A DNA stretch of 64,000 nt, taken from the NCBI GenBank assembly GCA_017499595.2, contig CM039009.1, positions 1,922,001-1,986,000 of the forward strand, given 5' to 3'. Of the stretch, positions 1-64,000 are shown piece after piece. The notes under the pieces were generated by a model, which was not told the DNA's origin, made no database searches, and saw nothing but the letters and a program-made list of their open reading frames with translations. Both the position numbers and the translations under genes were made by a program. The DNA comes from Psilocybe cubensis (Eukaryota). How positions within the stretch are numbered: position 1 is the stretch's first letter; the number at the start of each line of letters is the position of its first letter.

Positions 1-1894
1 CTATCGCGCAGGGACGGACTACAACCCTTATGACGACAGAGGAGGCCGTGAACTCCATGGTGCACTTTTTTATTTGAGAGCTGAATATTACAGCGAAAAT
101 TATTAGAGGTTTGACGTTTTACGGCTTTGGTGATGCTATGGCCAAACGATTGTATTATACTATACGTTTTTCTCTTCACATCATCTTTCACGGTTCGCCC
201 TCGGGAACGACCACTCGAGCAAGTGACGATACTCTCCAAGAACAACTGCATTTCCTGTCTCATATCGAGCGAACCCTGACAACGCCGCTCTTCTCTCCAT
301 ATTTCTTCCTCGTTCTCCTCGCCCTTTTACTCGGCTAACGAAAATGGGCAAGTGACACACGCCACAGCACCCTTCCCCGCCCTTCCCCGCATCCAAGTGT
401 CCCGAGACTTTGACAGTAGCTATCGATCGCTGCTAAAATCACAAGTGAAACGACTGCGGTTCAAGCCACGCGTCGCGCGCGTGCGCATTGCGGCCACGCG
501 ATGCGCTCTTGAATCCGAACCTGTCTGAACATCCGAAGTGAGACATGTCCTCCGCGTTGTAACTAGGCAATGCTCATTGCTAGAGAAGGCAGAGAGTTAC
601 ATATATGGCACTTACAGATGCACAGGCTACGAGCCAGCCGGCTAGCTTTGTACATAGTGCTAGCCTGGTGCCCCCTGGTGCTAGCACGTACATAATGGGC
701 CTCCTGTCTCAGTTTCCCTTGTGTGAGAGTACATATCGGTGGCCGGCCGGTGTGGGTGAAGGGCAGGAAAGACGGTGACTCTCACGTTCAGTTATGGCAT
801 TTTAGACGCCGACGCTCGCTGGCCGCCGCCGCCGCCGCCCTGTGCGCTTAACGTTGCGCTTAAGTCCTATTAGACCGCTTCTTTCATTTTCATGTCAATT
901 CGTTACTTACATCAAAACAACTCAAAGTGCTTGTCCTTGTATGGCAAAGATTAATTTTCGCACCAGTGTGCTACACCGACGAAAGCACTTAGCACAATAG
1001 GTTCGGTGGTCAGAGTCAAATATGGGTATAGCGTTCACTGTTCGCGGGATGCTCAGGATTTTACAGTCACCGAAAAACCACGATCTTGCCACGTCGAGTT
1101 CGTTACGTTATTGTCTTATCGAGATTACGACTAGGCACGAAATACTGGTTCTAAGAATCTAACAAGTTCTGATTCAAGCGGCTTGGGCATGTTCACATAT
1201 TCCCAAGCAACTCCCAAGACTCAAGACTCAAAAAACTCACTTGATAAAGTGAACTAAAAAAGTAAATAGAAAGTACGTTCGTTTGCTCTAGTACAGCGCC
1301 CAATCTTCTTCAACTAGCTTTACCTTTTTTTCTCTGATGCCTTTGAAAATTGAAGGTCCCATCATGATCAGGATCGGACTCGGATACAGCGCCATCGCCT
1401 TTATTATTATTAATTAAACATACTCGACCCTGAAATTTGATCACTGTTACTTACGGTAACAGTCTGGGAATAAAATGAGAACTTTAAAATTTCTGCACAG
1501 ACGAAACCCTGCACAGTGCAAACCCACTACGAAAACCCTGCATGCTAGATCTTGAGTGTAATCAAGCGATATTCTGATGAAATAGAGTCTCGATTCCCGG
1601 TCGGTATTTTCGTATCGACATTCGCTGGCGGCTACAGAGGATTTTTTGTTTACGTGAGGTATTTTAAGCTTCTTAGGAGGGAGACCAAACTATTATGTAT
1701 GTACTATGGTTTCCTAGGCTCTCTCTCACCAAGGTTACAAGCTAATGAGTGATAACCCCATGCATTGAGACAAATTGTACTTAAGTAAGTAAAGGAAAAA
1801 GGAGAACAACAACAACATCATAAATTTTCCAGGTCCCAGGCCCACATGAAATCACCGATATCCGTACGCGTAACGCGAGATGATATCGTAGTAC

Positions 1895-2395
1895 ATACAT
1901 AAGAAGCCGGAAAATCCAAGGAAAAGCTTGAGCGTCGGAATACCATCCGGTCACTGAGAGTCTAGAGACGAGAGTCTCGTCCAAAACAAGTAATAAACGA
2001 GTGATTTCAACTCAAGAGCAGAGAGAATCGAGTCCGTCTCTTTCAAATGTAAACCGTCTTCATTAAACCCGTGTTGGTGATAATCATATTGATTCTGAAC
2101 CCCTGAAATCATGATGTTCGTTTGTCTTTAGTTTATTTTCTACTATACCCAGTCAAGTTCCATAATTTGCACCCATTCACTTATATAAGTACCACTATGT
2201 CAGTTTAGCGGCCTCCTAAATTCCAATAGTAACATATAAGAAGCCGGAAAGACCGAGGAAAACCTGAGCTGAGCTGTCGGAATACCATTCGGTCACTGAG
2301 AGGAATCTAGAGACAAGTCTACAAATTGCAAGAGTCTCGTCTGTTAAATCTATTTTCAAGTAAGTAAGCAAGTAAGTAAGTAAGTAAACGAGTGA
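1895..2395. repeat. Local diverged direct duplication (~1895-2005 vs ~2235-2395) with an (AAGT)n tract
   Basis: Shared blocks AAGAAGCCGGAAA, GTCGGAATACCAT, CGGTCACTGAG, AGAGTCTCGTC and TAAACGAGTGA in the same order. Confidence 0.6.
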
Positions 2396-2737
2396 GAAAC
2401 TGGTAACTTGACGTCGAATTTCGATTCTTCGATTCCGAGTCTTCCAAGTCGCAAGTCGACCCATGTGGCATCATGCACCCATGCACCCATGTATTCCATG
2501 CACCTAATTTGCTAATCCATCATTGCACCCAATCATAGTAGTAGAGCAGAGCGTACAACACAATTATGGTCTGATAGTAATAGTAACAGTTAAATAGCAG
2601 GGGCAGACTCACAGACACAACAGAAATTAACCAGACCTGACTCGGAGAATATTCAATATCTACGTACGTACATAATACACAGAAGGCATTTCTTCGTTAT
2701 CATTCACACCAATGCCACCCATCCCATAAAATCCAAA

Positions 2738-4739
2738 TCACCCAACAAGCTTCGCATTCCTCCTCAAAATCTCATTCAACTCCTCCCTCTTCACACAAAA
2801 CTCAAACTTGAAGCTCTTCGCAATCTCATCAAGTCTCCCCTCATCCATCCCCCTAAAATGCTCCGCCCACTCTCTCACCAAAAACTCACTAACAAGCACA
2901 TTCCGGCTCAGCCTCCCCACTCGATCCTCAAGCTTCCACACAGGGTGCGGATACAAATTCCTATACTCCTCCGGGACATGATCCTTGATGTGCTGGATCA
3001 GCGGGTCGTAGATGCCCCGGAGGAGGGGCGAGGACGACCAGGATGAGCCCCAGGCGTCGATTGCGAGCGTGTGCTTTTTGAGGAGGAAGGAGGAGAAGAG
3101 GGTTGTGTAGGGTGTTGAGGGGGGGAGGTGCACCATCCCTTGGAAGCCGATGTCTTTGTATAGCCAGATCGACCAGCTGAGTCGGTCCTATTCCAATAAC
3201 GAAATCAGACGTTCAACGTTACGTTCATATCCTAACACCCAAGCAAAAGACACAAACGCACCTTATTATAAATCTCCAACTGGTCCTGCAGAACCCGATA
3301 GCGGACTCTATTAACCTCCTCCACATCGCCCCCCTCAAACGCCTCGCGCGCATACACCGGCCCCCACTCGCCATTCCACACACACAGGCCCCTCCTATCC
3401 ATCCACTCCCTCTTCCGCTCATACCCCCTCCTCATCCTCCTTTTCTGCTCTTCACTCCCCCTATACACCTCATTCCCCTTCCCCTCACTAACAGGAAATC
3501 CGAAAGGCGAATAATCATGGATCGAATAGGCAGTATTGTCCCATTCAACATGCACATTCGCCTCTTCGAACGCAGTGAAATCGGACGCGAAGGTGTTCCC
3601 GTCGAAAAAGATCGTGTGCCGCGCGTCATTGGAGCGGATGGTGGTGTGGATGGAGCGGTAGAAGGCGATGAGGCGGTGCGTGTGCGGCGGGGGGCAGGTG
3701 GGCTCGTTGAGCGGGTTGTAGCCTGCGACCCAGGGGTTGGAGGCGTAGTGCGCGGCGAGGTGGCCCCAGAGCCAGATGGTGCGGTCTTGGAAGTCTTTGT
3801 GGTTCCAGACTGGATATGCGGGTGTCAGCACAGTGACAGTGGACAGTGGATATGGGACGTTGGAGAGGGGGAGGAGGGGAAAGAAAATACGCACAGTTCG
3901 CGATGTGTCCGCCGTGGTCCGCGTGCCAATCCGTGTTCTGCCCGCCCGGCGCAGTGTGCAGATCGAGGATCGTATATATCCCATGCCGCGCGCATATGTC
4001 AATGACGCGGTCCAAGTGCTTGAACCCCGATTCTTTGAGCACGCGCGGGTTCATATCGTCTGAGCATGATGGTCAAAATATCAATGGTGAATGAAATGTT
4101 TGATCGTTTCGTTATTAGGGCCAGCCAGAGAACAACTTGAAGGAGGTGCGCACCTTCGAAATGGCGGTAGTTGAAGGGGAGCCGGATGCAGTTGAGCCCG
4201 AGACTTTTAAAGAATGCAGCATCCGCATCTTCGAAGAAGTATTCCAGGAACTTGACGTGCGTAGATAGAAAATAGAAAGTAGAAATAAAAAGTTAGAAGT
4301 AGAAGTAAAAAGTTTGAAAGTAGCGTTAAAAAGTAGTGTGGACTCTGTGCAAGATGAGCGTTACCTTGTCGAAGAAGAACTCTGATTTCTCAGCGCCGAT
4401 TGTTTCTGCGAGCGCTTCTCGGATTTGGTATTCGCATCCGGGGAAGCCTATATCCCAATATCCCAGTGAGTCTCATTGATGCTAATAGATTTGCAAGGAA
4501 GAAATCAAGATCAACCTGTGATGAAATTCTCCATGCTGCATCAAGTCGAGTCGAATCGAGTCGAATCGAGGAGAGGAGAGGGAAGGGAGGGGAGACATAA
4601 GTACATTAGGACACCCCTAACCAACGATAGCGAAAAGAAAGACGCACTTCATCCACCCCCCAAGCCCAGCACCTCTCAAGATCACCTCGTTCCCTTGCTC
4701 ATCCACAAGCTTCGTCCCAGATACTTTCAGAAACGACAT
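2738..4739 (-). CDS. Glycoside hydrolase family 5 (GH5_22-like), multi-exon
   Basis: Spliced reading MSFLKVSGTKLVDEQGNEVILRGAGLGGWMN|MENFITG|FPGCEYQIRE..|FLEYFFED..IRLPFNYRHFE|..LDLHTAPGGQNTDWH..; acid/base motif YNPLNEP and nucleophile motif WNGEWG; canonical GT-AG introns. Confidence 0.92.
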
Positions 4740-5174
4740 ATCTCAATTTTGACCAATGGCAGCAGTACTAGTTGAGTATCAGGCAAAGGGAACGGAACAA
4801 GGAGCTCGGTTAGGAGCAGCGCTGAGCTGAGGCTGAGAGAACAGGCTTTTATAGAAGGCAAGATGATACCAAGAGTGGATATACGTTCTGGATATCTGGG
4901 GTGCAGCGGACCGGGCCAGGAGGGCGGGGGACCAGCTGAACATCCCCCACACCGACAATTCACCGGCTGTGTGGAGAAGAGAGTCAATTACGAATAGGCT
5001 TGGGATGTTTCATGTTCATGTTCATGGGTGTATTTGGGAATTGGTCGTGTAGCTGCTAGCATAAAGGGGTTGGAGCTTGGAGCAGAGCAGAGCAAGAGAG
5101 GTGGGCATGGGAAAGTGCCATTAAAGGACTTTGAATTGAATTTGAATTTGTCAACTTTGAAATCGACGCTTACC

Positions 5175-7922
5175 ATGGAACTCGACCACCACCACGAACC
5201 GCAACCACAACAACACCCAGAAGCATCTCCTCCCAATGCCATCGACCTCGTCGGCGGCCCATTCGCCGTAATCGAGTCCGATCCAGGTAACCTCCTCTCC
5301 CTCCCACCACATCACCCTGCCAATCTCACCCCACACAGGTGTCTTCACCTCCCTCACCCGGCGCCTCGGCATCCCCGGCCTCGAGCTCATCGAGCTCTAC
5401 GACATCGAGCCCTGGGCCGTCGACCACCTCAACCCGCACGGCCTCATCCTCTGCTTCCTCTGGAAAAAGGACGCGCACCGCCCAACGGACTTCGCCGACC
5501 CCGCCGCCGAGCGCGTGTGGTTCGCGCACCAGCTGAGCGACGACGCGTGCGCGACACATGCCATCCTTAATGTCTTGCTGAATTGCCCGCGTGTTGAGCT
5601 TGGAGAGGAGCTGAGTGCGTTTAGGAGGGAGACGGAGCGGATGTCGCCTGTGGTGCGTGCTTTTTTGAGCTTTTGAGCTTTTTTTGTTGTTGTGCGTGTG
5701 TGGGGTTTTGGGAGTGTTGAATGATGAAGGATGGGATAGATGCGCGGGCTGGCCGTTACGAATTCGCGTATTATCCGCCCTGCACACAATTCACTAGCAA
5801 GGTACGTTTATTCATATTACTCTACTACTTTATGTTATTTACATGCGCCACAGACCAGCGGACATCCGATCCTCGATCAGCAACCTCGCAATCACCACAC
5901 TCGACGCGGAGAAACAGAAAGAGAAGGGTCTTAAAGCGAAAGCAAAGCAGGAAGCCAAGGAAAAGGAGAAAGATGGTCCACCACCAGCTAAACGCGCTAA
6001 AACTGGTGCAACACAGGCCAAAGGCTCTGCGAAAGCGAATGCTAATGCGAAAGGCAAAGGGAAAGGGAAAGACAAGGAGAAGGAGAAGGCGTCCGCAAAC
6101 GCCAAACCAAGAGCGGAAGCAAAGCGGAAGCGGAAGCGCAAGTCCAAGTCCAAATACGACTACGAAGACGACGACGACGAAGACGAAATACCCGACGAAG
6201 ACGAAGAAGATGATGATGATGGCGGCGGTTCAGACGATGAGGACGATGAGGACGAGGAAGGAAAGGGCGAACAAGCCGAAGAAGAGACGTACCACTTCAT
6301 CGGGTACGTCCCCGCACACGGGAAAGTATGGGAGCTCGACGGGCTCAAATCCGGTCCGCTCGAAGTCGGCGAGCTCCCTTCCCCTCCTCCCCCACCACCT
6401 CCCTTGTCCTCGTCCTCCCCATCATCCACCTCCCCCACCTCTACCTCCCCCTCCCCCTTGCCTTCCTCCTCTTCACACCCACATAACACGAACCCGCACC
6501 CGCATAACGGATGGATGGACATCGCGCGCCCCGCCCTCCGCCTCAAAATGGACAAATACGGCGGCTCCGCCGCGGGCGGGAGCAACATCCGCTTCAGCCT
6601 CCTCGCTATCGTGGATGATGCGTATTGCGCGGCGCAGGATGAGTGGGAGTTTTGCAGGCGCGATTGGGTGGGGTTGCAGAGGGCGCTGAGCGGGAGCGCG
6701 ATCCCGAAGACGAAGACGAGCAGCGCGGGCATGGATATGCAGAGTGGATGGGAGACGATGGTGAGTTTTTGTTCGTTGAAAAAGCGCATTGCTGTGGAAC
6801 GCGCTTATACCGATTGTGTGTTACGCTTTAAACCTTAAATTTTACAGGTCGATCCTACTCTGCTCGCCGCTGCAGACGCGGCGTTCACACCGCCTGTGTA
6901 CCCGCTCCCTCCATCTGCATCTGCCTCTACATCGGTACCTGTTCCTCATATACACCCACATGCACACGATACCTCCAAGGACCCCTCTCCACTCTCTCCA
7001 CTCTCTCCTCCTCCACTAACACCACCATCATCATCATCACCACAGCCAACCACAGCACCGCAAACGCAAACGCAAACACAAACACAAACGCACGCGCAGA
7101 ACCACACATCCACATCCACATCCACACTCACACCATCAACCCCCCGCCCACTCACACTCAAACCGTTCGCGCACGACTTCGCCTCGCGCCGTATGGCGCG
7201 CGATATGCACATTATGCGTCTCGCCGAGTCGCTAGACCTGGATCGCAGCACGCAATCTTCAGAGGTGCAGACGAACGCGCAATCATCAGACGCGCAGAAG
7301 AAGAAGAAGATGGAGACCGACACCGAGACCGAGACACAGAAGGAGAAAGAGACGGGTATTAAAAGCGCGGTACCCGTACAATCGCCAGCGCCAGTACAAG
7401 CGCAAGCGCTAGCGCGCGAATGGGAAAAATGCGTGCGCGATGGGATAAGAGCTAAGATCGCGCTCGAAGATGAGATTGTGAAAGGTGTGCGTGCGAATGT
7501 GAGTGTGTTTTCTGCTTTTCTTTCCTTTCCTTTTCTTTTCTTTTTCTTTCCTTTTGTGTGTGTTTTGTGTCTTTTCTTTTCTTTTTTCTTTTTTTGTGTG
7601 TGTTTTGTGATTTGTGATTGTGTGTGTGGGTGTAATGTGGTGGTGGATTATCCAAATTGAACTTGAACACGCGCTGACGAGATACTTCACTTCACTTCAC
7701 CCCACTCCTTCCCCTCAACATCACAATATCACACCACAGACAGACGACATCAAACGGACATTCGACTACGACCCCTTCATCCGCGCCTATCTCGCTCATC
7801 TGAAAGATGAACAGCTTTTGTACCCTCTCTTGGGAAGGGATGAGGAGGGGAGGAAGGTTAGAGTTGGTGGGGCGGGAAGAGGGAGGGGACGGGGAGGGGG
7901 ACGGGGACGGGGGAAAGGATGA
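5175..7922 (+). CDS. Ubiquitin C-terminal hydrolase, peptidase C12 (UCH37/BAP1-like), multi-exon
   Basis: IESDPGVFT N-terminal motif; catalytic Q/C (HQLSDDACATHAILN), H (ETYHFIGYVP) and D (WELDGL); NIRFSLLAIV; C-terminal ULD-like TDDIKRTFDYDPFI; GT-AG introns. Confidence 0.9.
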
Positions 7923-9547
7923 GGAGGGGGACGGGGACAGGGACGGGGGTAAGGATGAGGATGGGGATGGGGATGGAGGAAAGGAACGAGCTAGTTGTTA
8001 GTTGACGGACACGACGTCTTTCCGAATGTCAAATTCCAAATCGTTGATGTTGACGCGACGGCTGGCTTTACACTTCCGACTTTACACTCTCGACTTTTGA
8101 CTGGACTATATATAGATCCAGACTCTCACGCGCACGTCCAGAGCAAGCTGAAGCTAAAGTTTCGACAATTTCCACAGGCGCCGTAAACAGAAAATCCCTC
8201 GCGCGCTCAATATTCATTTCAATTGCTGTTTTGCTGTTTTATTGATATCGCTATCACTATCGCTTGTCCATCGTTTCCCTTGCATACTCTTGTACTTTAA
8301 ATTTACCTGCTCTGTTATACAGTATATTGTGACCTACTGAAAACTGTAAACCATAACGTTTAGATATCTGTCAGATCCGAGGCCAGACTCCGCCCTCCTC
8401 AATCCTGTGATCTTAACAACAACATGCAATCGTAACGGACATTATAACATCCCCAACACCGCAACTCAGTACTTCAGTACTCAAGTACTCGATCGCTGCA
8501 TTATTTCAATATTTCAAATTTTCAAATACCTCTCAGAGCTCAGAAGACACATCTCTTCGGCACTAAAACACCACCGACTTACCACCAGACCGCCCATATG
8601 CCCATAGGCCCATATACCTCATTCGATTTCAATACCCAAGTCCGCAAGTCCGCAAGTCCAAATCCCCAAGTCGCAAGAGGTCGCAAGTCACAAGTTGACG
8701 TCTCTACGTACACACGTGCGCAATTAACCCACGGGCGCCTTTCAAACTTAAAGCCGTCATTACGACTCATACTTACCCCATCTCCTCATTCACCCATCCC
8801 CCATCTCCTCATTCACACATCCCACATCCCTCCTCACACAACCCTCCAATCCAACAAGTACACAGCGAAATGACAGCCTCCTGCGTCTCGTCTCCATCGA
8901 TCCCCACCCACCCACCTTTCACATCACTACAGCACTAAAGCACTGCTTTTCCGGGCCCACTTAGACTCAGCGCCCAAAAGACCTCGAGGCGCTCGGTACA
9001 AGTAAATATGTCCAATGAGCGTATGAGTGTGGGAATGGATCGACTCTGCTAATTAATGTATTGGCGCCCAAATAGCCGAACTCAAACCGGGTCCAGGTTC
9101 AATATTCAATCTCCACGATGGAATCTTGAGTTGTGGATCTAGATATCGTAGGTTTGTATTGTAGCGGTAATGAAGCGGGCGTCCTGTACACCCTATAAAT
9201 GTAAATTGGGGGCAAATGTAAAAATTAATAAATTCAATTTTCGTTTCTATTCATTGAAGAATATAAGATCAAAGATGTGGTATACGATTGGAAAAGGAGA
9301 TCCCCTTTGAGCTAGATGGTTACTTGGATAACAGAAGCAAAGATTGAATCCAGATGTTTCAAACATCGAAGAGCGTATCTAAACAAAAGGAATTTAATCA
9401 CAAAATGGGCCAAAGTTACGAAAATCGTCAACTAAAGTGTTGAAAATATCGAGTTACTTGCAATTTTAGACTAACATGCGCGATATGTGTTCAGGAAGAC
9501 GACAGCGGATGAAGTCAAGTTGGCAGCAAGAGAATCCATCCTTGAAG

Positions 9548-9785
9548 AGGCACAAGTACCTGAGGTCATTAACAGATGTTGGACAGATCGCACAATGTGC
9601 TATCATAATCCAACATCGAGGAGACGCATCAGGATCCTTGTGCCTGTCAAGAATTAAGATGACTCTTGGTGCTCATCGGAAAGTGGGGAGAAACAGATAC
9701 AGCAGAGAATCTATCACTCAAGAGGCAAAAGGTACCTGAGGTCGTTAACAGATGTTACGCATGGCAGATTACCATGTCCAACGGT
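9548..9785 (-). ncRNA. Tandem pair of hairpin units (candidate milRNA precursors); second unit lacks its outer complementary arm
   Basis: Near-invariant arm GTACCTGAGGTC(G/A)TTAACAGATGTT; stems AGGCACAAG/CTTGTGCCT, CCTGA/TCAGG and GATGTTGGA/TCCAACATC; homologous to 18965-19247. Confidence 0.5.
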
Positions 9786-10319
9786 TTGCTTGAAAGCACA
9801 AGACTACAAAACTATAGAAAATGTACAGGAGGAAAACCAATCCGATGTGTTATTATGAGCGGAGCCGAAGAGACGCTTTTTGAAGAAAAAAGCATCAATC
9901 AAAGAAATTGTAGTTACTGTAGTTACGACATGCACAGACAAATATGTAGAAAGTAAAACGGCTCATTTATGCTACCTGTAGTTACGACACGCAGGGATTG
10001 GGCTACAGAAATATATAAGTAACAAAGTAAACCAAATGTAAAGTGAACACTAACCTCAGACGAATACGTAGGAAGTAAACGGCTGAGGTTCGAGACGAGA
10101 GAATCGCTGCTTGACCATCCACCCAGGTAATATTGTAACGCGCGTAAATGGCGTGCTGCTATCTAGTTCCAAAGGAATAATGAATATCCTTGGGCTTGCC
10201 AACTTGAAGGTTCGAATAGAAAAAGGAAGTGAAGTGGCCAAATAAGGAAACTGAAAATATAAGCTCGCCGATTTCCCACAAGAAATCTGTATAGGCCATA
10301 TCACTGTCGAAATAGATGT

Positions 10320-13014
10320 TCAATTGAGGGTACACCTGTCGTCAGTACTATGGTACATTTTATGTGCAATATTTGGGGCATACAGAAATCAGCGTGGCTG
10401 CTCGCGTGCGTGCGTTTATGCGTGTGCGTGCGTGGCACGGATTTACGCGCAACAACTGTGCTCTGCACGCATATGTATGTGTTCTGCACGCAATGTCACA
10501 GCTTTGTCACACATAGGGATATACCATTTCTCAGTGGTACTCTTTTCCTTCGTGCGTAAAGATGATGGTGGATGCTTTTGTACTGTATCGGTTCAAATGT
10601 AACTGATATGTATTTAATGTGCTGCCACTGCATTTGCCTGATTCTTGCCTTGGTAGCATTGGATTATTTAATAGTCATCCATTCAGAAATCTAGGATACA
10701 GAAAGTTCAATCCTATGCTCTTGTGACTCCAGTATTAACATTATTGCTAGCGTCCTATACGCACAATCAGATGGCTCGGCATGTTGTATTTCTCGGCGAG
10801 TTCCTCAAACCAATCTCCGACAGACAAAGCAACCGTCGGCATTGTAAGTTGTAACCGGCAAAGGTTTATATTCGGTGATGTCCGATCATGTCACCACGCC
10901 TGTGAACTTGGTTGGAACTTGTGAGAAACAAAATAATTTTATCCATTGGACATACACTGTATATCGTTTGACGACACAGAGCGTGACAACACAGCACGCT
11001 ATCGCACTCAAATGTACGCATCCGACACGCAAGGAGCACGCGATGGCCCCGCAGGTAAATTCTTCTTGCACGCCAGTACAAACTTATGCGTCTCTGAGTT
11101 GAATCACATTCCACAAAATATATTCAATCAAAAGCTCACTGCAGGTCCGAGTCCCACTGATGTTTGCTACATGACAATTGTAGCTTTCACTCACGTTATG
11201 TATCAAAGGTGTAGTTTGGTTGGACAAAAATTTATATCTACATCTGGTGCTGTAGGACCATTCAATGTTGCAGATTTTGAACATCACTGATTGAGATTGT
11301 GGTTTTATGTGAGACTTTCCCATAATTAAGCCTTGGATGGATTGGGAGTGCGGTCCTCTATAATTGCCTTGATGCTGTTTCCAATTGTGATATGGATGTT
11401 CAAATGAGATAATATATTCCAAAAATAAATGAGCAAGGATCAAATGTATGATGACTGCTTATGGTGTTGTTTCATCAGGCCCTTAATATATATATATAAA
11501 GCTCGTTAGGAGGGAGTTCACCACTCCGCAAGAACTCGTATTGATATCCAGAAGACCATTGTTAACAATTCAACCTGTTAGTAAGTGAAAGAAGCGAACT
11601 TTAATGGACGAGTACCTCAATACACTCTAAACAATTTGTTCTGGAGTCCCAATCCAATGCTTAGTATAACTAGACAGGCAATATATAACACTCCTGGCAG
11701 TACGTAGTATAGCGTGCTAGATGTGAAATTTATGCTGAAATATGCTCGCAAGTAACACGCTACTTCAATAACGCTGCACACATTTCAATTACATGCACAC
11801 GCAGGGTTTGACAATTCGCACGCAAAATGATAAGAAAGTCACGCAAATTTACCGAATGGCATTTATGCGTGCCACGCAAAAATAGGTCGCACGCGGGCAA
11901 GCCACGCTCTTTTCCTGGTGCCCCAATATTTGCGTCATTTAGAAGTATTTGTAGGAGTTTACGCTGATCCTCTGGGAGATCGGCTACGTCATCTTCGTTC
12001 AAGGCGTCGTCAAAGTACTCCGGTGGCTGTTTTCGAAGATGAATGTCTTTGACCACTTGTCTCCATTTTCGCCAAACTCTTGAATCTTTTGGGAGCAGTG
12101 TTGCAAGAAGGGCCTCTGGATTAAAATCGGAGTAAACCGGATTTTTCTCTGTTTCATCCAACGATCGTCGCAGGGAAAGGCATGTGAAGACTACCGCATT
12201 CGTCCGGTTGGGTAAAATGTATTTTTTTATGTCCATCTTCACGGATTGACGAAGCAGTTCTGTTTGCATTGCCTCTTTGTCGATAGAAGCGATTGTACGA
12301 TTGTAGATCCAAGAGATGGAAAACGAGCAAAGAAACATAAGTTGCCCAGCGAGATGACCTTGCGGAATGAGTAAAAGTTGTGCAATGAATTGTAGCAAGT
12401 AAAGCAGGGAGCATATCCCGATTATATGATAATTTGGCGCGCCTCTTAGTTTTAGGTGGAATCGGCCTTTGGTAATTGCATTGACACGACCTTCTGTGCC
12501 GCGCAGAACAGTAAAATCCTCGCCAATTAGGACGCCGTCACCGGGAGGAGATCCAGGAGAAGGACTGAATACGGTCTGCAGAGTCAGGTTGCCTGTTCCG
12601 ACTACCCAAGTTGACACCCCACCAATTATTGTACCAAAAAGGATGGCAGAGAAGCAGAACTTGTCGTCAAACAGGATCAGGGAGAATATAGCACATGCGA
12701 CGCTGCTGATCATGGTGAAGTATGATAGTAGGAGATGCAATGTTGAACTTCGGCTCGATAGGTGGTCTAATTGTTCGAAATCCTTGATATCGATGATGGT
12801 TACTGCTGTACTTCTGGTCTTTGGTGGTTCTTCACGCAGGTCGCTGAAGTCTGGGAGTTGCTTCACATACTGTGCGAGCAAATGGCCCATATACCTGTAT
12901 CGTCAACATTGATTTGAGAACATCATCTCCACCAAAGAAACCAGCGATACTGAATATGTCTAGGTTGAAGCTTGAATTTTGTAAGGGAGGATTAATGAGG
13001 GGGAGAGGGGCCAT
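10320..13014 (-). pseudogene. Agaricomycete multi-TM protein of unknown function (LDxxxIAGFFGG type), frameshifted and interrupted by a TE
   Basis: N-terminal ORF (LDIFSIAGFFGGDD) is out of frame with the TM-rich ORF at ~12890. Removing the 10375-11924 insert restores the C-terminus LLNDANI|AHKMYHSTDDRCTLN*. Confidence 0.7.
10375..11924. mobile_element. Non-autonomous TIR DNA element, 1550 bp, GGGG..CCCC termini, 7-bp TSD AATATTT
   Basis: Imperfect TIRs: left GGGGCATACAGAAATCAGCGTGGCTGCTCGCGTGCG; reverse complement of right GGGGCACCAGGAAAAGAGCGTGGCTTGCCCGCGTGCG. AATATTT at 10368-10374 and 11925-11931. No intact ORF inside. Confidence 0.85.
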
Positions 13015-13549
13015 GGTGGTGACCAGCTAGCTCGCGCATGTCATTAATTTAAAGGTAGAGATTACAGCGGCGGTGCAGCCTGCAGGCAGCAAACATCTAT
13101 TTCTGGACACAAATGCAAGTCCACCTGTATTGAAATCCACGAATTGCAGTGCCAAAGCTATTCATATCCCGCCCCACTTGCGCTCAACCATTTGTTGCGT
13201 GCATGTTTTTATGATGTCGGGACAGCCATGACTCTGACGAGAGGCAATGACTGACACGTATATTGAACGAGGCTTTTAAGAACGCATTAGAATCCCTTCA
13301 GCCTGGTAAATGACAGTCGATAGTCTGTCATTGGGAGGACCAACGTTCATAATCCGTGAAAAGCCGATGAAGGTAGAATCGACAGTATGAGGCGCATATA
13401 TTCTCAAGTCCCCACCCCAGTCTAAAACGAACTTGAATCAAATTTCTACTACGGAATGGATAGCATATAGTAACTCACCGCCAAAAATATCCAAATAACT
13501 ACTAGCACACCTTCTGACACTAAATCCGAAATGTTGGATCTTATTAATC

Positions 13550-16330
13550 AGTACTAAAATATATGCGTCGAAAACGCGTTGTATGATGATGATGAATAGA
13601 CATGCCTTAAGCGATTACGCCCGCCTTGGTGGTCCCACCGCCGTCCATATATTTATATTGAGCCAAAAGGTGCCTCATTCAAACTTGGAACAAGAAGCAG
13701 GGAATATTGGTATATCAGAGCTCAAAAGCGATCTCGGGTTCTAATACCAGCGAGGCCGTACACTGACGAATAGACAAATCTGAAGACATGAGGAGGATAT
13801 GAGTGAAACGAGTAGCATGGTTTTGAAGTGGAGTAGACATACATGAGATTTCGAGCGCATATACACATCTTAAAATGATGGCTGAAATCGAAGCTATGGT
13901 GGTGGCACAGAGGGAAGGAGGTCCAAATTCACAGAACCGCGTCGCGTCGGGTATTTATAGGCGTAGTGGCAAGATCAAGCAAGAACAAATATGGGTCCAT
14001 AGCCTATACCAAAACAGCAAACAAATATTAACTTGGAATGCCATCTCGCAACCGACTTACCAGAACGTATGTGATACTGTTCTGTAGATCCCCGAATAAT
14101 TGTCTTATTCAAAACTAAAGATCACACGGTTGTTCCGAATCAAATATGCATGGCATTAGTAGCCCAAAGCGAGTCCATCCGGACATGACAACAACGCGAT
14201 CTACTCTACAGGAACAAAATATCTTTGAAACCGAACAAATGTAATGAAAAGGTCCAATCACAGGGAAGGATAGAAATATTGTGATAGTGTTAATCGAGAC
14301 CAATATCCACTGTAATTGGGGTGTTTGGATCACGGAACTGTGGATTTGTGGAAGTTGAATGTTGAAGGATCAAGCTAAAAGCAAACGAAAACAAAGAAAA
14401 ATCTGAGCAAGTAAGTATTCGCGCTCTAATGGAATTCCAGAGTAAACTTACATAAAATAAAGAGGTCATACGCATCAGATCTCTTTGTCAATGTGACTCG
14501 GTGTTTGAAAGGGGTTGAGGGCTCCCTCGTATTATTATGGAACGGAAGGTGGTAGAGTGCTTCAATATTTGTGAAAAATTCGGACGGTGACTGGTTCGTT
14601 GCAATAGGAGGTTGGTAGTGGGCTTTAATATCGTGGTGGAAGAAGCGAGCAGAAGCCTTCACGAGTCCTGAATACCTAAAATTAGAGAGATACAAAGAAT
14701 GGGTTTGGAACTTACCAAAAAAGAGATCTTTCGACGCTAAGACCCGACGCATAACCGTAGTAGCTACTTCAATACTAAAACTAAATGAAAAGAATGAAAA
14801 CGGAAACGGAAACGAGAACACACTATAGAAATACAATGAGAGATCACCCTTTCGGAGCATATGATTTTTGGCGAGCGGACTCACATATGAGAGGGAATCA
14901 GGTACCCCAAGATCCGACTTGGCTCCAAATGGATGACGAATGGCAAATGGTTGAATAATTGGTGCTGATGCGCTGCCAGTGTGCATGTATTGCGGGGAAC
15001 ATGGCCAAAGTTGACGTGCGAGCCTTGCGAAGCAAAATTAGGCGGTAATGGGAAAGGGCGAGTTAAATTACCAGTCATGATCTTTCCAAAGCATGTCAGG
15101 GCAAAGAATATCTCGAGTGTATCGATTGCTAGAAGTATTGTATGTCAAAAGTAGAAAGACCGGTGGGTATACGAGACTCACTGAAGGTGCCCTTTCCAGA
15201 GGAGTGCTCATCCATATCCCATCCAAACATCGATACTATGGCATAAACACATAAGCAAAGATAATAAACCGAATTCGAGGAACGAAACGTGTTAAAGTAT
15301 TGCAATCAATGGTTTGCGGTGTCGTGTCGGGTGTCGTCCATGGCTAAGAAGGAAATAAATCAACCATATCAAACAACGAAAAGAAACAAACTAACCTCAC
15401 GCCAACTACCACTCGCCTAAGCCCGCCCAACACACAGGGTCCAAAGCAAGCTTTTATCAATCTCCACCCCTGCGATTCACGGTAGAAGCGACGATGTCCT
15501 GCAAGTCTACCGCTACTGCTTAGGGGGGTGGGCGAACCAACCAGCACTCCGTACCTCACCCCCTGGTTTCCACGACCCCCGATTTACAGGGGTGGCGGCG
15601 GGGGGGTGCCACACATCGAGCGGGTAGGGTCAAATTTCAGCTGCCCCGCATGTCCTAAGACAATCGCGCACTCCAGCCTGACACCAGCAGACTGAAGATA
15701 CGCGACCTGAATGGAGTGGTATACTTCTGTGCTGGGCTTCTTGACCGTTGTGTGTGGGCGAGCCTGCGTTGTGTGGGGTTGGTTAGTGGCTTTTAGGACG
15801 GTGAGACTGACGGTATTGGTCCAAGGCGGGATGGTATAATTGCTGTGAGGCGTTGTTAACAATGTTCTAACCTAGGCGAGATGGACTTACGCATGTGAGG
15901 AGTTGCCAAACCAAGGGCGGTGAAGATAGCTCAAGGCGGGGTGATGAAAGTGCTATCAAATGATTTTCTTAGCATGTTTGACAAAGGCGGGTTTACTTCA
16001 ACTTACTTTAGTTGAATACGAGCTATCACAAGTGGATATAACATCAAAGGAATCAGTTGAGCTCTTCGAAAATGTAAAGAGATGATGGCGGAAGAGAGTC
16101 AAGAGACGATGGAGGTTTCCATCCTGACCGTCAGCATTCTTATACCCATCCAGGTATGTTCTTGTTTGTTTTCAGCCTCCCTCGATCTCCTTTGTGTCAT
16201 CCGCCACACGCCCAAAAAGAGAAGTTTCATTTCCAAAAGCGGTTGTTTGTATGCCGTTAGTGCACGCGTGTAATTCGTGCACAATAGGCGGGGTAAATGC
16301 CGAGTTTTACACAGGCATATGAAATCATTT
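13550..16330 (-). repeat. Family R copy A: putative spliced, structured non-coding gene plus a downstream second promoter block
   Basis: Direct repeat of 19510-22200. Minus-strand TATA at ~16139-16144, then a series of 40-60 nt GT-AG introns; no long ORF. Confidence 0.8.
15396..15763 (-). ncRNA. 368-nt conserved structured exon of family R (copy A)
   Basis: Bounded by CAG| and |GTTAGT. Same length and near-identical at 21334-21701 and 47392-47759. Terminal stem GCTCGCCCACACACA/TGTGTGTTGGGCGGGC plus internal hairpins. Confidence 0.55.
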
Positions 16331-16399
16331 GACCACCCTGGGCAGCCCACAACTACTCGGATGTTCGACCAAACTCAATTGAACTTTTCGTGATTCAAT

Positions 16400-17823
16400 A
16401 TTCAAGGCTGGAGGTCACACAAAGATTCCAAATCAAACGTGTGTGGCATTAATAGCCCAAAACGTATCCTAATGGACGTGACAACAATGCAAAGTACTAC
16501 GAGGCATGACTATAATTCAAGGCAACTAAAATAATGAAAATCCTTTGCGAGGCAGAATGTAAAGGGTCGAATCGATGAGGAAATTAAAATCATAGTAAAA
16601 ATATATAAGTAATGGGGTATGACTTTCATTCCGGCCGATTTCTATTGTAAGTTGGTTGATTCGTTACGGAATATTGAAGGTGGAAACTGGGTTTATCTAA
16701 ATAAAAAAAAAGAAATAAGACTTGGCCAATTTAGTACAGACAATGGAAGAAACCAATAGGTTAGACGTACATAGAATACTGAGGTCAAATGCATCAGATC
16801 TCTTAACACTCGGTGTTTGAGAAGGCTCCAGGTGGCTCCACTGGTGGCTCGTCGATTTTGTGGTCAATAGAGCTTGATGTTGGCTGGTAGTACCGATTGA
16901 AAAAATCAAAGCGAATTAACTGTGGAGTTCTTGTGATGGTGTATGACGGAGGCAGGGATTGAAAAGTTGGTTCGGGTAGTTAAACAGAGTCCTGAATACC
17001 TGGCATATTAGATTGAGACATTAAATTAAGTCAGACCTAGAACTTGCCTGGAAAGAGATCTTTCGACGCAACGACCTGATGCGTAACCGTTACAACTACT
17101 TGAAAAATAAAAATAAAAAGAAGTAAAAAAAGAAAACAAAACACCTGATGGATATATAATGAGGTGATCGTCCTTTTAAAGGAAATTATAATCGGTGGGC
17201 GGACTCACAGGCAAAAGGGAACCAGATGCTCCAAGATCTGACGGGACTGCATATGGCTGCTCGATGGTAATTTGGCTTGTGACAAGGATTAAATCGTTGT
17301 CGTTGTGATGACAGGTGAAGGTGTGTATGTCTGATGGATAGCCTAGGAAAATGAGAAACGGAAGCCTTGCAAAAGAGAAATTAGACGGGTATGCCATTAT
17401 GCAAATGAACACACCAGTCGCGATTTTTCCAAAGAACGTTAGAGCAAAGATTGATCTCAAATATGTCGAGGATTTCTAAGACCACGCAATGTTACCAGTT
17501 GAAAGAGTGATGGAAATGCGAGACTCACTGAAGCGCTCTTTCTAAAAGGTGATAACCCATATCCTAACCAAACATTGATGCTATGGCACAAAATGGTAAG
17601 CAATTGCTACGCGTTGATCTCGAGGAACGAAAGATATTAAACGTATGCAAGCATTCGTGACATCGTGCTGGTTTTCAATGTCGAAGCGTCTTGTCCGATT
17701 GCCTAAGGACATGAAAAAATAAGTCAACCATATCAAACCATAGAAGGGACAGAGTGACATCACCCCAACCATCACTCGCCTAAGCCCGCCCAACAAACAG
17801 GGTCCAAAGCAAGCTTTAATCAA
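16400..17823 (-). repeat. Family R copy B (diverged, 5'-truncated inside the structured exon)
   Basis: Shares blocks GAGGTCAAATGCATCAGATCTC, GAGTCCTGAATACCT, AAAGAGATCTTTCGACGC, GAGACTCACTGAAG and CTCGCCTAAGCCCGCCCAAC with copies A, C and D; homology stops at ~17823. Confidence 0.8.
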
Positions 17824-18654
17824 GCACTGTACCACTGGTGACTTCGCCATCCCTAATTATTCTGAAGACCCGCTATTAATCCATTTTCGACAGTGTCCGG
17901 TTCCTGCAACACCCGAGAGAGTGCGCCTGTTTACGTTTTCTCTTTTCTGAATTATTCATTGACTTACATTTACACTTTGCAGCCGTGTTGAAGCGGGATG
18001 GAACCAATGTGGTGGTCGGCAGCAACTGTGCGGCTACCTCTGGAAGCTGGGTGTCGCCTTACGACAATGTGCCCACTAACCTGGCCAGCGACCTCGATAT
18101 TGTGCGATCCGTCCACCTGTCCCCTCTTATATCCTCATGTTAACTGACCATTGCTACGTTATTCTGATAGGATCACGTCGTTCCTTTGAAGGAAGCTTGG
18201 GTGTCGGGTGCCCGCACTTGGACCAACGCGCAGCGCGAGGCCTTTGCAAACGACCTCGTCCGCCCCCAGCTTATTGCTGTTACCGACTCGTATGTCTTGC
18301 TCTATACTAATTTATACTTTGGCTGACGATCTTCTTATTGCAGACTAAACCAGGCTAAGGGTGAGTAACGATGCGCCTCGGTACCTCTCTTTTCATTACC
18401 GATCACTGACGAGTTTCTTTTCTCTTATCGTTTGTTATCCTCGCCCGAACAGGTGATAAGGGTTAGTGCTAATCTCCATCGGATTTCGATATACCCATTG
18501 ACTTGATTTACCAGATCCCGCCGAGTGGATGGTCCCCCTCGCCAGCTACAGATGCACCTACGTCCGGGCCTGGATTCACGTTAAATACCACTACAAGCTC
18601 AGCGTCGACCAAGCTGAAAAGACCGCCTTAACGAATTACATAAACGCTTGCTAA
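17821..18654 (+). pseudogene. DUF1524 (HNH-like) secreted-nuclease family gene lacking its 5' end
   Basis: Spliced reading SGSCNTRET|VLKRDGTNV..WVSPYD..DLDI|DHVVPLKEAWVSGA..FANDLVRPQLIAVTDS|LNQAKG|DKD|PAEW..CTYVRAWIHVKYHYKLSVDQAEK..C*. No start codon or signal peptide; fused to R copy B. Confidence 0.8.
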
Positions 18655-18964
18655 ACGTCCACTAAACCTGTTTCTGCATTAAATGTATTTTAATATTCAT
18701 AGACTTAAGCAACCACATTGTTACGATCCATAAAGTTATATATATCAGTTACGGCCATTTCTCAGCGCAATTTGAAGCGTTGGAAATTTTCTTCTGAGAT
18801 TGTTAAAGCTGCTTTGAATCGAGAAAAAGCCTCTAATTCTTTTCCAATTCCCTCAAAGGAGATAGATTGTTTAAATTACGACAACGTGGTTTCTGTTGTA
18901 ATGGAAACGCATACGTAGAGTCTTACTAAAAAGTGAGAAGCCAACCAAAGATCCGTACCTCGAG

Positions 18965-19247
18965 AGGCGAAAAGTACCTGAGGTCGTTAACAGATGTTGG
19001 ACGCAATTTTACAGCGGGGTGTTATCACTTCCCAACATCAAGAACGCGCCAGGAGCCCTTTCGCCTAGCGGAAAGTAAGATCTGCATGATTGCGTAAGGG
19101 AGAATGAAGAGACCAATGCAACCGATGAACCGATATCCACTCTCGAGAGGCAAAAAGTACCTGAGGTCGTTAACAGATGTTACATATTATAGCATGGAAA
19201 GGTGCTATCACGTTTCAACATCAAGAACGCGTCAGGATCCTTTTGCC
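18965..19247 (-). ncRNA. Tandem pair of complete hairpin units (candidate milRNA precursors)
   Basis: Units 18965-19066 and 19149-19247 share an identical arm AAGTACCTGAGGTCGTTAACAGATGTT. Basal stems covary (GGCGAAA/TTTCGCC vs GGCAAAA/TTTTGCC); loops differ. Confidence 0.55.
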
Positions 19248-19509
19248 ACCCAGAGATAAGATAACAGGCGTTCTGGGAAGCATGAAGGGGCGAGACCAAT
19301 GCTGGCGAGCCGAGATGCCGGAATTCAAAGTGTGGCAAGTCTTTTGATCTCAGCAGAGATGAAAGTGAAATCGACGGAGTATGGGGCGCATATAGCCAGG
19401 TCCCTAGTCAGAAGTGGATAGCATATACTCACCACCAGATACATTCCACTGACTACTCGGTCACCGCCAATATTGTGAAGCGCCATCTGAGAATGCTGGA
19501 GAAAAATGA

Positions 19510-22200
19510 ATAAGTTGAATATATGCGTCGAAACAGCATTGGAATATTGAAAAGACACCTCTTAAGTGAGAAAGACTATCTTGATAGTCACTTTAACTGT
19601 CCAAATTTTGAGCTAGCAAGGAGACAGGGGGGATACCGAATGTGAAGGCACGAAGAGGAGGTGAGTGAAACGCCTTGTAAAGCGGAAAGAGGAGTAGACA
19701 AACAAGAGTTTTGAGGCGCATATAGCCACTTGAGACGTTGGCGGAAGTAGAGGTGATGGTGGTGGTAGAGGGGAAAGGAGGTTTGAATTCACAAAAACGC
19801 ATCGCGTCGGGTATTTATAGGCACGGTGGCAAGGTCAAGCAAGAACAAATATGGGTCCATAGAGGCCAAACAGCAAATAAATAATGACATGGAATGACAC
19901 CGAAGGACATGGAATGACGATTCGTAACGACTCGTTAAGCCCTAACCAGCATAAGAGCGATAGTGTGCTTTCAAGTCCCCACTTATCCTCTCTTATCGAA
20001 ATTGAAGGTCACACGACTATTCCGAATCAAATATGTATGACATTAATTGCCCAAAGCGAGTCCATCCGGACATGACAACAACGCGATCTACTCTACAAAG
20101 CCAAAAAGCTGTATAAAACCGATTAAAAGTAACTAAAAGGGCCCATCACAGGGCAGAATAGAAGGTCAAATAAACGAGAAGGTATTGAAATATGAGTGTT
20201 GTGTTGATGATTGTAATCGATATTAATATCTCGGGTTGGGGTTAATCTCGAAACTGTGATTGTGGATGTCGAAAGCAGGTTTCTAGCTAAATTAAAGGAA
20301 GAAAAAAACCTGGGCAAGTTAGTATCCGCGCTCTAATGGAATTACGGAGTAAACTCACATAAAATAAGAAGGTCATACGCATCAGATCTCTTTGTGACTC
20401 GGTGTTTGAACAGGCGTAAGGGCTCCCTCAGATCGTGGAATGAAAGGCAATAGTGCGCTTCAATTTAGGTGAATAATTCTGACTTTGCCCGGTTCTTTGC
20501 AATTGGAGTTTGGTAACAGGCTTGAATATCGTGGTGGATAAAGCGAGCGAAAGCCTTTAGAGTGCTTTGCATGTGAACTGGTAGACAAATAGTGAGGTTT
20601 CACGAGTCCTGAACACCTAAAATTAGAGAGGGACGAAGAATAGGCTTGGAACTTACCAAAAAAGTGATCTTTCGACGCAAAGACCTGACGCATAACCGTA
20701 GTCGCTACTTCAATACTAAAACTAAATGAAAAGAATGAAAACAAAAACGGAAACGAGAACAAGCTATAGAAATACAATGAGAGATCACCCTTTCGGAGCA
20801 TATGATATTTGGCGAGCGGACTCACATATGAAAAGAAACCAGATGCCCCAAGATCCGACTTGGCTCCAAATGGCTGACGAATGGCAATATTTGAATAATT
20901 GTTCCTGATGCGCTGCCAGTGTGCATGTATTGCAGATAACAGCCAAATTTGACGTGCAAGCCTTGCGAAACAAAATTAGGCGGTAATGGGAGAGGGCGAG
21001 TTAAATTACCAGTCATGATCTTTCCAAAGCATGTCAGGGCAAAGAATATCTCGAGTATATCGATTGCTAGAAATATTGCATGTCAAAAGTAGAAAGACCG
21101 GTGGGTATACGAGACTCACTGAAGGCGCCCTTTCCAGAGGAGTGCTCATCCGTATCCCAACGAAACATCGATACTATGGCATAGACTGGTAAGCAAGGTT
21201 ATTGCGCCGAATTTGAGGAACGAAACGTGTTAAAGTATTGCAGTCAATGGTTTGTGGTATCGTGTTGGTTGTCGTCCATGGCTAAGAAGGAAATAAATCA
21301 ACCATATCAAACAACGAAAAGAAACAAACTAACCTCACGCCAACCACCGCTCGCCTAAGCCCGCCCAACACACAGGGTCCAAAGCAAGCTTTTATCAATC
21401 TCCACCCCTGCGATTCACGGTAGAAGCGACGATGTCCTGCAAGTCTACCGCTACTGCTTAGGGGGGTGGGCGAACCAACCAGCACTCCGTACCTCACCCC
21501 CTGGTTTCCACGACCCCTGATTTACAGGGGTGGCGGCGGGGGGGTGCCACACATCGAGCGGGTAGGGTCAAATTTCAACTGCCCCGCATGTCCTAAGACA
21601 ATCGCGCACACCAGCCTGACACCAGCAGACTGGCAATACGCGACCTGAATGGAGTGGTATACTTCTGTGCTGGGCTTCTTGACCGTTGTGTGTGGGCGAG
21701 CCTGCGTTGTGTGGGGTTGGTTAGTGGCTTTTAGGACGGTGAGACTGACGGTATTGGTCCAAGGCGGGATGGTATAATTGCTGTGAGGCGTTGTTAACAA
21801 TGTTCTAACCTAGGCGAGATGGACTTACGCATGTGAGGAGTTGCCAAACCAAGGGCGGTGAAGATAGCTCAAGGCGGGGTGATGAAAGTGCTATCAAATG
21901 ATTTTCTTAGCATGTTTGACAAAGGCGGGTTTACTTCAACTTACTTTAGTTGAATACGAGCTATCACAAGTGGATATAACATCAAAGGAATCAGTTGAGC
22001 TCTTCGAAAATGTAAAGAGATGATGGCGGAAGAGAGTCAAGAGACGATGGAGGTCTCTCGTTCGACCGTCCCATTATTATAGTCTTTTAGGGTATGTTCC
22101 TGTTTGTTTTCAGCCTCCTTCGATCCCGATCTCAGTCATGTCATCCGCCTGTGGACAAAACGAGGAATCTGGTTTCTAAATGCGATTCTTTGTGTGTCTG
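19510..22200 (-). repeat. Family R copy C (close paralog of copy A; core exon 21334-21701)
   Basis: Near-identical to 15340-16110 at offset 5938; more diverged on either side. Confidence 0.85.
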
Positions 22201-22998
22201 TCGTTAGTATGTCTGACTCACGATGTATGCATTCGAGGCAAATGACGAAGCTGAAGATATCTAAATAAACTTCCAATTCGAAAAACCAATACCTGGCATA
22301 CATGCCCGGCTTTTGCTCCTCCTCCTCCCAGCAGGCTCTTCTTCTTCAGTTGCACCGACTTGCTTATTTTTTTTGGTTGCCGCCAAGTAGTCAATCTTTT
22401 TTGTTGATTCATAGATGATGCAGTATTTGAACGTTGCGGCTTTGGTTTGACGAATATTTTGCGTTTGACCAAGATCATGTCTACCTAAGAAGTATGATAC
22501 CATTCGCCTAAAATTGTGGAATGGCACTGATGCCAACTCTATCCTTTCGCTCGCCGCTTGAATCTTCATCAACTTCGCCCAGTGAAACACATACAAACAG
22601 TGCAGCATTGTCACCCGGTACTGCTCTTTGCAATCGAATACATTTGTTCATTTTTAGTCCATGGGCGTCTATGTCGTCCTTCTTTCAAACCTCCTCGGGA
22701 CCATCTTCTATTCGCATTCTACCTTCACATATCTAAAGCGGGACAACACGAGCCATACGACGCCTCGTTTCGACGATGGACGGGCGCCTGTACCCAGCAT
22801 TCCAGCTTCTCCGCAACACGTTGGACGACGGATTCGCCAGCACAAGGTCTATTGTGACTAAAACCGCTTCTATTCCGCCTACTCTTTGTTCAGAGCGCGG
22901 ATAGACCGTGGCATGCCCCCGACAATGCTTCATGTCCGAATCGGTGGATGACTCACGTATAAAAGGGCGCGGGTTTGATGATGCTAGTCAAGGTCCCG

Positions 22999-25900
22999 AT
23001 GGGCAAACCAGTATCTCCACACGGTTTTGTGTCGTATGCATCTGATGGTACGCCGACGTATCTACCTTTGAGATCAGTCTCTGCAAAGGTATACATTGTA
23101 GATGGTGAGTATCACTCATTTTTCTATCTGTGGTCTCTCACTGACGCTGCGTAGTCTCTGCCCGGGTCGTCCTCACCCAAATTTACCATAATTCAGATTC
23201 CAACAACAACCAATGCGCTTCGGCACAATATATTTTTCCTGTCCCCGCCAATGGTGCTGTATGTGCGTTTACCATGCAGACCGCAGACGGTCGCATGGTG
23301 CGAGGGGTCGTGAAGGAGAGAGAGCAAGCAGAAAAGGAGTACAAGTTTGCGATAGCGCATAACACTTTTGCAGGGCTGGTTTATGAAGCCACACCCGACA
23401 GTGAGCTACCTACGTTCTTATAAGGCCGTTCGTTAACATTTGTCTAGTTTTCGTTATCACGATGGGCGCCATACCTGGCGGCCAGGATGTCCAAGTCACC
23501 ATAATGGTATGTTTTTCCTTGTCCTTTCTCGTTTCTCTCTTAACTTTTAAATTTCTTAGTACATAACCCCTCTCGCCGACTCTGACCTACCGGGGTACGA
23601 TCAAATTGAATTTACCCTCCCTACATACATCGGGATACGATATGGCCCTCCTCCTGCCTCTCTCCCCCGCATTCATTCGTCGTCTCAACGCCTCGCATCC
23701 CATTCATCGCATTCGCACTCGGAAAAGACAATGCTGGACATTGCGGTTCACATACAAATGCCTAGCGAAATACTCGAAATCGTATCGTGCACACACGATA
23801 TCAAAGTCGACGCCCACACCACTCGCACAGATTCGCGATTTGGACTGTCAACTTCATACACAGCGACAGTGACACTCGATGCATCCGGTTCCCCACCTCG
23901 TCTCAACCGTGACTTTGTCCTTGCCATTCGTGCAGCACAGCTCGGGAGTCCGCGCTGCGTTGCAGAAGTTGTCAAAGCCCCATATTCCGTGCACAAGGCC
24001 AAGAGTGCAAGCAGTGTTGCTTTCGCGTTGACATTCGTCCCGCGGCTCAAGCTCCGTGCCTCTGTATCCTCGTCCACATTATCGTCCAAACTTCCCCACG
24101 TGCAACGGCAGCACGAATACATCTTCCTGATTGACCGGTCAGGAAGCATGGCCCACTCACGGATAGAGCTCGCCAAAGAAGCCTTGACGCTCTTCGTAAA
24201 GAGTTTGCCTTCCACTGTCGACGGAGCAGGTGTGCGGACCACGTTCAACGTGTTTGGGTTTGGGAGTACGTGCGTCAGATTGTGGAATACGAGTAGGGTG
24301 TATGATGAGGCCAACGTGCGGGCTGCGGTGTGTTTTTTTCTACTTCCATTCTCATCTTCATGTTGCTAATTGATACCTCATGTATAGCTTGACCATGTGA
24401 AGTCCATTGACGCCAACCTCGGCGGCACCGAGATCTTACACGCCCTCCGCTGCGTCCTACAAGCATGCAACAGCGCCATCCCTACATCCATATTCGTGCT
24501 CACAGACGGGGAGGTGTACGACGTTGAAGCGATTTTCGCTCTCGTCTCTTCTGCCGTCGCCCAATCAACTCCTACCTCTCAAAACATCTCTGCATTATCT
24601 CCCTCACCCGCTCCCCTTCGGTTTTTCACGCTTGGTATCGGCGACTCTGCATCAACAGCACTCTGCGAGGGCATCGCACGTGCGGGCGGGGGAGTCTGCC
24701 TAATGAGCAGGAAAGAAGCTGATGTCTCCGCAAAGTGCGGGCGTTTATTGACCGCTGCTGAGAGTGCCGCTCTGGGTGTGTTTAGTGGTGGAAATGGCGG
24801 AGTTGGGCTTGATTTAGGCACGGGATCTCCATCGAATAGTGGCGGTCCAAAGGGACAATCTGGCGGTACAGCCAACTGTGCAGGCGAAATCGAGATCGAC
24901 TGGGGTCATGGTCGTGGGAAACTTCTTCAAGCGCCCACGCGCATTTCCGCGCTCCACCCCGAGAATAGATTTACTGCCTTTGCCATCTTAGAGGACGTGG
25001 ATGTGGATGCAGACGGTATTCCAGACGAAGTGGTGCTATACCAGAGGGGCAAGGACGGAAAGCAGAGTGAAGTTGGGAGGGTGAACGTTTGTTTGGTCGA
25101 GGATCCAATGCACACTTTGAGCAAGGGATATGAATATGGAACAAGAGGCGCAAATAAAAATACGCCCCCGCTTATCCATACGATGGCTGCACATCGTATC
25201 ATTCAGCAGCTTGAAGATGGGAACATTGACACATTACATGCCGTGCGTGGACAGACTACGAATGGCATACATTCATCTAGGGGCACTGATGAGAGGGAAA
25301 GAAGAGCGGAGGTTGTGCGATTGAGTGAAAGGTTCCAGGTTGCAAGTAGGTGGGCATCATTTGTTGCTGTTGAGGACACTCTACATGGGGATGGCGATGG
25401 TAATCTGGGTGTGGATAACAAAAATAATACTGGCAAAGTAGTTGCCAACGAAGATGACAACGCTGACGACGACGACGACGACGACGATTTTTACCTCGAC
25501 GAGGAAGAAGAGGCTCATGCTCACGCAAGTAAGAGCCGAACTGTCAAGCTTACTTCCACCGCCAACGTCAGTTCTACTGTTCAGCCCAATTCCAACGGCA
25601 ACATACACGCCAAACAACACACTAACCCTATTGAACACTCTGGTGCCAACCCCAACGCAACAGCAGACACACCAGACCCGTCCTCAATTGGAGGGTTATA
25701 CCCCAAGACAGATCGGCCTACCCGAGGGGATTTGAACGTGAAGATTTCTGGAGCCCGGTCTGGGGGTAACCCTCCTCGGATGACCGACACATCTACGTAT
25801 GCGCCGTATGCGCAGACACGTCCTCACAATACCAACAACATGTTCAACGCCGTTGCTAATCATTCCACAATTCCTGCTTCTACCTCATGTCCGGTACCAG

Positions 25901-27540
25901 TTTCTTCAACATCGGTTTCTCCGGGCACCCCCAAACCTTTGGCTGGGAGTGGAAGAGGCAGGGCATCTACGGCTTGGAACTATCCACCTTGGCCAGACGT
26001 AGACAACACCGAGCAAGTGAACGGTGGTCAGATATATGTGAATTCCAACGCAAATGTGTCTGCTCAGTCACGCGGGTTTCCATCTACTACGGCGATCAAT
26101 TATGGTGCGGGGTTGAATGGCGAGGGTGCACCCTCTACAAATTCGGGTGCTATGGGCAGGCCTTTGGGACTGAGGAGGTCGCATACGAGAATCACATCGG
26201 CGTCGGCGCTGCCGCGTCATGACGTTCTTCCTGCCAGTTCGACGATGAACACCACTGCAAAGGTGTCTAGTTCTACAGACACTAGAGGGACAATGCAAAT
26301 TCCGTCTCATTTCGTCAATGCATTCAGACCTCCTGGACCGCCAACTGGCTCGGCACCCCCGGCAACCTCAAATCCCTGCGCGGGTCAGAACTCTGTTAGT
26401 AATACGGCGGGGCAGATGCATGCGAAAGGCAGCATTTACTTCTTGGATACCATCTCAACTATCGACGAGGACAATCGCGGGTTCGCTAAGAATGATGCAG
26501 AAGTTTCATCTACGCAGACGTCAGTGGGACATGTTGATGGCCCAAGGGATGTGCCGCAGAACACCGTCCTGCCGCCCGTGGACATGCATTACAAAGTTGT
26601 TCAATCAGCAGCTCCGCCTCCAGTTGGGCGGGACGCATGTTTGGATAATGCCCATGCGGCGGCGGCTGGATGTCATGTCCATATGAGGATGCCTGGTGCT
26701 TATCCCTATAGTCATGGGTGCTGTCCATGCCTCTGCTTCTGCTGTTGCTGTTGCAGCCACCGCCACTGCCATCATCATCACCATCACCATAACTATAGTC
26801 ATGTTGAACCCCAATCCACCTGTCCTCCTCCTCCTCCTCCTCCTCCCATACATAATCCAACACCCGCACCTGCTCCTATTCCGCAACCCAGTCATCTTGA
26901 TGCTCCGAGGCACTCTTCGGTGCCAGTACGGGGCGGAAGACTGGGAGCTCGTCCCCAATCGGTGATGTACGAGCTTGAGACGGCTGTATGTATCCCCAGT
27001 TTCCTTGACTCCGTGTCGGGTACAGCCGTGCTTGGGACTGTGGACAAGGAAGACGAAGAAAGGGACAATGAGGATGCGCCGCTCCTGTTTGTTCCAACTT
27101 TTGCATCCAAGACTGGGGTATACAGAGCTTCAAACACAAAGCAGGGCGATAATGAGGATGAGTCGGGGACCGCCCGCGCCCCAATCATCGCCGCAGCAAA
27201 CATGCAGCGGTTTGACGGATCGTTTGTACTCGATGCGCAGTTACATGTACTGATGGGCAACTCTAGGAGGAACGTGTCACTGGAGAGGCTAAGAGAGGCC
27301 ATTCCTGCCCGGCTCAAGGAACGCGTCGGTGCGAATGTGCATGAGGCAGAGACTGTCTGGGCAACGGTGCTTGTTGCTGCATATTTGAAGAAATCGCTCC
27401 CACAGGAAAAGGAGGTGTGGATTGGACTGTGGGATAAGGCGGCGGCGTATGTGGAGGGGAAAGTTGGGAGGACAGCTAGTCAGGGTCTTGAAGGTCTGTC
27501 GTTTGCGCGGTTGGTATTGGAGGCATCGAGGTTGGTGTAA
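22999..27540 (+). CDS. VIT + von Willebrand A domain protein (VWA5A-like) with a long low-complexity insert
   Basis: VIT-like LPLRSVSAKVYIVD|VSARVVLTQIY..YIFPVPANGAVCAFTM; VWA MIDAS motif IFLIDRSGSM, GGTEI, FVLTDGEV, FTLGIG; C-terminal QRFDGSF..VWATVLVAAYL; TATAAAA at ~22958. Confidence 0.9.
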
Positions 27541-27719
27541 GTTGGGAGAAGTGAACAAGATTTCTTGGACAATTTATGTTGTTCTGGGTGCTCAGTCTGG
27601 CCTGGGTTGCTGTGAGGATGACCTCACGATTCCGTCTCTCCTATGTCAACCTCGTCATTGACCCCGACGATTCTGTTTTCTCAAATACATTGTAAATAAC
27701 CATTTTTAGAAAAAGAAAT

Positions 27720-27871
27720 TCTTTTTTTGGACGCGTGGCGGGCGACATATATTAAGGGAAGCAGAAAACAAACAACAACATACTCCGGAGGGGTATAAAA
27801 ATCGGACGGTCGAGCAGATATGCCTCCATCGTCTCTTGACTCTCTTCCACAACCATCTCATCATATTTTGG
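27720..27871 (+). repeat. Family R copy D, 5' part (TATA and start region), split by the KDZ insertion
   Basis: GGGTATAAAAAT..GACGGTC..CCTCCATCGTCTCTTGACTCTCTTCC matches the reverse complement of ~16070-16150. Confidence 0.75.
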
Positions 27872-27900
27872 CAGCCTTACCTGCTACCTGAACCCATCAC

Positions 27901-28428
27901 ATACTGGAAACTGCCAGGTGGGCAGTATATATCTAGCCTGGCAGTTTCCAGTTGCCACATTTGATGCATTCGCCGCGTCTGAGCACGTGCTGGGCAGCTG
28001 CACCAAACAATGCGTCAATACGCATGCCGGCCGTTCGGAATAGCGTTGCTCGTCGTTGGGGCCGCCGTTCGGGCTGAAAAAAATACGGGTCGGTAGCCAG
28101 CAGCGCCTAGAATGCGGCGGCGTTGTTTGCGCAGGGTTCGGGGGTGGTGGCGGGATGGATTGGTCGGGGTGGGTTTGGATGACGCGGGGGAATTAAATGC
28201 GCGCCTTCCCGATTGGGATGTTCGCGGGTGCAGTAGCCGTGTGCCCACCGCCCTTGCTGGTCTGGACCGCACACAGCCTCCTGATGATCACTCATCAGTG
28301 ATGCAAGTATATTTTTAGACGCAATCTCGGCCCACCCCTGCCCACCCTGGTCTGGGCCTGGCACTGCCTCTGATGATCATTCATCAGTGATGCAGGCGTA
28401 TTTTTAGACGCGATGGATGGTTCCTGTC
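27901..28428 (+). repeat. Left inner TIR of the KDZ element
   Basis: Reverse complement of 46541-47052, near-identical apart from a ~17-bp indel and a few substitutions. Confidence 0.95.
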
Positions 28429-28806
28429 TATCCCAGCTTGGCAGCATCATCCGCCCCCCACTGGATCCATTTGGCTTGCGGCTCTCGCCTATCACACCAC
28501 ATGCCCAGGCTCCTCCAGGCTCTCGGTATCCGGCCTCAGAAAACCGGGTATGCATTTCAACTTTGCAGTGCAACACAGTAGGTTGGTTACAATGTTCTTC
28601 AGTAGTTGTCGTAGCTGTAATGTACACAGATACGTGGATATGTTTAGTAGAGATTTTTTAAAACAAGACATTAATTATTGTGTTGCTTTAAGTCATTAAT
28701 TCTATCTCTTATTGTAACAGAATGGTGCACTCCAGACTATGAAGATAAATGCATTTTAGGCATGGCAATACAAAAAAACCTACAAGCAAGCCTAATGTCC
28801 ATCGTA

Positions 28807-30939
28807 CTAAGTACTACTTGCGCTTGCCACACCCGCCGTCTCATTTCCTAAACTCGCCGCAGAATCAGTCACGTCTGGAATCACGTTGCCCTGGGCGTCA
28901 ATACGACGTCCATATTTATCAATAGGGTTTCCTTGCTCATCTTCGTAGTGCCACCTAATTACATTGTGAGTAACATCCCAGCAGTGGACATGAAGTATGA
29001 CTTACGATGGTTTAACTCGCTTTTTTGGAGGCGCTGGTGTTGTTGACGGTTGGGGTTGAGCCTTGCGCTTCAGCCGTTCCACAGGTGGAGCAGACGTCGT
29101 TGACTTCTTGGCACCCTTGGCCTTCTTCTTCCCAGATTTCTTGGCCACTGGTGGATTGTTAGGTGACGCGGTCGAGGGCTCAGACGTATCAATAGAATTT
29201 TCTGCAGGCGCTACCTGCAAAGGGGCACCGCTTTGCAAGGAAGTCGGGGCAACTGAGGGAGAGGGAGATTGTGCACGAGGTATGGTGGCAGGCGGCGCAG
29301 CAGCGGAGGTAGCAACAGGCACCGTCTGCACTATTGGTCCCGCTTGATTCGACGGTTGCTCGGCATTGCGAATAACATCCGGAACATCCGGCACTGATAC
29401 GGAGCTTGATGCAGTGGGAATGCGAGCCGGAGACCTGGTGAAAACGGGAGAGACGGCGCGCGACACGCACGGAGACGCCTGAGGAGATTCTGGCAGAGGA
29501 TCGAAAGGAAATGGATTTTCGGCATCACCTTGACGTGTGTTGTCATTGACTCTTGCGCTTGTGCTTGCAGACTCATGTTCTGGAAGAACCTCCGGCGCCA
29601 TTAGATTTTCTGTTTCTGCCGAGACTCCGGTTGGCGGTACTCTGAAAGCTATACCGTGTACTGACGTGCTTTCATTTTCATTCTGAAGCAAAGCGGCGGC
29701 AGGTACCAACCCGTCCATATCATCCTTTGGGAGCGCGCGAGACCTGCATTCTTCCGGAGCTGATCCAGTATCAATAAAACATAATAAAAAGAGGAACAAT
29801 AGACACGTACTGTAACACTTGTGTAAAAAGGTACCAAACAACGGAATCATATAGTTTTTAAACTTATGACGTTCGGTCTGACCGAGATTCATTTTTATGT
29901 CACCGGAGGTCTCGCCGGAATGCATCCTGATTCCTATGTCAATGTTTACAGTCTACAAAAAAAAACAAGCTGCCAACTCACGTTATCACACTTAAATCGC
30001 CACCTTTTGCAGGCTCTGGACCTCCTGCAACTAGCATTAACTTCCAGCCAGTTGTCTCGCTTGCAATGTCCAAAATCGGTTCCATGACTTTAACCAGACT
30101 GTTGATTGCTCTAAAGCCGCAATGTACGTCATTAGTAAAATAAGCGCCGGCAATGAAATTAAAGCACGCACCGTTGTCTATCTGCAGGGCTCTTTGACGG
30201 CGACCACGAAGCTTTATATGCCGCTATTGCTTCAGCATGGTCTTCTTCACTTTTCCTGTGCCACGCTTCTTGCTCAGTTTTTGACAGTTCCGCAAACATT
30301 TCCCTCGCAATCCTATCACGATCTGCGGCCTTGTTGGATTTTTTCATTGGTTCTCCTCTGGCAAGCGCGCGCGCAACCTCAGCCTCGTATCGATCATCGA
30401 TGGCATTACGCTGGGACTTGCGCCATGTGTTGACGTCTGACTTCATGCGTGGGCGTGATGTGTCTTTCCCAGCAAGCTTCTGCAGTAAGCTCAATAGTGT
30501 GCTCTCGCTGAGCTTCTTGGGATGGTGCTCTTTATTATATTGATAGACAAACCATCGCTTTATTTGCTAAAGAAAATTAGGCGGTAAGTAGGGTACAAAT
30601 CAGTGTTCAGATAAGCTCACGTACTCCAGAGATTGCTTCTCGCCGAGAGTTTCTGGCTTTGACCTCTGCCACAACCTTGGAGAACTCCTCTTCCGACATC
30701 GTTTCGCGGTTTGGCTCTGGCACATCAGGTTCCGGGGCGTCATCATCCACTGCGCGCAGAGATTCCTCCGTCGGCTCATAGTCCGCAGGCATTGTCAACG
30801 GAAATCGTTTGAAGAAACGCCGGTTGATGTTCATTAGCGTCTCTCCGACATGGTTGGCCTCGACAGCTTTCGCATACTCTTCTTTCTGAGTCATCAAAAA
30901 GTCTTTGCGAGCGCCTTTAAAAGCTCCAGGGTTAGGCAT
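28807..30939 (-). CDS. KDZ-associated protein with a divergent HMG-box-like region, multi-exon
   Basis: MPNPGAFKGARKDFL..RRFFKRFP..; AREMFAELSKTEQEAWHRKSEEDHAEAIAAYK resembles HMG helices; Pro/Ser-rich tail and PPKKRVK NLS. HMG genes are established KDZ cargo. Confidence 0.7.
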
Positions 30940-31368
30940 CTAAGTTCTTAGTGAGTACATATACAAATATTTAAATCATGTTATGTTTGTTTGAGAACAT
31001 ACAGTTTGTAGAATGAGGGAGACTTGGACGTCAAAATTTATGCTTCTAGGCAGGAAGTTTTGGTTGAAAACACAGCCTACTAACACGGTCATTTTGTTAG
31101 CGCAATTCGCAATGCCTTTGAATCAAACCAAACCACTGGAGTTGTGAGTCGGAAATCATATTAGGCATGAATGCCAAGTTTACATTTACAATTTGAATGA
31201 TACCCTAGAGCGCTAGTGTTCACTAGGTTATGTACAGTCAAACCAAGTCAGCACGTCGACAAACCAGCTTGGAGTTCGGATGTTTTTATATATTTTATCT
31301 TTCTAATTTTTGATCACTAACAGAAACTTTAAAAGCAGATTTTCGTGAAGCATTCCGACCGACAAAAA

Positions 31369-33064
31369 ATGTCGTCAGACTCCCCTCCTCCTACCTCAGA
31401 CCCGCCCAACGCGTCAGCCGCTGCTGCTACGCCCTCTTCATTGTCGGCCTCTACTCCGACTACACAATCTGCGGCGCACCCCTCTGCAACGCCATCTTCG
31501 TCGTCGGCCCCCACTCCGACCACACAGTCTGCAACACACCCCTCTGCAACGGCCCCCAGTGCAGCTGCAGCACCACCGGCACAGCCTGCGCCTCCTTCTG
31601 CCCGCGCGGCTTCCTCCCTGGTTTCGGTCCCTCGTGATAACGGCAACGCCGGTGCGTTGCCGTTTTTTGGTGTCAATTTCTCTTCGTCTCGCGCCCCACG
31701 TCCATCGGAGCTGCTTCAACCAGCGATCACAATTCTGGTGGTGACTATCGGATACATTGTTGGGCTGTTTGACCGTGCAGAGTAAGCAGCTGTTGAATTT
31801 TATAAAAAAAAATAACCTACTGATGTGATCTTCTAGTCAAATAGATATGAATCTCTTGCTTCGTGTTCCCGGATACGCTATCCGCCAATTTTTTTCGTGG
31901 AGTGAAGCCGTTGCCTATTACACGGAGAGATACCTTGCAGGGGATGTACACATCGTTCCCCCTTCGCCATCCACGTCGACCGGTCTTTCCTCTGGCTCGT
32001 CCCCAGCTCCACCTCCTCCTGCACATGTGTCTGTCCCAGTGCCGCCACCTCCTATTACTGCGCGCCAAGCACTATCAACGTCTCGTGATCCCACGGCTGT
32101 ACGTCGAACCGCCGCACCAGCTATTGCACCCGTACGGGCGCCTGAAGATCCTAATGCCCGATATGGGAGTGAGTTCAACCCAATTCCTGTTGGCATGGGC
32201 AATGCTCTGACCCGCCGTGCTGTTCGTCTGGCCCGACTTGCAGATAATGTGCCGTCGCCGTCGTCTTCTACCCCACCGTCCAACTCCAAGACATCATCTG
32301 TGTCTACCGCGCCTTCGAAGTCCAAGGGCAAAGCTCCTGCTTCTGTATCGCAGACTTCAAACTCCAAGGGAAAAAACAAGCGGCCTGCTTCGTCTACCGG
32401 ATTTTGAGTTCCAAAGGAGAAGCTAATCAAAATGAACGGCAGCAATTGGTATTGCGACCCACAGGATCCTGAGAACTACATATGGCATTCACGAGCGTCT
32501 CCTGACCGCAACTCCCCATCTAGCGCCCCCCCACCCTCTTATTCTGATTTGCCCCCTGCCACCATTACTGGAAACTCTGAATCAGCTGCAGGTTCCAGCT
32601 CTGCCACGGGTTCCAGGTCTTCGCGGGCTTCTACAAACTCGGCAAACAATCGTACCCGGTGGAGAGGTAACCCTGACTCTCCTCCTTGGCCCAACCCACC
32701 CTTGGTATCACGTCAGGGGGAAGGTAGCTCTGCGTCATGGAATGACCTGTCCTCAGCCTCTCAGGATGCAGATTCTCAGCGTCTCACTCAACACCAGCAA
32801 CGGATTTTGTCTGCAGCTGCAGCAGCACGACGTCAGCGTCAATCATTGGTTGGATCTTCTCAGGACTCTGCGACTATCGGTAACTCTCAGACCCTTGAAC
32901 AATCTGTGTTATTCACATGTGATGCGGATTTCTTCAATCATGGAGCTTCCCACCCGTCCTTATCTTCTCTCATGGCATCAGCCGACTCAGGTACTTCTGC
33001 TCCTCCTGGCTCTGAAGAAACACCAGAAATGCCCCAGGACGATGACGATGAAGATATGATGTAA
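31369..33064 (+). pseudogene. Low-complexity protein with an RNase H1 N-terminal (hybrid-binding/viroplasmin)-like domain; in-frame stop at 32405-32407
   Basis: VVTIGYIVGLF..RVPGYAIRQFFSWSEAVAYY pattern; the frame continues past TGA into the 32432-33064 ORF. Confidence 0.55.
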
Positions 33065-33262
33065 GGCAAAGGTGTATTTTGCAAAGGGTATGCTGTAGGG
33101 GACGTATCTCACAACTTAGTTTACACTGGTACTTTACTAAGCTTTTTTTATTTCAATTTCATATGAGATTGGCTGGCTCTTTGGGGTGTGATTGTTGCTC
33201 AATGCACGTGAAAAACATTCAGATATTGATAAAAATGTAAAATGAAATTTTACTGAACCAAA

Positions 33263-33838
33263 TCAGTGAACAGGCGAACCACCTCGGTAAGAGTTGCGTC
33301 CATGCAAACTGATCCATTCCTCCTCAGTAATGCCATGAGCCAGCGCGCTCAGGCGTATCCATTCTTCCTCCTCATCCGGGTCCTCCTCTTCTTCGTTTGG
33401 AGGGTTTTGTTTTTTCCTACGTAGATAGTTTGTATACTAATGACTTTGACAATAAAATAAAACATACCTGTAGTAAATTTTGGCCTTAACCTTCAACGTG
33501 AAACGGTTTCGTTCACGATATCTAGCCTGGGCCTCACGATGCTTCTGTCTGCTCAAAGCAAGCTCGTTGTCAGGCAGACTCTTGCGACTGATGGTCATGA
33601 ATGAGGTTAGGTTGTAACATAGTATGCGCACGTTGGACGTACCGTTGATAACGCTCTTGCGATTTCCGTCGCTCGCGTTTGCAGTTGCTAAGAAAGTTAA
33701 GTTTGCGTGTAGTTAAGTTTGCGTAGGTTGATTGCGTTGACAGAGACCTACGTACGCCTCATAGTAAGCACGTCTCCGTCTGAGATACATCTCACGGTTT
33801 ACAGTTTTGATTGCTTTTGAAGCGCGTTGGCGTGCCAT
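33263..33838 (-). CDS. Small basic coiled-coil protein with an acidic tail, multi-exon (KDZ cargo)
   Basis: MARQRASKAIKTVNREMYLRRRRAYYEA|..|LSRQKHREAQARYRERNRFTLKVKAKIYYR|..EEEEDPDEEEEW; GT-AG introns. Confidence 0.6.
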
Positions 33839-34435
33839 TAATACACGTAGGGCAGAGTATAACGGTGTTTGATAAAGAGGCGATCACAATGTTTTGAAGT
33901 CAGGCAAGGCTTGAACGGCAAGGCTAGAACAAATACTTACCTAAAAAGGTATGAACCGAGGCGGGTCAAGTGTAGTTCACACAAAGAAAATTCTTTTGCA
34001 CAACATTGCGTGCGGCTTTCAGAGAATTGAAAAATACCATAAATAATCTAAAATACGTTTGAAGACGTTTCTGAAAAAAAAATTTTTTTGGTGTATCCAA
34101 AGTGCATTATGAGGACGTACGTACATACGTGGATTGTGTGCAGTGTTCGAAATATCACCATTTTTGTAACTACACTAATGCTCTAATTTTTTGACAAATC
34201 AATTCTCCCAAAGATTCTCTGTCTTTAGACACTGTATTCATAGCGTTAGAGTCACAATTAAGCATTATACGAGGCAAAAACCATCAAACCGAGATCACCA
34301 TAAACATCACCCGAGATCACCATACGTTAGCCTGCTTTTACACTACTCCAGCAATTCTCATCTCATTCCTTTAATTTTTATCTTGGACTGATTTGATTCA
34401 CATCTGCTATATCAGGAAGTATCTAATGAATGTAA

Positions 34436-35844
34436 CTATGCAGTGGTTTTGGCATTATTTGACGTAGATAACAGAGACAATCCCAACTTCCATCGTGTTG
34501 CGTTAGCTTCCTCGTCTTGCGCACGTTGCTCTCGAGTCAGCTTCGCCAAATAACGCTCACGCGTCATGAAGTTATTCTCTACCCATCGAAAGATTCCGCC
34601 CGCTGTGTACTGCGCGAATGAATAGCGACGTTCTGTTTCCTTGATGGGCACGTTGGAATGTGTAATCAGGGCTGAGGGGAATAAAATGGTGCACCCAGGT
34701 GGGAACTCGATGACAATCTTAAGCTCCCATAATATCAAATGGCCTCCTGCTGTGTAGTCGAAGTCTCCCAGGGCGGTTACGGCGCACCAGCCAAACGCAA
34801 GGTTTGCGAAATCCTTGTGCTGGAAGCAGGTTGTCCATGGGCCAAAATTATACGACACAGCACTAAAGATGCTGTCAGGGAAGATGCGACGGAGCTTGGG
34901 GTGCTTGGAATGTAGTTTTGAAAGCGTTGTGGCATAGTACTGATAGAGCTGGTTTGCCCACGTATACATGACAGCTGCCAATACGTTTTCAGTGCGCGCA
35001 GTTGTCCAAAATGAGGAGAAACTTACATGATGCGAAACTGGAGAATCTCTGGAACGGTTCCATTGCGTTTAACTCGGCCAGGACTTCGGCGTTTGGCTTG
35101 GAATTCTTAACGTTGCCCGGCATTTTTCGACCACCTCCGTGTGATACGCCACAATTGAGAGAAATGAAGGCTCCTCGACGATGAGTTTCGTCCTCGATTG
35201 GGATGCAACACCGATCGCGTCGAGCCTCAATGGCAGCAGAGGCCTGGCGCTGAAGATCTTGCCAGTAGGGGTCGTTAGGGTGGTTTGCAATTACCCCAAT
35301 GACATGGTTACTCGCATCGACAATCGGAGTAGATTCGCTGTAAGATCGAAGGCGTATTCGAGACTGGGGACTAGTTGAAACGAAAAAAAAAAACTTACCC
35401 TGTGTGCTTGATCAACCGGAACTTGTATTCGGACTGCTCTCCCACCAGATCTTCCAACGTATACGCCCTATCCGACGTAGGCCCTTGGTTCAAGGCTATG
35501 TAACCCGTGCTGGAAACAGGGATGTTTTCCGTTTGAAGGTCGCAGTGCGCCGGAGCCGATTTGTCAATGAGTTTGCTGTGGGCCCGAGCGCGAACATACG
35601 CGTCGGCCGCCTTGGATTCTTTCTGACGTTTTTTTGCCCGGGCGTTGTTGGCCGCCTTATTTCTTTTGACAACTCGTTTTTGCTGGCCTTCAGTGAGAGG
35701 GCGCTCCAGGGGTGTTGATGCGTAGGTAGTGGAGGCGATGGGGGTGTGAATACGAGGTGCTCGAAGATCAAACCCCGGGTCTTGTAATGCCGCCACAATG
35801 TGACCGGGGAGATCGAAAAACGCCTGCAACAGGGACGTGTGCAT
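34436..35844 (-). CDS. TET/JBP-family 2OG-Fe(II) DNA dioxygenase (fungal CcTET-like)
   Basis: HxD motif (QHKDFANLAFGWCAVTALGDFD), GGHLILWELK, EFPPGCTILFPSA, distal His (THSN) and 2OG-binding Arg (RRYSFAQY); start exon uncertain. Confidence 0.88.
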
Positions 35845-35913
35845 CCTACGGTTTACGCGAGTTGTGAAGAGTTAGCTATGGGTAAGCGGTTGGGGCACAA
35901 AGGGTTTAAACCT

Positions 35914-35998
35914 CAGTGTATGTCCGTGCCCGAACATTCCTGAGGAAAACACCGCCTTTCGCAGTCCAACAGTGTATGTCCGTGCCCGAACATTCCTG
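35914..35998. repeat. 29-bp perfect direct repeat between the divergent TET and transposase genes
   Basis: CAGTGTATGTCCGTGCCCGAACATTCCTG at 35914-35942 and 35970-35998. Confidence 0.85.
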
Positions 35999-38900
35999 TT
36001 TTCTTGCCAGAGGGAGGGTGTGGAAACAAAGGGGGAAGGAAAGAGTGCTTGAAGACTTACCTTTCACGTTCAAATGTTGGTTGAGATCTAAGCAAGTTGG
36101 ATTGACGATGACGACAAAGATTAATGAATATTTCCCACGAGCGCGTGACTGCACTCAATGATTCCGAGTAGACCCTGAATAATGGTGAGTTGTCAATGCA
36201 AGCTTTTTACCTTTAACGCATAACCTTAATATGTCAAACTCTGACAGGCCCTCTAAGCGATCACGCACTGGTCGTTCATCATATCACGACACTGTGCCCA
36301 GCTTGAATAGGCACGATGTCATCCACGTCAGCGAAGGGACAATTCGAAATATAGGAGGAGTTTTTCGAGCGACTCGCAGATTTGAGTCGCCTCAACGTGT
36401 CGCTGGAACTTGGGAGCAAGTCACGTCTTGGGAACCGCCGGATGACGAAGAATATGCTTTAAATCCCGACGGGGATTTTTACAATACCGTCGTAGATCAG
36501 GAGGTGGTGGCCGAGGATGGCACAAAAGACACTGTAAAAAGACAACAGAGCAAGGTTTCGGTAAGAAATGAGTACGTTATGACAGCAGTAGACGCTAAAA
36601 CCATGCATAGAAACGGCCTCACGTAGTTTGGAAAGAGACCCACCGTGAAACATATCTGGAAGAGATTCTTCGCTGGGCCGGGCGCGGTGACTTCCGCCAT
36701 GCTACACAGTGTCCAGACTGCCTTGTACGAGGAGTAACGCCCGAGACTCCTGAATTCAGGTGTCGCGAATGCTTTTCGCCTGACCTCGTATGCCAGGCCT
36801 GCTGTGTGAAACGCCACAGATTACATCCCTTTCACCGAATTCAGGTAAGCTGTTTGGCATCCAGTTATCATCTAATATTATCTTTAACATACCTATCTTG
36901 TAGAGATGGACCGGCACCCACTTTTTGGCAGTTTCTCTAAACACAATTGGGGGAAAAATTCAGCTGAATCATTCCAGCGGGTATTGCAAAAACCCAACGC
37001 CGTGTCATGCCAGTTTTTTGGTGCTCCATACGAATGGAATTCATTCGGTCAACTTATTTTACTGTAACTGCTCCAGAGCTATCCCTCATCACTTGCAATT
37101 ACTCCGACGACGGCTATACCCAGCTTCACAAATTACTCCAAAAACAGTTGCAACTTTTGAGTTGCTGCGTCATCTCCATAAAATGGCATTAACTACCAAG
37201 GCCTCGACATATGACTTTTATCGCGCTCTTGAAAAGTCAACAAACAACACAGGGATTAACCTCCCACCCTCGCGTTACCCTGCACTATTCCGGATGATTC
37301 TTCAATGGCGGCATTTACAAATGCTAAAGTGGGCGGGGAGAGGGCATAGCCCCACAGGGGCTGCAGGTACAGGCGAGGGTGAGCTTGCAATTCAGTGCCC
37401 GTCTTGCCCACATCCCAGTATAAATCTTCCTGTTGGCTGGGAAAATGCGCCAGACGAAATGAAGTGAGTTATATTGATGTTCACTAGTATCCGATAGCTA
37501 ACGTTACTACAGATTCCTCTATATGGTTATGATATGCATGGACGCCAACTTCCGATTAAAAAATCAGATGGTGTCTAACTGGTCTCAAGACCCTGGGCTT
37601 GGAATCGGGTGGGCGTATATGATACCACTCAAAGGATATGAGGAGTATGTCAAGAGCCGGCTGTCAGACAAAGACGTAAGATTCAAGAGTTTGAATAGCT
37701 ATTGGTTACTGATACCGGGTCTAGATAAGCACATGCGTTGGGTTTCAAGCACTAGCCAAGGCCAATACAAAATTTTCAATTGGACTACGTTACACGGGCC
37801 TGGGACTTACAGTATGCGGTCGCTCAGAGATGATTATGAGAGTTGGAAATCTACATAAGGGAGAAAGGTGCGTGCTATCAATTTAATGCTAGATGAATTT
37901 GTGTTCTAAGAATTCATAGATATGCCAACATGGACTACATTTTTGCTTCAATTCTTCGAACATTGGCTGTACAATTTGTGCTGGCAAGCTACGATATAGC
38001 TTGTCAGTGGTTCATCAATCTTCTTCGGCGAATCGAAACACAGTGGCCAGATGAAATCAAGCCACGTTCCAACATCACACTGATGCCCGCAATCCCCAAG
38101 CTGCATGAGCCAATGCACAAGCAGCAAAATCATGAGCTATACTCCTACAACTACATGCCTGGTGTTGGTTTATCAGACGGAGAGTGCCCCGAGCGTGTAT
38201 GGGCGCCGCACAATGTCCTGGCAAACGCAACCAAGACTCAGGGTCCGGGTTCACGACATGACACTCTTGACGACCATTTCGGCTTTTGGAATTGGCTCAA
38301 ATATACGTCGATGGGAACTACGTTGCTTCGAAAGTATAAAAATGCGGTGGCTCAGCGAAATATTCAGACAGAGGGCCATCGGGGCTTGACAGATTCTTTG
38401 GAAGACCCAAGACTTGTGCCTGCATGGGAGAAAATGTGTGTCGAATGGGAGAAAGATCCCTTTCCAAAAACCACAGCAAAAAACCCATATTATGTGAAGG
38501 AGACTGGTAAGTGATCCCACCTATATTCATCTATCATATGCCTGATTAGGTATAGGTGCATCTGAAGCTGAAGTCAAGAAGGCCCTTCACGATGAAGAGG
38601 CTGAATTTTTATCTAAAGGTGGAACGTTACCGCACAAAACTACCCCGTCTGTCTTTATTGGTATGGGCCTAGACCTTGAGGAAGCACAGTAAGTTATATT
38701 CCTCGTCTACAACATAAGACTTTAACTTATAACATGGGTGCAGGCGGCGACTTAAACGGCTAGCTACCAACACGAGTGCAGATGCCACTATTCGCCAAGA
38801 AGGCACACTCACGGAGCAGCGAAATATCCTCACTACACGCATTCGGGCATGGGAGCAACTTGTTCCCATCTATATGCCAGGACTGCTTCAGTATCAGACA

Positions 38901-39267
38901 GATAATCCGCCGACAGAGCAGTCAACGCACGCCGAAGACATTGTCCTGTGGCTTCCATCAATGGTACCCGCAGAATGCAGAGAAACTATCTGTGTGGCCG
39001 GCTTGGCTGATGTCGAACAGAAGCTGCGGATGGCGCATATGACCGACTCTTTGAATGCAATACGGCAGATTCTCAAAATCAAGTCACGAATGATTGAATT
39101 CAAAAATAAAAACATACGAGGACAACGTGGGGGAACCAGGTCAACGTCAGTTATCGACCGCGTGCATGAGCGTGCACGATTTGCAGCAGGAAAATATCGT
39201 GCAGCTCGGAAAGCTTATTTCGAGTTGGCAGGACCTGGTAACTGGGAGCAGAATTACCGTATACTTG

Positions 39268-39715
39268 TGTCAGGGCAACACTATAATCAGTGTGACAAGG
39301 CCACCAACAAAGATTAAGCAAGAGAGAGAGAGAGAGCAGAGGGAGAGTAAGAGAGCAAAGAGAGAATAAGAGAGTGAGATAGATTCAATGGTTCTAAGAG
39401 ATCACACCAATGATAGTGGATATCCTAAGAGATTGAAGCTGAAGCTACAGCTACCTACAAGTCCAGTATTTATACTCTACAGCTATTCTAGAATATTCCC
39501 TACATTACATCATAAAGGAAGGTTAAAGAATAAAAGTGACATCATATAGAAAAAGGATGAGTAAGACTAGGAATCATATAGAATTTACTAGAAAGAAGTG
39601 GACCAAGAAGGCTGTGATGAAAGAAATAAACTATCTAATCAGATAATTGATAAGATAATGAAAGGATAAGATAATTCTGTGAAGATAAAGAGGGAAAACT
39701 GGAGAAACCCTGACA
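39268..39715 (-). repeat. 3' LTR
   Basis: TGTCAGGG..CCCTGACA; same sequence as 45196-45643. Confidence 0.95.
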
Positions 39716-42700
39716 TCACCCCCTCTCTAAGGCACATTTTCCACAATGTGCACATGGATGGGTTAGTTTAGAGGGTTTAAGAAGAGGAGGAGGTTCAGTA
39801 AAGTTAATAATAGGAGTGAAAGAAAGTCTATCAAAGGTCACAGCAGAAATCCTTCTAGGTGCTGAAGGATGTTTGGCATGGAAGTCCTTGATAGCCTTAG
39901 AAGCATTTTTCAAATGCTCTGCAGGCTCCCAAGTGCATTCTTCATTAGGATAGTTCTTCCATTTGACCAAATATTGAAGTTTGTTTCTAAAAAGTCTGCT
40001 GTCCTTGATAAATTCAACTTCCCACTCAGGATTTTCTCCTTGAATGACAGGAGGTGGTCTAGAAGGAGGCTTTCTTCCTACAATATCTGGGTGATAAGGT
40101 AGAAGTTTAACCACATTGAACACTGGATGGATTTTCATGGTAGATGGCAGCTTAAGCTCATAGGCATTAGGGCTAATAACTTTGGTAATTTTGTAAGGCC
40201 CATATCTTTTATCATCCAATTTCTTGGAGGGCCTATCAGTTTTGAGGTCCTTGCCATCCAACCATACCAAATCCCCAACTTTATACTGAGTTGGAGTACC
40301 TCTGTGTCTATTATAGAATTTAGCCATATCATCAGCAGCTTTTCTAAGTGCAGACTCTGCTTCTTTCCTGGCTTCTTCCATATTTTTCACAAAGGTATCC
40401 ACAGTGTCCATTTTACTATCTCTAAGGGGTTCAGTGCCCATTCTGGGATGTCTGCCATTATTGAGCATGAATGGTGTCTGCCTGGTTGAAGCCTGAACTC
40501 TATTGTTATAAGAGAATTCAGCTAGAGCTAACCATTCAACCCAATCATCTTGTCTATGGTTTATAAAGAGTCTAAGATACTGCTCAATTTCTTGGTTAAC
40601 TCTTTCAGTCTGACCATCAGTTTGGGGATGGTAGGCTGTAGATGAGGCTGTCTGGATACCAAGTATTGAGTTGAGTTCTTTCATAAACCTTGAGACAAAC
40701 TGTGGACCTCTATCACACAGAATTTTAATGGGTAAGCCATGGTGTTTCCAGACATAATCTCTGTATAGTCTGGCTGTCCCTTCAGAAGTGACTTCATCTG
40801 TAGTAGGGATAATGTGGATCATTTTACTAAGTCTATCCACAACCACCATAATGGCATTATACCCTTGACATTCTGGTAACCCCATAATAAAGTCCACAGA
40901 GATGCATTGCCAGACATCAGAGGGAATCTCAGTAGGAATTAAAAGGCCAAGAGGTTTGGCTGGAAAGGTTTTGGTTCTGTTGCATCTATCACAACCTCTG
41001 GTATAGGCTGCAATAAAATGTGACATTCCTGGCCACCAATAATTCCTAGAGACTAGCTCAATTGTCTTCCATTTCCCTGGATGTCCAGCAATGAAGGCAT
41101 CATGGTGCAGTTCCACAATCTTTCTTCTAAGATCTTTGTCCTTGGGAACATACACCTTCCCCCTGTAGAGAATAAGGCCTTGTTCTTCTGACCATTCCTG
41201 TCCTTCAATCTTCTTGGTAGAAGATTTCTTGAGCTCCTGAACTGCCTTGACCACCTTTTCATCCATCTCCTTAGCTTCTCTAATCTTCTTAAGAAGATCA
41301 TTTTCTGCACCAGTAATGGTAGCATGACCCTGCTTGAGAGCCTGGATTTTAAAGTAGGAAGGTTTGAGGAGAACTACATTTTGGTTATCATTCTCTCCCT
41401 TTTTATGATCTGGTCTCCTAGACAAAGCATCTGGCTTAAGAGATCTTTTACCAGGCCTATGATGAAGAGTAAAATCAAATCTGGACAGGAAGAGTGACCA
41501 TCTGGCTTGCCTTCTGCTGAGCTTTTGGGCAACCATAAAGTACTCTAAGTTTTTGTGGTCTGTCCAAATCTCAAAGGAATGTTGGGTTCCTTCAAGATAA
41601 TGTCTCCATTCATCTAGTGCTCTGATAATAGCCAGCATCTCTTTGTCATGGATCTCATAATTCCTTTCTACTTCAGATAGACTCTTAGACATAAAGGCTA
41701 CAGGATGCCATTTCCCATCTGATCCTTCCTGAGATAAAACAGCCCCAGTAGCATAATCTGAACTGTCTGCTTCAACTTTATATGGCTTGTTATCATCAGG
41801 GAAAATCAAGACAGGTGAAGAAGTGACTTTCTTCTTTAACTGGTCAAAGGCTTCCTGCTGTCTAAGACTCCATCTCCAGACTGTTCCTTTCTTTGTCAAT
41901 TCATGAAGGGGCTTAGCAATGTCTGCAAAATCCTCTATGAACCTTCTATAAAAATTAACAAATCCCAAGAATGATTGGACATCCTTGACATTTTCAGGTT
42001 CAGGCCATTTAGAAACTCCCTCTACCTTGACAGGATCCATCTCAATCCTGCCTTGTGAAATGATTAGTCCAAGATATTCAATCTTTTCCTTTTCAAATTC
42101 ACATTTCTCTGCTTTAAGGTAGAGTTTGTTCTGTTCTAAGATTTGCAGAACTTGCTTGACTACCTCTCTATGATGATCAAGAGTCTCAGTGAAAATTAAA
42201 ATGTCATCCATGTAGACAATGACAACATTTCCATCAATGAGCTCAATAAAGATATCATTCATCATAGTTTGGAAGGTAGCAGGACTATTGGTTAAACCAA
42301 AGAACATGACCAATGGTTCAAACAGCCCTCTATTGGTTCTAAAGGCTGCTTTCCATTCATCTCCCTTTTTGATTCTGACATTGTTAAATCCCCACCTAAC
42401 ATCAAGTTTGGTGAAGTATTTGGCTTTGCTGAGTTTGGTGATGATGTCAGAAATCAATGGAAGGGGGTAGGAGTTCTTGATGGTCATTTCATTCAGTTTT
42501 CTATAGTCCTGGACAAGCCTAAGAGATCCATCCTTCTTCTTGACAAAGAATACAGGGGAGGCCATAGGTGACTTGGAGGGTCTAATCCTGCCAGACTTCA
42601 GATTTTCCTCTAAAAAGGCATCAAGTTCCTTTTGTTCATTGGGAGAAAGAGGATAAATCTTGGATCTGTAAGGTTCAGAACCAGGTTTCAGCTCAATAGC

Positions 42701-43603
42701 ATGATCCCAAGGCTTTCTGTCTGGTAGCCTATCAAAAGATTCCTTTGAAAAAACACCTTTAAACTGATGATAGTGCTTAGGAACAGTTTCTTCAAAGGTT
42801 TTTTTAGGGGAATCAGCTTGCTGATGAGACTCTTCTGCTAATCTTTGAGACATAGTAGAAGTAGCATTAATAGACTGCTTCTGAGGATGAAGGTATGAGA
42901 TAAAAATTCTATCCTCAGGCTCAATCTCAGAATCAGAAGAATCTTCAATAGAATCATCTTCTTCTTCATCAAATTGAGGGAGTTTCCTCCTTTTGACTGC
43001 AGCTATTTTCTGCCTCTTTCTTCTGGCTCTTTTGGCTTCCATTTGGCAGTCAGAGGGACATCTAATAAACTGGACATCCCCTGTCTTCCAATCAACATCT
43101 GGATTATGGTGCCAAAGCCAAGTATGTCCAATGATAGCAGATTTGTCTCCCAAGTCACAAACAGCAAAGGTGGCCCTTTCTGTATGGTTTTTGTGTACCA
43201 TAATTAAGTCTACTTCCTCATGGATAGAGCCACTCTTGTTGAGAGTACCATCAACATTATAGACTGGAATGGCTCTAGAAAGTTTCCTTGTGTTGAGATT
43301 ATGATACTTCACAAAACCAGAATGCAGAAAGAGGCCAGTAGCTCCAGAATCAAGCAAAGCATCAACAGATAACCTTTTCTCTGTGTCCATTGTCTTTAAG
43401 ATGACAGACAAATGGGTAGAGGTTTTAGGATTATGGTTGAGGATGTAGATCTTTTCAGGGAAGGTAGAAAGAGAGGAAGAAGAAGACATGATTTCTGCAC
43501 CAGAATCTGAAGACTGAGGATCAAGTCTGTCAATTTCATTTTCTAGTACATTAAATCTATTCCATTGGGACATGTCTTTCACCAATGGTGCTTCTAAAAA
43601 TTT
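39716..43603 (-). CDS. pol: Pol polyprotein: protease, RT, RNase H, integrase, chromodomain
   Basis: LLDSGAT; YMDD; HH-CC zinc finger (HHDAFIAGH..CDRC); integrase core; chromodomain WEVEFI..QYLVKWKNY..TWEP; entered by -1 frameshift. Confidence 0.97.
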   Translation of the reverse strand, partial: KFLEAPLVKDMSQWNRFNVLENEIDRLDPQSSDSGAEIMSSSSSLSTFPEKIYILNHNPKTSTHLSVILKTMDTEKRLSVDALLDSGATGLFLHSGFVKYHNLNTRKLSRAIPVYNVDGTLNKSGSIHEEVDLIMVHKNHTERATFAVCDLGDKSAIIGHTWLWHHNPDVDWKTGDVQFIRCPSDCQMEAKRARRKRQKIAAVKRRKLPQFDEEEDDSIEDSSDSEIEPEDRIFISYLHPQKQSINATSTMSQRLAEESHQQADSPKKTFEETVPKHYHQFKGVFSKESFDRLPDRKPWDHAIELKPGSEPYRSKIYPLSPNEQKELDAFLEENLKSGRIRPSKSPMASPVFFVKKKDGSLRLVQDYRKLNEMTIKNSYPLPLISDIITKLSKAKYFTKLDVRWGFNNVRIKKGDEWKAAFRTNRGLFEPLVMFFGLTNSPATFQTMMNDIFIELIDGNVVIVYMDDILIFTETLDHHREVVKQVLQILEQNKLYLKAEKCEFEKEKIEYLGLIISQGRIEMDPVKVEGVSKWPEPENVKDVQSFLGFVNFYRRFIEDFADIAKPLHELTKKGTVWRWSLRQQEAFDQLKKKVTSSPVLIFPDDNKPYKVEADSSDYATGAVLSQEGSDGKWHPVAFMSKSLSEVERNYEIHDKEMLAIIRALDEWRHYLEGTQHSFEIWTDHKNLEYFMVAQKLSRRQARWSLFLSRFDFTLHHRPGKRSLKPDALSRRPDHKKGENDNQNVVLLKPSYFKIQALKQGHATITGAENDLLKKIREAKEMDEKVVKAVQELKKSSTKKIEGQEWSEEQGLILYRGKVYVPKDKDLRRKIVELHHDAFIAGHPGKWKTIELVSRNYWWPGMSHFIAAYTRGCDRCNRTKTFPAKPLGLLIPTEIPSDVWQCISVDFIMGLPECQGYNAIMVVVDRLSKMIHIIPTTDEVTSEGTARLYRDYVWKHHGLPIKILCDRGPQFVSRFMKELNSILGIQTASSTAYHPQTDGQTERVNQEIEQYLRLFINHRQDDWVEWLALAEFSYNNRVQASTRQTPFMLNNGRHPRMGTEPLRDSKMDTVDTFVKNMEEARKEAESALRKAADDMAKFYNRHRGTPTQYKVGDLVWLDGKDLKTDRPSKKLDDKRYGPYKITKVISPNAYELKLPSTMKIHPVFNVVKLLPYHPDIVGRKPPSRPPPVIQGENPEWEVEFIKDSRLFRNKLQYLVKWKNYPNEECTWEPAEHLKNASKAIKDFHAKHPSAPRRISAVTFDRLSFTPIINFTEPPPLLKPSKLTHPCAHCGKCALERG

Positions 43604-44703
43604 TTCTTTTCCTCATCTTTCTGCTCCTTGCCTTCCAAGATTAATTTCCCAAAGTAGTCAGCCAGTTCTTCATGGGTCATAGCATTGATGTTAACTGATG
43701 ACCTGCAGTTTACAGCCTTATGACCAGGCTTTCTGCACTTGAAGCAAACAATTGGCCTAACTGACTTCCATCCAGAGTCAACCTCCATGGGAACTACATC
43801 TGGTTGCTTTGCCTGAGCACCAAAGGTCCTAGAGCTGCTATTGGAAAAGACTGGAGGATTTGGAGTAGGCTTAGGAACAGCCTTGGGAGTTGGGGCTTTA
43901 AGGAAGGGAGAAGAAGAGGAGGAGGAAAGAGACTTGGTAAAGGCCTCACTCTGTCTCCACTGCCTATCTAGCCTGGTACTCCATTTAATCCATCCATCCA
44001 AGGTTTTGGGCATGTCAGGAACATAGTAGACTGCATTCCTGAGATTTTCATTAAGCCCAGCCTTGAATTGGTCTACCAAAGCAGCATCATTATACCCAGT
44101 ATCTGAGATCAGAGCCCTGAAGCTAGCAACATACTCATCAGCAGTCTGTCTGCCTTGCTTGAGCATGTGCATTTTATGCTTAGCTGTGTTGGAGGGGTCT
44201 GGATCTGCAAACACTTCCCTAAATTCATAAACAAAGTCAGCCCAAAGACCTTCTTGGGACTGAGCATTGTCTATTACTTTAGTCTTCTCATATGCCCACT
44301 TCCCAGCAGTACCTCCTTTCATATGAGATAGAGCACAAATAACTTTCTGAAAGTCATCTGTAATCCCTTTCCCATAGAAATATAATTTAAGCTGACTGAG
44401 GAAGTTTTCTGCCTTCTCCATAGAACCATCAAATGGATCTGGAGGTGAGACTTTAATGACAGAGTGTGAACAGGAAGGGGCAATATGAGGGGTAGGGAAA
44501 GAGTGAATATCTAGAGCAGCAGGTGGTGGTGGTGGTGGTGGTGATGGTGACTGACTGACTGGTTGCTGAGGGTGTGGTGGAGTGGATGATGACTGCTGCT
44601 GCTGTCTAAGAAAATTCAACTCTTGGGTAAGGAGCTGGACCTGATGCATGAGCTCTTCCACAGAAGGAGTGGTGGGAGGCAATTGGGAGGGGTCCATGTC
44701 CAT
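43594..44703 (-). CDS. gag: Gag with CCHC zinc knuckle
   Basis: PDPFDG, LKQGRQTADEYVASF, PMEVD, CFKCRKPGHKAVNC. Confidence 0.93.
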   Translation of the reverse strand: MDMDPSQLPPTTPSVEELMHQVQLLTQELNFLRQQQQSSSTPPHPQQPVSQSPSPPPPPPPAALDIHSFPTPHIAPSCSHSVIKVSPPDPFDGSMEKAENFLSQLKLYFYGKGITDDFQKVICALSHMKGGTAGKWAYEKTKVIDNAQSQEGLWADFVYEFREVFADPDPSNTAKHKMHMLKQGRQTADEYVASFRALISDTGYNDAALVDQFKAGLNENLRNAVYYVPDMPKTLDGWIKWSTRLDRQWRQSEAFTKSLSSSSSSPFLKAPTPKAVPKPTPNPPVFSNSSSRTFGAQAKQPDVVPMEVDSGWKSVRPIVCFKCRKPGHKAVNCRSSVNINAMTHEELADYFGKLILEGKEQKDEEKKNF

Positions 44704-45195
44704 GGGTAGGGGTAGGTAGGCTCTCTGATGTGTGTGTGGGAGAAGCTATCTACTGAAAGTGCCCTTGAAACTATACTAAGTATTCTAAAAAAAATATCTA
44801 TCTACTGGATACCCAGTTGTCACACCACTCAGGGCTCTAAACCTAGGATCACAGGGTTACTGGATATTTCCTAGACCACCAAAAACAGAACACTAGTAGG
44901 ACTGTGTCTGCCCCAACAGTTGGTATCCCTATCTACTAAGTTTACACACAGCACACAACAGAGAGTAGGAAAGATGATGAGCCAAAGATCTTGAGGAAAG
45001 GTCTTGAGGAGGATGTTGAAGATTGGTGGAGATGTAGAGATTGGTAAGAAGATTGGTGAAGAGGTTGATGAAGAGGTTGGTGGGTTGGAAGTGGAGGAAG
45101 AAGGTTGAGGTAATGGTGTTGAAGAGGTTGAAGAGGTGAAGAGTTTGGTGTTGAAAGAGAGATGGTGGAGTTGTCTTGAGAGAGCTTCAATCTTC

Positions 45196-45643
45196 TGTCA
45201 GGGCAACACTATAATCAGTGTGACAAGGCCACCAACAAAGATTAAGCAAGAGAGAGAGAGAGAGCAGAGGGAGAGTAAGAGAGCAAAGAGAGAATAAGAG
45301 AGTGAGATAGATTCAATGGTTCTAAGAGATCACACCAATGATAGTGGATATCCTAAGAGATTGAAGCTGAAGCTACAGCTACCTACAAGTCCAGTATTTA
45401 TACTCTACAGCTATTCTAGAATATTCCCTACATTACATCATAAAGGAAGGTTAAAGAATAAAAGTGACATCATATAGAAAAAGGATGAGTAAGACTAGGA
45501 ATCATATAGAATTTACTAGAAAGAAGTGGACCAAGAAGGCTGTGATGAAAGAAATAAACTATCTAATCAGATAATTGATAAGATAATGAAAGGATAAGAT
45601 AATTCTGTGAAGATAAAGAGGGAAAACTGGAGAAACCCTGACA
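45196..45643 (-). repeat. 5' LTR (minus-strand TATAAATA at ~45395-45402)
   Basis: Same sequence as 39268-39715; followed on the minus strand by a PBS complementary to the LTR itself. Confidence 0.95.
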
Positions 45644-46540
45644 ACTTGCAGACGGAGATATTCGAGCATATCAAGATCCTGCTCGGCTAGGACCCAGAAA
45701 GGGACGCCGCGGAACGCTTGATGATGAACAGGTCGCGGCAGGGATGGATGTAGAGAATCAGCCAGAAGAGGGGGATCTTTTCCTGTTCAACGAGGAGCGC
45801 ACCAAGCGTCAAGGATCGGGTCAGACACGGCGAACTCTGTCATGGATCTGGACGGTTCGTACCAATGCTGCAGACACAACAAGCAAAGAAGAGAAAGATG
45901 ATCTCTTGCGTGTTGAATGGGCGAGGAGCCGAGCTAGGGTCATGCGCGCAAAAGAGGAGGTTTCGATGTTGAAGGAAGAGATGCGGCGAACATTAGTGTT
46001 TTTGGACTGGAAAGCTGTCTGGTGGCGAGAACGCAAAAACGCTATCTCTAACGCGAGTAGCGATCGCTTGGAGGCCATTTCCGCATTTGCCATTGTGCAA
46101 GCTGACCTTCAAGATTCCTTGGCGGAGCATTTCCGAAATCTGTGGCGGTCTCCATTACAAGAGGCAACATTGCGTGCTGCAGGTTCTTCAATTGCTGCCA
46201 CTGAGCCCACATCAGTTTCTTCGACTGACCCTGCCTCGACATTGACATTGCTTGGAGATGGAGATGAAGGTGATGATAACGGTGACGACGACGACAAGTA
46301 CAACGAGGAAGAAATGTTTGAAGAGAGTGGTGTGGAGGAGTTGGATATCACTGCAAATAGTGTAGCAGCATTGGTGTAAATCAACATTAAATTCGTAGCT
46401 ACATACTTTACATGCAATTTAGAACGATATGTCGACGAGGAAAAAGGTTACAGAAATGCTGCCAAGCAAAGGTGGATAGCTGCCGCGTGCAGATAAGCTG
46501 CAAGAGATTCCAGCGGGAGTATGACGCGGTATGACGAAGT

Positions 46541-47052
46541 GACAGGAACCATCCATCGCGTCTAAAAATACGCCTGCATCAGAGGCAGTGCCAGGCCCAG
46601 ACCAGGGTGGGCAGGGGTGGGCCGAGATTGCGTCTAAAAATATACTTGCATCACTGATGAGTGATCATCAGGAGGCTGTGCGCGGTCCAGACCAGCAAGG
46701 GCGGTGTGGCACACGGCTACTGCACCCGCGAACATCCCAATCGGGAAGGCGCGCATTTAATTCCCCCGCGTCATCCAAACCCACCCCGACCAATCCATCC
46801 CGCCACCACCCCCGAACCCTGCGCAAACAACGCCGCCGCATTCTAGGCGCTGCTGGCTACCGACCCGTATTTTTTTCAGCCCGAACGGCGGCCCCAACGA
46901 CGAGCAACGCTATTCCGAACGGCCGGCATGCGTATTGACGCATTGTTTGGTGCAGCTGCCCAGCACGTGCTCAGACGCGGCGAATGCATCAAATGTGGCA
47001 ACTGGAAACTGCCAGGCTAGATATATACTGCCCACCTGGCAGTTTCCAGTAT
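46541..47052 (-). repeat. Right inner TIR of the KDZ element
   Basis: Reverse complement of 27901-28428. Confidence 0.95.
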
Positions 47053-47081
47053 ATGATACATCAGGACAGCAGGTAGAGGTG

Positions 47082-48960
47082 ATTTTGGAAGAGTTTCCCT
47101 AAATCCTTTGACGATTTATCTACTTGTGATATCTCTTACTCAAGTAACGTAAGTTAGACTTAATTCGCCCTTGTCAAACATTCTAAGAACATCATTGGAA
47201 AGCACTTTCATCACCCCGCCTTGAGCTATCATCACCGCTCTTGGTTTGGCAACTCCTCACATGCGTAAGTCCATCTTGCCTAGGTTAGAACATTGTTAAC
47301 AACGCCTCACAGCAATTATACCATCCCGCCTTGAACCAATACCGTCAGTATCATCGTCCTAAAAGCCACTAACCAACCCCACACAACGCAGGCTCGCCCA
47401 CACACAATGGTCAAGAAGCCCAGCACAGAAGTATACCACTCCATTCAGGTCGCGTATTGCCAGTCTGCTGGTGTCAGGCTGGTGTGCGCGATTGTCTTAG
47501 GACATGCGGGGCAGTTGACATTTGACCCTACCCGCTCGATGTGTGGCACCCCCCCGCCGCCACCCCTGTAAATCGGGGGTCGTGGAAACCAGGGGGTGAG
47601 GTACGGAGTGCTGGTTGGTTCGCCCACCCCCCTAAGCAGTAGCGGTAGACTTGCAGGACATCGTCGCTTCTACCGTGAATCGCAGGGGTGGAGATTGATA
47701 AAAGCTTGCTTTGGACCCTGTGTGTTGGGCGGGCTTAGGCGAGTGATGGTTGGCGTGAGGTCAGTTTGCTTCTTTTCGTTGTTTGATACGGTTTATTTAT
47801 TTATTCCTAGCCTCGGGCGATAACCAGCACGATGCTGCAAACCATTGATCGCAATACAATAACACGTTTTGTTCCTCGAGATCAACGCGTCCCAATTGCT
47901 TACCATTTTGTGCCATAGCATCAATGTTTGGTTGGACATGGGTCATCATCTTACAGAAAGAGCGCTTCAGTGAGTTTCGTACTTCCATCAGTCTTTGCAC
48001 TGGTAACATTATGTAGATTTAGAAACCCTCGACATATTCGAGATCAATCTTTGCTCTGTCTTTCTTTGGAAAGATCATGACTGGTGTGTTCAGTTACATC
48101 CTCCCACAACCGTCTAATTTCGTTCGTGTAAGGCTCGCATTTCTCATTTTCCCATCAAACATAAACACCGGCACTCGCAATTCCAACGACATGGACGAGG
48201 TCCTTGTCGCAAGTCACACCATCGCCGCGCAGCCACTTGTAGTCACGTCAGATCTTGGGGCATCTGGTTCCCTTTTACTTGTGAGTCCGTTCCCTGAGAT
48301 TATCATTTCTTCTAAAGGACAATCACCTCATTATGTATCCATCAGGTGTTTTTTCTTTTTTTATTTCGTTTTTATTTTATTTTTGAAGTAGTTGTAACGT
48401 TACGCACCAGGTCGTTGCGTCGAAAGATCTCTTTCTAGGGAAGTTCCAGGTCTACTTTGATTGAATGCCTCATTCTAATATGCCAGGTATTCAGGACTCG
48501 GTTTAACCACGCGAACCTCAGTGTAATCCCCAACTCCGGCATACACTGTCACACAAGAACTTTGCAGTTATAATCCGCCCTACAATTCTTCTAATCCGTA
48601 CAACCTGTCAACATCAGGCTCTTTCAAACACAAAAGGCAATAAACTACAACTGGAGCCGCCTCTAGCTTTATAAAACACCAAGTCTCAAAAGATCTAATG
48701 CGTCTGACCTTCTCATTTTATGTACGTTGATACGCAGTGCAGCTTGCTAACCACGGAAATCGCGCGCACCAAGTCCACTTTCCCACGCTTCACATGATCG
48801 CGGAACATCAATACACCACCGACATCGCCCACCGACACCGATATTCCTCGCTCCCGATTCAATTACTCATTTATTTCTCATCACCATTCCATTTTGTATG
48901 CGTCTTCGTAATATTTTAACAAATTTTCTTCATTTTAAAACCTGAATTTCATATACAGCA
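47082..48960 (+). repeat. Family R copy D, 3' part (core exon 47392-47759)
   Basis: Inverted relative to A, B and C; core near-identical to A/C, downstream exons closer to copy B. Confidence 0.85.
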
Positions 48961-49716
48961 CAGCTTTCATTTTACCCACACTTTCCGAGTAGACACAATA
49001 GGCGCCCGATTTCGCACCCTTGCCGTTTCCTCCCCATCCGAGAAAATTTTACAATTTAATTAATCTACTTCTTCTGTAGACTTACTCATAGTGTCTTGGC
49101 CTCCATATTTCGTGTTCGCTTCGCTTATCTCTTTACAAACTTTGTTTTACACACACACCCCAGCTCAGTAGTATAAAAACTAGCTAGAAAATTATCTACA
49201 CAATAACACATCGTTCACCTCTCGTTTCCATCGTGCTCTCATCGTTTTCAGCTGGTTAAGAAGACCAGGGAAACCCTCTCGCACCCTCAGACGCCTCTCA
49301 TAGCGGTTCTCCAGTTGCTTTTACTTGTTTACTCTTTTTTTGTTTGCTCGACGCACCTAGGACGCCGCTGGCACATCATTTTTGGAGCCCACCGCGAGGG
49401 TGTTTCAAACATTGAGCCTTCAACCAGCCGTTCGCTTCGACAGCTTCCGTCTAGAACCCTTCGTCAAGAACTAGTTGCTGCCTTCCAAAACCCAGAAAAC
49501 CTTTCAGACGAATCACTATTCATTGAAGTACCCGAAAATCAAGCCACTCATTCGTATCTACCATCTCCAACATCACCTCTATTCTCTCCATCTGAACTCC
49601 CTTCCCCTATATCCGGATCCTTTGAATTTCCAACCACAACACACTCGCATATCAGTCCTTTCATTCTAACACCTTCTCCAACCTCAAACACCCTTCAACT
49701 CCCATTGCAACAGTTT

Positions 49717-52011
49717 ATGCCCCAGCCTGAAGCTGCTACCATGTCTCCACACATGCCAGCTCGAGGTGATCGCAGTGCACCATCATTTGATCCCACAAAG
49801 CCCAGGGAGCTTTGCCGTTATTTTTCCGACCTAGAATTCTTGTTTTCAATCTCAAATGTCACCGATGATACGGAACAGAAGAAGCATGCGGTTAGATACG
49901 TCAGTCTTGACGTTGCAGACATCTGGGAAACGCTTCCAGAGTTCACCAACCCTCTCAAGAATTACCAGAGCTTCAAAGCGGCTGTTATGGACCTTTACCC
50001 CGATGCTAATGACGCATACAGGTACACCATGTCAGACATGGATTTATTAATTGGAAACCGTCAACGTTTAGGCATCCACACCCTCTCTGATCTCGCAGAA
50101 TATCATTCCCAGTATATGGCGGTCACAAACTTCCTATGCTCGAAATCCAAGCTGTCTACACTGGAACAGAAGCGTGGTTATGTTCGTGCATTCCAACCGG
50201 CGCTTTGGGCAAAGATTTCGCAACGATTGCAACTCAAGAAGCCTGACCATTACCCAGACGAGCCCTACGACATAATCGACGTCCAGACAGCTGCAAAATT
50301 TGTTTTACATGGCACCCACACAGCAAGCGCTTTGGCAATCCCTTCTTCTACTCCTACAGCTTCTATCCCCGACGTCTCAATTAAACCAGAGCAACTCGGT
50401 TCTATATTCACAGAATTTACCAAATCGATTATAGAGGCGCTTAATAGTACTCAGAATCGCTCAAGATCAACAGAACCAACCACTCAATCTGGAATCCGAG
50501 AAGTCAAATGCAATTTCTGTGGAAAGGATCATTATATTCGTAACTGCGACCTCGTTGAAGAGTATAGGCGCGCTGGAAAGTTAAAGCGCAACACAGAAGG
50601 CAAAATTGTACTCCCCTCAGGTGCATTCATCCCCAGAGACATCCCTGGCACCTTAATGAAGGAAAGAATCAATGAATGGCATCGTCGCAACCCAAATCAA
50701 CTTGCTACAGCTACTCTATCCGCCAGTACATTATTTGGTGCGGTTTCGTCAGTTCAAACGCCTTTGGAATCGTTAAGCGCCCGTCAGACAATCCAGTTGA
50801 CATACCACCTTACTGCTGACGATAGGATCACTTTGCTAGAGGCTGAACTCTTCAATCTGCGTGCCAAACGACCTGGGTTCACTCCAATTATTCGTACTCG
50901 AGCACAGAAAGAAAGGGCACCCGTTGCTGAAGAAGACAGAGAGATTTCGCCACCTAGAGACTCTGAAGCACCCAAACCGTCTACTTCTACTCCAGATACC
51001 TCGTCTCAGCCTCCCATGGTTCAAAATAACGATATAACTGCGCCCAGAGCGACTACAGACGATCCTCAAACGGAACATCCGTTCAGAAACGCATTAGACG
51101 CCGTGTATATGCCTCCTCAGTCCAGAAATGTTGCAGCACTTCCAAAGCCCGCACCCAAGAAGAACGAACCGGCCTATCGAACATTCCCCCCCATCTACGA
51201 CTCTGACGTTGCCAATACAGTGTATAATCGGTCTCTTGAAGCTCCAGTCACCATTACTCAAAGGGAACTTCTGTCTATCGCTCCAGAGATCCGTTCACAA
51301 TACAGGGATTCCACAACGTCTAAACGCAGTGCAAACACGGATAAAATAGCTCAGACAAACCTGTTGGAAAACAGGGCGGACCCTACAAGCAATACAGTTG
51401 TTTTCAATGCCTCCACAGTGCATCCTTTGCCCTCCAGCCAGCACCGAAGTCCCCCAGAAGGTTCTACAGTTATTGACGACCCCTTTGACATTTATTATCG
51501 CTCCCTTCGCCCTGGACAACACCCCGACCCCAACAAAATTATTGTGGCTAAGGAATCTTCAGCACTTCGTTCAATCTATCCTATTGTTGACAACTCTCTC
51601 AAAGTGGAATGTATTCTTGATCCTGGCTGCCAGATAATAGCTATGTCTGAAGATGTTTGCCATAGCCTCTCCCTCATCTATGACCCGACTATCAAACTCA
51701 ACATGCAGTCTGCAAATGGCACAGTGGACCAGTCTCTAGGCCTCGCTTGAAACGTCCCCTTCTTGATAGGAAATCTCACCTTCTACATGCAGGTTCATAT
51801 TATCCGAGAGCCCGCATATGACATACTCTTTGGACGACCATTTGACATCCTAACCCAGAGTGTAGTCCGAAACTTTGCTAATGAAGACCAAACCATTACC
51901 ATTAACGATCCCAACACTGGTCAAACTGCAACTATACCCACCTCGCCTCGTGGACCACCTAGATTCCTCAAGAAAACTCACCACCATTGCCACGAACACC
52001 AGGATTTTTAA
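49717..52011 (+). pseudogene. gag: Gag-protease with premature TGA at 51748-51750
   Basis: CNFCGKDHYIRNC knuckle; aspartic protease ILDPGCQII..ILFGRPF continues in frame after the stop. Confidence 0.85.
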
Positions 52012-54692
52012 TATCCGAGGGTCTAGGTTCTGATAGCGACATTCTTGCTCTCAATATTTGCACTGAAGAAGGCCATATTTATATTCAAGCTACTCAAGAA
52101 CTAGACTCCTCGGAACATCCTCAAGCCTCGTATTTTACCGCCTGTACCATAAATTCTGATTCCACACCCAAAGCTATCAATTCCAACACTCTTATTTCGT
52201 TGTCTCCCTCGTCTAACAGTTTATTCCACCCAGTTTCTAACGTTTCCACTCAAAATTTCGACCCAGTTTCAACGTTTGCAGCGTCTAAGAAGAAGTACAA
52301 GCCCGTAGCCAAGAAGACTCGCCCTGTTTACGCAGAATTACCCGAAAAATATCGCATAGTTCGCAATATTTCAGGCAACCCACTCGCTAACCTTCCCATT
52401 CTCAACCCAAACCCACCCGATTTTGTACCAACCGGCCGCTATACTGAAGAGAGAATGAAGCAGTTCGATGAAGTACACACCCCAGGATTCCTCTGGACCG
52501 AAGAACGAAAATTATTACACCATTTCATGATGCAACATCAAGAAGCTTTCGCATGGAACGATACAGAAAGAGGTCACTTCAGGGAAGACTTCTTTCCCCC
52601 AGTGAACATCCCAGTTATTCCTCACAAACCTTGGGTACAGCGCAATCGACCCATTCCTCCTGGTATCTATGACGAACTCTGCAAGTTATTACAGAAGAAA
52701 ATTGACGCTGGTGTCCTTGAGCGATCCAATTCTCCGTACCGAGGAGCATGGTTTACAGTCACTAAAAAGGATGGCAAGTCTCTACGAATTGTACAATCCC
52801 TAGAACCATTAAACGCCGTCACAATAGCACACTCTGGAGTGCCTCCCTTCACAGAACAGCTCGTAGAACAGTTTGCTGCAAGAGCATGCGGTGGAATGCT
52901 GGATTTATTTGTTGGATACGATGAACGGGCGCTTGCTGAATCCTCCCACGATTATACCACTTTCCAGACGCCTTTTGGCGCCCTCCGACTTACCACACTT
53001 CCAATGGGATGGACCAACTCGGTCCCCATCTTCCACGACGACGTTACATACATTTTACAGCCAGAAATTCCGCACACAACCATTCCTTACATCGACGACG
53101 TCCCAGTTAGAGGCCCAGCTACTCGATACATATTGCCTTCTGGAGACTTTGAAACAATTCCCGAAAACCCAGGAATTAGGCGGTTTATTTGGGAGCACTT
53201 CCAGGGACTCAGTTGTGTTGTCCAACGCATGAAATATTCCGGCGGAACGTTCTCTGGTTTCAAGTCGCTACTCTGTGGACCAGAAATAACAGTGCTAGGC
53301 CATCGTTGCACTTATGAAGGCCGTCTCCCAGATCTGAGCAGAGTTTCCGCTATTGTGAACTGGGGACCATGCTCAGACCTATCCGACGTTCGATCCTTTC
53401 TTGGTACCATGGGTGTTTGTAGAATATTCATTCGGAACTTTTCCCATCGTGCTAATCCTCTCATTAAACTCACCCGCAAGAACCAACCGTTTGAATGGAC
53501 TCAAGAACAAGAAAAAGCGCAGCAAGACCTTAAGGAAGCACTCCTGAAATCACCAGCCCTTCGTCCCATCGACCACTCATCCCCAGCACCAGTCATTCTT
53601 GCAGTTGACACGTCTAAAGATGCTGTGGGACACTTACTCTGTCAGTGCGATTTACAGAACCCCCGCATTCGATATTATTCAAGATTTGGATCCATTACTC
53701 TAAACAAACGTGAAGCGCGATTCTCTCAACCAAAACTCGAGTTATACGGCCTCTTTCGCGCATTTCGAGCCCTCAAACTTTACCTCATCGGTGTACGAAA
53801 TCTTGTCGTCGAAGTAGATGCGAAATACATCAAGGGGATGCTTTCCAACCCAGACCTTGCCCCTTCTGCAAGTATTAACCGATGGATTACAGCGATTTTA
53901 ATGTTTCATTTTGATCTAGTTCATGTACCAGGTACTCACCACGGACCAGACGGATTATCACGCCGAAAACCACAGCCAGGAGACGAGCCCGAGCCTGAAG
54001 ACGACTTCGAAGACTGGATCGATGAAATGCAAGGTTTTATGCATATTCTGAATCCCATTACCACAGCACTCACTGTGCAAGTTCCAACACTCGTATACTC
54101 CACCTCCCTCGCGCCAGAACCATCTCCCTCAGAAAATAACGACCATTCTACACCAAATACATCATCCGACGACTCCCAGACTTCCTATTCCATTATTCCT
54201 CAATCCGACGTTGCACACAAGGCTGATGAACGCACATTAAAGGTCAAAACATGGCACGAAACGCTTAAGCGCCCAGACGGCATGACGGACTCGGAATATT
54301 CGACATTCCTTCGTTACTGCACAGAATTCTTTGTGGCATCGGATAGACTATGGAGAAAGGATCACCATGGACATCATAAGCTCGTCGTACCCATAGAGCG
54401 ACGTTTATTCATTATTTCTTCAGCTCACAACGACGTTGGACACCATGGATTCTTTGCTACAAACTCACTAATAACAGAACGATACTGGTGGCCTTACATG
54501 GGCTTTGATATCGCTTGGTTCATTCGTACCTGCCACCTCTGTCAACTTCGTCGTACCCAGAACGTTCTAATCCCACCAACCGTTGCAATTCCAGCTCCAC
54601 TCTTCGCCAAAGTCTTTCTAGACACAATGCACCTTCCCCCATCTGGAGGCTACAAATACATCATCCAAGCTCGATGTTCGCTTTGCCACTTC
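52002..54692 (+). pseudogene. pol: Pol (RT, RNase H, N-terminal integrase), 3'-truncated
   Basis: LPMGWTNS, YIDD, LAVDTS, HNDVGHHG..CHLC; homology ends at ARCSLCHF. Confidence 0.88.
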
Positions 54693-54917
54693 CATCAGCA
54701 ATACCGGGGCCAAGTAGGTAATGATCCGTAGTGATACGTAATTCTGTAGTGCCCATAGTAACGGTCCCATTTGGGTAACACACACTGATGTACCTGTAGC
54801 TTGGTACCAACGTGACATGGTACTCTGTAGTGATCTGTATTGTAACGCGAGTGCTGTGTAGCGGCGTGTAGCATGCTTACCATGGTCCATACCCCTCTGT
54901 ATACAACTGACATACAA

Positions 54918-54989
54918 ATTGTAGCATACTACCACAGATTTGTAGCATGCTACCACAGATTTGTAGCATGCTACCACAGATTTGTAGCA
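54918..54989. repeat. 21-bp tandem repeat, ~3.4 copies
   Basis: (ATTTGTAGCATGCTACCACAG)n, each with a palindromic GTAGCATGCTAC core. Confidence 0.9.
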
Positions 54990-55257
54990 CATCATAACAC
55001 ACTGCAAATAGGTACAAAGGCATATATAGTATCCACTTTCATTTGTATAGTGTTGTGTGGCTATTCCTGCAAGTGCCAATATCACACTGAAAACCGAACC
55101 ATTTTTGACTAAAATGGGCAATTTTAAAAATAGATAATCTATGTTTGGATCGGACCAAACATGTTTCTATTAGTAGATGCATAACTATTAATACGTGACG
55201 ATCTAAATATGGTATCTTCTAATCCACACCCGGCAGCTGCCCCGCTCATTCACCCAA

Positions 55258-57999
55258 CTACCCTTCTGGACCGTAATCTAGTTCCTCCTGTGGGATAGAA
55301 TGGAGAGTCATCCTATAAGGGTTGGGGGGGTTCTTCGTAGGCCTCATAATAGCACTGATTATGGAGATCTAAATGATGCAAAGAAAGAAATGAATAAAAA
55401 AAGATACACACCATCCTTCCTCAGCCACTTCCCTACATAAGCGAGCCAAGCGAGGACCTTGGTTCAAGGTATCCTTCTCTGCCTCTGCTGCAACCAACAT
55501 GCAGGCATCATACCTCAGGGAGTACTCCTCTCCCTTGAATTCAATACCCGAACACGGACCACCTCTTGCAGGGTCAATCCCATCCCTCCACTCCTCAAGA
55601 CAGTTGTGGATCTACAGCAAAATGCTTGTTAGCAAGGCAGTGCCAATAGCAGGAGAGAAATCAGAACTACACAACTGGCCACAAGCGCAAATGCTTTGTG
55701 GGGAAGCGATGTCTTGAAGAAATCCGTCTTTGTCTCCAGACCTTTGATGGGGACTGCAACCCCTTTTGTAGGATGGTAGAAGAAGTCCAGACAGATCTTC
55801 TTCACAAAAGGATGTCCAAATGGGACATCGTGATACTGGAAACAAATCAATGAGTGGTAAGCCAGGTAAAATGGACGGCGAACTCACTCGGGTTTTGGCA
55901 ACACCCCGGTGGTATTTACCATTGAGTAGCCAATATGCTACCCTGTCCTTGATGTATTCGATCTCCCCCATCTGATTTTCAAACATATTGGGGTTCGCGG
56001 CGATGACCTCCGACGGGACTTCGAGGCCATACGCATTTTTGACCAGGGGTCTGATCATCGTCTTCAGTCTTCCCCGGAAGGTTGACGCGTAGACAAATGC
56101 CTAATGAGAACAGACACGTTAGTACGATATCCTTAAAAGAACACGCTAAAAATATACCGTTACGGCGGTATTCCTGTCTAGGAGCGTTTTTTTCTCTGCA
56201 AAGTTATGTAAACCAATTAACTAAAATCACAGAAGACAGAACTTACTATCAGGCAACACTTTATCCGTGTTCATTCTTTCAAACACGGTTACTGCCATCT
56301 TCACACATCCATCGGCGACTAATAAGTGATTTTCCCGAGTGGGAAAGGGGACCTCCTCTACTACATACAGGCACATCAGTTTGCGTGCAATTTTGAGCAC
56401 ATCTTTCCAGTAACCAGTAAAGGATGCAACTGAATGCTTGGATACTTCCCTAGCAGAAGAAGTACTGGACTTCTTATGAGCGATGTGTGCCTCACCAAGC
56501 ACCTCATCATCGTCAGATGCTTCGTTGTTCTCCCTTGTCAAACCTTGGGATACGGCTCCTTGCGAAACAGCCGCCTTGCGCAATGCCTCAGGGCGAGGTG
56601 GCTTGTTCGCCCGATTACGACGACGGTGTTCTTGAAGAACATCCTCTACTTCCACAACCTATATCAATAATACATTAGCTAGACATTAAATACAGCAGAG
56701 AAATGATTACATGGGGGGAAGGCTGGCGGAGCAATGCCCTTGCTCTCCTCTCCTCTTCATCATCGGAAACTTCATCAACCACTGTCAAACATAGGTGGTA
56801 AGCAAACACGACATAAAGGTGGAGTTAAACCAACGCTGGGCAGCAGGCTCTTCATCATCTTGACCCGCGTCGTCGTAACCTTCATCACCGTCGACATATT
56901 GGAGAGCTTCTTCATCCCCAATATTCTCTTCATCAATTCCTTGCATGCATTCGTCCCCTGATGCTTCCTCAGATCGCCTTTCACCGTCACTATCCCCCTC
57001 TTCCTCCTCCTCATCTTCCTCCTGCTCTATGCCTTCGTAATCTTGTTGCTCCTCCTCGTCTTGATGGCTGATGCTAGCCTCTTGGTGGGCGTTATAGGCT
57101 GCTGGATGCACTGGCTGTTGTACGGGGGCATGTTGTGTTACAGGATGCACTGGTTGTTGTACGGGGGCATCGTAGTATTGGACAGAATTCTCTGCCGCAG
57201 GGGCAGCGTAACGCTGAACAGGATTTGCTGCGTGTTGTACAGGGCGCGGGACAGGATGTGCTGCATGTTGTACGGGGCGCGGGACAGGATGTGCTGGCTG
57301 TTGTACCGGAGCAGCGGGGCGCTGGATGGGGGCAGTGGGTCTTTGGACAGCATGATCAAGCTCTGAGTGCTCCTGATTTCTCTGAGCTGCACGTTGGATC
57401 TGGACAGGAGGGGGGGCACCCTGAGATTGTCGTGGGCTTGGTTGGACTTGTTGGACATCCCAAGGAGCAACTGAAGGCGTTGGCCTTGGTTGCATTTGAA
57501 TAGGGGGACCTACATGCGACACAACGGTAACCTAGACGTGCTTGGAAGATAGCAAATTTAAGATTAGAACAGTAGACTCACCCCATTGCGAGGTTTCTTC
57601 AAGGGAGGCGCCATCTCATTTTCAGGCATGGCGCTAGTATCCACATTGGCGGCCCTTGACTTCCTCTTCCCAGCCTTCTCGAAGTCAATAAAAATGATGT
57701 TAGATGTTTTCTCCTGCCGAGCATTTACTCCACCAAGACCACGGGTGCTTCGGATAGGACGGCCATTGGGGTCTTTTTAATAAGGAGTTCAGTGAATCTC
57801 AACAAAGAAAATGCTAGTACAGACCTGCTTCAGGAGCCTGAGGTGGCTCGTTTTCTGCCACGGAGCTCGGACCCTGTTCAACCTCTTGTCCTAGATGGAT
57901 AAAACATTAAGTATGCGGATGTAATGAGGATATATAGATGATACCTTCAACCGTGGCATTGACAACCGCCTTTTTCTTTTTGGATCCTTTAGGTGGCAT
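55258..57999 (-). CDS. Multi-exon protein with Q/P-rich and acidic N-terminus and a DUF6532-like C-terminal domain
   Basis: MPPKGSKKKK start; PFPTRE..STFRGRLKTMIRPLVKNAYGL..PFGHPFVKK..LPHKAFALVASC|IHNCLEEWRDG..FKGEEY pattern. Family assignment is from memory. Confidence 0.6.
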
Positions 58000-58793
58000 A
58001 TTGGGCTGGTTTGACGGTTGTAATGCAGAAATAGAGACAAGGGGTGGTGAATTATGTCAAGCTACGATCCGGAGGTATGCGAAATTAGCATCTTTTCAAA
58101 ATTTAAGGCGACGGACATCAGTCAAAAATATATCGTGCCATATAGAAATTACAGGTACTGAAACAGTACCCCTATCTACTACAATATATCACATATACAT
58201 TATAGTCAGATTCCATGTCCTACTTAGAGTTAAGTAAAGTTACATCTCAGAGGGGAAAAGACTGCACCTATCATGATCGCGGATTATCCTGAGGGTGCAT
58301 TAGAATAGGTATTCCCCGACTAATGAGGGATACCCGTAGACGGGCGATTTCGAGCTGGGTTTCAAACAGAAGATCTTCATTGGATTTATATGCTCGCATA
58401 ATGTCGTCCATATAACAACGTAGCTCTGCCTGAACTTCTAGACACCTCTGTTCAGTGAGTTGAAATTGGTCAAGAGCCTTTTTAACGGCCTCTATGCCTT
58501 GATTCTAGAGGAAGGTGGATTAAAACATGAAAATAGACCTAAAACGAAGAACTCTGCCTCTTCGGGTATGCTAGGGAGGCGGCGACTTTGAGGTTGCGAA
58601 GCGTTGTTGCTATTGGAATGGTTCATGATAAAGATAGGCAACAATTTGGTGTGGTGGTGGTGGCTTAAGTTCAAGACGATCAACACATTACGAACCATTA
58701 GCACTGTTGATTGCCGAAATACACTTAAATAGAATGACATAAAACCCGTATATGTCTACAAGTCCGTGTTCGAGATACAAGTAATGCTGCACC

Positions 58794-61052
58794 CTACATA
58801 TTTACAACTTTGACACCACGGGACGGGGGGAAGATTTGAATCAAAGATGTTGTCGGAAAAGTTGGGAATGTATCACCGCGTTTCATACGAGTAACGGGAT
58901 ATTTATGTACAACGCAAATATCCTTGTCTATTGATCGTATCCTGAATATAATCCCCATTGAATCGCCCTCAAGCGGTGTAACGAAGTCGTCCTTTTTTAC
59001 AGGATGAATTGGAAACAACACTGATTTCGGTAATGTCAGTGTACGTCCCAGTAATGCTAGGTGGGCAGTATCGTCGGTAAGGCTGAGAAGTTCCATCGCC
59101 ACTTGATGGTCGCCCTTGGATTTGTCTACGACTTTTAATCGTAATCCTTTCAGCTTATCGTATTTCGTATCTAGCCAGTGAGCGACGGTTGAGGGTAGTT
59201 CTGCGATTTCCACCGCCGAGTGTACAGGTATTGCTGAATACGGATTCCATGCAGGAGACAGAAAACTTGCTACTGTGGACGGCATTGGAGTTGCTCCACC
59301 AGAAGGCCCGGGGTCTTGAGCGGAATTTATATGTTCTCGGTTGCTTGAAACAATGTCAGTAAGCACCTGACAGTCAACGAATCAAGTGAAACCACATACT
59401 GTATAATTAAATGTGATATTTTAATACGTTCCACCCTCTGGTTACGAGCTTCCAGCTCAACGTCTGCAAAGCCGTCGGGGGTAGTGCTTTTAACGATGCC
59501 ATAGTACCCCTTGAATGTATTATTCCCGACAACGATGACACTCAAACCTATATAGACGTCGTTGTGGTCTCTTTCTCCAAGCTTTGACGAATGACGCTTT
59601 CGCGGGCGAAGAGTAGCATGGGCAGGGGGGACGTAGAATATGACTGTGTGGATGGGCACAATGACCTGAAAAATGTGTTGAACACTACTGAGACAAAGAG
59701 AATGACAGTTCACCTACTTCGCGTTCGTGCTCTGGGGCGATAATACAAACAGATCTTCCATCAAAGTCTGACACCCATCCATGGAGATCTTTGTGATCCC
59801 CTTCAACGACTTCAACACTATCGCCTATCTGGAAAGCTGCACGTAGATCGTGTAGTGCAACTGCTTGTGTTATACCTTGGGAGGGGATGTGCACTTCCAC
59901 CTCAGCGTCAGAAACACTCTTGACCGTTCCAAAAAGACCTAAGTATTCTCCACCAATAATTTTGACTCGATCATATCGTTTCAGTCGAGTCATGGAGATG
60001 GCTTTCGAGGCTTGCGCTAAGGTCTCCGTCGTTACAAATGGACACTCGCGAAATTGCTCCAACTCGGACGATGTTGGGAGGACATTGGAAAGATATTTGA
60101 GATCGATGGCGTCGAAATCCGTGATAATAAATCCATCCTGGAATATCCTGTCGAGGTGCGATTTCTTGATGTTGTCCGGAGGTCTGGGGATAAGAACAAC
60201 ACTTTTCCGACCCTGGAATGTGAACACAAGGCCGGTAGCATTTGCGTAGGTCGTCCAAGCCTTACGCTTTCCAGCAACCTTGACCCACGATTGGTCTTCA
60301 GGGCGTGAGGGTGGGGGATGAGATAGGATCTCCATACATCTCTCCGAGGATAGCCTAACTAAATGTGTCGGATTAAGCTCTCTAACGAGGCAGGCTAACG
60401 TATGCGCATGTTGCATTGATGGCGCCTCGACGTAGATTCTCCCAGGAATTGAGGATTGAGCGAAGACAGACCGGGCAAGGATGATGGGAAATGTAGGGTT
60501 CGTTGACATCTGCATAATTTTGAAAGCGACGGCCTCTTCGCGTCCAACCTATCACTCGTAAGGTGATCAATAAATGCTGACTGAAGACTTATATTATTTT
60601 TGCGTACCTTGCAACCTATTTCATACATGATATCAGTCGCGGAAGGCATATAATTATTATCACCAAGTCCTCCTGGTTGGGGATTGCCATATTTCTGTAT
60701 AAGTTCTCGTGAACTAGATGGCTCTATATCATTGTCAGGACGAATTTTCATGCGTGAAGGCAGAAGCATGGGCAACAAATCGCTCCATTCATCAGCGTTA
60801 TCTGTATTTTGCATGGCATGATATAGCCGAGAGTGTGCAACACGTTCCTCATCCTCAGAGAATTCATCGTTATCATTCACTGTATGTCAGAACCCATTAG
60901 CATCAGTACATATTGAGCAGAATATATGTAAATTATTGGAACATACGTAGTTGGCCCCCTTCATAATCAAGCTCTTCCGAACTTTCATCATCATCGGAAA
61001 CCGCTGCTTCAATGTCTATGAAGGGATTAATGTCCTGATTTTTTGAGATCAT
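58794..61052 (-). CDS. Spt5-like protein (NGN domain + several KOW motifs), multi-exon, divergent paralog
   Basis: NPFIDIEAAVSDDDE; EIGCK|VGREEAVAFKIM; SVFAQSSIPGRIYVEA; KOW motifs YDRVKIIGGEYLGLFGTV, FQIGDSVEVVEGDHKDLHGWV, IGLSVIVVGNNTFKGYYGIVK. Confidence 0.8.
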
Positions 61053-61293
61053 AATTAAATTTCCCTGAAGTTAGTGATTAGATGGAGGGTTGGATTAGTA
61101 CACACTGTGCGGTTGCCTAGGCTGTCAAGTCGTCTGCGTTTATAACTAGACATTGTGGGTCTTAAAGACTGTTAATCGATGTTCATCTCACTTAATTTAT
61201 CATCTTAACTTGTGATAATTTATTTTTAGATACTACACAACCTATTACTATGATAAGACGCTATGATGAACGGAAAGAGAAAACATATGGTGA

Positions 61294-61494
61294 GAAACAC
61301 GCTATTTCCGGAGCGATTCTTTAGGGTAGGTTTCCCGTCCTGAAGTCACGAGTTGGTTAAAAAAACGCCCCCTTACATCAGCCGCATCACCGTCACGGTG
61401 ATGCGGCTGATGTAAGGGGGCGTTTTTTTAACCAACTCGTGACTTCAGGACGGGAAACCTACCCTAAAGAATCGCTCCGGAAATAGCGTGTTTC
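61294..61494. repeat. Perfect palindrome: 100-bp arms, 1-nt spacer at 61394
   Basis: 61294-61393 is the exact reverse complement of 61395-61494; imperfect extension to ~61258/61530. Confidence 0.95.
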
Positions 61495-61699
61495 CAACTT
61501 GATTGTTTTTCTTTCCGTTCGTCATAGCGTAGTACCCCTCCCCATAGATTTAACATACATTCTAATAAAATAGACATAGACAATACTCTAGACACTCTAT
61601 AATAGTTTTCGTTCAGTTAAAATTCATCTAGTTGAAAATTTGAGACACCAGAAAAAAACACACAAAAAAAAGTAAGTACCCAAAGAAATAGAATGCAGG

Positions 61700-64000
61700 G
61701 TGAGACGTTGAAGTTTTGTAGTGCAAGCCCAGAAGATTTCCCCCGTTGCCCGACTCCAAGCTGAAGAAATTCTGGCGTTTCCCTTCGAAACGCAGGTCGT
61801 TCGTCAGACTCTGGAAAACATGTTGCCAGAGTCGCACCCACTCCGCGTAGGTCTTAATTGGATTGCCATTTATGGTACTAATATCAAGTTTCTGTAGAGG
61901 ATGGTGGATTTCCTCCGACGATATGAGGACTTCACCTTTTTGAATTACGATGTTTCATCATCGAGCATGCGAGCGGCCATCAAGTATAGGCAAAGCTTGG
62001 CTGCCCTTCAGAACAGCATCGTAGAGACACCCTGCGTAACCTCGGCTACATGGGAGCAGGCGGGTAGCTTATTTGCAGCATACCGTCTACTCGATCTCGT
62101 AGCGTTGTGGCCAGCAGCCTTTGGACCATCGTTGCCGGTGACCGTGCCCCTGAATGAAATACAGGCCAGCACAGGAACTAAGGAAATATTTTCACGGTTC
62201 AAGGTATGCGATCATGAAGTCACTCAATGTTAATTCTTAATTTTCAAACAATTATTGTAGCTTGTAGATGACTTGAAGGACTGGCCGGCAATGCTCTGCT
62301 CTGCCAGGAAGCGCATCCTCAGAGCCGACTCTAAGTCGCACAGAAACATCAACACCCCTTCTATCAGTGACACGCCGTCATCCGCTTTCACCCAGGGCGG
62401 GCCCTCGGAATCAACGCTATTACTCTGTCTGGCGCGTAACCACTTCAAGGGTGTTGTGGGGAAAATAATCGGGAATGTGTACTGCGCCTCGCTACACTAC
62501 CAAATCTTGTCAGGAATGCGCGGTATGAAGGACGATGAACACGTTCTACCAGACATTCCAACGGACACGGCTACTCTTGCAAATCTCTAGTAAGTTTTCT
62601 TTCCTCTATTCATTGATACAATCTGCTCAACATACCCTAGTGCAAGCGGCCATCCTGATGCTGCGTTGTTCCTCTCAGAGGTCACGCCATCTCATTTAAA
62701 AATTCCTCTGCATGTCGCCCTTTTCATATCCCCCATCCTTCTTTTTGTGAATAAATCTTGGTATTCTAAGAAATGTGACCGGGAGCAGCTGCTTAAAGTA
62801 GGTGTATCCACATCCTCCCAGTTTAACTTGGATTAACGCACTCCTTTAGGCCTCAAAAGCGCTCGGTAATTGTCGCCCCCGTGTTCTGCGTGAAGTGGAG
62901 ATGGAAATTTGGAAAATCATTGCAGCGCAAAATTGCGACATCCAGTCAGCCTTATATAAACTTGTTATCTCAGACTGCTGGATGGAATGCGAGCGGGTAA
63001 TTGCACAAGATCCCGCGTTTCACTTTTTCATATGTGTGTTCTACGTACTGTAACAAAATAACAATTTAAACTAATAATTGGCCAGCGTCAACGAGCAGCG
63101 CCGAGGTTACAGCAAATTTTAACCTAGCAAGGCGCAGCACTGAACCACACGGTAAGTTATAAGCAAAGTCTGCGTCAATTACATGATTTAAATCCGTTTA
63201 AAACAGCTCAACTTCAGACCGTTTCCCATCATGGTGAAAAAACCACCTGTGAAGGGTCCGACGCAGACGCGGAGGGTGACGATGATCACGAAGTGGACAC
63301 GACAGAAATGGTCAGCATGGGTCAACGGGAGAACGGGGACAATACGGTCCCTACCTCAAATATACAGCCTCCGGAAGACACGTCTTCAGTGGCTGGCAAG
63401 GATGTCAGCATGGGTCAACAGGAGAACGGGGACAATACGGTCCCTACCTCAGATATACAGCCTCCGGAAGACACATCTTCGGTGGCTGGCAAGGATGTGC
63501 CCACGGACGAGCAACCTGGTTTGCCGCGGAGTGATGATATTGGATCTGGTCTACTTCAGACTGAGAATACTGGGCCCTCATCTGCAGGGGATTGTGAGAT
63601 GAACGTCGATCCGGAGCAAGCTGATGTCGACCATCAAATGGAGGATGGTCCACATACCAATGGTCCAGAAAATTTGGGAGATGGCGGGCTGGACAAGGAG
63701 CTGAAGGGTCTTCTGACGAGGCAAATCGTATGTCGGAAGTTCACGAGGGCGAAAAGCAGGGGCAAGACGGAGAACGACCCGACGAGGAGAACCGAATGTC
63801 AGAAGATGGTGAGGAGGAAAGGCCAGACGACAGTTCGTCGGACAATGAGACCGAGAAGCAGGGGCAAGGGGATGTTCCACCAGTCCAGGAGGACAGAATG
63901 TCGGTCGATGGAGAGGGGGTAGGCCCAGAGCAAAACAATGATTCCTCAGACATGGAGAGGAATACATTGGAAGACAGCCAAGGCGAAAAGGAGGGGGAGA
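61700..64000 (+). CDS. Multi-exon hypothetical protein with an acidic repeat region (start uncertain, runs off the window)
   Basis: Series of ORF segments separated by ~50-nt GT-AG introns; 93-bp tandem duplication at 63311-63496; apparent frameshift at ~63690. Confidence 0.55.

Follow-up and report, generated by a model that had tools for sequence, protein, structure and literature searches.

Family R of Psilocybe cubensis: spliced, TATA-driven units, most likely genes for long non-coding RNAs or orphan genes in decay

What, if anything, is made by a set of related units that each carry a promoter and a chain of short introns is the question raised by this locus of Psilocybe cubensis. The window analyzed here comprises 64,000 nt of P. 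cubensis DNA (GCA_017499595.2, CM039009.1:1,922,001-1,986,000), and all coordinates below are positions within it. An earlier note on this DNA had proposed four copies, A to D, of an unannotated, apparently non-coding unit designated family R. Pairwise alignments placed all four where they had been described, with A and C of full length, B truncated, and D split by a transposon. Runs X1-X4 were compared with them as contigs, X1 being regarded as RNA by guess only, with no run on record as RNA.

13550..16330, minus strand: copy A, full unit; TATA box at 16144-16138, pyrimidine-rich start at about 16115, X1 contigs on 13597-16209
16400..17823, minus strand: copy B, truncated, starting ~70 nt before the exon 4 end and ending inside exon 9
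19510..22200, minus strand: copy C, full unit; TATA box at about 22081-22075
27694..27874, plus strand: 5' piece of copy D; TATA box at 27794-27800 and the first ~50 nt of exon 1, severed by the KDZ insertion
47082..48960, plus strand: 3' piece of copy D; remainder of exon 1 to about exon 9, intron 7 donor lost (GG)
27875..47081: KDZ (Kyakuja-Dileera-Zisupton) DNA transposon, 19.2 kb, splitting exon 1 of D; terminal inverted repeats (TIRs) of ~550 nt (27878-28428 and 46541-47075)
39264-45491: Ty3-type LTR element nested inside the KDZ element

A (13777-16253) and C (19639-22196) agreed at 83% over 2597 nt, A (14708-15460) and B (17040-17823) at 67%, and A and D at 76% in the 5' piece (16069-16248 versus 27869-27694) and 80% in the 3' piece (14662-16073 versus 48500-47082). 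Similarity comparison across the window found no fifth copy in it. Copy B has neither promoter nor exons 1-3, and the donor of its intron 7 is GC; B, without a promoter, and D, with its exon 1 broken by the transposon, are probably dead copies. The TATA box and pyrimidine-rich start reported for A, C, and D were visible in A and D, to both of which C aligns: in A, the TATA box is followed ~29 nt on by CCTCC at 16115, and in D by a pyrimidine-rich stretch at 27823. The KDZ element is flanked by the repeat ATTTTGG(C/A)AG. The view that family R itself has no TIR, LTR, or target site duplication (TSD) held, as the TIRs and flanking repeat seen at D are those of the KDZ element and the copies showed no direct or inverted repeats at their own termini. 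A solo LTR or LTR-derived unit was also rejected, the 5' part not being repeated at the 3' end.

The proposed chain of short introns, with GTRAGT..YAG signals at homologous positions, was evident both from counts far above those of shuffled sequences and from X1 contigs that omit the introns. Intron units of the form GTRAGT..(40-66 nt)..YAG were counted on the transcribed strand, with 500 dinucleotide shuffles per copy as the null. A held seven such units, C six, the 3' part of D three, and B two, against shuffle means of 0.18-0.39 (0.34 for A and 0.39 for C); the observed number was reached in none of the 500 shuffles for either A or C, in one for D, and in eight for B. On the opposite strand, A and C each held a single unit and D and B none. 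The introns are as follows.

15953..16006, minus strand: intron 1 of A, 54 nt, GTAAGT..TAG; at 15952, a loose end of X1 carries the end of a D-like exon 1
15843..15890, minus strand: intron 2 of A, 48 nt; X1 joint 15842>15891, CT..AC, depth 341
15764..15811, minus strand: intron 3 of A, 48 nt, GTCAGT..CAG; by prediction alone, no X1 joint listed
15344..15395, minus strand: intron 4 of A, 52 nt, GTTAGT..TAG; X1 pieces within longer contigs stop precisely at 15343 in A and at 21281 in C
15129..15181, minus strand: intron 5 of A, 53 nt; X1 joint 15127>15182 with one letter between; homologue in C 21066>21120
14823..14884, minus strand: intron 6 of A, 62 nt; X1 joins of exons 6 and 7 across A and C, 20761>14885 and 14820>20826, with two letters between
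14668..14715, minus strand: intron 7 of A, 48 nt; X1 joint 14666>14715 (cut +1), CT..AC
14403..14451, minus strand: intron 8 of A, 49 nt; X1 joint 14402>14452, CT..AC, side 215
14004..14060, minus strand: intron 9 of A, 57 nt, GTAAGT..TAG; by prediction alone, not kept in C
21944-21891, 21828-21781, 21749-21702, 21333-21282, 21119-21067, 20825-20764, 20656-20609, and 20358-20310, minus strand: homologous introns of C; X1 joints back 21067-21119 and 20308-20356
47149-47202, 47265-47312, 47344-47391, 47760-47810, 47970-48022, 48281-48345, and 48722-48773, plus strand: homologous introns of D, placed by homology

X1 contigs precisely omitted 14403-14451, 14667/8-14714/5, and 15843-15890 in A, and 20308-20356 and 21067-21119 in C, each showing GT..AG on the minus strand. 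They also bridged introns 5 and 6, their pieces ended exactly at the borders of exon 5, and the loose end at intron 1 linked the D-like exon 1 to exon 2. None of these joints occurred in contigs of X2-X4 (depth 0). The contigs lacking predicted introns support the description of family R as spliced transcription units and, with the RNA nature of X1 itself guessed and the intron-less joints in agreement with it, the view that A and C are transcribed and spliced. On A and C lay X1 contigs, the longest of 457 nt, that jointly covered 13597-16209 and 19196-21987. X1 had no cover over B, the spacer between B and C (16210-19098), or 21988-22600, an observation that was not counted as evidence.

The 5' part of the unit was far more uniform than the remainder, and two features within it were delimited.

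15353..16073, minus strand: 721-nt 5' core (part of exon 1 to intron 4), at least 94% identical to 21291-22011 and to the reverse complement of 47082-47802
15396..15763, minus strand: exon 4, 368 nt; minimum free energy -161.9 kcal/mol, z -3.63, ends pairing (15+4 bp)

The core has a GC content of 0.52-0.62, versus 0.35-0.47 downstream, and its introns 2 and 3 are conserved like the surrounding exons (96-100%). At 40 variant sites from exon 1 to the start of exon 4, A equals C and D differs; at the next five consecutive sites, in exon 4 (15697-15640), C equals D and A differs; mixed patterns come after. Judged from these variants, the near-identical ~0.7-kb core reads as a gene-conversion mosaic and not as proof of function. 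As for predicted structure, the attribute "structured" stood for exon 4 (opposite strand, z -2.30), the only part with an excess, and failed elsewhere, where folding was no better than that of shuffles, 160-nt windows along the spliced RNA giving z from -2.4 to +2.25. The assertion that the conserved blocks are mutually complementary was not confirmed either, in that only the ends of exon 4 pair; the repeats inside A were limited to imperfect inverted repeats of 12-20 nt. No covariation backs any fold, A, C, and D being nearly identical in the core.

The coding capacity was then the central issue. The claim that no protein frame is conserved agreed with flat substitution counts over codon positions and with frames that differ between copies, and non-triplet length differences of homologous exons were likewise found (A/C/D/B: exon 5, 162/162/159/180; exon 6, 244/241/258/267; exon 7, 107/107/94/98 nt). 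Counted by codon position in the frame of the open reading frame (ORF) of A described below, substitutions numbered 36/35/40 between A and C, 84/78/75 between A and D, and 89/94/97 between A and B; codon periodicity gave p of at least 0.16 in every exon and pair with at least nine substitutions, and many indels were of 1 or 2 nt. The paralogues thus showed no kept frame, no excess of third-position substitutions, and no prevalence of triplet indels, the marks of a protein family. One long frame in A, however, had gone unrecognized in the first reading.

14293..15305, minus strand: spliced 267-codon open frame of A in exons 5-9; its first ATG is codon 26, and none of C, D, and B retains the frame

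Under homologous splicing, the longest frames were of 267 (A), 191 (C), 150 (B), and 133 (D) codons in differing registers, while shuffles of such pyrimidine-rich RNA gave a mean longest frame of 111-124 codons. The usual ORF cut-off for long non-coding RNAs (lncRNAs) is about 100 codons, and every copy exceeds it. The other attributes of lncRNAs were present: no ORF is conserved or constrained, and transcripts exceed 200 nt as judged from X1 contigs of at most 457 nt, the guessed RNA status of X1 being supported by the intron-less joints.

To place the family among known sequences, several libraries were searched. None of 10 family ORFs reached a Pfam family cut-off (best score 16.8 bits, E 0.008, where 27 bits were required), and none contained a transposable-element domain. 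The Rfam comparison suggested in the earlier note matched no family (Rfam 15: none at gathering score in 12000-50000 and, with E allowed up to 1, none in 13300-22400), and a translated match to a decayed protein or the interior of a transposable element, which that note had named as grounds for abandoning its reading, was not found in Pfam or the two protein libraries. A 203-aa ORF had no match in a word-index protein search. Another such search gave a single match, a 103-aa hypothetical protein representing a fifth P. cubensis paralogue, the C-terminal part of which reads exon 5 in the frame of the A ORF. The term "unannotated" therefore holds only in part, as this paralogue, located elsewhere in P. 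cubensis, has a gene model. With it, family R has at least five members, so far from P. cubensis only, the copies compared being those of one genome. The sole HMMER match of an exon 6 profile among 1.84 billion representatives (P0001, 1611 aa, a tandem peptide repeat matched in seven stretches) was rejected as compositional and spurious. As a control, the neighboring VWA protein was found at 100% identity (P. cubensis UniRef entry) in the same library, together with 78 further proteins of E 1e-10 or lower, mostly named fungal proteins; detectable outside relatives or domains of family R were not. In a metagenome scan, a 22-nt exon 4 motif had no matches, and the 22 loci matching a degenerate 21-nt exon 6 motif were dismissed as chance matches because similarity ended at 22-25 nt in all 22. 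The literature sources on spliced lncRNA families of Agaricomycetes, lncRNAs of P. cubensis, and Kyakuja elements of Psilocybe contained nothing specific in the portions covered.

That the family goes back to a protein-coding gene, young or orphan, appears unlikely, though this deserves serious weight; A would perhaps still encode ~242 aa in exons 5-9, the other three copies being transcribed pseudogenes. The 267-codon frame spans four independently predicted introns, three with X1 joints (introns 5, 7, and 8) and one with bridging contigs (intron 6), and its length was reached in only 6 of 2000 dinucleotide shuffles, which leaves room for a protein from A alone. Moreover, 2-nt and 1-nt indels between A and C in exon 6 jointly restore the frame, the exon 6 translations share 14 invariant residues across the four copies, and the paralogue annotated as a 103-aa protein uses the A frame in exon 5. 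Against this stand the lack of codon periodicity in any exon or pair and the broken frame in three of the four copies. The ORF would also begin ~680 nt into the RNA, after four introns and several upstream ATGs, its translation is of low complexity and has neither a Pfam nor any other relative, and long chance frames do arise in pyrimidine-rich RNA (shuffle maximum, 289 codons).

It is very unlikely, in our estimation, that the copies are segmental duplicates of an incidentally transcribed locus that drift neutrally and have no function, alike at the 5' end only through ectopic gene conversion. Conservation is no higher in exons than in introns, as neutral decay would also give, A-C identity drops from 100% to 65% between the 5' and 3' ends, the core variants form a mosaic, and the region is rich in transposable elements and in flux (one KDZ and two Ty3-type elements). 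However, splice donor and acceptor positions between two subfamilies are kept above their surroundings (28-31 of 36 versus 58-63% elsewhere, at 6+3 positions per intron in introns 5-8; Fisher p 0.0004-0.047), a test of 36 positions in copies that share ancestry and not significant with the GT/AG positions alone (p 0.15-0.44). The promoter and TATA box are kept in three copies otherwise 64-74% identical, and X1 depth on the joints was 45-341, though contig depth gauges expression poorly. An origin within a non-autonomous mobile element, or in capture by a transposon, with spread as DNA, would account for several copies, for members elsewhere in the genome, and for the transposon neighborhood; summed depth in the core was also several-fold that of the flanks in DNA-like runs, but A, C, and D each contribute contigs there. 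We regard this origin as a long shot: neither terminal repeats, TSD, nor remains of transposon proteins (no transposase- or reverse transcriptase-like translation) were found, similarity fades at both the 5' and 3' sides with no sharp end, copy number is low, and the units carry a TATA promoter and introns of their own.

On balance, we lean toward family R being lineage-specific, Pol II-type spliced units of P. cubensis whose RNAs carry no selected protein frame; since no frame appears to be kept by selection, the products would most likely be lncRNAs. In the proposed scheme, the TATA promoter of each full copy would direct an RNA of ~2.1-2.5 kb from which a series of GT-AG introns, 48-62 nt each, is removed. 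The promoter, splice donors, and GC-rich exon 4 would be maintained, and the sequence of the other exons would not. The near-identity of A, C, and D over 0.7 kb would stem from repeated, possibly GC-biased gene conversion among paralogues and not from a conserved fold. Exon 4 would be the candidate domain if RNA function is sequence-specific; otherwise, transcription and splicing of the locus may matter, or nothing. A bolder version, in which functional Psilocybe-specific lncRNAs act through the GC-rich exon 4, closed by a long-range stem, as a scaffold or small-RNA precursor, kept nearly identical among several paralogues by selection and gene conversion, with the long pyrimidine-rich 3' part only a spliced carrier, strikes us as distinctly unlikely. 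Overall, the family most likely consists of lncRNA genes or decaying orphan genes and is real, not extraordinary.

Several known systems offer comparisons. Non-coding snoRNA host genes have a pyrimidine-rich 5' start, many introns, and unconstrained exons, and family R resembles them in its TATA/pyrimidine-rich start, many introns, and drifting exons with kept splice sites; this identity was rejected, as introns of 48-62 nt are too short for a snoRNA and no Rfam family was matched in 12000-50000. Telomerase RNA uses a template of 1.5 repeats and was likewise rejected: exon 4 contains a single CCCTAA and no such template, and the family is multi-copy. Like families of transcribed unprocessed pseudogenes or orphans, family R comprises tandem and dispersed DNA duplicates with introns and promoter, a conversion mosaic, broken frames, and one long ORF; unlike them, it has no intact parent gene or protein relative in the libraries searched. 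Compared with fungal long intergenic non-coding RNAs (lincRNAs), such as those catalogued for Ganoderma lucidum (PMC4059649), family R is similar in being Pol II-type, spliced, lineage-restricted, and devoid of a conserved ORF and an Rfam family, and differs in being multi-copy, with nine short introns and a 0.7-kb 5' part homogenized between paralogues.

If these RNAs are functional, few lncRNA families described from mushroom-forming fungi would equal theirs in being multi-copy and evolving in concert, and it would be a tractable one, with clear promoter and introns and a single candidate domain. Should the units be orphan genes in decay instead, a lineage-specific locus would be seen duplicating, homogenized at its 5' end, and disrupted by a transposon. 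Either way, gene predictors can make short "hypothetical proteins" of such units, as happened with the fifth paralogue.

All four copies of family R, the multi-intron gene described as TATA-driven, were recovered where the earlier note had placed them by repeat finding and by blastn of copy A against the whole window, and neither approach revealed a fifth copy within the window.

Copies of family R
13550-16330, minus strand, copy A
16400-17823, minus strand, copy B
19510-22200, minus strand, copy C
27694-27874 and 47082-48960, plus strand, copy D in two pieces

In blastn, A and C were 83% identical over 2.6 kb, D showed 76-80% identity to A, and B matched only 14106-15460 of A; a four-way alignment grouped A with C and D with B as two subfamilies. 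In A and D, a TATA box was read directly, with a pyrimidine-rich stretch about 29 nt further on, and C aligns with them. Copy B, without a promoter, and copy D, whose promoter lies 19 kb away from its body, are probably dead.

On the transcribed strands, GTRAGT..YAG units of 40-66 nt numbered seven in A, six in C, three in D and two in B, and the opposite strands held one, one, none and none, respectively. Dinucleotide shuffles yielded means of 0.18-0.39 units, the observed count being reached in 0/500 (A), 0/500 (C), 1/500 (D) and 8/500 (B).

Introns of copy A
16006-15953, minus strand, I1
15890-15843, minus strand, I2
15811-15764, minus strand, I3
15395-15344, minus strand, I4
15181-15129, minus strand, I5
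14884-14823, minus strand, I6
14715-14668, minus strand, I7
14451-14403, minus strand, I8
14060-14004, minus strand, I9

Splicing was assessed with contigs of public sequencing runs aligned to 13000-22600, of which run X1 is RNA by guess only. In A, the X1 contigs omitted I2, I7 and I8; in C, they omitted I5 and I8. The ends of the omitted stretches read CT..AC, that is, GT..AG on the minus strand. I5 of A was bridged with one letter between, exons 6 and 7 were joined across A/C chimeras, X1 pieces in both A and C stopped precisely at the two exon-5 borders, and the sequence of a loose end at 15952 was that of the last part of a D-like exon 1. These joints, bridges and ends thus supported seven of the nine introns, I3 and I9 having no X1 support among the joints listed for this region. 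In runs X2-X4, which carry the same organism label, none of the intron-skipping joints of X1 was seen over the same interval. A variant X1 joint that runs from 15842 to 15919 through 28 other letters, together with loose ends that recur in the DNA-like runs, showed that further paralogues lie outside the window. Between the subfamilies, 28-31 of the 36 splice-consensus positions of I5-I8 were kept, versus 58-63% elsewhere (p 0.0004-0.047); for the GT/AG positions alone, the difference from other positions was not significant.

Spliced A contains an open frame of 267 codons that extends across exons 5-9 and has its first ATG at codon 26. Of 2000 dinucleotide shuffles made from the spliced RNA, only 6 held a frame of at least this length; the shuffles averaged 124 codons owing to the pyrimidine-rich composition. 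When searched by tblastn against the window, this frame was interrupted in C, B and D by stop codons and changes of frame, and the longest frames after homologous splicing (191 codons in C, 133 in D, 150 in B) lay in shifted registers. Substitutions by codon position in the frame of A were flat (36/35/40 for A-C, 84/78/75 for A-D, 89/94/97 for A-B); exon by exon in five copy pairs, no 3-periodicity was detected (all p at least 0.16), and 1- and 2-nt indels were common. Within the first 600 nt of the RNA, no ATG-started frame exceeds 48 codons, and the first ATG opens a 19-codon frame that is absent from D.

Ten family ORFs gave no Pfam match above cut-off, and a 203-aa unspliced ORF had no match among 5.8 billion proteins. 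A profile built from the four exon-6 translations matched one protein among 1.84 billion representatives, a tandem-repeat protein hit in 7 stretches, which was rejected as spurious; in the same library, a neighbouring 1050-aa ORF used as control retrieved, at 100% identity, a UniRef entry of Psilocybe cubensis, together with 78 other proteins, mostly named fungal ones. The sole match of a 95-aa ORF running from exon 3 to exon 4 was a P. cubensis 'hypothetical protein' of 103 aa with no Pfam domain. Since its first 36 residues match A, C and D at 75-83% and it also matches exon 5 of A at 57%, this protein is the gene model of a fifth paralogue, and the term 'unannotated' in the earlier note was not quite right.

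Support for the supposed RNA structure was confined to exon 4, and was weak there: this exon folds at -161.9 kcal/mol (z -3.63; other strand, z -2.30) with its two ends paired. Along the spliced RNA, 160-nt windows ranged from z -2.4 to +2.25, with values above zero prevailing in the 3' half. Inverted repeats inside A are only short and imperfect, and Rfam gave no match for the family.

Exons were no better conserved than introns. The core, a 721-nt 5' part (15353-16073 in A, 21291-22011 in C, reverse complement of 47082-47802 in D), is at least 94% identical among A, C and D, a figure that rises to 96-100% over exons 2-4 with their introns. Past intron 4, the three exons that follow are 64-74% identical between A and D, those beyond exon 7 44-65%, and the introns 46-71%. 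Between A and C, identity is 100% where the copies start at the 5' end and has dropped to 65% by the 3' end. The core is a mosaic in its variable sites: A equals C and D differs at 40 sites between exon 1 and the beginning of exon 4, C equals D and A differs at five sites in a row within exon 4 (15697-15640), and mixed patterns come after. Such a mosaic is the signature of gene conversion between paralogues, among them copy D, which is inverted and lies 11-30 kb away. The GC content of the core (0.52-0.62, versus 0.35-0.47 downstream) would fit GC-biased conversion.

On balance, we slightly favor a lineage-specific family of Pol II transcripts that are spliced but encode no conserved protein, namely lncRNA genes whose 5' part is homogenized via gene conversion. 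The earlier observation is confirmed and its interpretation partly supported: the spliced family and its lack of a conserved protein survive, structure has weak support in exon 4 alone, a small-RNA precursor would be a hypothetical role, and 'unannotated' does not quite apply. An orphan protein gene, young or decayed, is a doubtful alternative: the long frame of A, which may still code, stands beside flat substitution patterns and broken frames in the other copies. Transcribed duplicates without function, with exons no more constrained than introns and yet splice-consensus positions kept, seem improbable, and a unit related to transposable elements, for all the elements in and beside copy D, very improbable. 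Relatives outside P. cubensis were found neither in the protein libraries nor in two metagenome scans, which returned nothing usable, and the accessible portions of the literature contained nothing specific to the family. Family R is a real, tidy example of an already known kind.

Genes and elements around the copies
5798-6838, plus strand, ubiquitin C-terminal hydrolase (Peptidase_C12), ordinary host gene at the window edge
23560-27540, plus strand, VWA/VIT-type gene containing the 1050-aa ORF, directly upstream of the D promoter
39264-45491, Ty3-type LTR retrotransposon nested inside the KDZ element
49207-54731, second Ty3-like element, directly beyond the 3' end of copy D
59685-60548, minus strand, SPT5 transcription elongation factor (KOW, NGN domains), ordinary host gene at the window edge

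Exon 1 of copy D is interrupted by a 19,207-bp insertion (27875-47081) with TIRs of about 550 nt (27878-28428 and 46541-47075, 98-100% complementary), flanked by the repeat ATTTTGG(C/A)AG (27865-27874 and 47082-47091) that occurs singly in A. Its CxC2 (36904-37467) and KDZ transposase (37897-38514) domains identify it as a Kyakuja-Dileera-Zisupton (KDZ) transposon. The nested Ty3-type element has 300-nt direct repeats of 100% identity (39264-39563 and 45192-45491) and two minus-strand ORFs, gag/zf-CCHC (43594-44745) and RT-RNaseH-integrase-chromo (39716-43612); as both are open, its insertion was probably recent. In the second element, DUF4100 lies in an 847-aa ORF, and the RNase H and integrase zinc-binding domains lie in one of 922 aa. 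Within the KDZ element, a 60-nt tandem repeat (31424-31543, two copies, 82% identity) is surrounded by overlapping ORFs on both strands without Pfam match. In the B-C spacer, a short plus-strand ORF (18171-18326) weakly matched GmrSD_C (DUF1524-type nuclease; E 4.7e-4, 20.5 bits, under the cut-off of 23) and may be a gene fragment; it adjoins a 183-nt tandem duplication at 18959-19244.

What the first reader, a model, noticed from the sequence alone, without database searches (positions are those of the whole stretch)
15396..15763. 368-nt highly conserved structured exon with pairing-preserving substitutions
Seen: exactly 368 nt and nearly identical in A, C and D, although D's downstream exons are much diverged from A/C. 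The ends pair (GCUCGCCCACACACA..GGUC with GACC..UGUGUGUUGGGCGGGC). The hairpin at 15663-15706 differs on both arms yet stays paired: copy A CUUCAG/CUGGAG, copies C and D UGCCAG/CUGGUG. Further stems CCACCCC/GGGGUGG, GCGGUAGA/UCUACCGU and CCAGCAC/GUGCUGG. I could not match it to SRP, RNase P/MRP, U3, telomerase RNA or known ribozymes. Inference: a novel functional RNA domain.
Basis: partly seen in the sequence, partly recalled or inferred. Interest (0 to 1): 0.8.

Follow-up and report, generated by a model that had tools for sequence, protein, structure and literature searches.

The report
Structured exon of mushroom non-coding RNAs
A strongly folding stretch of RNA sits in one exon of a small family of spliced, non-protein-coding transcripts in the mushroom Psilocybe cubensis; it may be a new functional RNA module, but its near-identity between copies could also come from copies overwriting each other.

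Summary
The sequence facts hold. Copies A (15396-15763, -), C (21334-21701, -) and D (47392-47759, +) align over 368 nt without gaps at 97.6-98.6% identity. The ends pair, all named stems are in the predicted fold, and the 15663-15706 hairpin differs on both arms yet stays paired.

Corrections:
- The expressed exon is 447 nt (15396-15842). RNA-type contigs read through the supposed acceptor at 15763/15764.
- Near-identity is not confined to the block. It runs through intron 1 into exon 1, to about 15960.
- The host transcripts are spliced but non-coding.
- The window is Psilocybe cubensis.

For a real sense-strand fold: z -3.6; only 1 of 18 windows along unit A folds this well. The hairpin reaches -26.8 kcal/mol on the sense strand against -12.4 on the other. 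None of 8 core substitutions breaks a pair (random placement 0.6%).

Against: three near-identical paralogs give no covariation power (161 of 500 shuffles equal it). The differences are clustered and mosaic, which indicates gene conversion. No homologue outside the species could be fetched. There is no Rfam match.

Verdict: a plausible new structured lncRNA module, function unproven. Interest is moderate.

The parts
15396..15763 (-). The reported 368-nt block in copy A. Columns 1-343 form the closed fold and columns 344-368 are a 25-nt tail.
   Evidence: MFE -161.9 kcal/mol, z -3.63; 128 consensus pairs.
15396..15842 (-). Exon 2 of unit A as supported by RNA-type contigs (447 nt).
   Evidence: joint 15842>15891 with GT..AG ends on the minus strand; a contig is laid continuously over 15679-15830; a loose end falls exactly at 15396; the same fold forms in exon context (-178.3 kcal/mol, z -3.19).
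15398..15788 (-). Full predicted structured domain. The terminal helix is extended by pairing of the 5' extension (15764-15788) with the 3' tail.
   Evidence: present in the MFE of A, C and D (-178.3, -181.8, -177.6 kcal/mol), with shifts of register in C and D.
15663..15706 (-). 19-pair hairpin with one two-sided and two one-sided pair-preserving changes.
   Evidence: sense -26.8 kcal/mol (z -5.9); opposite strand -12.4 kcal/mol (z -2.7).
15843..15890 (-). Intron 1 (48 nt, GT..AG), as conserved as the exon.
   Evidence: for the joint; 1 of 48 positions differs between A and D.
15344..15395 (-). Intron 2 (52 nt, GTTAGT..TAG).
   Evidence: for the ends; contig pieces end at 15343, and a loose end of a spliced paralog contig lies at 15396.
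13777..16253 (-). Transcription unit A: upstream region X, at least 6 exons, non-coding.
19639..22196 (-). Unit C, paralog of A, with block at 21334-21701.
   Evidence: 83% identity over 2.6 kb..
47075..48727 (+). Unit D, with block at 47392-47759. Its body is of the B type. Its own upstream region X lies at 27694-27876, split off by a transposon.
16402..17827 (-). Unit B, truncated. It keeps only block columns 300-367.
   Evidence: nhmmer E 3e-15.

Best explanation
The block is the core of a sense-strand RNA fold of about 390 nt. The fold fills almost all of a 447-nt internal exon (exon 2). The exon belongs to a multi-copy, spliced, non-coding transcript family of Psilocybe cubensis.

Shown here:
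- The units are transcribed from the minus strand and spliced at short GT-AG introns.
- They carry no conserved reading frame.
- The exon's two ends pair in a long helix. That helix closes a multi-branch junction with several hairpin arms.
- 15 of 122 pairs are G-U, so the fold exists only in the sense RNA.
- All substitutions seen among the copies keep it.

Inferred:
- The fold is a constant, cis-acting module in front of fast-evolving 3' exons. It is most likely a scaffold for protein binding or RNA stability.
- By tying both exon ends together a few nucleotides from the intron-2 donor, it may also influence splicing.
- Pairing is kept by selection. Gene conversion among paralogs adds to the sequence identity.
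For: Thermodynamics:
- Sense fold -161.9 kcal/mol, z -3.63, 0 of 100 shuffles as good. The opposite strand gives -138.4 kcal/mol, z -2.30.
- Of 18 overlapping 368-nt windows along unit A, only the one on the block is exceptional (z -3.43). The other 17 lie between -0.54 and +2.14.
- The hairpin at 15663-15706 gives -26.8 kcal/mol on the sense strand and -12.4 on the antisense strand.

Variation:
- All 8 core substitutions among A, C and D leave every one of the 122 MFE pairs intact.
- One pair changed on both sides (68-92, U-A to G-U). Three more changed on one side.
- Random placement of the same 8 changes breaks no pair in only 0.6% of 20000 trials.
- Two changes in a paralogous contig (15755, 15757) turn A-U and C-G into G-U and U-G. 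Variants at 15585 and about 15632 fall in loops (read against the structure).

Expression:
- GT-AG joints on the minus strand occur in run X8 and not in the DNA runs X1 and X6, among the 15 joints listed.

Non-coding:
- Every frame of the spliced model has stops.
- Frameshifting indels occur in A vs C and in B vs D, and substitutions show no 3-periodicity in the A-C comparison.

No known family.
Against: - Only three near-identical paralogs were available. The covariation measures are matched by 161 of 500 shuffles.
- Near-identity also covers intron 1 (1 of 48 differs) and the exon-2 5' extension (3 of 79 differ). Mature-RNA structure does not explain that.
- The clustered A-specific changes, and the sharing of A's hairpin version with another paralog (P0001), indicate gene conversion. 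Conversion can mimic constraint within one genome.
- The structure used in the placement test was predicted from copy A, and the substitutions are not independent.
- The gene model P0001 implies G5>A and C7>A in the terminal helix of another paralog. These would break two pairs unless compensated, and its 3' strand is not visible.
- Windows offset by 123 nt lose the signal. Much of the z-score therefore rests on the terminal inverted repeat.
- The variant list is truncated: 205 rows are not shown.
- No homologue outside the species was recovered.
Confidence: 0.45

Rival explanations
1. Concerted evolution without RNA function. The 5' part of these tandem and dispersed non-coding units is repeatedly homogenised by gene conversion, for example from a promoter-proximal recombination hotspot. 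The fold is then an incidental property of a GC-rich sequence with an old inverted repeat.
For: - The identity profile is a mosaic. A-C runs from 60-65% (upstream X) to 100% (about 16109-15750), then 96-98%, 86-96% and 63-79%.
- D matches A/C at 96-100% only between about 15396 and 15960, intron 1 included, with about 68-76% on both sides.
- Five A-specific changes lie within 58 nt, next to 410 nt without any A-C difference. The A-type hairpin recurs in P0001.
- Formal covariation is not significant.
Against: - Conversion does not explain why two hairpin versions that differ at 4 positions both pair fully.
- It does not explain why all 8 core changes spare all pairs (0.6% by random placement).
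- It does not explain why the pairing is specific to the sense strand.
- In more distant paralogs, DNA contigs diverge from the window at about 15797, close to the 5' edge of the predicted domain (loose ends).
Confidence: 0.35
2. The block descends from a small mobile element with inverted ends (MITE-like) that was exonised in the ancestor of the family. The terminal helix is then its inverted terminal repeat.
For: The first 28 and last 27 nt of the 343-nt core form a helix of 24 pairs. This helix carries much of the z-score.
Against: - I saw no direct repeat flanking the core, and pairing continues into the flanks.
- All 4 copies in the window lie at the same position of the same transcription unit. 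None lies elsewhere in the 64 kb.
- The inner hairpins depend on G-U pairs and favour one strand.
Confidence: 0.1
3. The exon, or its 19-pair hairpin, is a precursor that is processed into small RNAs (microRNA-like), or into a circular exon through its paired ends.
For: The hairpin is long and nearly perfect on the sense strand. The exon ends are brought together by the terminal helix.
Against: No small-RNA data were available. No back-splice joint between 15396 and 15842 appears among the 15 joints listed, with 20 more not shown. The stem is short for a Dicer substrate; this last point is general knowledge, not tested here.
Confidence: 0.07
4. It is a protein-coding exon.
For: One public gene model (P0001, 103 aa, 'hypothetical protein', Psilocybe cubensis) reads through part of a paralogous block.
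Against: - The frame has a stop inside the block, and the model avoids it with an internal intron.
- P0001 has no relative but itself.
- The 3' half has no real relative: the 4 hits are translated tandem repeats.
- Indels in A vs C and B vs D shift the frame, and substitutions show no 3-periodicity in A vs C.
Confidence: 0.03

Closest known systems
Structured modules of long non-coding RNAs (for example the stability elements and scaffold domains described in animal lncRNAs; recalled, not tested here)
   Same: A compact, strongly folding segment inside a spliced Pol II-type non-coding transcript. It is far better conserved than the rest of the RNA.
   Different: There is no sequence or model match to any curated family. 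It is multi-copy and known only from one species so far. Its function is unknown.
Conserved structural RNAs found in fungi by comparative genomics (PMC8216456, PMC5640933; seen only as search listing and abstract start)
   Same: Candidate fungal structured RNA found from sequence and structure signals.
   Different: Those were supported by covariation across many species. Here only near-identical paralogs of one species were available. None of the Rfam 15 families matched the block; I did not check whether those motifs are among the families in Rfam 15.
SRP RNA, RNase P/MRP RNA, U3 and telomerase RNA
   Same: Size of 300-450 nt, paired ends and a multi-branch architecture.
   Different: There is no covariance-model match even at E up to 10. 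The block lies inside a spliced multi-exon transcript in at least 3 copies. There is no telomere-template run on the sense strand of the units.
MITEs and other short elements with inverted terminal repeats
   Same: The two ends form a helix of 24 pairs.
   Different: No target-site duplication was found. All copies sit at one position of one gene family. The inner hairpins are strand-specific.
Gene families under concerted evolution (gene conversion between paralogs)
   Same: Mosaic identity, sharp drops at tract edges, and an intron as conserved as the exon.
   Different: Conversion alone does not predict pair-preserving differences between the variants.

Membership tests
Any Rfam 15 family (SRP, RNase P/MRP, U3, telomerase RNA, known ribozymes, riboswitches) | Covariance-model score at or above the family's gathering threshold. 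| tested here: not met
   0 matches in 64 kb; 4 matches at E 2-4.4 in 13500-22500, none inside 15396-15842 and all far below gathering.
Telomerase RNA | A template of about 1.5 telomere repeats on the RNA strand (TTAGGG-type repeat assumed from general knowledge). | tested here: not met
   no 8-mer of (CCCTAA)n on the sense strand of units A, C or D. The only sense-strand hit near a unit (18466) lies upstream of truncated B.
MITE / short TIR element | Terminal inverted repeats. | tested here: met
   Helix 1: columns 1-28 pair with 317-343, 24 pairs.
MITE / short TIR element | Target-site duplication, and copies in unrelated genomic contexts. | tested here: not met
   No flanking direct repeat. 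The 3 full copies and 1 partial copy all lie in the same unit position. The rest of the genome could not be searched.
Protein-coding exon | An open frame kept between copies, with codon-position bias of substitutions. | tested here: not met
   no real protein relatives.
Introner-like element / spliceosomal intron | GT..AG ends on the transcribed strand and removal from the RNA. | tested here: not met
   The block starts GCTC and ends TGAG, and it is retained in RNA-type contigs.
Evolutionarily conserved structured RNA | Statistically significant covariation in an alignment of diverged homologues. | tested here: inconclusive
   Three sequences. One pair changed on both sides, and 161 of 500 shuffles reach the observed values. 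No wider homologues could be fetched.
Evolutionarily conserved structured RNA | Folding energy beyond composition-matched controls, on the transcribed strand. | tested here: met
microRNA-like precursor | Discrete small RNAs mapping to the hairpin arms. | not testable with these tools
   No small-RNA run was available. Only contigs were laid.

The most novel reading that the evidence does not exclude
The roughly 390-nt fold is a previously undescribed class of fungal structured RNA. It would be a constant ribonucleoprotein scaffold, or a catalytic or self-processing domain, carried by a family of lncRNAs with variable 3' parts, and conserved by selection across Psilocybe and its relatives.
Probability: 0.2. 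Interest if true: 0.75.

Novelty: new member of a known kind. Interest (0 to 1): 0.45.

Why it matters
Few fungal long non-coding RNAs have a defined, conserved structure, and I know of none described in mushroom-forming fungi. A large module specific to the sense strand, shared by several spliced transcripts, would give a concrete object for probing, pull-down and knock-out. It would also flag a public gene model (JR316_0009295) as probably a spurious reading frame on a non-coding RNA. If instead the identity is only gene conversion, the locus is an ordinary example of concerted evolution in a transposon-rich region.

Tried and rejected
- Whole-genome search: no genome is held for this window.
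- Phage collection blastn: no match.
- Metagenome scans. A 29-nt pattern gave 0 hits. The 21-mer conserved in all four copies gave 1 hit, a bacterial contig with no further similarity, so a chance match. Both scans are now used.
- Viral contigs: 0 hits.
- Protein-level detours to reach other genomes. The 92-aa frame over the 5' half found only P0001. P0001 found only itself. The 62-aa frame over the 3' half found 4 hits, all translated tandem repeats.
- Earlier findings of this scan: nothing by place, sequence or words.
- RNA holders: no listed holder is on record as RNA. X8 and X15 are only guessed to be RNA.
They say nothing yet about conservation across species.
- No back-splice joint and no use of the AG at 15764 appears among the 15 listed joints; 20 more are not shown.
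- Telomerase template search: negative.
- By eye I also found no H/ACA, C/D-box or hammerhead core motifs kept in all copies. This was not a formal test.
- A covariance model was not built. There is no eukaryotic collection to search it against, and nhmmer already finds every copy in the window.
- Literature: 4 searches listed nothing on this RNA. I saw only listings and abstract starts.

Full report
**Where and what**

The window is fungal. A 1050-aa open frame at 24388-27537 is 100% identical over its whole length to a UniRef entry of Psilocybe cubensis (VWFA domain protein). No whole genome is held for it.

The reported block lies on the minus strand. Self-comparison of the window finds four related units:
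- A: 13777-16253 (-).
- C: 19639-22196 (-), 83% identical to A over 2.6 kb.
- D: 47082-48727 (+).
- B: about 16402-17827 (-), a truncated copy that keeps only columns 300-367 of the block.

**Checking the observation**

A, C and D align over 368 columns without a gap. They differ at 8 (A-C), 9 (A-D) and 5 (C-D) positions. Downstream, D is only about 68-70% identical to A/C and is closer to B (78-92%).

The sense strand folds to -161.9 kcal/mol, with z -3.63 and 0 of 100 dinucleotide shuffles as good. The ends form a helix of 24 pairs.

The hairpin at 15663-15706 is CUUCAG/CUGGAG in A and UGCCAG/CUGGUG in C and D. Pair 68-92 changes on both sides (U-A to G-U). Pairs 67-93 and 69-91 change on one side. 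Both versions fold equally well, at -26.8 and -26.6 kcal/mol with z about -5.9. The description of the sequence is therefore accurate.

I laid contigs of four public runs on 13000-22500. Run X8 shows joints with GT..AG ends on the minus strand. Its label as RNA is only a guess.
- The joints are 14403-14451, 14667-14714 and 15843-15890 in A, and 20308-20356 and 21067-21119 in C.
- The DNA runs X1 and X6 show no such joints among the 15 rows listed; 20 more rows are not shown.

The units are therefore transcribed from the minus strand and spliced.

The donor at 15396 is supported. A contig of X15 breaks exactly there and continues with sequence resembling the start of a B/D-type exon 3. Contig pieces of X8 end at 15343 and 15182.

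The acceptor proposed at 15763/15764 is not supported. An X15 contig is laid continuously over 15679-15830. X8 has depth on both sides. The intron removed upstream is 15843-15890. Exon 2 is therefore 15396-15842, 447 nt.

Near-identity is not limited to the block. A-D differences by feature are:

| Feature | A-D differences |
|---|---|
| Intron 1 | 1 of 48 |
| Exon-2 5' extension | 3 of 79 |
| Core | 7 of 343 |
| Tail | 2 of 25 |
| Intron 2 | 7 of 52 |
| Exon 3 | 48 of 162 |

**The host transcripts are non-coding**

A spliced model of unit A has stops in all three frames. A and C differ by indels of 1, 2, 4, 5, 35 and 43 nt inside exons, and their substitutions show no three-base periodicity. 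B and D likewise differ by many indels of 1, 2 and 4 nt.

The only protein in 5.8 billion that matches a frame over the block is P0001, a 103-aa 'hypothetical protein JR316_0009295' of P. cubensis. It avoids the in-frame stop with an internal intron and has no relative but itself. The frame over the 3' half has no real relative. P0001 is best read as a spurious frame on another paralog of this RNA family.

**Is the fold real?**

Several independent signals say yes.
- Along unit A, only 1 of 18 overlapping 368-nt windows folds better than its shuffles. That is the window on the block, at z -3.43. The others lie between -0.54 and +2.14.
- The fold favours the transcribed strand: -161.9 kcal/mol (z -3.63) against -138.4 (z -2.30). 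The hairpin gives -26.8 against -12.4 kcal/mol.
- 15 of the 122 pairs in the single-sequence MFE are G-U. This argues against a purely DNA-level palindrome.
- None of the 8 core substitutions among A, C and D breaks any of the 122 pairs. Five of them fall in paired columns. Random placement of the same changes achieves this in 0.6% of 20000 trials.
- A paralogous contig carries changes at 15755 and 15757. These convert A-U and C-G of the terminal helix into G-U and U-G. Variants at 15585 and about 15632 fall in loops (read on the structure).
- In the 447-nt exon the terminal helix extends. The 5' extension (15764-15788) pairs with the tail up to 2 nt before the intron-2 donor, in all three copies.

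**Why this is not yet proof**

- With three near-identical sequences, the formal covariation measures are reached by 161 of 500 shuffles.
- The placement test uses a structure predicted from copy A and treats linked changes as independent.
- Windows shifted by 123 nt lose the signal, so the terminal inverted repeat carries much of it.
- The variant table is truncated.
- P0001 implies two changes (G5>A, C7>A) that would weaken the terminal helix in another paralog unless they are compensated.

The identity pattern is also that of gene conversion.
- A and C are 100% identical from about 16109 to 15750, and only 60-65% identical just upstream.
- Five A-specific changes then cluster within 58 nt.
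- A's hairpin version recurs in P0001, while C shares D's version.

Conversion within a genome can mimic constraint. Only comparison between species can separate the two, and I could not obtain such sequences.

**What it is not**

- There is no Rfam family match at gathering thresholds in the whole window. There is none at E up to 10 around the units.
- There is no telomere-template run on the sense strand.
- It is not an intron-like element, because it is retained in the RNA.
- It is not a typical MITE. No target duplication was found, and all copies sit at the same place in the same unit.

**Family architecture**

D seemed to have a different upstream flank. It is in fact split from its own upstream region (27694-27876, 76-79% identical to the regions upstream of A and C) by an insertion of about 19.2 kb.
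- The insertion spans 27877-47074.
- It has inverted ends of about 530 nt at 96% identity.
- A 7-bp direct repeat, ATTTTGG, lies at both junctions.
- It carries frames matching the CxC2 and KDZ transposase families.

The units are thus an ordinary duplicated gene family, not mobile elements themselves. Depth in the DNA run X1 is about five times the single-copy level over the block. Together with the paralogous contigs, this points to at least two further copies elsewhere in the genome.

**Most likely mechanism**

I commit, at about 45%, to a constant structured module of a lncRNA family. The sense-strand fold ties the exon ends together and presents several hairpin arms. It most plausibly acts as a protein-binding or stabilising scaffold and may influence splicing at the adjacent donor. 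Selection keeps the pairing, and gene conversion adds to the identity. Transcription, splicing, non-coding status, the fold and its strand bias are shown. The function is inferred.

The main rival, at about 35%, is concerted evolution of a functionless but well-folding sequence.

**Novelty**

Four literature searches returned nothing on this RNA (listings and abstract starts only). If real, it is a new family of a known kind, a structured lncRNA domain.

Noticed in passing
window 27877-47074: An insertion of about 19.2 kb with inverted ends of about 530 nt (27896-28428 vs 47057-46541, 96%) and a 7-bp direct repeat ATTTTGG at both junctions. It carries frames matching CxC2 (E 7.5e-38) and KDZ transposase (E 7.9e-33). 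It separates unit D from its upstream region.
   Followed up: partly
window 39264-45643: An LTR retrotransposon nested in the KDZ element. It has 452-nt direct repeats at 99.8% identity and gag-like (43594-44745) and pol-like (39716-43612) frames on the minus strand. By eye, the pol frame ends in a chromodomain-like stretch.
   Followed up: no
window 49207-54731: Two long plus-strand frames (847 and 922 aa) that look like gag and pol of another retroelement just downstream of unit D.
   Followed up: no
window 17880-18650: Plus-strand frames antisense to the region upstream of truncated unit B. One frame (18171-18323) weakly matches the GmrSD_C nuclease domain (E 4.7e-4, below the curated cut-off).
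   Followed up: partly
window 15821-15990 and copies: The motif CYCGCCTWRG recurs in exon 1, intron 1 and the exon-2 5' extension. Its complement lies in the exon-2 tail. There are 9 matches in the window against 0.5 expected, 8 of them in the units. The intron-1 copy could pair with the tail next to the intron-2 donor over 10 bp.
   Followed up: partly
P0001 (public gene model JR316_0009295, Psilocybe cubensis): This 103-aa 'hypothetical protein' appears to be a reading frame laid over a paralog of this non-coding RNA. It is probably an annotation artefact.
   Followed up: partly
window 61258-61530: A near-perfect palindrome: 136-nt arms, 93% complementary, with 1 nt between them.
   Followed up: no
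window 63311-63498 and 31424-31543: Tandem repeats inside open frames: two 93-nt units at 96% identity, and two 60-nt units at 82% identity.
   Followed up: no
window 59685-60548: A minus-strand frame with Spt5-like NGN and KOW domains (KOW2_Spt5 E 1.2e-13).
   Followed up: no

Follow-up and report, generated by a model that had tools for sequence, protein, structure and literature searches.

What kind of element is formed by tandem hairpins in a mushroom genome when one 25-nt arm of each is kept almost letter for letter while the sequence around it drifts? We addressed this question for two loci of Psilocybe cubensis, at 9.5 kb (locus 1) and 19 kb (locus 2) of a 64-kb stretch of DNA (hereafter, the window), for which the sequence-only reading had proposed a polycistronic cluster of precursors of microRNA-like RNAs (milRNAs), with an H/ACA-like guide or a protein-binding hairpin as the alternative. 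Fungal milRNAs are mostly called from stacks of reads on foldable sequence and show little conservation, and for the latter reason it is disputed that fungi possess microRNA genes of the sort known from plants and animals. To our knowledge, fungi have no established canonical microRNA pathway.

The arm itself, GTACCTGAGGTCGTTAACAGATGTT on the plus strand, occurs four times in the window, exactly at 9732, 18974 and 19157 and with one mismatch at 9556; the count expected by chance is zero, and none of 100 dinucleotide shuffles contained any match to it. They are grouped into two arrays, each with two units, that lie 9.2-9.4 kb apart, with a unit period of 183 nt at locus 2 and 176 nt at locus 1. 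By sensitive BLAST, homology between the loci is limited to the array (9534-9758 against 18951-19183, 71% identity), and the two loci are paralogous two-unit tandem arrays. Identity between units is 96-100% in the arm, 76-91% in the opposite arm, 54-69% in the apical part, 58-64% in the spacer and 53-73% in the left flank, and, whichever two units are compared, the block of identity keeps to the same 25-nt limits. The initial description of the arrays, as units spaced by about 180 nt that share an arm of about 25 nt, invariant but for one base, while their loops and spacers diverge, is therefore accurate. In run X5, which comes from a related organism, k-mer depth puts the arm at about 3-4 copies per genome (arm-only unitigs at 44-47, single-copy contigs at 12.5-14.1). 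Coordinates are collected in Table 1.

Table 1. Positions in the window of the hairpin units, their shared elements and the host transcript.
Feature	Positions	Strand	Details
Hairpin unit u19157, extended	19123-19278 (core 19149-19247)	minus	MFE -53.9 kcal/mol, z -5.06, 0/200 shuffles as good
Hairpin unit u18974, extended	18940-19095 (core 18966-19065)	minus	MFE -57.1 kcal/mol, z -4.16, 0/200 shuffles as good
Hairpin unit u9556, extended	9523-9672 (core 9549-9644)	minus	MFE -66.9 kcal/mol, z -6.98, 0/200 shuffles as good
Unit u9732	9724-9779	minus	Arm 9732-9756 exact, partner arm lost, no hairpin
Decayed fifth unit	13240-13305 (approximate)	minus	Left flank and partner arm recognisable, invariant arm destroyed
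Invariant 25-nt arm (3' arm of the minus-strand hairpin)	18974-18998	minus	Also 19157-19181, 9732-9756 and 9556-9580 (one change)
Conserved spacer motif GAGACCAATGC	19292-19302		From alignments; also 19109-19119, degenerate at locus 1
Part of host transcript in a probable cDNA contig	19196-19642	minus	355 nt, depth 28, run X11 (RNA nature presumed)
Probable 63-nt intron of the host transcript	19496-19558	minus	CT..AC on plus, GT..AG on minus; GTGTCT...CCAG

Three of the four units fold. In forms of about 110 nt they do so on either strand (z -3.7 to -7.0, MFE -35.4 to -47.0 kcal/mol), and with 30-nt flanks each intact unit becomes a single minus-strand hairpin of about 150 nt with 54-57 pairs, so that the size of about 100 nt first given to the hairpins suits the short versions but falls short of the full structure. 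Below the arm, 26-29 bases are paired in the lower stems, though the flanking sequences from which these are built share only 53-73% identity; internal loops do not exceed 4 nt and are conserved across the intact units, and an apical motif, GCTATCA on the plus strand, is kept in all three of them as well as in a loose end from X5. A covariance model scores u19157, u18974 and u9556 at 112, 108.6 and 94.4 bits on the minus strand, and u9732 at 12.2 bits (E 1.2). The proposal of tandem hairpins thus stands for three units, and to speak of four overstates the case because u9732 forms no hairpin, its fold having a z of +1.5 on the plus strand and -1.1 on the minus strand.

Across the window, the covariance model returned the three intact units, u9732 weakly, a palindrome at 61355-61433 and nothing else. 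This palindrome, unrelated to the units in sequence, spans about 79 nt as a near-perfect inverted repeat whose arms are about 38 nt each, and scores 23.5 and 21.6 bits on its two strands.

The strand on which these structures would act can be read from the folds. The minus strand folds more stably than the plus strand in all three units, by 5.9, 9.7 and 3.9 kcal/mol, and contains 8, 6 and 3 G.U pairs compared to 4, 1 and 1 on the plus strand. The sole substitution within the arm makes a G.U pair on minus and an A.C mismatch on plus, and the plus-strand A.C mismatches mentioned in the sequence-only reading were correctly recognized there as G.U pairs on minus. Variants from two related organisms fall outside the stems: contigs of run X5 on 18600-19600 carry 18 listed differences, with none in the stems (129 nt) and seven in the apical parts (70 nt), and run X10 carries ten differences on 19162-19312, again with none in stems and seven in apical sequence. 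When introduced into u19157, the variants stabilise the minus fold, from -35.4 to -41.1 (X5) and -42.1 (X10) kcal/mol, whereas the plus fold moves from -33.9 to -31.9 (X5) and -33.5 (X10) kcal/mol; five of the six X5 changes in this unit are paired on minus, compared to two of the six on plus.

A contig of run X11, probably a cDNA, provides a link to transcription at locus 2. It covers 19196-19495 and 19559-19642 and skips the 63 nt between them, across which the X5 DNA contig is continuous; from its boundary letters, the skipped stretch probably reads as a normal short fungal intron on the minus strand. The spliced minus-strand sequence contains no open reading frame (ORF) longer than 69 aa. 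The contig enters hairpin u19157 and ends in its apical part, and since this end adjoins a position that varies between runs, it may be an assembly break and not the end of an RNA. Fold energies, the X5 and X10 variants and this contig with its GT..AG intron all favour transcription of the minus strand, as had been suggested, and we infer from the one contig of X11, a run presumed to be RNA, that the hairpin arrays are probably transcribed in that direction. Among the sequencing runs listed for this stretch, none is annotated as RNA. At 19403-19431 lies a hotspot of strain indels, where 29 nt are missing from X11, and where 19415-19420 is replaced in X5 by 28 different letters.

Covariation is found in the basal stem of 7-9 bp, which occurs in three paired versions, GGCGAAA/TTTCGCC, GGCAAAA/TTTTGCC and GGCACAA/TTGTGCC, exactly as originally described. 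Two double compensatory changes, one from G-C to A-U and the other from A-U to C-G, separate these versions, with no broken pair; RNAalifold counts only one of the two, because MAFFT shifts the register of the basal stem by one base. The comparison set consists of three paralogues and two close relatives, and counts over the paralogues are not independent, since these share ancestry. Alignment, together with a weak collinear homology between 13278-13900 and 19223-19760, additionally identifies the remains of a fifth unit. As this unit is of similar age and has lost its arm, the invariance of the arm elsewhere reflects constraint and not youth.

One could suppose that the units have no function at all, with arm identity left by recent gene conversion and hairpins that arose by chance from an inverted duplication long ago. 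There are, after all, only four or five copies, all within 10 kb. Gene conversion is, however, a poor fit, because the identical block shares its 25-nt limits in all pairs, at tandem and at 9.4-kb distances alike. Moreover, compensatory changes have kept the stems paired, both related organisms retain the arms unaltered while their apical parts have changed, and the decayed fifth unit displays what drift does to such a sequence. We therefore consider an absence of function very improbable. Judged from the compensatory and G.U-tolerant changes, selection keeps the fold, and keeps the 25-nt 3' arm far more strictly. The hairpin RNA family is real, non-random and selectively constrained; the class to which it belongs is putative.

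Several known classes were considered and rejected. An H/ACA snoRNA, and with it the H/ACA-like guide that had been offered as an alternative, is not supported, as the internal loops provide no pocket of the required size, no H box (ANANNA) or ACA box was found after the hairpins on reading the minus strand, and there is no Rfam match. For a box C/D snoRNA, CUGA-like and UGAUG-like words are present but stand in the wrong order on both strands, again with no Rfam match. A coding repeat was rejected on the grounds that no stop-free frame of at least 70 aa spans both units of either array and that the units lie in different frames. Over the whole window, Rfam 15 yielded no match at gathering thresholds and a tRNA scan yielded no genes, and no hammerhead core was found by eye. 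Permissive Rfam scans of both loci gave chance-level matches only, namely IMES-4 (E 4, outside the units), Xist_exon1 (E 4.3) and mir-753 (E 2.8), the last being the best weak match on a unit, at 16.7 bits where 62 are required.

Searches beyond the window were likewise negative. The exact 25-mer had no match in metagenome contigs; a 19-mer matched three loci, none with a hairpin context; and a 22-mer had no match in viral contigs or in prokaryote genomes. Strings of the arm sequence had no match in the text of the searchable articles, and no report of Psilocybe small RNAs was found among the literature matches listed.

The window is fungal, and a 1047-aa frame in it shares 100% identity with a protein that UniRef assigns to Psilocybe cubensis. 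The neighbourhood of the arrays contains other repeated sequences. One dispersed repeat, which reaches 2.4 kb in length and may be an LTR or a promoter-bearing element, is present at 13826-16187, 19687-22125, 16765-17823 and, in reverse, 47082-48727. Identity between two of its copies is 94.6% over 1.5 kb, and no ORF with a Pfam match was seen within it; one copy lies about 400 nt from locus 2 and another at a like distance from the decayed fifth unit. A Ty3/gypsy chromovirus occupies the minus strand at 39264-45643, with gag at 43594-44703 and a pol that includes a chromodomain at 39716-43585, and its insertion looks young because its 452-nt LTRs are 99.8% identical. A second gypsy-like element lies on the plus strand at 49315-54731, where a DUF4100 frame precedes RNase H and an integrase zinc domain; the window revealed no pair of LTRs belonging to this element. 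Fragments of the dispersed repeat also adjoin, in differing orientation, both members of a 0.5-kb inverted duplicate (27875-28375 and 46577-47079, 98% identity). Finally, a 93-nt tandem repeat of two copies with 95% identity is found at 63311-63498, within the open frame 63293-63922.

Given these surroundings, it is necessary to consider whether the units are elements of DNA and not of RNA, that is, remains of foldback or MITE-like transposons or part of the adjacent dispersed repeat, with the arm serving as a transposase or transcription factor site and complementarity maintained by palindrome correction. In support of this, each unit is an inverted repeat of about 150 nt, as in MITE- and foldback-derived hairpins, whose short inverted-repeat units also fold into long structures; repeats and Ty3/gypsy elements are abundant in the region; and the array was duplicated once together with the repeat at 19687-22125, since the decayed unit adjoins the repeat copy at 13826-16187. 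On the other hand, locus 1 has no repeat copy and two repeat copies have no array. MITE copies with target-site duplications, which the sequence-only reading had named as the finding that would speak against it, were not seen: the flanks, read by eye, show no direct repeat at the core or the extended base of the three hairpins, and the units are not dispersed, all four arms in the window lying in two tandem arrays with a fixed period and conserved spacers, and the arm having the low copy number estimated from X5. Correction at the level of DNA would also not be expected to produce G.U pairs biased to one strand or variant effects that are strand-specific, and it is this strand bias that makes DNA-level readings the weaker ones. 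An origin of this kind is improbable.

We propose instead, as the likeliest reading but a tentative one, that the arrays lie on a spliced non-coding RNA that carries tandem precursors of a microRNA-like small RNA derived from the 3' arm, with dicing, loading and target all being predicted steps. At locus 2, the array would be part of a spliced minus-strand RNA without a long reading frame. A Dicer-like enzyme would cut each hairpin, after which an Argonaute would take up a 21-25-nt product of the invariant 3' arm (as RNA, AACAUCUGUUAACGACCUCAGGUAC) and be guided by it to repress a target at another place in the genome. The whole would then be a polycistronic precursor that yields a single microRNA-like RNA and exists in three to four gene copies. 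We rate this function highest because the arm is invariant, its partner drifts yet remains paired, the apical part is free to change, several copies probably share one transcript and there is no ORF. Conservation across the units follows the order of mature sequence (96-100%), star (76-91%) and loop (54-69%) that typifies microRNAs. Two further grounds are that Agaricomycetes possess genes for RNA interference, with Dicer-like, Argonaute and RdRP genes recorded in one report (PMC10282164), and that the hairpins agree with the structural criteria for milRNAs of the agaricomycete Coprinopsis cinerea. According to the study of that species (PMC6145500), which additionally asks for at least four small-RNA reads on the stem, the structural criteria are a length of 51-150 nt with an MFE of -20 kcal/mol or lower, a stem of at least 18 bp enclosing the small RNA, and p < 0.01 against shuffled sequence; three of the four units have this size and energy, their stems contain 54-57 pairs, and in three units on the minus strand 0 of 200 shuffles folded as well.

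Other features fit the microRNA-like reading less well. A tight duplex of microRNA and star, with about five or fewer mismatched or bulged positions, is the rule in plants and animals, where annotation also calls for precise mature and star reads with 2-nt 3' overhangs and for dependence on Dicer and Argonaute. The minus-strand MFE structures leave 8 of the 25 arm bases without a partner in each of the three intact units, which makes the duplex too loose for the strict pairing rule. Of the cluster originally proposed, therefore, the tandem hairpins, the constrained arm, the covarying stems and the minus strand are retained, while the duplex is looser than that of a canonical microRNA. The reading is also weakened by u9732, which keeps its arm perfectly without a hairpin, and by the conservation of internal loops and of the apical motif, which would fit a protein-binding RNA as well. 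No complementary target is present in the window; apart from its own copies, the arm matches at no more than 17 of 25 positions anywhere on the two strands.

These same features raise the possibility, which we hold to be somewhat less likely than the microRNA-like reading, that the hairpin functions as a whole, as a structured RNA that is bound by a dsRNA-binding or sequence-specific protein or that carries a processing or localisation signal, with the arm and the internal loops as its recognition surface. Such an RNA would share the evidence of structure, strand and constraint and explains the data nearly as well as a microRNA-like precursor does. It would account for internal loops that have been conserved and not closed, for the unpaired arm bases, and for an apical motif that persists in every intact unit and in the loose end from X5. 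As a protein site, however, a perfectly kept run of 25 nt would be long, and such a run typifies guides that act by base pairing; retention of the arm by u9732 in the absence of a hairpin is awkward here, too, and no Rfam family matches.

Alternatively, the whole stem may be diced into mixed siRNAs, directed for instance at a transposon, so that no one mature species predominates, as would be the case at a long-hairpin siRNA locus. The length of the stems and the repeat-rich neighbourhood speak for this, and hpRNA loci that give rise to endo-siRNAs similarly produce long inverted-repeat transcripts that Dicer can use. Unlike at hpRNA loci, constraint in Psilocybe is concentrated in one 25-nt block and is not stem-wide, and dicing of the entire stem leaves unexplained why exactly 25 nt are invariant amid a drifting stem. 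Furthermore, the units have no similarity to any transposon within the window. We regard an siRNA locus of this type as quite improbable.

If the hairpins are precursors of a microRNA-like RNA, how do they compare with systems already described? Several hairpins per transcript with the same mature sequence are a feature of tandem microRNA families in plants and animals, and long stems are a feature of long plant precursors such as miR159/319. The Psilocybe arrays resemble such polycistronic microRNAs in having several hairpins, long stems and a mature arm that is better conserved than the star arm, which in turn is better conserved than the loop; they differ in their looser duplex and in that processing is only predicted. 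The Coprinopsis cinerea study offers a closer parallel, with 22 milRNAs predicted in an agaricomycete from hairpins of 51-150 nt that, like those described here, lie between genes and do not code for protein, and with six candidates close together on one contig, comparable to the clustering in Psilocybe (PMC6145500). The differences are that Coprinopsis milRNAs were defined by small-RNA reads while the Psilocybe hairpins are known from sequence, and that, in the same study, Coprinopsis milRNAs are described as nearly unconserved, with one Laccaria homologue, whereas the Psilocybe arm has been kept through two duplications and in relatives (PMC6145500).

It is possible, though less likely than not, that the locus represents a multi-copy microRNA gene family under selective constraint in a mushroom-forming fungus, carried on a spliced non-coding RNA, whose arm has been preserved through tandem and segmental duplication. 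If this were true, it would be the first small-RNA gene in fungi with the evolutionary signature that defines the microRNAs of plants and animals. Since the evolution of the hairpin family already displays constraint on the fold and on one arm, a single small-RNA library could test the locus. Should the arm yield no small RNA, the locus would still mark an RNA of Psilocybe that is structured, conserved and so far unclassified.

Follow-up and report, generated by a model that had tools for sequence, protein, structure and literature searches.

The 64,000-nucleotide stretch of Psilocybe cubensis DNA analyzed here (the window) contains a complete LTR retrotransposon of 6376 bp on its minus strand, with the features listed in Table 1. 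On the basis of its terminal repeats and target site duplication, its gag and protease sequences, and the order of its pol domains, the element can be assigned to the Ty3/Gypsy group (Metaviridae). The pol product matches RVT_1 (residues 344-505, E = 1e-37), RT_RNaseH (568-699, 5e-39), Integrase_H2C2 (812-869, 7e-20), rve (889-983, 3.5e-10), SH3_Tf2-1 (3.5e-18), and Chromo (PF00385, residues 1184-1233, 2.5e-15), the last of which is the defining domain of the chromoviruses, and the gag product matches Ty3_capsid (3e-10), Retrotrans_gag (1.4e-9), and zf-CCHC (7e-4). No Pfam match to a protease was obtained at E ≤ 0.001, but the DSG motif at pol residues 75-77 occupies alignment columns that show no variation in 40 homologues, as do D75, D456/D457, D894, D954, and E990, which we take to be the catalytic residues. 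According to the ORF coordinates, pol lies in the -1 frame relative to gag. LTR positions 276-286 are the exact 11-nt complement of element positions 451-461, the sole match of that length, and the two segments pair in the minimum-free-energy fold; together with the transcript start predicted at window position 45368, this arrangement points to self-priming of the Tf1 type. Priming by a tRNA was considered and rejected in favor of self-priming, as the window contains no tRNA gene and the LTR-adjacent site does not begin with TGG.

Table 1. Features of the CpG-free retrotransposon and its insertion site, in window coordinates
Feature	Positions	Strand	Basis
Target site duplication, left copy (ACTTG)	39263..39267		Same 5 bases directly outside both LTR ends
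3' LTR (element orientation), 448 bp, TG...CA, 8-bp terminal inverted repeat; 0 CpG (13.4 expected)	39268..39715	-	448/448 identity with 45196-45643
Putative polypurine tract AGAGAGGGGG, within the end of pol and separated by 3 nt from the 3' LTR, on its upstream side	39719..39728	-	Sequence read; role inferred from position
pol ORF, 1285 aa: protease motif, RT, RNase H, integrase (zinc-binding, core, SH3_Tf2-1), chromodomain; 0 CpG (156.6 expected)	39716..43573	-	Translation, Pfam, codon counts
Heptamer A AAT TTT immediately preceding the gag stop, candidate site of -1 ribosomal frameshifting	43597..43603	-	Sequence and ORF frames; function inferred
gag ORF, 369 aa, one CCHC zinc knuckle; 0 CpG (57.7 expected)	43594..44703	-	Translation, Pfam
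5' untranslated leader, 492 nt; 0 CpG (20.5 expected)	44704..45195	-	Count
Predicted self-priming primer-binding site; its 11 nt complement the first 11 nt predicted for the transcript	45183..45193	-	Exact reverse complement
5' LTR, 448 bp; 0 CpG (13.4 expected); TATAAA at 45397-45402, 34 nt upstream of the self-primer segment 45358-45368	45196..45643	-	LTR alignment, motif
Target site duplication, right copy (ACTTG)	45644..45648		Matches left copy

A first-pass annotation of this DNA had reported an intact, recently inserted element with open reading frames, LTRs that looked identical, and a perfect target site duplication, and each of these features was borne out by the alignment, the translations, and the Pfam domains, the insertion being very recent. 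When the element was excised in silico, a 421-codon open frame was restored across the junction. The insertion had landed inside another transposon. Elsewhere in the 64-kb window the family is represented by neither a further copy nor a solo LTR, and a second Gypsy-like region (49-55 kb) resembles the element at only 23% identity over 337 amino acids.

The same annotation had found no CG dinucleotide in the LTRs, gag, or pol, had guessed that a couple of hundred would be expected, and had called the flanking KDZ DNA and the second Gypsy-like region CpG-rich. An exact count confirmed the observation: the element (positions 39268-45643, 40.9% G+C) contains no CpG, compared to 265.8 expected from its own C and G content, and CpG was missing from every part of it. 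Of the 16 dinucleotides, CG alone was absent; GpC occurred 213 times (observed/expected ratio, o/e, of 0.80). The nearest CpGs outside the element are at positions 39258 and 45653, which define a CpG-free run of 6395 bp (39259-45652) with edges within 10 bp of the element ends on both sides; the second-longest run of this kind in the window measures 230 bp. In comparison to the o/e of 0 for the element, that of each 5-kb flank was 0.93, the whole window gave 0.85, and the 1-kb bins of the second Gypsy-like region ranged from 0.76 to 0.97. The probability of finding no CpG would be 1.7e-6 even under a strongly depleted equilibrium with an o/e of 0.05, and for the true o/e of the element the 95% upper limit is 0.011. 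On the sense strand, TG (442) and CA (466) were balanced, a result that ruled out strand-specific cDNA editing. In its overall composition (41% G+C without CpG), the element contrasts sharply with the surrounding DNA.

The codons of gag and pol were then compared for the ways in which a coding sequence can avoid CpG. All 90 arginine codons are AGA or AGG, as the earlier reading had noted (54 AGA and 24 AGG in pol, 4 AGA and 8 AGG in gag, and no CGN in either), and the codons TCG, CCG, ACG, and GCG are each absent from both genes. For codons ending in C or T that precede a codon starting with G, the final base was T in 227 of 227 cases and C in none; before other codons, C and T were used in comparable numbers (234 C and 305 T in pol, 76 C and 82 T in gag; 43-48% C). 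Every CpG that the proteins would permit has been swapped synonymously: Arg is written as AGR, the residues Ser, Pro, Thr, and Ala take NCH codons, and T stands in for C ahead of a G-starting codon. Coding capacity was kept alongside the zero count. The arginine content of pol is normal (78 of 1285 residues), there are no in-frame stops in 1654 codons, and the element keeps every arginine and active-site residue that does not vary among the 40 homologues; it therefore carries no CpG>TpG or CpG>CpA scars. A signature of decay (stops, nonsynonymous CpG>TpG/CpA changes, diverged LTRs) was absent from the ORFs, the 40-homologue alignment, and the LTR pair. The proposal that the loss of CpG does not reflect decay after insertion thus agrees with both the codon counts and the homologue comparison, which reveal no amino-acid cost, and these sequences indicate that the absence of CpG, rather than being damage to a single copy, is probably a trait inherited in the lineage.

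Raw Illumina DNA reads from a related sample (run X19) were placed on a stretch that included one LTR of the element. The depth was ∼25-28 in the flank and ∼1500 inside the element, corresponding to ∼55 copy-equivalents, and 42,740 of the 71,697 placed reads (60%) were at least 99% alike. Hundreds of different loose read ends were found at the LTR edges, indicating many insertion sites. Among the variant places in these reads, C>T and G>A changes numbered 227 and T>C and A>G changes 277, a mild per-base excess of the former once base content was considered. The element was present in 16 sequencing runs from 8 studies, with near-identical sequence under at least five organism labels. None of the runs listed as containing the element was an RNA run; run X14, which is RNA by guess only, yielded six short pieces at depths of 2-4.5 and is uninformative on expression either way. 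The family thus looks to have been recently active and amplifying. Of the earlier claim that the lineage stays active, recent activity is the part that the X19 reads make likely, through the copy-equivalents and the predominance of reads of at least 99% identity.

Relatives of the element were sought in several collections. A metagenome scan supplied DNA for at least 80 loci at 42-60% amino acid identity, scans of IMG/VR supplied 2 and 13 loci at 53% identity or less, and no relatives were found in a prokaryote genome collection. Among the matches listed, none of the 94 relatives compared (all ≤60% amino acid identity) was free of CpG. Again among the matches listed, the 14 of these 94 with a stop-free frame of at least 1000 amino acids had CpG o/e values of 0.65-1.2 and used CGN for arginine, and the decayed relatives, with 2-18 in-frame stops, had values of 0.13-0.7. 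At the protein level, relatives of 70-85% identity were found, for example in Psilocybe cf. subviscida, where the closest protein cluster (84% identity) comprises six full-length copies on different contigs, KAF5321726.1 among them. High-depth contigs in run X13 belong to a related family, two listed pieces of which showed 30 and 45 differences over ∼235-265 bases (∼83-87% identity). Not one of 38 listed differences created a CpG; the 19 of the types T>C and A>G would be expected to create ∼4.6 (P ∼ 0.005). Transversions had instead altered several of the TG or CA sites. For proteins of at least 68% identity, 35 arginine exchanges lay one step from AGR and 4 lay one step from CGN, in comparison to 5 and 7 for a CGN-rich control clade (Fisher P = 0.0015); compared with an AGR-dominant control clade this proxy was borderline (P = 0.05), and exchange of arginine and lysine is favored biochemically. 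The AGR-only, CpG-avoiding state appears, on this indirect evidence, to be older than the family of the element.

DNA methylation in Agaricomycotina is of the DNMT1 type and essentially restricted to CG, according to a review, in keeping with the background of CpG methylation that the first-pass annotation had assumed. In methylated human DNA, CpG o/e is roughly 0.2, about a five-fold depletion, according to the same review. The sequence of the window itself bears on how strong the resulting mutation pressure might be. In an old repeat pair, transitions affected 33 of 207 CpG sites (0.159) and 103 of 664 other C/G sites (0.155), and CpG o/e values of 0.76-1.0 persist in the flanks and in the second Gypsy-like region, which is degenerate. 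Because flanks and remnants keep their CpG, because CpG sites exhibit no transition excess, and because the o/e of the element is below 0.011 compared to ∼0.2 in human DNA, mutation pressure by itself does not seem strong enough in the Psilocybe genome to account for a count of zero. The nearby CpG-rich remnants indicate that CpG-bearing elements persist and that CpG decay is weak, but they could also mean that methylation pressure is weak genome-wide.

We consider it somewhat more probable than its negation (about 0.55) that an active chromovirus lineage of Psilocybe, in P. cubensis or a close relative, owes its continued lack of CpG to selection linked with the CG-specific methylation of its host. 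Copies with CpG would be heritably methylated, silenced, and mutated, whereas a CpG-free lineage would be unable to hold CG methylation; selection among copies would then strip CpG until none was left, in the noncoding LTRs and leader as well as in the genes, and leave a lineage that still amplifies. The most likely driver would be DNMT1-type CG methylation of the host combined with the mutability of methylated CpG, and the effect may be strongest for an element with a chromodomain integrase, which in this case was inserted within another transposon. Methylation as the selective agent, and an element that is expressed and unmethylated, are what we infer. The earlier suggestion was that the lineage purged its targets in order to escape silencing: invisibility to CpG methylation follows logically from the zero count, and the purge as a means of escape is an interpretation that has a live rival.

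That rival, which we consider unlikely though it deserves serious attention, is a mutational process in which long-standing heavy CG methylation, or a CpG-directed, RIP-like deaminase acting on repeats, rapidly removed every CpG by C>T change. Function would have survived only in copies with no CpG in essential codons, survivor bias would have left a CpG-free master, and immunity to methylation would have arisen as a by-product. In relatives from other hosts CpG loss accompanies decay, with in-frame stops and CpG o/e negatively correlated (Spearman -0.71, n = 40; -0.83, n = 29), their stop codons arose most often, or at least commonly, by CGA>TGA, and AGR already predominates throughout one clade of relatives, at ∼5 CGN to 65 AGR. 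Published work reports CpG-biased C>T change in transposons of Tricholoma matsutake and, as mentioned by Horns et al. (2012), a scarcity of TCG at nonsynonymous positions in transposons of Microbotryum. A near-deterministic process acting at each site also fits an exact zero better than weak selection per site does: selection per CpG should be weak for the last sites, and an exact zero should be reached more easily by a process that is lethal or mutagenic at each one. Such a process is harder to reconcile with the CpG retained by the other repeats and transposon remnants of the window (o/e 0.76-1.0), with the equal transition rates in the old repeat pair, and with the mildness of the C>T and G>A excess in run X19, and Horns et al. 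report that three Agaricomycotina lacked a clear RIP-like pattern. Furthermore, conversion of CGN to AGR goes beyond deamination: it needs a C>A transversion, so that arginine codons that are AGR in 90 of 90 cases still require selection among lineages.

An improbable alternative is that the element arrived recently by horizontal transfer from a donor in which CpG had already been strongly lost, in which case its CpG-free state would be uninformative about the present host. The sharp difference in composition from the surroundings, the youth and bursting amplification of the family, and the near-identical sequences under at least five organism labels in 8 studies are all compatible with an arrival of this kind. 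Those labels may be mere strains or sister species, however. Indirect signs of AGR-only coding reach across the clade of at least 68% identity, the 84%-identical cluster with six full-length copies in the congener P. cf. subviscida fits vertical descent within the genus, and no donor is known.

Selection at the level of RNA or cDNA, by a host factor that would recognize CpG in transcripts or replication intermediates much as vertebrates sense CpG in viral RNA, is very improbable. We know of no fungal factor that senses CpG in RNA. All transcribed parts of the element lack CpG, and the balance of TG and CA on the sense strand is compatible with selection on the sequence itself. Weighing against this reading, U3 (LTR sense positions 1-275, upstream of the predicted start) is CpG-free as well, though it is also transcribed from the 3' LTR. 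Finally, miscalls at methylated CpG, an assembly artifact, or an engineered CpG-free construct are effectively ruled out by independent raw Illumina reads (60% of placed reads at ≥99%), by the occurrence of the element in 16 runs from 8 studies, by conserved arginines that read AGR where miscalls should have produced TGN or CAN, and by a bona fide insertion with a target site duplication.

Returning to selection tied to host CG methylation, a further step that we would take only tentatively, at slightly less than even odds, is to regard the element as the endpoint of an arms race. In that case a retrotransposon lineage would have eliminated the only dinucleotide that its host can heritably methylate and gained a sequence-encoded immunity both to CG methylation and to mutation of methylated C; the chromodomain integrase would place it in methylated heterochromatin where it could still be transcribed, and the ∼55 near-identical copies would be the pay-off. 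The element would be the first natural "methylation-proof" autonomous fungal transposon. A literature search found no published precedent for a CpG-free fungal retrotransposon and nothing relevant on transposons or methylation in Psilocybe. The usual CpG-depleted transposon is a dead copy eroded by methylation, and here the relation is reversed, the CpG-free copy being intact, young, and of high copy number. If confirmed genome-wide, the lineage would provide a natural experiment on the extent to which CG methylation limits transposon activity in mushroom-forming fungi and would demonstrate that a transposon can completely lose the recognition site of a defense at no cost to its proteins; the question would lend itself to a direct test, with the natural element set against one in which CpG had been restored synonymously. 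The element also provides a CpG-free promoter and LTR backbone of natural origin, which might resist silencing in the transformation of basidiomycetes.

In its architecture the element is like the fungal Ty3/Gypsy chromoviruses of the Tf1/Tf2 type, with TG...CA LTRs, a 5-bp target site duplication, a CCHC gag, the order PR-RT-RNase H-IN, a chromodomain, and SH3_Tf2-1. The transcript of Tf1 uses its own 5' end to self-prime at a site by the 5' LTR, without a tRNA primer, and the 11-nt complement identified here by sequence is like that of Tf1. Vertebrate retroviruses and RNA viruses are CpG-suppressed, and plant retrotransposons such as ONSEN are reportedly poor in CG and CHG, although a literature look-up for ONSEN yielded no passage in support. 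These share with the element an AGR bias for arginine and a paucity of CpG that is read as escape from a CpG-recognizing host system, but they exhibit depletion only and face defenses in other host kingdoms, whereas an autonomous element here lacks CpG completely over 6.4 kb. It likewise differs from its fungal chromovirus relatives, the intact examples of which, among the matches listed, all contain CpG and use CGN for arginine, and from decayed copies, in which stops and nonsynonymous changes are accompanied by residual CpG; the element has neither stops nor CpG, all of its arginines are AGR, and its LTRs are identical. The CpG-depleted methylated copies described from T. matsutake and (for TCG) from Pucciniomycotina resemble the element in that CpG is the affected site in a basidiomycete with CG-specific methylation. 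The transposons of Microbotryum share with the element the idea that a lineage loses the sites attacked by genome defense, but there the bias is partial and confined to one trinucleotide at nonsynonymous positions, whereas in this element every CpG is gone, from coding, synonymous, and noncoding positions alike.

Exact counting found no CpG in the 6376 bp of the element (40.9% G+C), against 266 expected from base content, in agreement with the first-pass annotation, which had reported no CG in the LTRs, gag, or pol and had put the expectation at a couple of hundred. The absence extended to every part, with 13.4 CpGs expected in each LTR, 20.5 in the leader, 57.7 in gag, and 156.6 in pol. CG was the sole dinucleotide missing; GpC occurred 213 times, and TG (442) and CA (466) were balanced on the sense strand. 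The bounding CpGs lay at 39258 and 45653, giving a CpG-free gap of 6395 bp with the element ending at most 10 bp away on each side, and the second-longest such gap across the 64-kb window was 230 bp. The surroundings were CpG-rich, as had been claimed, with a CpG observed/expected ratio (o/e) of 0.93 in the 5-kb flanks and of 0.76 to 0.97 by bins in a second Gypsy-like region, which is unrelated to the element (only 23% identity to its pol). Even a true equilibrium o/e as low as 0.05 would give zero CpGs with a probability of only 1.7e-6, and at 95% confidence the element's true o/e was at most 0.011.

Read from its sequence, the element is a complete Ty3/Gypsy chromovirus, and the open reading frames, identical LTRs, and perfect target-site duplication described earlier all held up. 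Across 40 homologues, no variation occurred in the columns holding the DSG motif of the protease, the DD pair of the RT, and the D, D, and E of the integrase, and we take these pol residues to be catalytic. Pol lies in the -1 frame relative to gag, and the heptamer at their boundary is a putative -1 frameshift site. In silico removal of the element together with one duplication copy left an open frame of 421 codons running through the insertion point and adjoining a KDZ transposase fragment. The element thus broke up a transposon-associated frame that had been open before, a location consistent with insertion into other repeats under chromodomain guidance.

Features of the element (39268-45643) and of the surrounding window, in window coordinates
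Feature	Position	Strand	Details
LTRs	39268-39715 and 45196-45643	minus	448/448 identical; TG...CA; 8-bp terminal inverted repeat
Target-site duplication	directly outside both LTRs		5 bp, ACTTG
gag	44703-43594	minus	369 aa; Ty3-capsid and Retrotrans_gag domains, CCHC knuckle
pol	43573-39716	minus	1285 aa; RT, RNase H, integrase zinc-binding domain, integrase core, SH3_Tf2-1, chromodomain
Candidate -1 frameshift heptamer	43597-43603	minus	A AAT TTT; canonical slippery sequence, abuts gag stop codon
Polypurine tract	3 nt upstream of 3' LTR	minus	read from sequence
11-nt segment past 5' LTR	45183-45193	minus	begins 3 nt past the LTR
LTR positions 276-286	45358-45368	minus	exact reverse complement of the 11-nt segment
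TATAAA	45397-45402	minus	only occurrence
Restored open frame	38733-39267 joined to 45649-46376	plus	421 codons
KDZ transposase fragment	37930-38514
Second Gypsy-like region	49717-54731		DUF4100, RNase H, integrase zinc-binding domains; no RT domain match; two ORFs
Direct repeat pair, old	13790-15601 / 19652-21540		~1.8 kb each, spacing ~5.9 kb; core ~79% identical, blocks at 92-93%; third partial copy near 16.4-17.8 kb
SPT5-like ORF			matches a Psilocybe cubensis protein at 99% identity
Tandem coding repeats	63311-63496 and 63745-63929		93-nt (96% identical) and ~100-nt (72%), in ORF at window end

All 90 Arg codons of the element were AGA or AGG (AGR), as the first-pass annotation had noted, at a normal Arg content, and TCG, CCG, ACG, and GCG codons were absent. 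Among free C/T third positions preceding a G-starting codon, 0 of 227 ended in C, compared with C:T splits of 234:305 in pol and 76:82 in gag before other codons. Conserved Arg positions were all kept in alignment with homologues, and AGR is unreachable by deamination from CGN, the four CG-starting Arg codons; the loss is therefore a coding style of an active lineage and not the erosion of one copy, as had been proposed. On this codon evidence, the CpG loss is synonymous and lineage-level.

Metagenome and IMG/VR scans supplied 94 related loci, every one at most 60% identical in amino acids among the matches listed. Alignment with the 40 homologues bore out a synonymous loss, the conserved Arg being encoded by AGR. 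None of the 94 listed relatives was CpG-free. Their whole-locus o/e ranged from 0.13 to 1.22 (longest CpG-free gap 1646 bp). Among the same matches, the 14 with a stop-free frame of at least 1000 aa had o/e values of 0.65 to 1.2 and many CGN codons, whereas the CpG-poor ones were broken by 2 to 18 in-frame stops; stops and CpG were negatively related in both large clades (Spearman -0.71 and -0.83). Stops in decayed relatives among the metagenome and IMG/VR loci, many per single frame, were mainly TGG>TAG, CGA>TGA, and CAG>TAG, a RIP-like spectrum of C>T in CpA and CpG contexts. In one large clade AGR made up ~90% of Arg codons, yet o/e was ~0.5 to 0.65 in the least decayed members. FastTree, a fast method, applied to the RT-to-integrase core with midpoint rooting, placed the element on a branch of its own, with a CpG-rich, CGN-using clade as its sister group and a large AGR-dominant clade outside both. 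The nearest pol protein cluster (84% amino acid identity) included six full-length copies from Psilocybe cf. subviscida, each on a separate contig. From this cluster and the SPT5-like ORF, the host is an agaric, either Psilocybe cubensis or a near relative of it.

For the coded run X19, raw Illumina DNA reads gave a depth of ~25 to 28 across 6 kb of flank and ~1500 in the internal region, or ~55 copy-equivalents. Of 71,697 reads aligned to the element region, 42,740 were at least 99% alike and 24,892 were 95 to 99% alike. At both edges of the LTR, hundreds of reads had loose ends that differed from one another, which points to many insertion sites as well as solo LTRs. The leader carried sub-family indels, and internal deletions were seen rarely. 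The element sequence was present in 16 runs from eight studies under several coded organism labels.

Two comparisons bear indirectly on how deep in the lineage the CpG-avoiding state may lie. High-depth contigs of a second coded run, X13, carry a related family at ~83 to 87% identity (two listed pieces with 30 and 45 differences over ~235 to 265 bases). Its word depth of ~3000 to 9000 on 40.5 to 43.6 kb, where near-identical element pieces reach 2 to 4, shows a sister family to be extremely abundant in another organism. Among the differences listed, 0 of 38 created a CpG, against ~4.6 expected given 19 changes of the T>C or A>G type (P ~0.005); at several TG or CA sites the difference was a transversion. 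As a proxy, we counted two-state columns containing Arg in 28 proteins sharing 68% or more identity with pol: 35 exchanges involved residues a single step away from AGR codons (K, S, T, M, I) and four involved residues a single step away from CGN codons (H, C, Q, W, L, P), compared with 5 to 7 in a CGN-rich control clade (Fisher P = 0.0015) and 30 to 12 in an AGR-dominant control.

Most Agaricomycotina have DNMT1-type, essentially CG-only methylation, according to a 2026 review, and we propose such methylation as the common driver of two readings. Lineages poorer in CpG would be less silenced and less mutated and would take over; alternatively, CpGs may be destroyed so fast that only CpG-free masters survive. 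A near-deterministic per-site process of the latter kind would reach exact zero more easily, but repeats adjoining the element retain near-normal CpG, and the old repeat pair, possibly long LTRs or a segmental duplication, has a normal CpG level and no excess of transitions at CpG (33/207 versus 103/664 at other C/G). A full switch to AGR, moreover, requires lineage selection regardless. The window evidence thus favours a role for selection in the CpG loss. Less likely readings are horizontal arrival of the element, RNA-level sensing of CpG, and artefact.

No tRNA-type primer site was found by the 5' LTR. The 11 nt just past this LTR and their complement within it, 34 nt downstream of TATAAA, pair with each other in a predicted RNA fold (dG -40 kcal/mol, z -1.98), an arrangement that we take to be a Tf1-type self-priming layout.

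Full-text literature searching turned up neither a described CpG-free retrotransposon in fungi nor any account of Psilocybe transposon composition or methylation. Both CpG-biased decay of basidiomycete transposons and the idea of transposons losing hypermutation targets are published, and we regard the element as an extreme form of these phenomena that is itself new. The same dinucleotide is hit as in basidiomycete transposon decay; however, among the listed relatives of the element CpG loss accompanies death of the copy and CpG-poor copies are broken, whereas the element is CpG-free yet intact, turning around the group's usual rule that CpG loss equals death.

Follow-up and report, generated by a model that had tools for sequence, protein, structure and literature searches.

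An intact Spt5-like gene of Psilocybe cubensis is carried as cargo by an autonomous, recently mobile cut-and-paste DNA transposon of the PlavakaB type, which has inserted into a Gypsy element. The gene lies in a stretch of 64,000 nucleotides, referred to here as the window, and is not alone: several transposon families of this genome (Plavaka, EnSpm and Helitron) carry Spt5 of the same short type. This suggests that such elements bring their own tool for transcription despite host silencing.

The carrier element and its Gypsy target

The carrier is 18,258 bp long and extends from window position 54693 to G000:C12:1994950, as delimited by DNA searches and by the common ends of its copies. The features of the insertion and of the cargo gene are as follows (window coordinates):

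48728..49378, plus strand: 5' LTR of the recipient Gypsy element, identical at 651/651 positions to the 3' LTR past the window end
51963..54692, plus strand: Gypsy pol ORF (RT, RNase H, integrase zinc finger), its integrase cut by the insertion; from Pfam and the C7 copy
54691..54692, plus strand: 2-bp target-site duplication (TC), repeated past the element's right end
54693..64000, no strand assigned: left half of the PlavakaB transposon, the rest continuing to the end given above
54693..54707, plus strand: left terminal inverted repeat, starting with CATCAG, an imperfect match to the right end
55400..57999, minus strand: multi-exon cargo gene, DUF6532-like (Pfam E=7e-5, below cut-off; approximate limits, set by eye)
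58794..59343, minus strand: Spt5-like exon 5, with a single repeat remnant (GATP..SPAWNP), a KOW6/KOW7-like tandem domain and the stop codon
59400..59665, minus strand: Spt5-like exon 4, with a short linker in place of KOWx-KOW4, then KOW5
59718..60548, minus strand: Spt5-like exon 3, with most of the NGN, a shortened KOW1, KOW2 and KOW3
60608..60879, minus strand: Spt5-like exon 2, with the acidic region and the first NGN strand
60947..61052, minus strand: Spt5-like exon 1, with the start codon and a histone-binding-type motif (F11-E15-V18)
61258..61530, no strand assigned: near-perfect palindrome of 273 bp, separating the start codon of the Spt5-like gene from its divergent neighbour (z = -33.6)
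61690..64000, plus strand: divergent cargo gene region (ORFs, approximate limits), running toward a JmjC-like ORF beyond the window

The termini read CATCAG..CTGATG in all four copies examined and are flanked by 2-bp target-site duplications, TC in this copy and TG, CT and TG in the remaining three. PlavakaB elements are described as having 5'-CATCA..TGATG-3' termini and 2- or 3-bp duplications (Kojima 2025, PMC12730594, in part), and the carrier is assigned to PlavakaB by its termini, its duplications and its internal Plavaka transposase. The transposase, which lies inside the element ends in the part beyond the window, matches PF18759 (E=6e-64 and 1e-16) together with DUF6830 and occurs at 13 near-identical loci in the genome; the stop present in every copy of it sits, as read by eye, in a 45-nt GT..AG intron. 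Plavaka was reportedly first described by Iyer et al. 2014 (PNAS).

The Spt5-like gene itself is found in 14 copies at 99–100% identity, and the copies have distinct flanks and target-site duplications, on which ground an assembly artefact was rejected. A preliminary description of this DNA had placed the gene at 58794..61052, coordinates that are exact and are spanned by the five-exon model, on a putative transposon in DNA interrupting a Gypsy integrase. Both statements hold: the alignment with an uninterrupted Gypsy copy on G000:C7 stops where the insertion begins on the left and picks up again where it ends on the right, and the gene lies within a bounded, 14-copy element whose own transposase was found on following the element past the 64 kb, as had been proposed there along with the copy count. 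Because the two Gypsy LTRs are still identical and the C7 relative is uninterrupted, the insertion is very recent. The reverse arrangement was also seen, in that a Plavaka copy at G000:C11:518652-525065 (L020-L021) is split by a Gypsy element that shares 98.9% identity with its counterpart at window positions 39264-45643; with Gypsy inside Plavaka and Plavaka inside Gypsy, both families have been recently active and are mutually nested.

The part of the element beyond the window also contains a JmjC-like ORF, so labelled from an HxD-type motif that was recognised by eye and that Pfam and PDB do not support, and a cyclin-like ORF (E=0.004, below cut-off). The divergent cargo region at 61690..64000 gave no Pfam match, and ORFs related to it are present from C12:1714578 onward. 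The JmjC-like ORF and the gene preceding it (L013:1676-3193) recur at 47–64% protein identity at C12:1714578 and C2:612689, a two-copy repeat with no Plavaka transposase match in 30 kb. The centre of the palindrome starts with CATCAG and ends with CTGATG, like the element termini, and the copies at C6:3593235 and C7:2689728 are without about 115–125 bp of it. Outside the element, window positions 24388-27540 hold an open frame of 1050 aa with a weak vWA match (E=4e-5).

Many Plavaka-like loci of the genome have no Spt5-NGN match nearby, as judged by coordinates, so transposition does not, in general, depend on the Spt5-like gene. In a diverged relative on C4, 9 kb were checked and contained nothing that matches Spt5.

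Gene model and domain architecture

On the minus strand, from 61052 to 58794, the computational splice model gives five exons and an intact open frame of 674 aa closed by a TAG at 58794. Its four introns are all GT..AG and measure 67, 59, 52 and 56 nt. Two sequencing runs covering the element contain no intron joints and behave as DNA. Two other runs, presumed to be RNA, had no contigs on the element, which their strain may lack. In a public annotation, the product of a sister copy (P0152, 603 aa) skips exon 4 and has a different start from the five-exon model.

Exon 3 matches the Pfam domains Spt5-NGN (E=4e-5; 23.9 bits at a cut-off of 22.4), KOW2_Spt5 (E=3e-13) and KOW (E=9e-8), and exon 4 matches KOW5_SPT5 (E=2e-6). 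All 14 matches at E<=0.1 in a PDB sequence search with P0152 are Spt5. The arrangement that marks the Spt5/NusG family, an NGN followed by KOW domains, is thus present in the cargo protein by Pfam, PDB sequences and fold, and so are the acidic N-terminus, the NGN and the at least three KOW motifs read earlier from the letters.

The acidic N-terminus contains a histone-binding motif, F-x3-E-x2-V, formed by F11, E15 and V18; the corresponding residues of yeast Spt5 are F180, E184 and V187 (PMC8886531, in part). Among 24 long homologues the F and E are found in 20, and F, E and V together in 12. A conserved glutamate of the NGN, which we take to be the Spt4-capping residue, is present in 71 of the 81 non-canonical alignment rows.

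KOW1 of the Plavaka-borne protein is shorter than even in other proteins of the short type. For KOWx there is no Pfam match, and a short spacer stands in its place: between KOW3 and KOW5 it spans 35–103 aa in 20/20 full-length short-type rows as opposed to 189–190 aa in 5/5 host rows, a count made without P0152, P0123 (truncated) and two rows that do not belong to the short type. The preliminary description had noted no C-terminal repeat region. The array is indeed lost, but one SPAWNP motif is kept at aa 521, followed by the KOW6-KOW7-like domain. With one spurious match excluded, a single PAW-type motif is found in 15 of 23 homologues and never more than one, while five of seven host proteins have two to four. 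This C-terminal domain resembles that of the host protein only marginally in BLAST (E=0.01), and its single-sequence fold has a pLDDT of 37. The only GW dipeptide, at aa 383, lies inside a strand of KOW3, and there is no WG/GW repeat tail.

Relation to the host SPT5 and origin of the gene

The host SPT5 (P0153) is a single-copy gene on G000:C13 encoding 1136 aa with the domains Spt5_N, KOW1-5, KOWx and CTD. A search of the genome for NGN domains returned 32 matches, a strong one to this gene and 31 divergent ones; only one Spt4 gene was found. Identity of the cargo gene with the host SPT5 was rejected on these grounds, and the earlier view that it is not the single-copy syntenic SPT5 holds, with 14 copies of the one and the other standing alone on C13. 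Also borne out is the earlier remark that the protein is shorter and more divergent than canonical Spt5, since it has 674 residues versus 1136 and, in the three BLAST blocks that align best, shares 24–27% identity with the host protein. Orthologues of the host SPT5 are 67–90% identical to it over the core exon, with one listed match at 56%. The KOWx-KOW4 region of the host protein, aa 556-664, is without a counterpart in the cargo protein, and four SPAWNP-type motifs are found in P0153 by the same pattern that finds one in the cargo protein.

The host gene has nine introns and the cargo gene four. Three of these coincide in position, at K126/K199, E403/E535 (phase 0) and codon 492/761 (phase 2), and the first cargo intron has the same phase as its host counterpart and lies two codons off, in the acidic tract. 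The host introns missing from the cargo gene fall in regions that it has lost. From this match it follows that the cargo gene was probably captured from a fungal SPT5 as DNA; capture by an ancestral element is well supported, the origin resting on the introns. Equally well supported is what came afterwards: KOWx-KOW4 and most repeats were lost from the captured copy, which diverged while under purifying selection and passed from one transposon superfamily to another. A retrocopy origin was rejected because the introns are kept, and transfer of a bacterial or archaeal NusG because of the eukaryotic domains and the introns.

In a tree of 38 rows chosen from 114, the phylogeny against the true SPT5 that the preliminary description had called for, the short-type proteins form long branches separate from all full-length Spt5 (SH-aLRT 97) and are not nested in the host agaric SPT5. 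Long-branch effects could be the cause of this split.

Other Spt5-like genes in this genome and beyond

Apart from the host gene, the genome has 32 Spt5-like loci (the 31 divergent NGN matches and one further locus), which fall into eight groups. Seven of the eight lie within, or at most about 11 kb from, a DNA transposase or RepHel gene. Besides the Plavaka group there are one Helitron group, five groups in or near EnSpm elements and one unplaced.

The Helitron, of 23 kb and from a family with seven NGN matches, has a RepHel frame of 2808 aa directly upstream (L089:193-8616). An EnSpm/CACTA element of 38.9 kb at G000:C6:3225475-3264414 (L129, L096-L099) has terminal inverted repeats of 1.67 kb, and its group contains five NGN matches; this element also carries a ferric-reductase-like ORF. 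A 29-kb EnSpm has two NGN matches, and a relative of this element is 85–96% identical to it. For two more Spt5-like loci the distance to an EnSpm transposase is 5 and about 11 kb, and a search for the ends of these elements (F7 and F8) did not find them. The remaining locus is fragmentary and looks broken, and a scan of the long ORFs around it revealed no transposase. In the tree, the Helitron-borne copy clusters with EnSpm-borne copies (SH-aLRT 100), and the nearest in-genome relative of the Plavaka copy is EnSpm-adjacent.

Similar short Spt5-like proteins are found across gilled mushrooms. An exhaustive protein search returned 360 clusters at E<=0.001, some of them ordinary Spt5; word-indexed protein searches with exon 3 and P0152 gave no match, nor did a metagenome scan with P0007. 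Of the 30 clusters that were looked up, 23 come from genera of the Agaricales, one is from Gregarina and six are entries without an organism. Probably, many of the agaric genes that databases list as SPT5 belong to transposons.

Eleven metagenomic loci have a full or partial Spt5-like gene. In the long ones the Spt5-like gene is followed by a transposase-like gene, a block that is common to them at 82–92% identity, and two loci have flanking inverted repeats. These loci suggest that the transposon linkage may extend outside this genome. In a soil metagenome (L140:4060-8258), the gene adjoining the Spt5-like gene is intron-rich and transposase-like; it has no Pfam match, an HMM match at E=0.2 and 15 dispersed matches in the Psilocybe genome at 38–40%. 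In Agrocybe chaxingu, a single gene model (P0006, 2041 aa) fuses a region resembling Spt5 with one that matches TET/JBP weakly (E=6e-7, below cut-off), a hint that Spt5-like and TET/JBP cargo can be neighbours.

Selection and decay of the copies

In a related pair of EnSpm subfamilies, dN/dS is 0.30 and 0.23 for two Spt5-like exons versus 0.19 for the transposase, and a deeper pair has a dN/dS of 0.15 with dS near saturation. These figures describe related pairs only, dS of the Plavaka-borne gene being saturated against its nearest in-genome relative.

The 13 other copies of the Plavaka-borne gene include one with a premature stop and none with an indel in the aligned part. Among the copies there are 46 distinct exonic variants, of which 35 are CpG transitions, CpG bases making up 11% of the coding sequence; 11 of the 46 are synonymous, as 84 of the 224 possible CpG transitions would be. 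No sign of purifying selection was seen among the variants of the 14 copies, as is expected after insertion. When four complete elements are compared, CpG transitions account for 26 of the 44 substitutions. The inserted copies are therefore probably methylated and drift neutrally, while the lineage has been under selection, and we infer that this is the pattern expected of a gene serving the element.

Predicted structure and pairing with Spt4

The AlphaFold2 (AF2) model was made on P0152, which is without exon 4, from an alignment of 115 rows, 24 of them canonical or canonical-like; its mean pLDDT is 76 and its pTM 0.46. The top 29 Foldseek matches of this model are Spt5 chains of Pol II complexes, and it also matches KOW6-7 (5ohq, E=5e-7), KOW2-3 (4ytl, rmsd 2.3) and NGN (2exu).

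When the NGN was predicted together with the 36-aa middle exon of the host Spt4, the score was 0.36 versus 0.01 for the best control (a fragment of Spt4, alignment not used), the runs agreeing in at least 82% of the contacts with a partner pLDDT of at least 69. The scoring mark is reached by 51 of 78 solved pairs and two of 108 mismatched pairs, and at scores of 0.60 or lower by five of the 78 solved pairs and all four passing mismatches. As a like complex has already been solved, the pass may be memory. The predicted contact of the NGN with the host Spt4 is a putative one, with weak support.

Proposed mechanism and alternatives

In canonical Spt5, the NGN and KOW1 form a DNA clamp, KOWx-4 and the linker form an RNA clamp that governs pause release, and phosphorylation of the repeats governs PAF1C recruitment and termination (review, PMC9467590). 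The cargo protein would pair with the host's single Spt4 and occupy the Spt5 site on the Pol II clamp. Having kept the DNA clamp (NGN, KOW1), KOW2/3, KOW5 and the histone hand-over, it could support elongation without stripping nucleosomes, and it would do so without the KOWx-4 RNA-clamp/pause linker and without the repeat array on which host kinases, phosphatases, termination or silencing factors act. Pol II with the cargo Spt5 would then be harder to pause or terminate, and a long, CpG-methylated element would thereby express its transposase and other genes. Judged from sequence, the chances are about even that the gene supplies a Pol II elongation factor of the element's own, which helps element genes to escape premature termination or silencing. 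The processivity or anti-silencing role put forward in the preliminary description would fit the conserved Pol II-, Spt4- and histone-facing features, the purifying selection in relatives and the CpG-biased decay.

A more specific version is tentative and would more probably turn out wrong than right. Here large DNA transposons of gilled mushrooms would encode a eukaryotic counterpart of RfaH. This alternative subunit of DSIF would have been captured from the host a single time and exchanged since then between Plavaka, EnSpm and Helitron elements; it would be loaded selectively at element promoters, with the palindrome as a possible signal, to make Pol II resistant to pausing, termination and co-transcriptional silencing. 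The upstream palindrome is a candidate for such a recruitment signal.

The main rival is a decoy or damper, which would bind Pol II or Spt4 in non-productive complexes and either hold back the aberrant transcripts on which RNAi and methylation of the element draw or limit its own activity. It accounts for the loss of KOWx-4 and most repeats and finds parallels in yeasts. Truncation of the Spt5 repeat array enhances heterochromatin in fission yeast (PMC10659198, in part), which counts against an activating role, and in budding yeast, Spt5 mutants with Pol II binding intact have dominant effects, those without the histone motif being dominant-lethal (PMC8886531, in part). The dominant lethality also makes sense of the retention of that motif. 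However, the histone motif, KOW5 and KOW6/7 have been kept under selection, as one would sooner expect of a functional elongation factor than of a poison, and the decoy is considered rather improbable. Unlikely, too, is a Pol II-independent accessory of transposition that binds nucleic acids or chromatin, for example in end binding or target choice. KOW domains do bind nucleic acids and the divergence in sequence is extreme, but the protein is carried both by DDE cut-and-paste elements and by a rolling-circle Helitron, whose mechanisms and ends differ, and the core residues of the NGN are conserved.

A specialised paralogue of benefit to the host, like plant SPT5L or ciliate Spt5m and merely residing in transposons, has precedents (PMC3111484, PMC5416832, both in part) and would agree with the wide occurrence of the family in gilled mushrooms. 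It is quite unlikely given that seven of the eight groups are transposase-linked and the eighth looks broken, with no transposon-free, single-copy short-type locus among them, that the copies decay neutrally and that the WG/GW tail is missing. The idea of a neutral passenger, a captured host gene fragment carried without function as pack-type cargo, is largely refuted and very unlikely: the neutral look of the variants within the family is what it would predict, but a five-exon open frame survives although identity to the donor is down to about 25%, many genera share one internal deletion, dN/dS is 0.15–0.30 in related pairs, and 13 of the 14 copies are without a stop or indel in the aligned part.

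If an element-supplied elongation factor is indeed at work, a transposon would possess a variant of the single elongation factor that is conserved universally, and the polymerase would be the very site of the conflict with the host. In addition, the family amounts to a deletion series of Spt5 made by nature, in which KOWx-4 and the array are gone while the histone motif, KOW5 and KOW6/7 are kept; this makes the roles of the parts directly testable in yeast or Coprinopsis.

Comparison with known systems

The cargo protein resembles canonical Spt5, the large subunit of DSIF, in its acidic N-terminus, NGN, KOW1-3, KOW5, repeat, C-terminal KOW pair and histone motif, and in four intron positions, three of them exact. 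It differs in being without KOWx-KOW4, in having one repeat and not an array, in its length of 674 versus 1136 aa, and in being multi-copy and mobile.

SPT5L has an Argonaute-binding WG/GW tail. The single GW of the cargo protein lies within a KOW domain and no such tail follows, so the likeness to plant SPT5L/KTF1 drawn in the preliminary description is poor; SPT5L is a host silencing factor. Plant SPT5L/KTF1 and Paramecium Spt5m do share with the cargo protein that they are divergent Spt5 paralogues linked to transposon control (PMC3111484, PMC5416832, both in part), but they are host genes for silencing or small-RNA production.

The carrier agrees with published PlavakaB elements in termini, 2-bp target-site duplication, Plavaka transposase and agaric host, while the accessory gene followed in the available part of that paper is TET/JBP (PMC12730594). 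TET/JBP dioxygenases are shared among unrelated fungal DNA-transposon superfamilies, including Helitrons, and are proposed to counter silencing (PMC12730594, in part). The spread of the Spt5-like gene mirrors this reported shuttling of one accessory family across unrelated superfamilies, but TET/JBP acts enzymatically on DNA methylation, whereas the Spt5-like cargo is related to a core Pol II elongation factor. Plant VANC is a transposon anti-silencing factor, and the factors of this kind that are known act on DNA methylation or chromatin. The words "Spt5" and "KOW" are absent from the text and one supplement of PMC12730594, and "Spt5" is absent from a paper on Helitrons of Pleurotus and from one on transposons of Marasmius. 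Searches of mostly open-access full texts turned up no description of an Spt5 encoded by a transposon. While the element class is known, the Spt5 cargo and its spread across superfamilies appear to be undescribed.

A functional parallel is bacterial RfaH and plasmid PrfaH, where a NusG/Spt5-family protein encoded on a mobile element uses the housekeeping site on the polymerase and foreign DNA is expressed (PMC7819879, PMC11880322, both in part). RfaH belongs to another kingdom, has a different architecture and is recruited by the ops DNA signal (PMC7819879, in part). By analogy, and with the balance standing near the middle, the function of the Spt5-like cargo would be a eukaryotic analogue of that of plasmid-borne RfaH, the cargo protein not being a member of that family.
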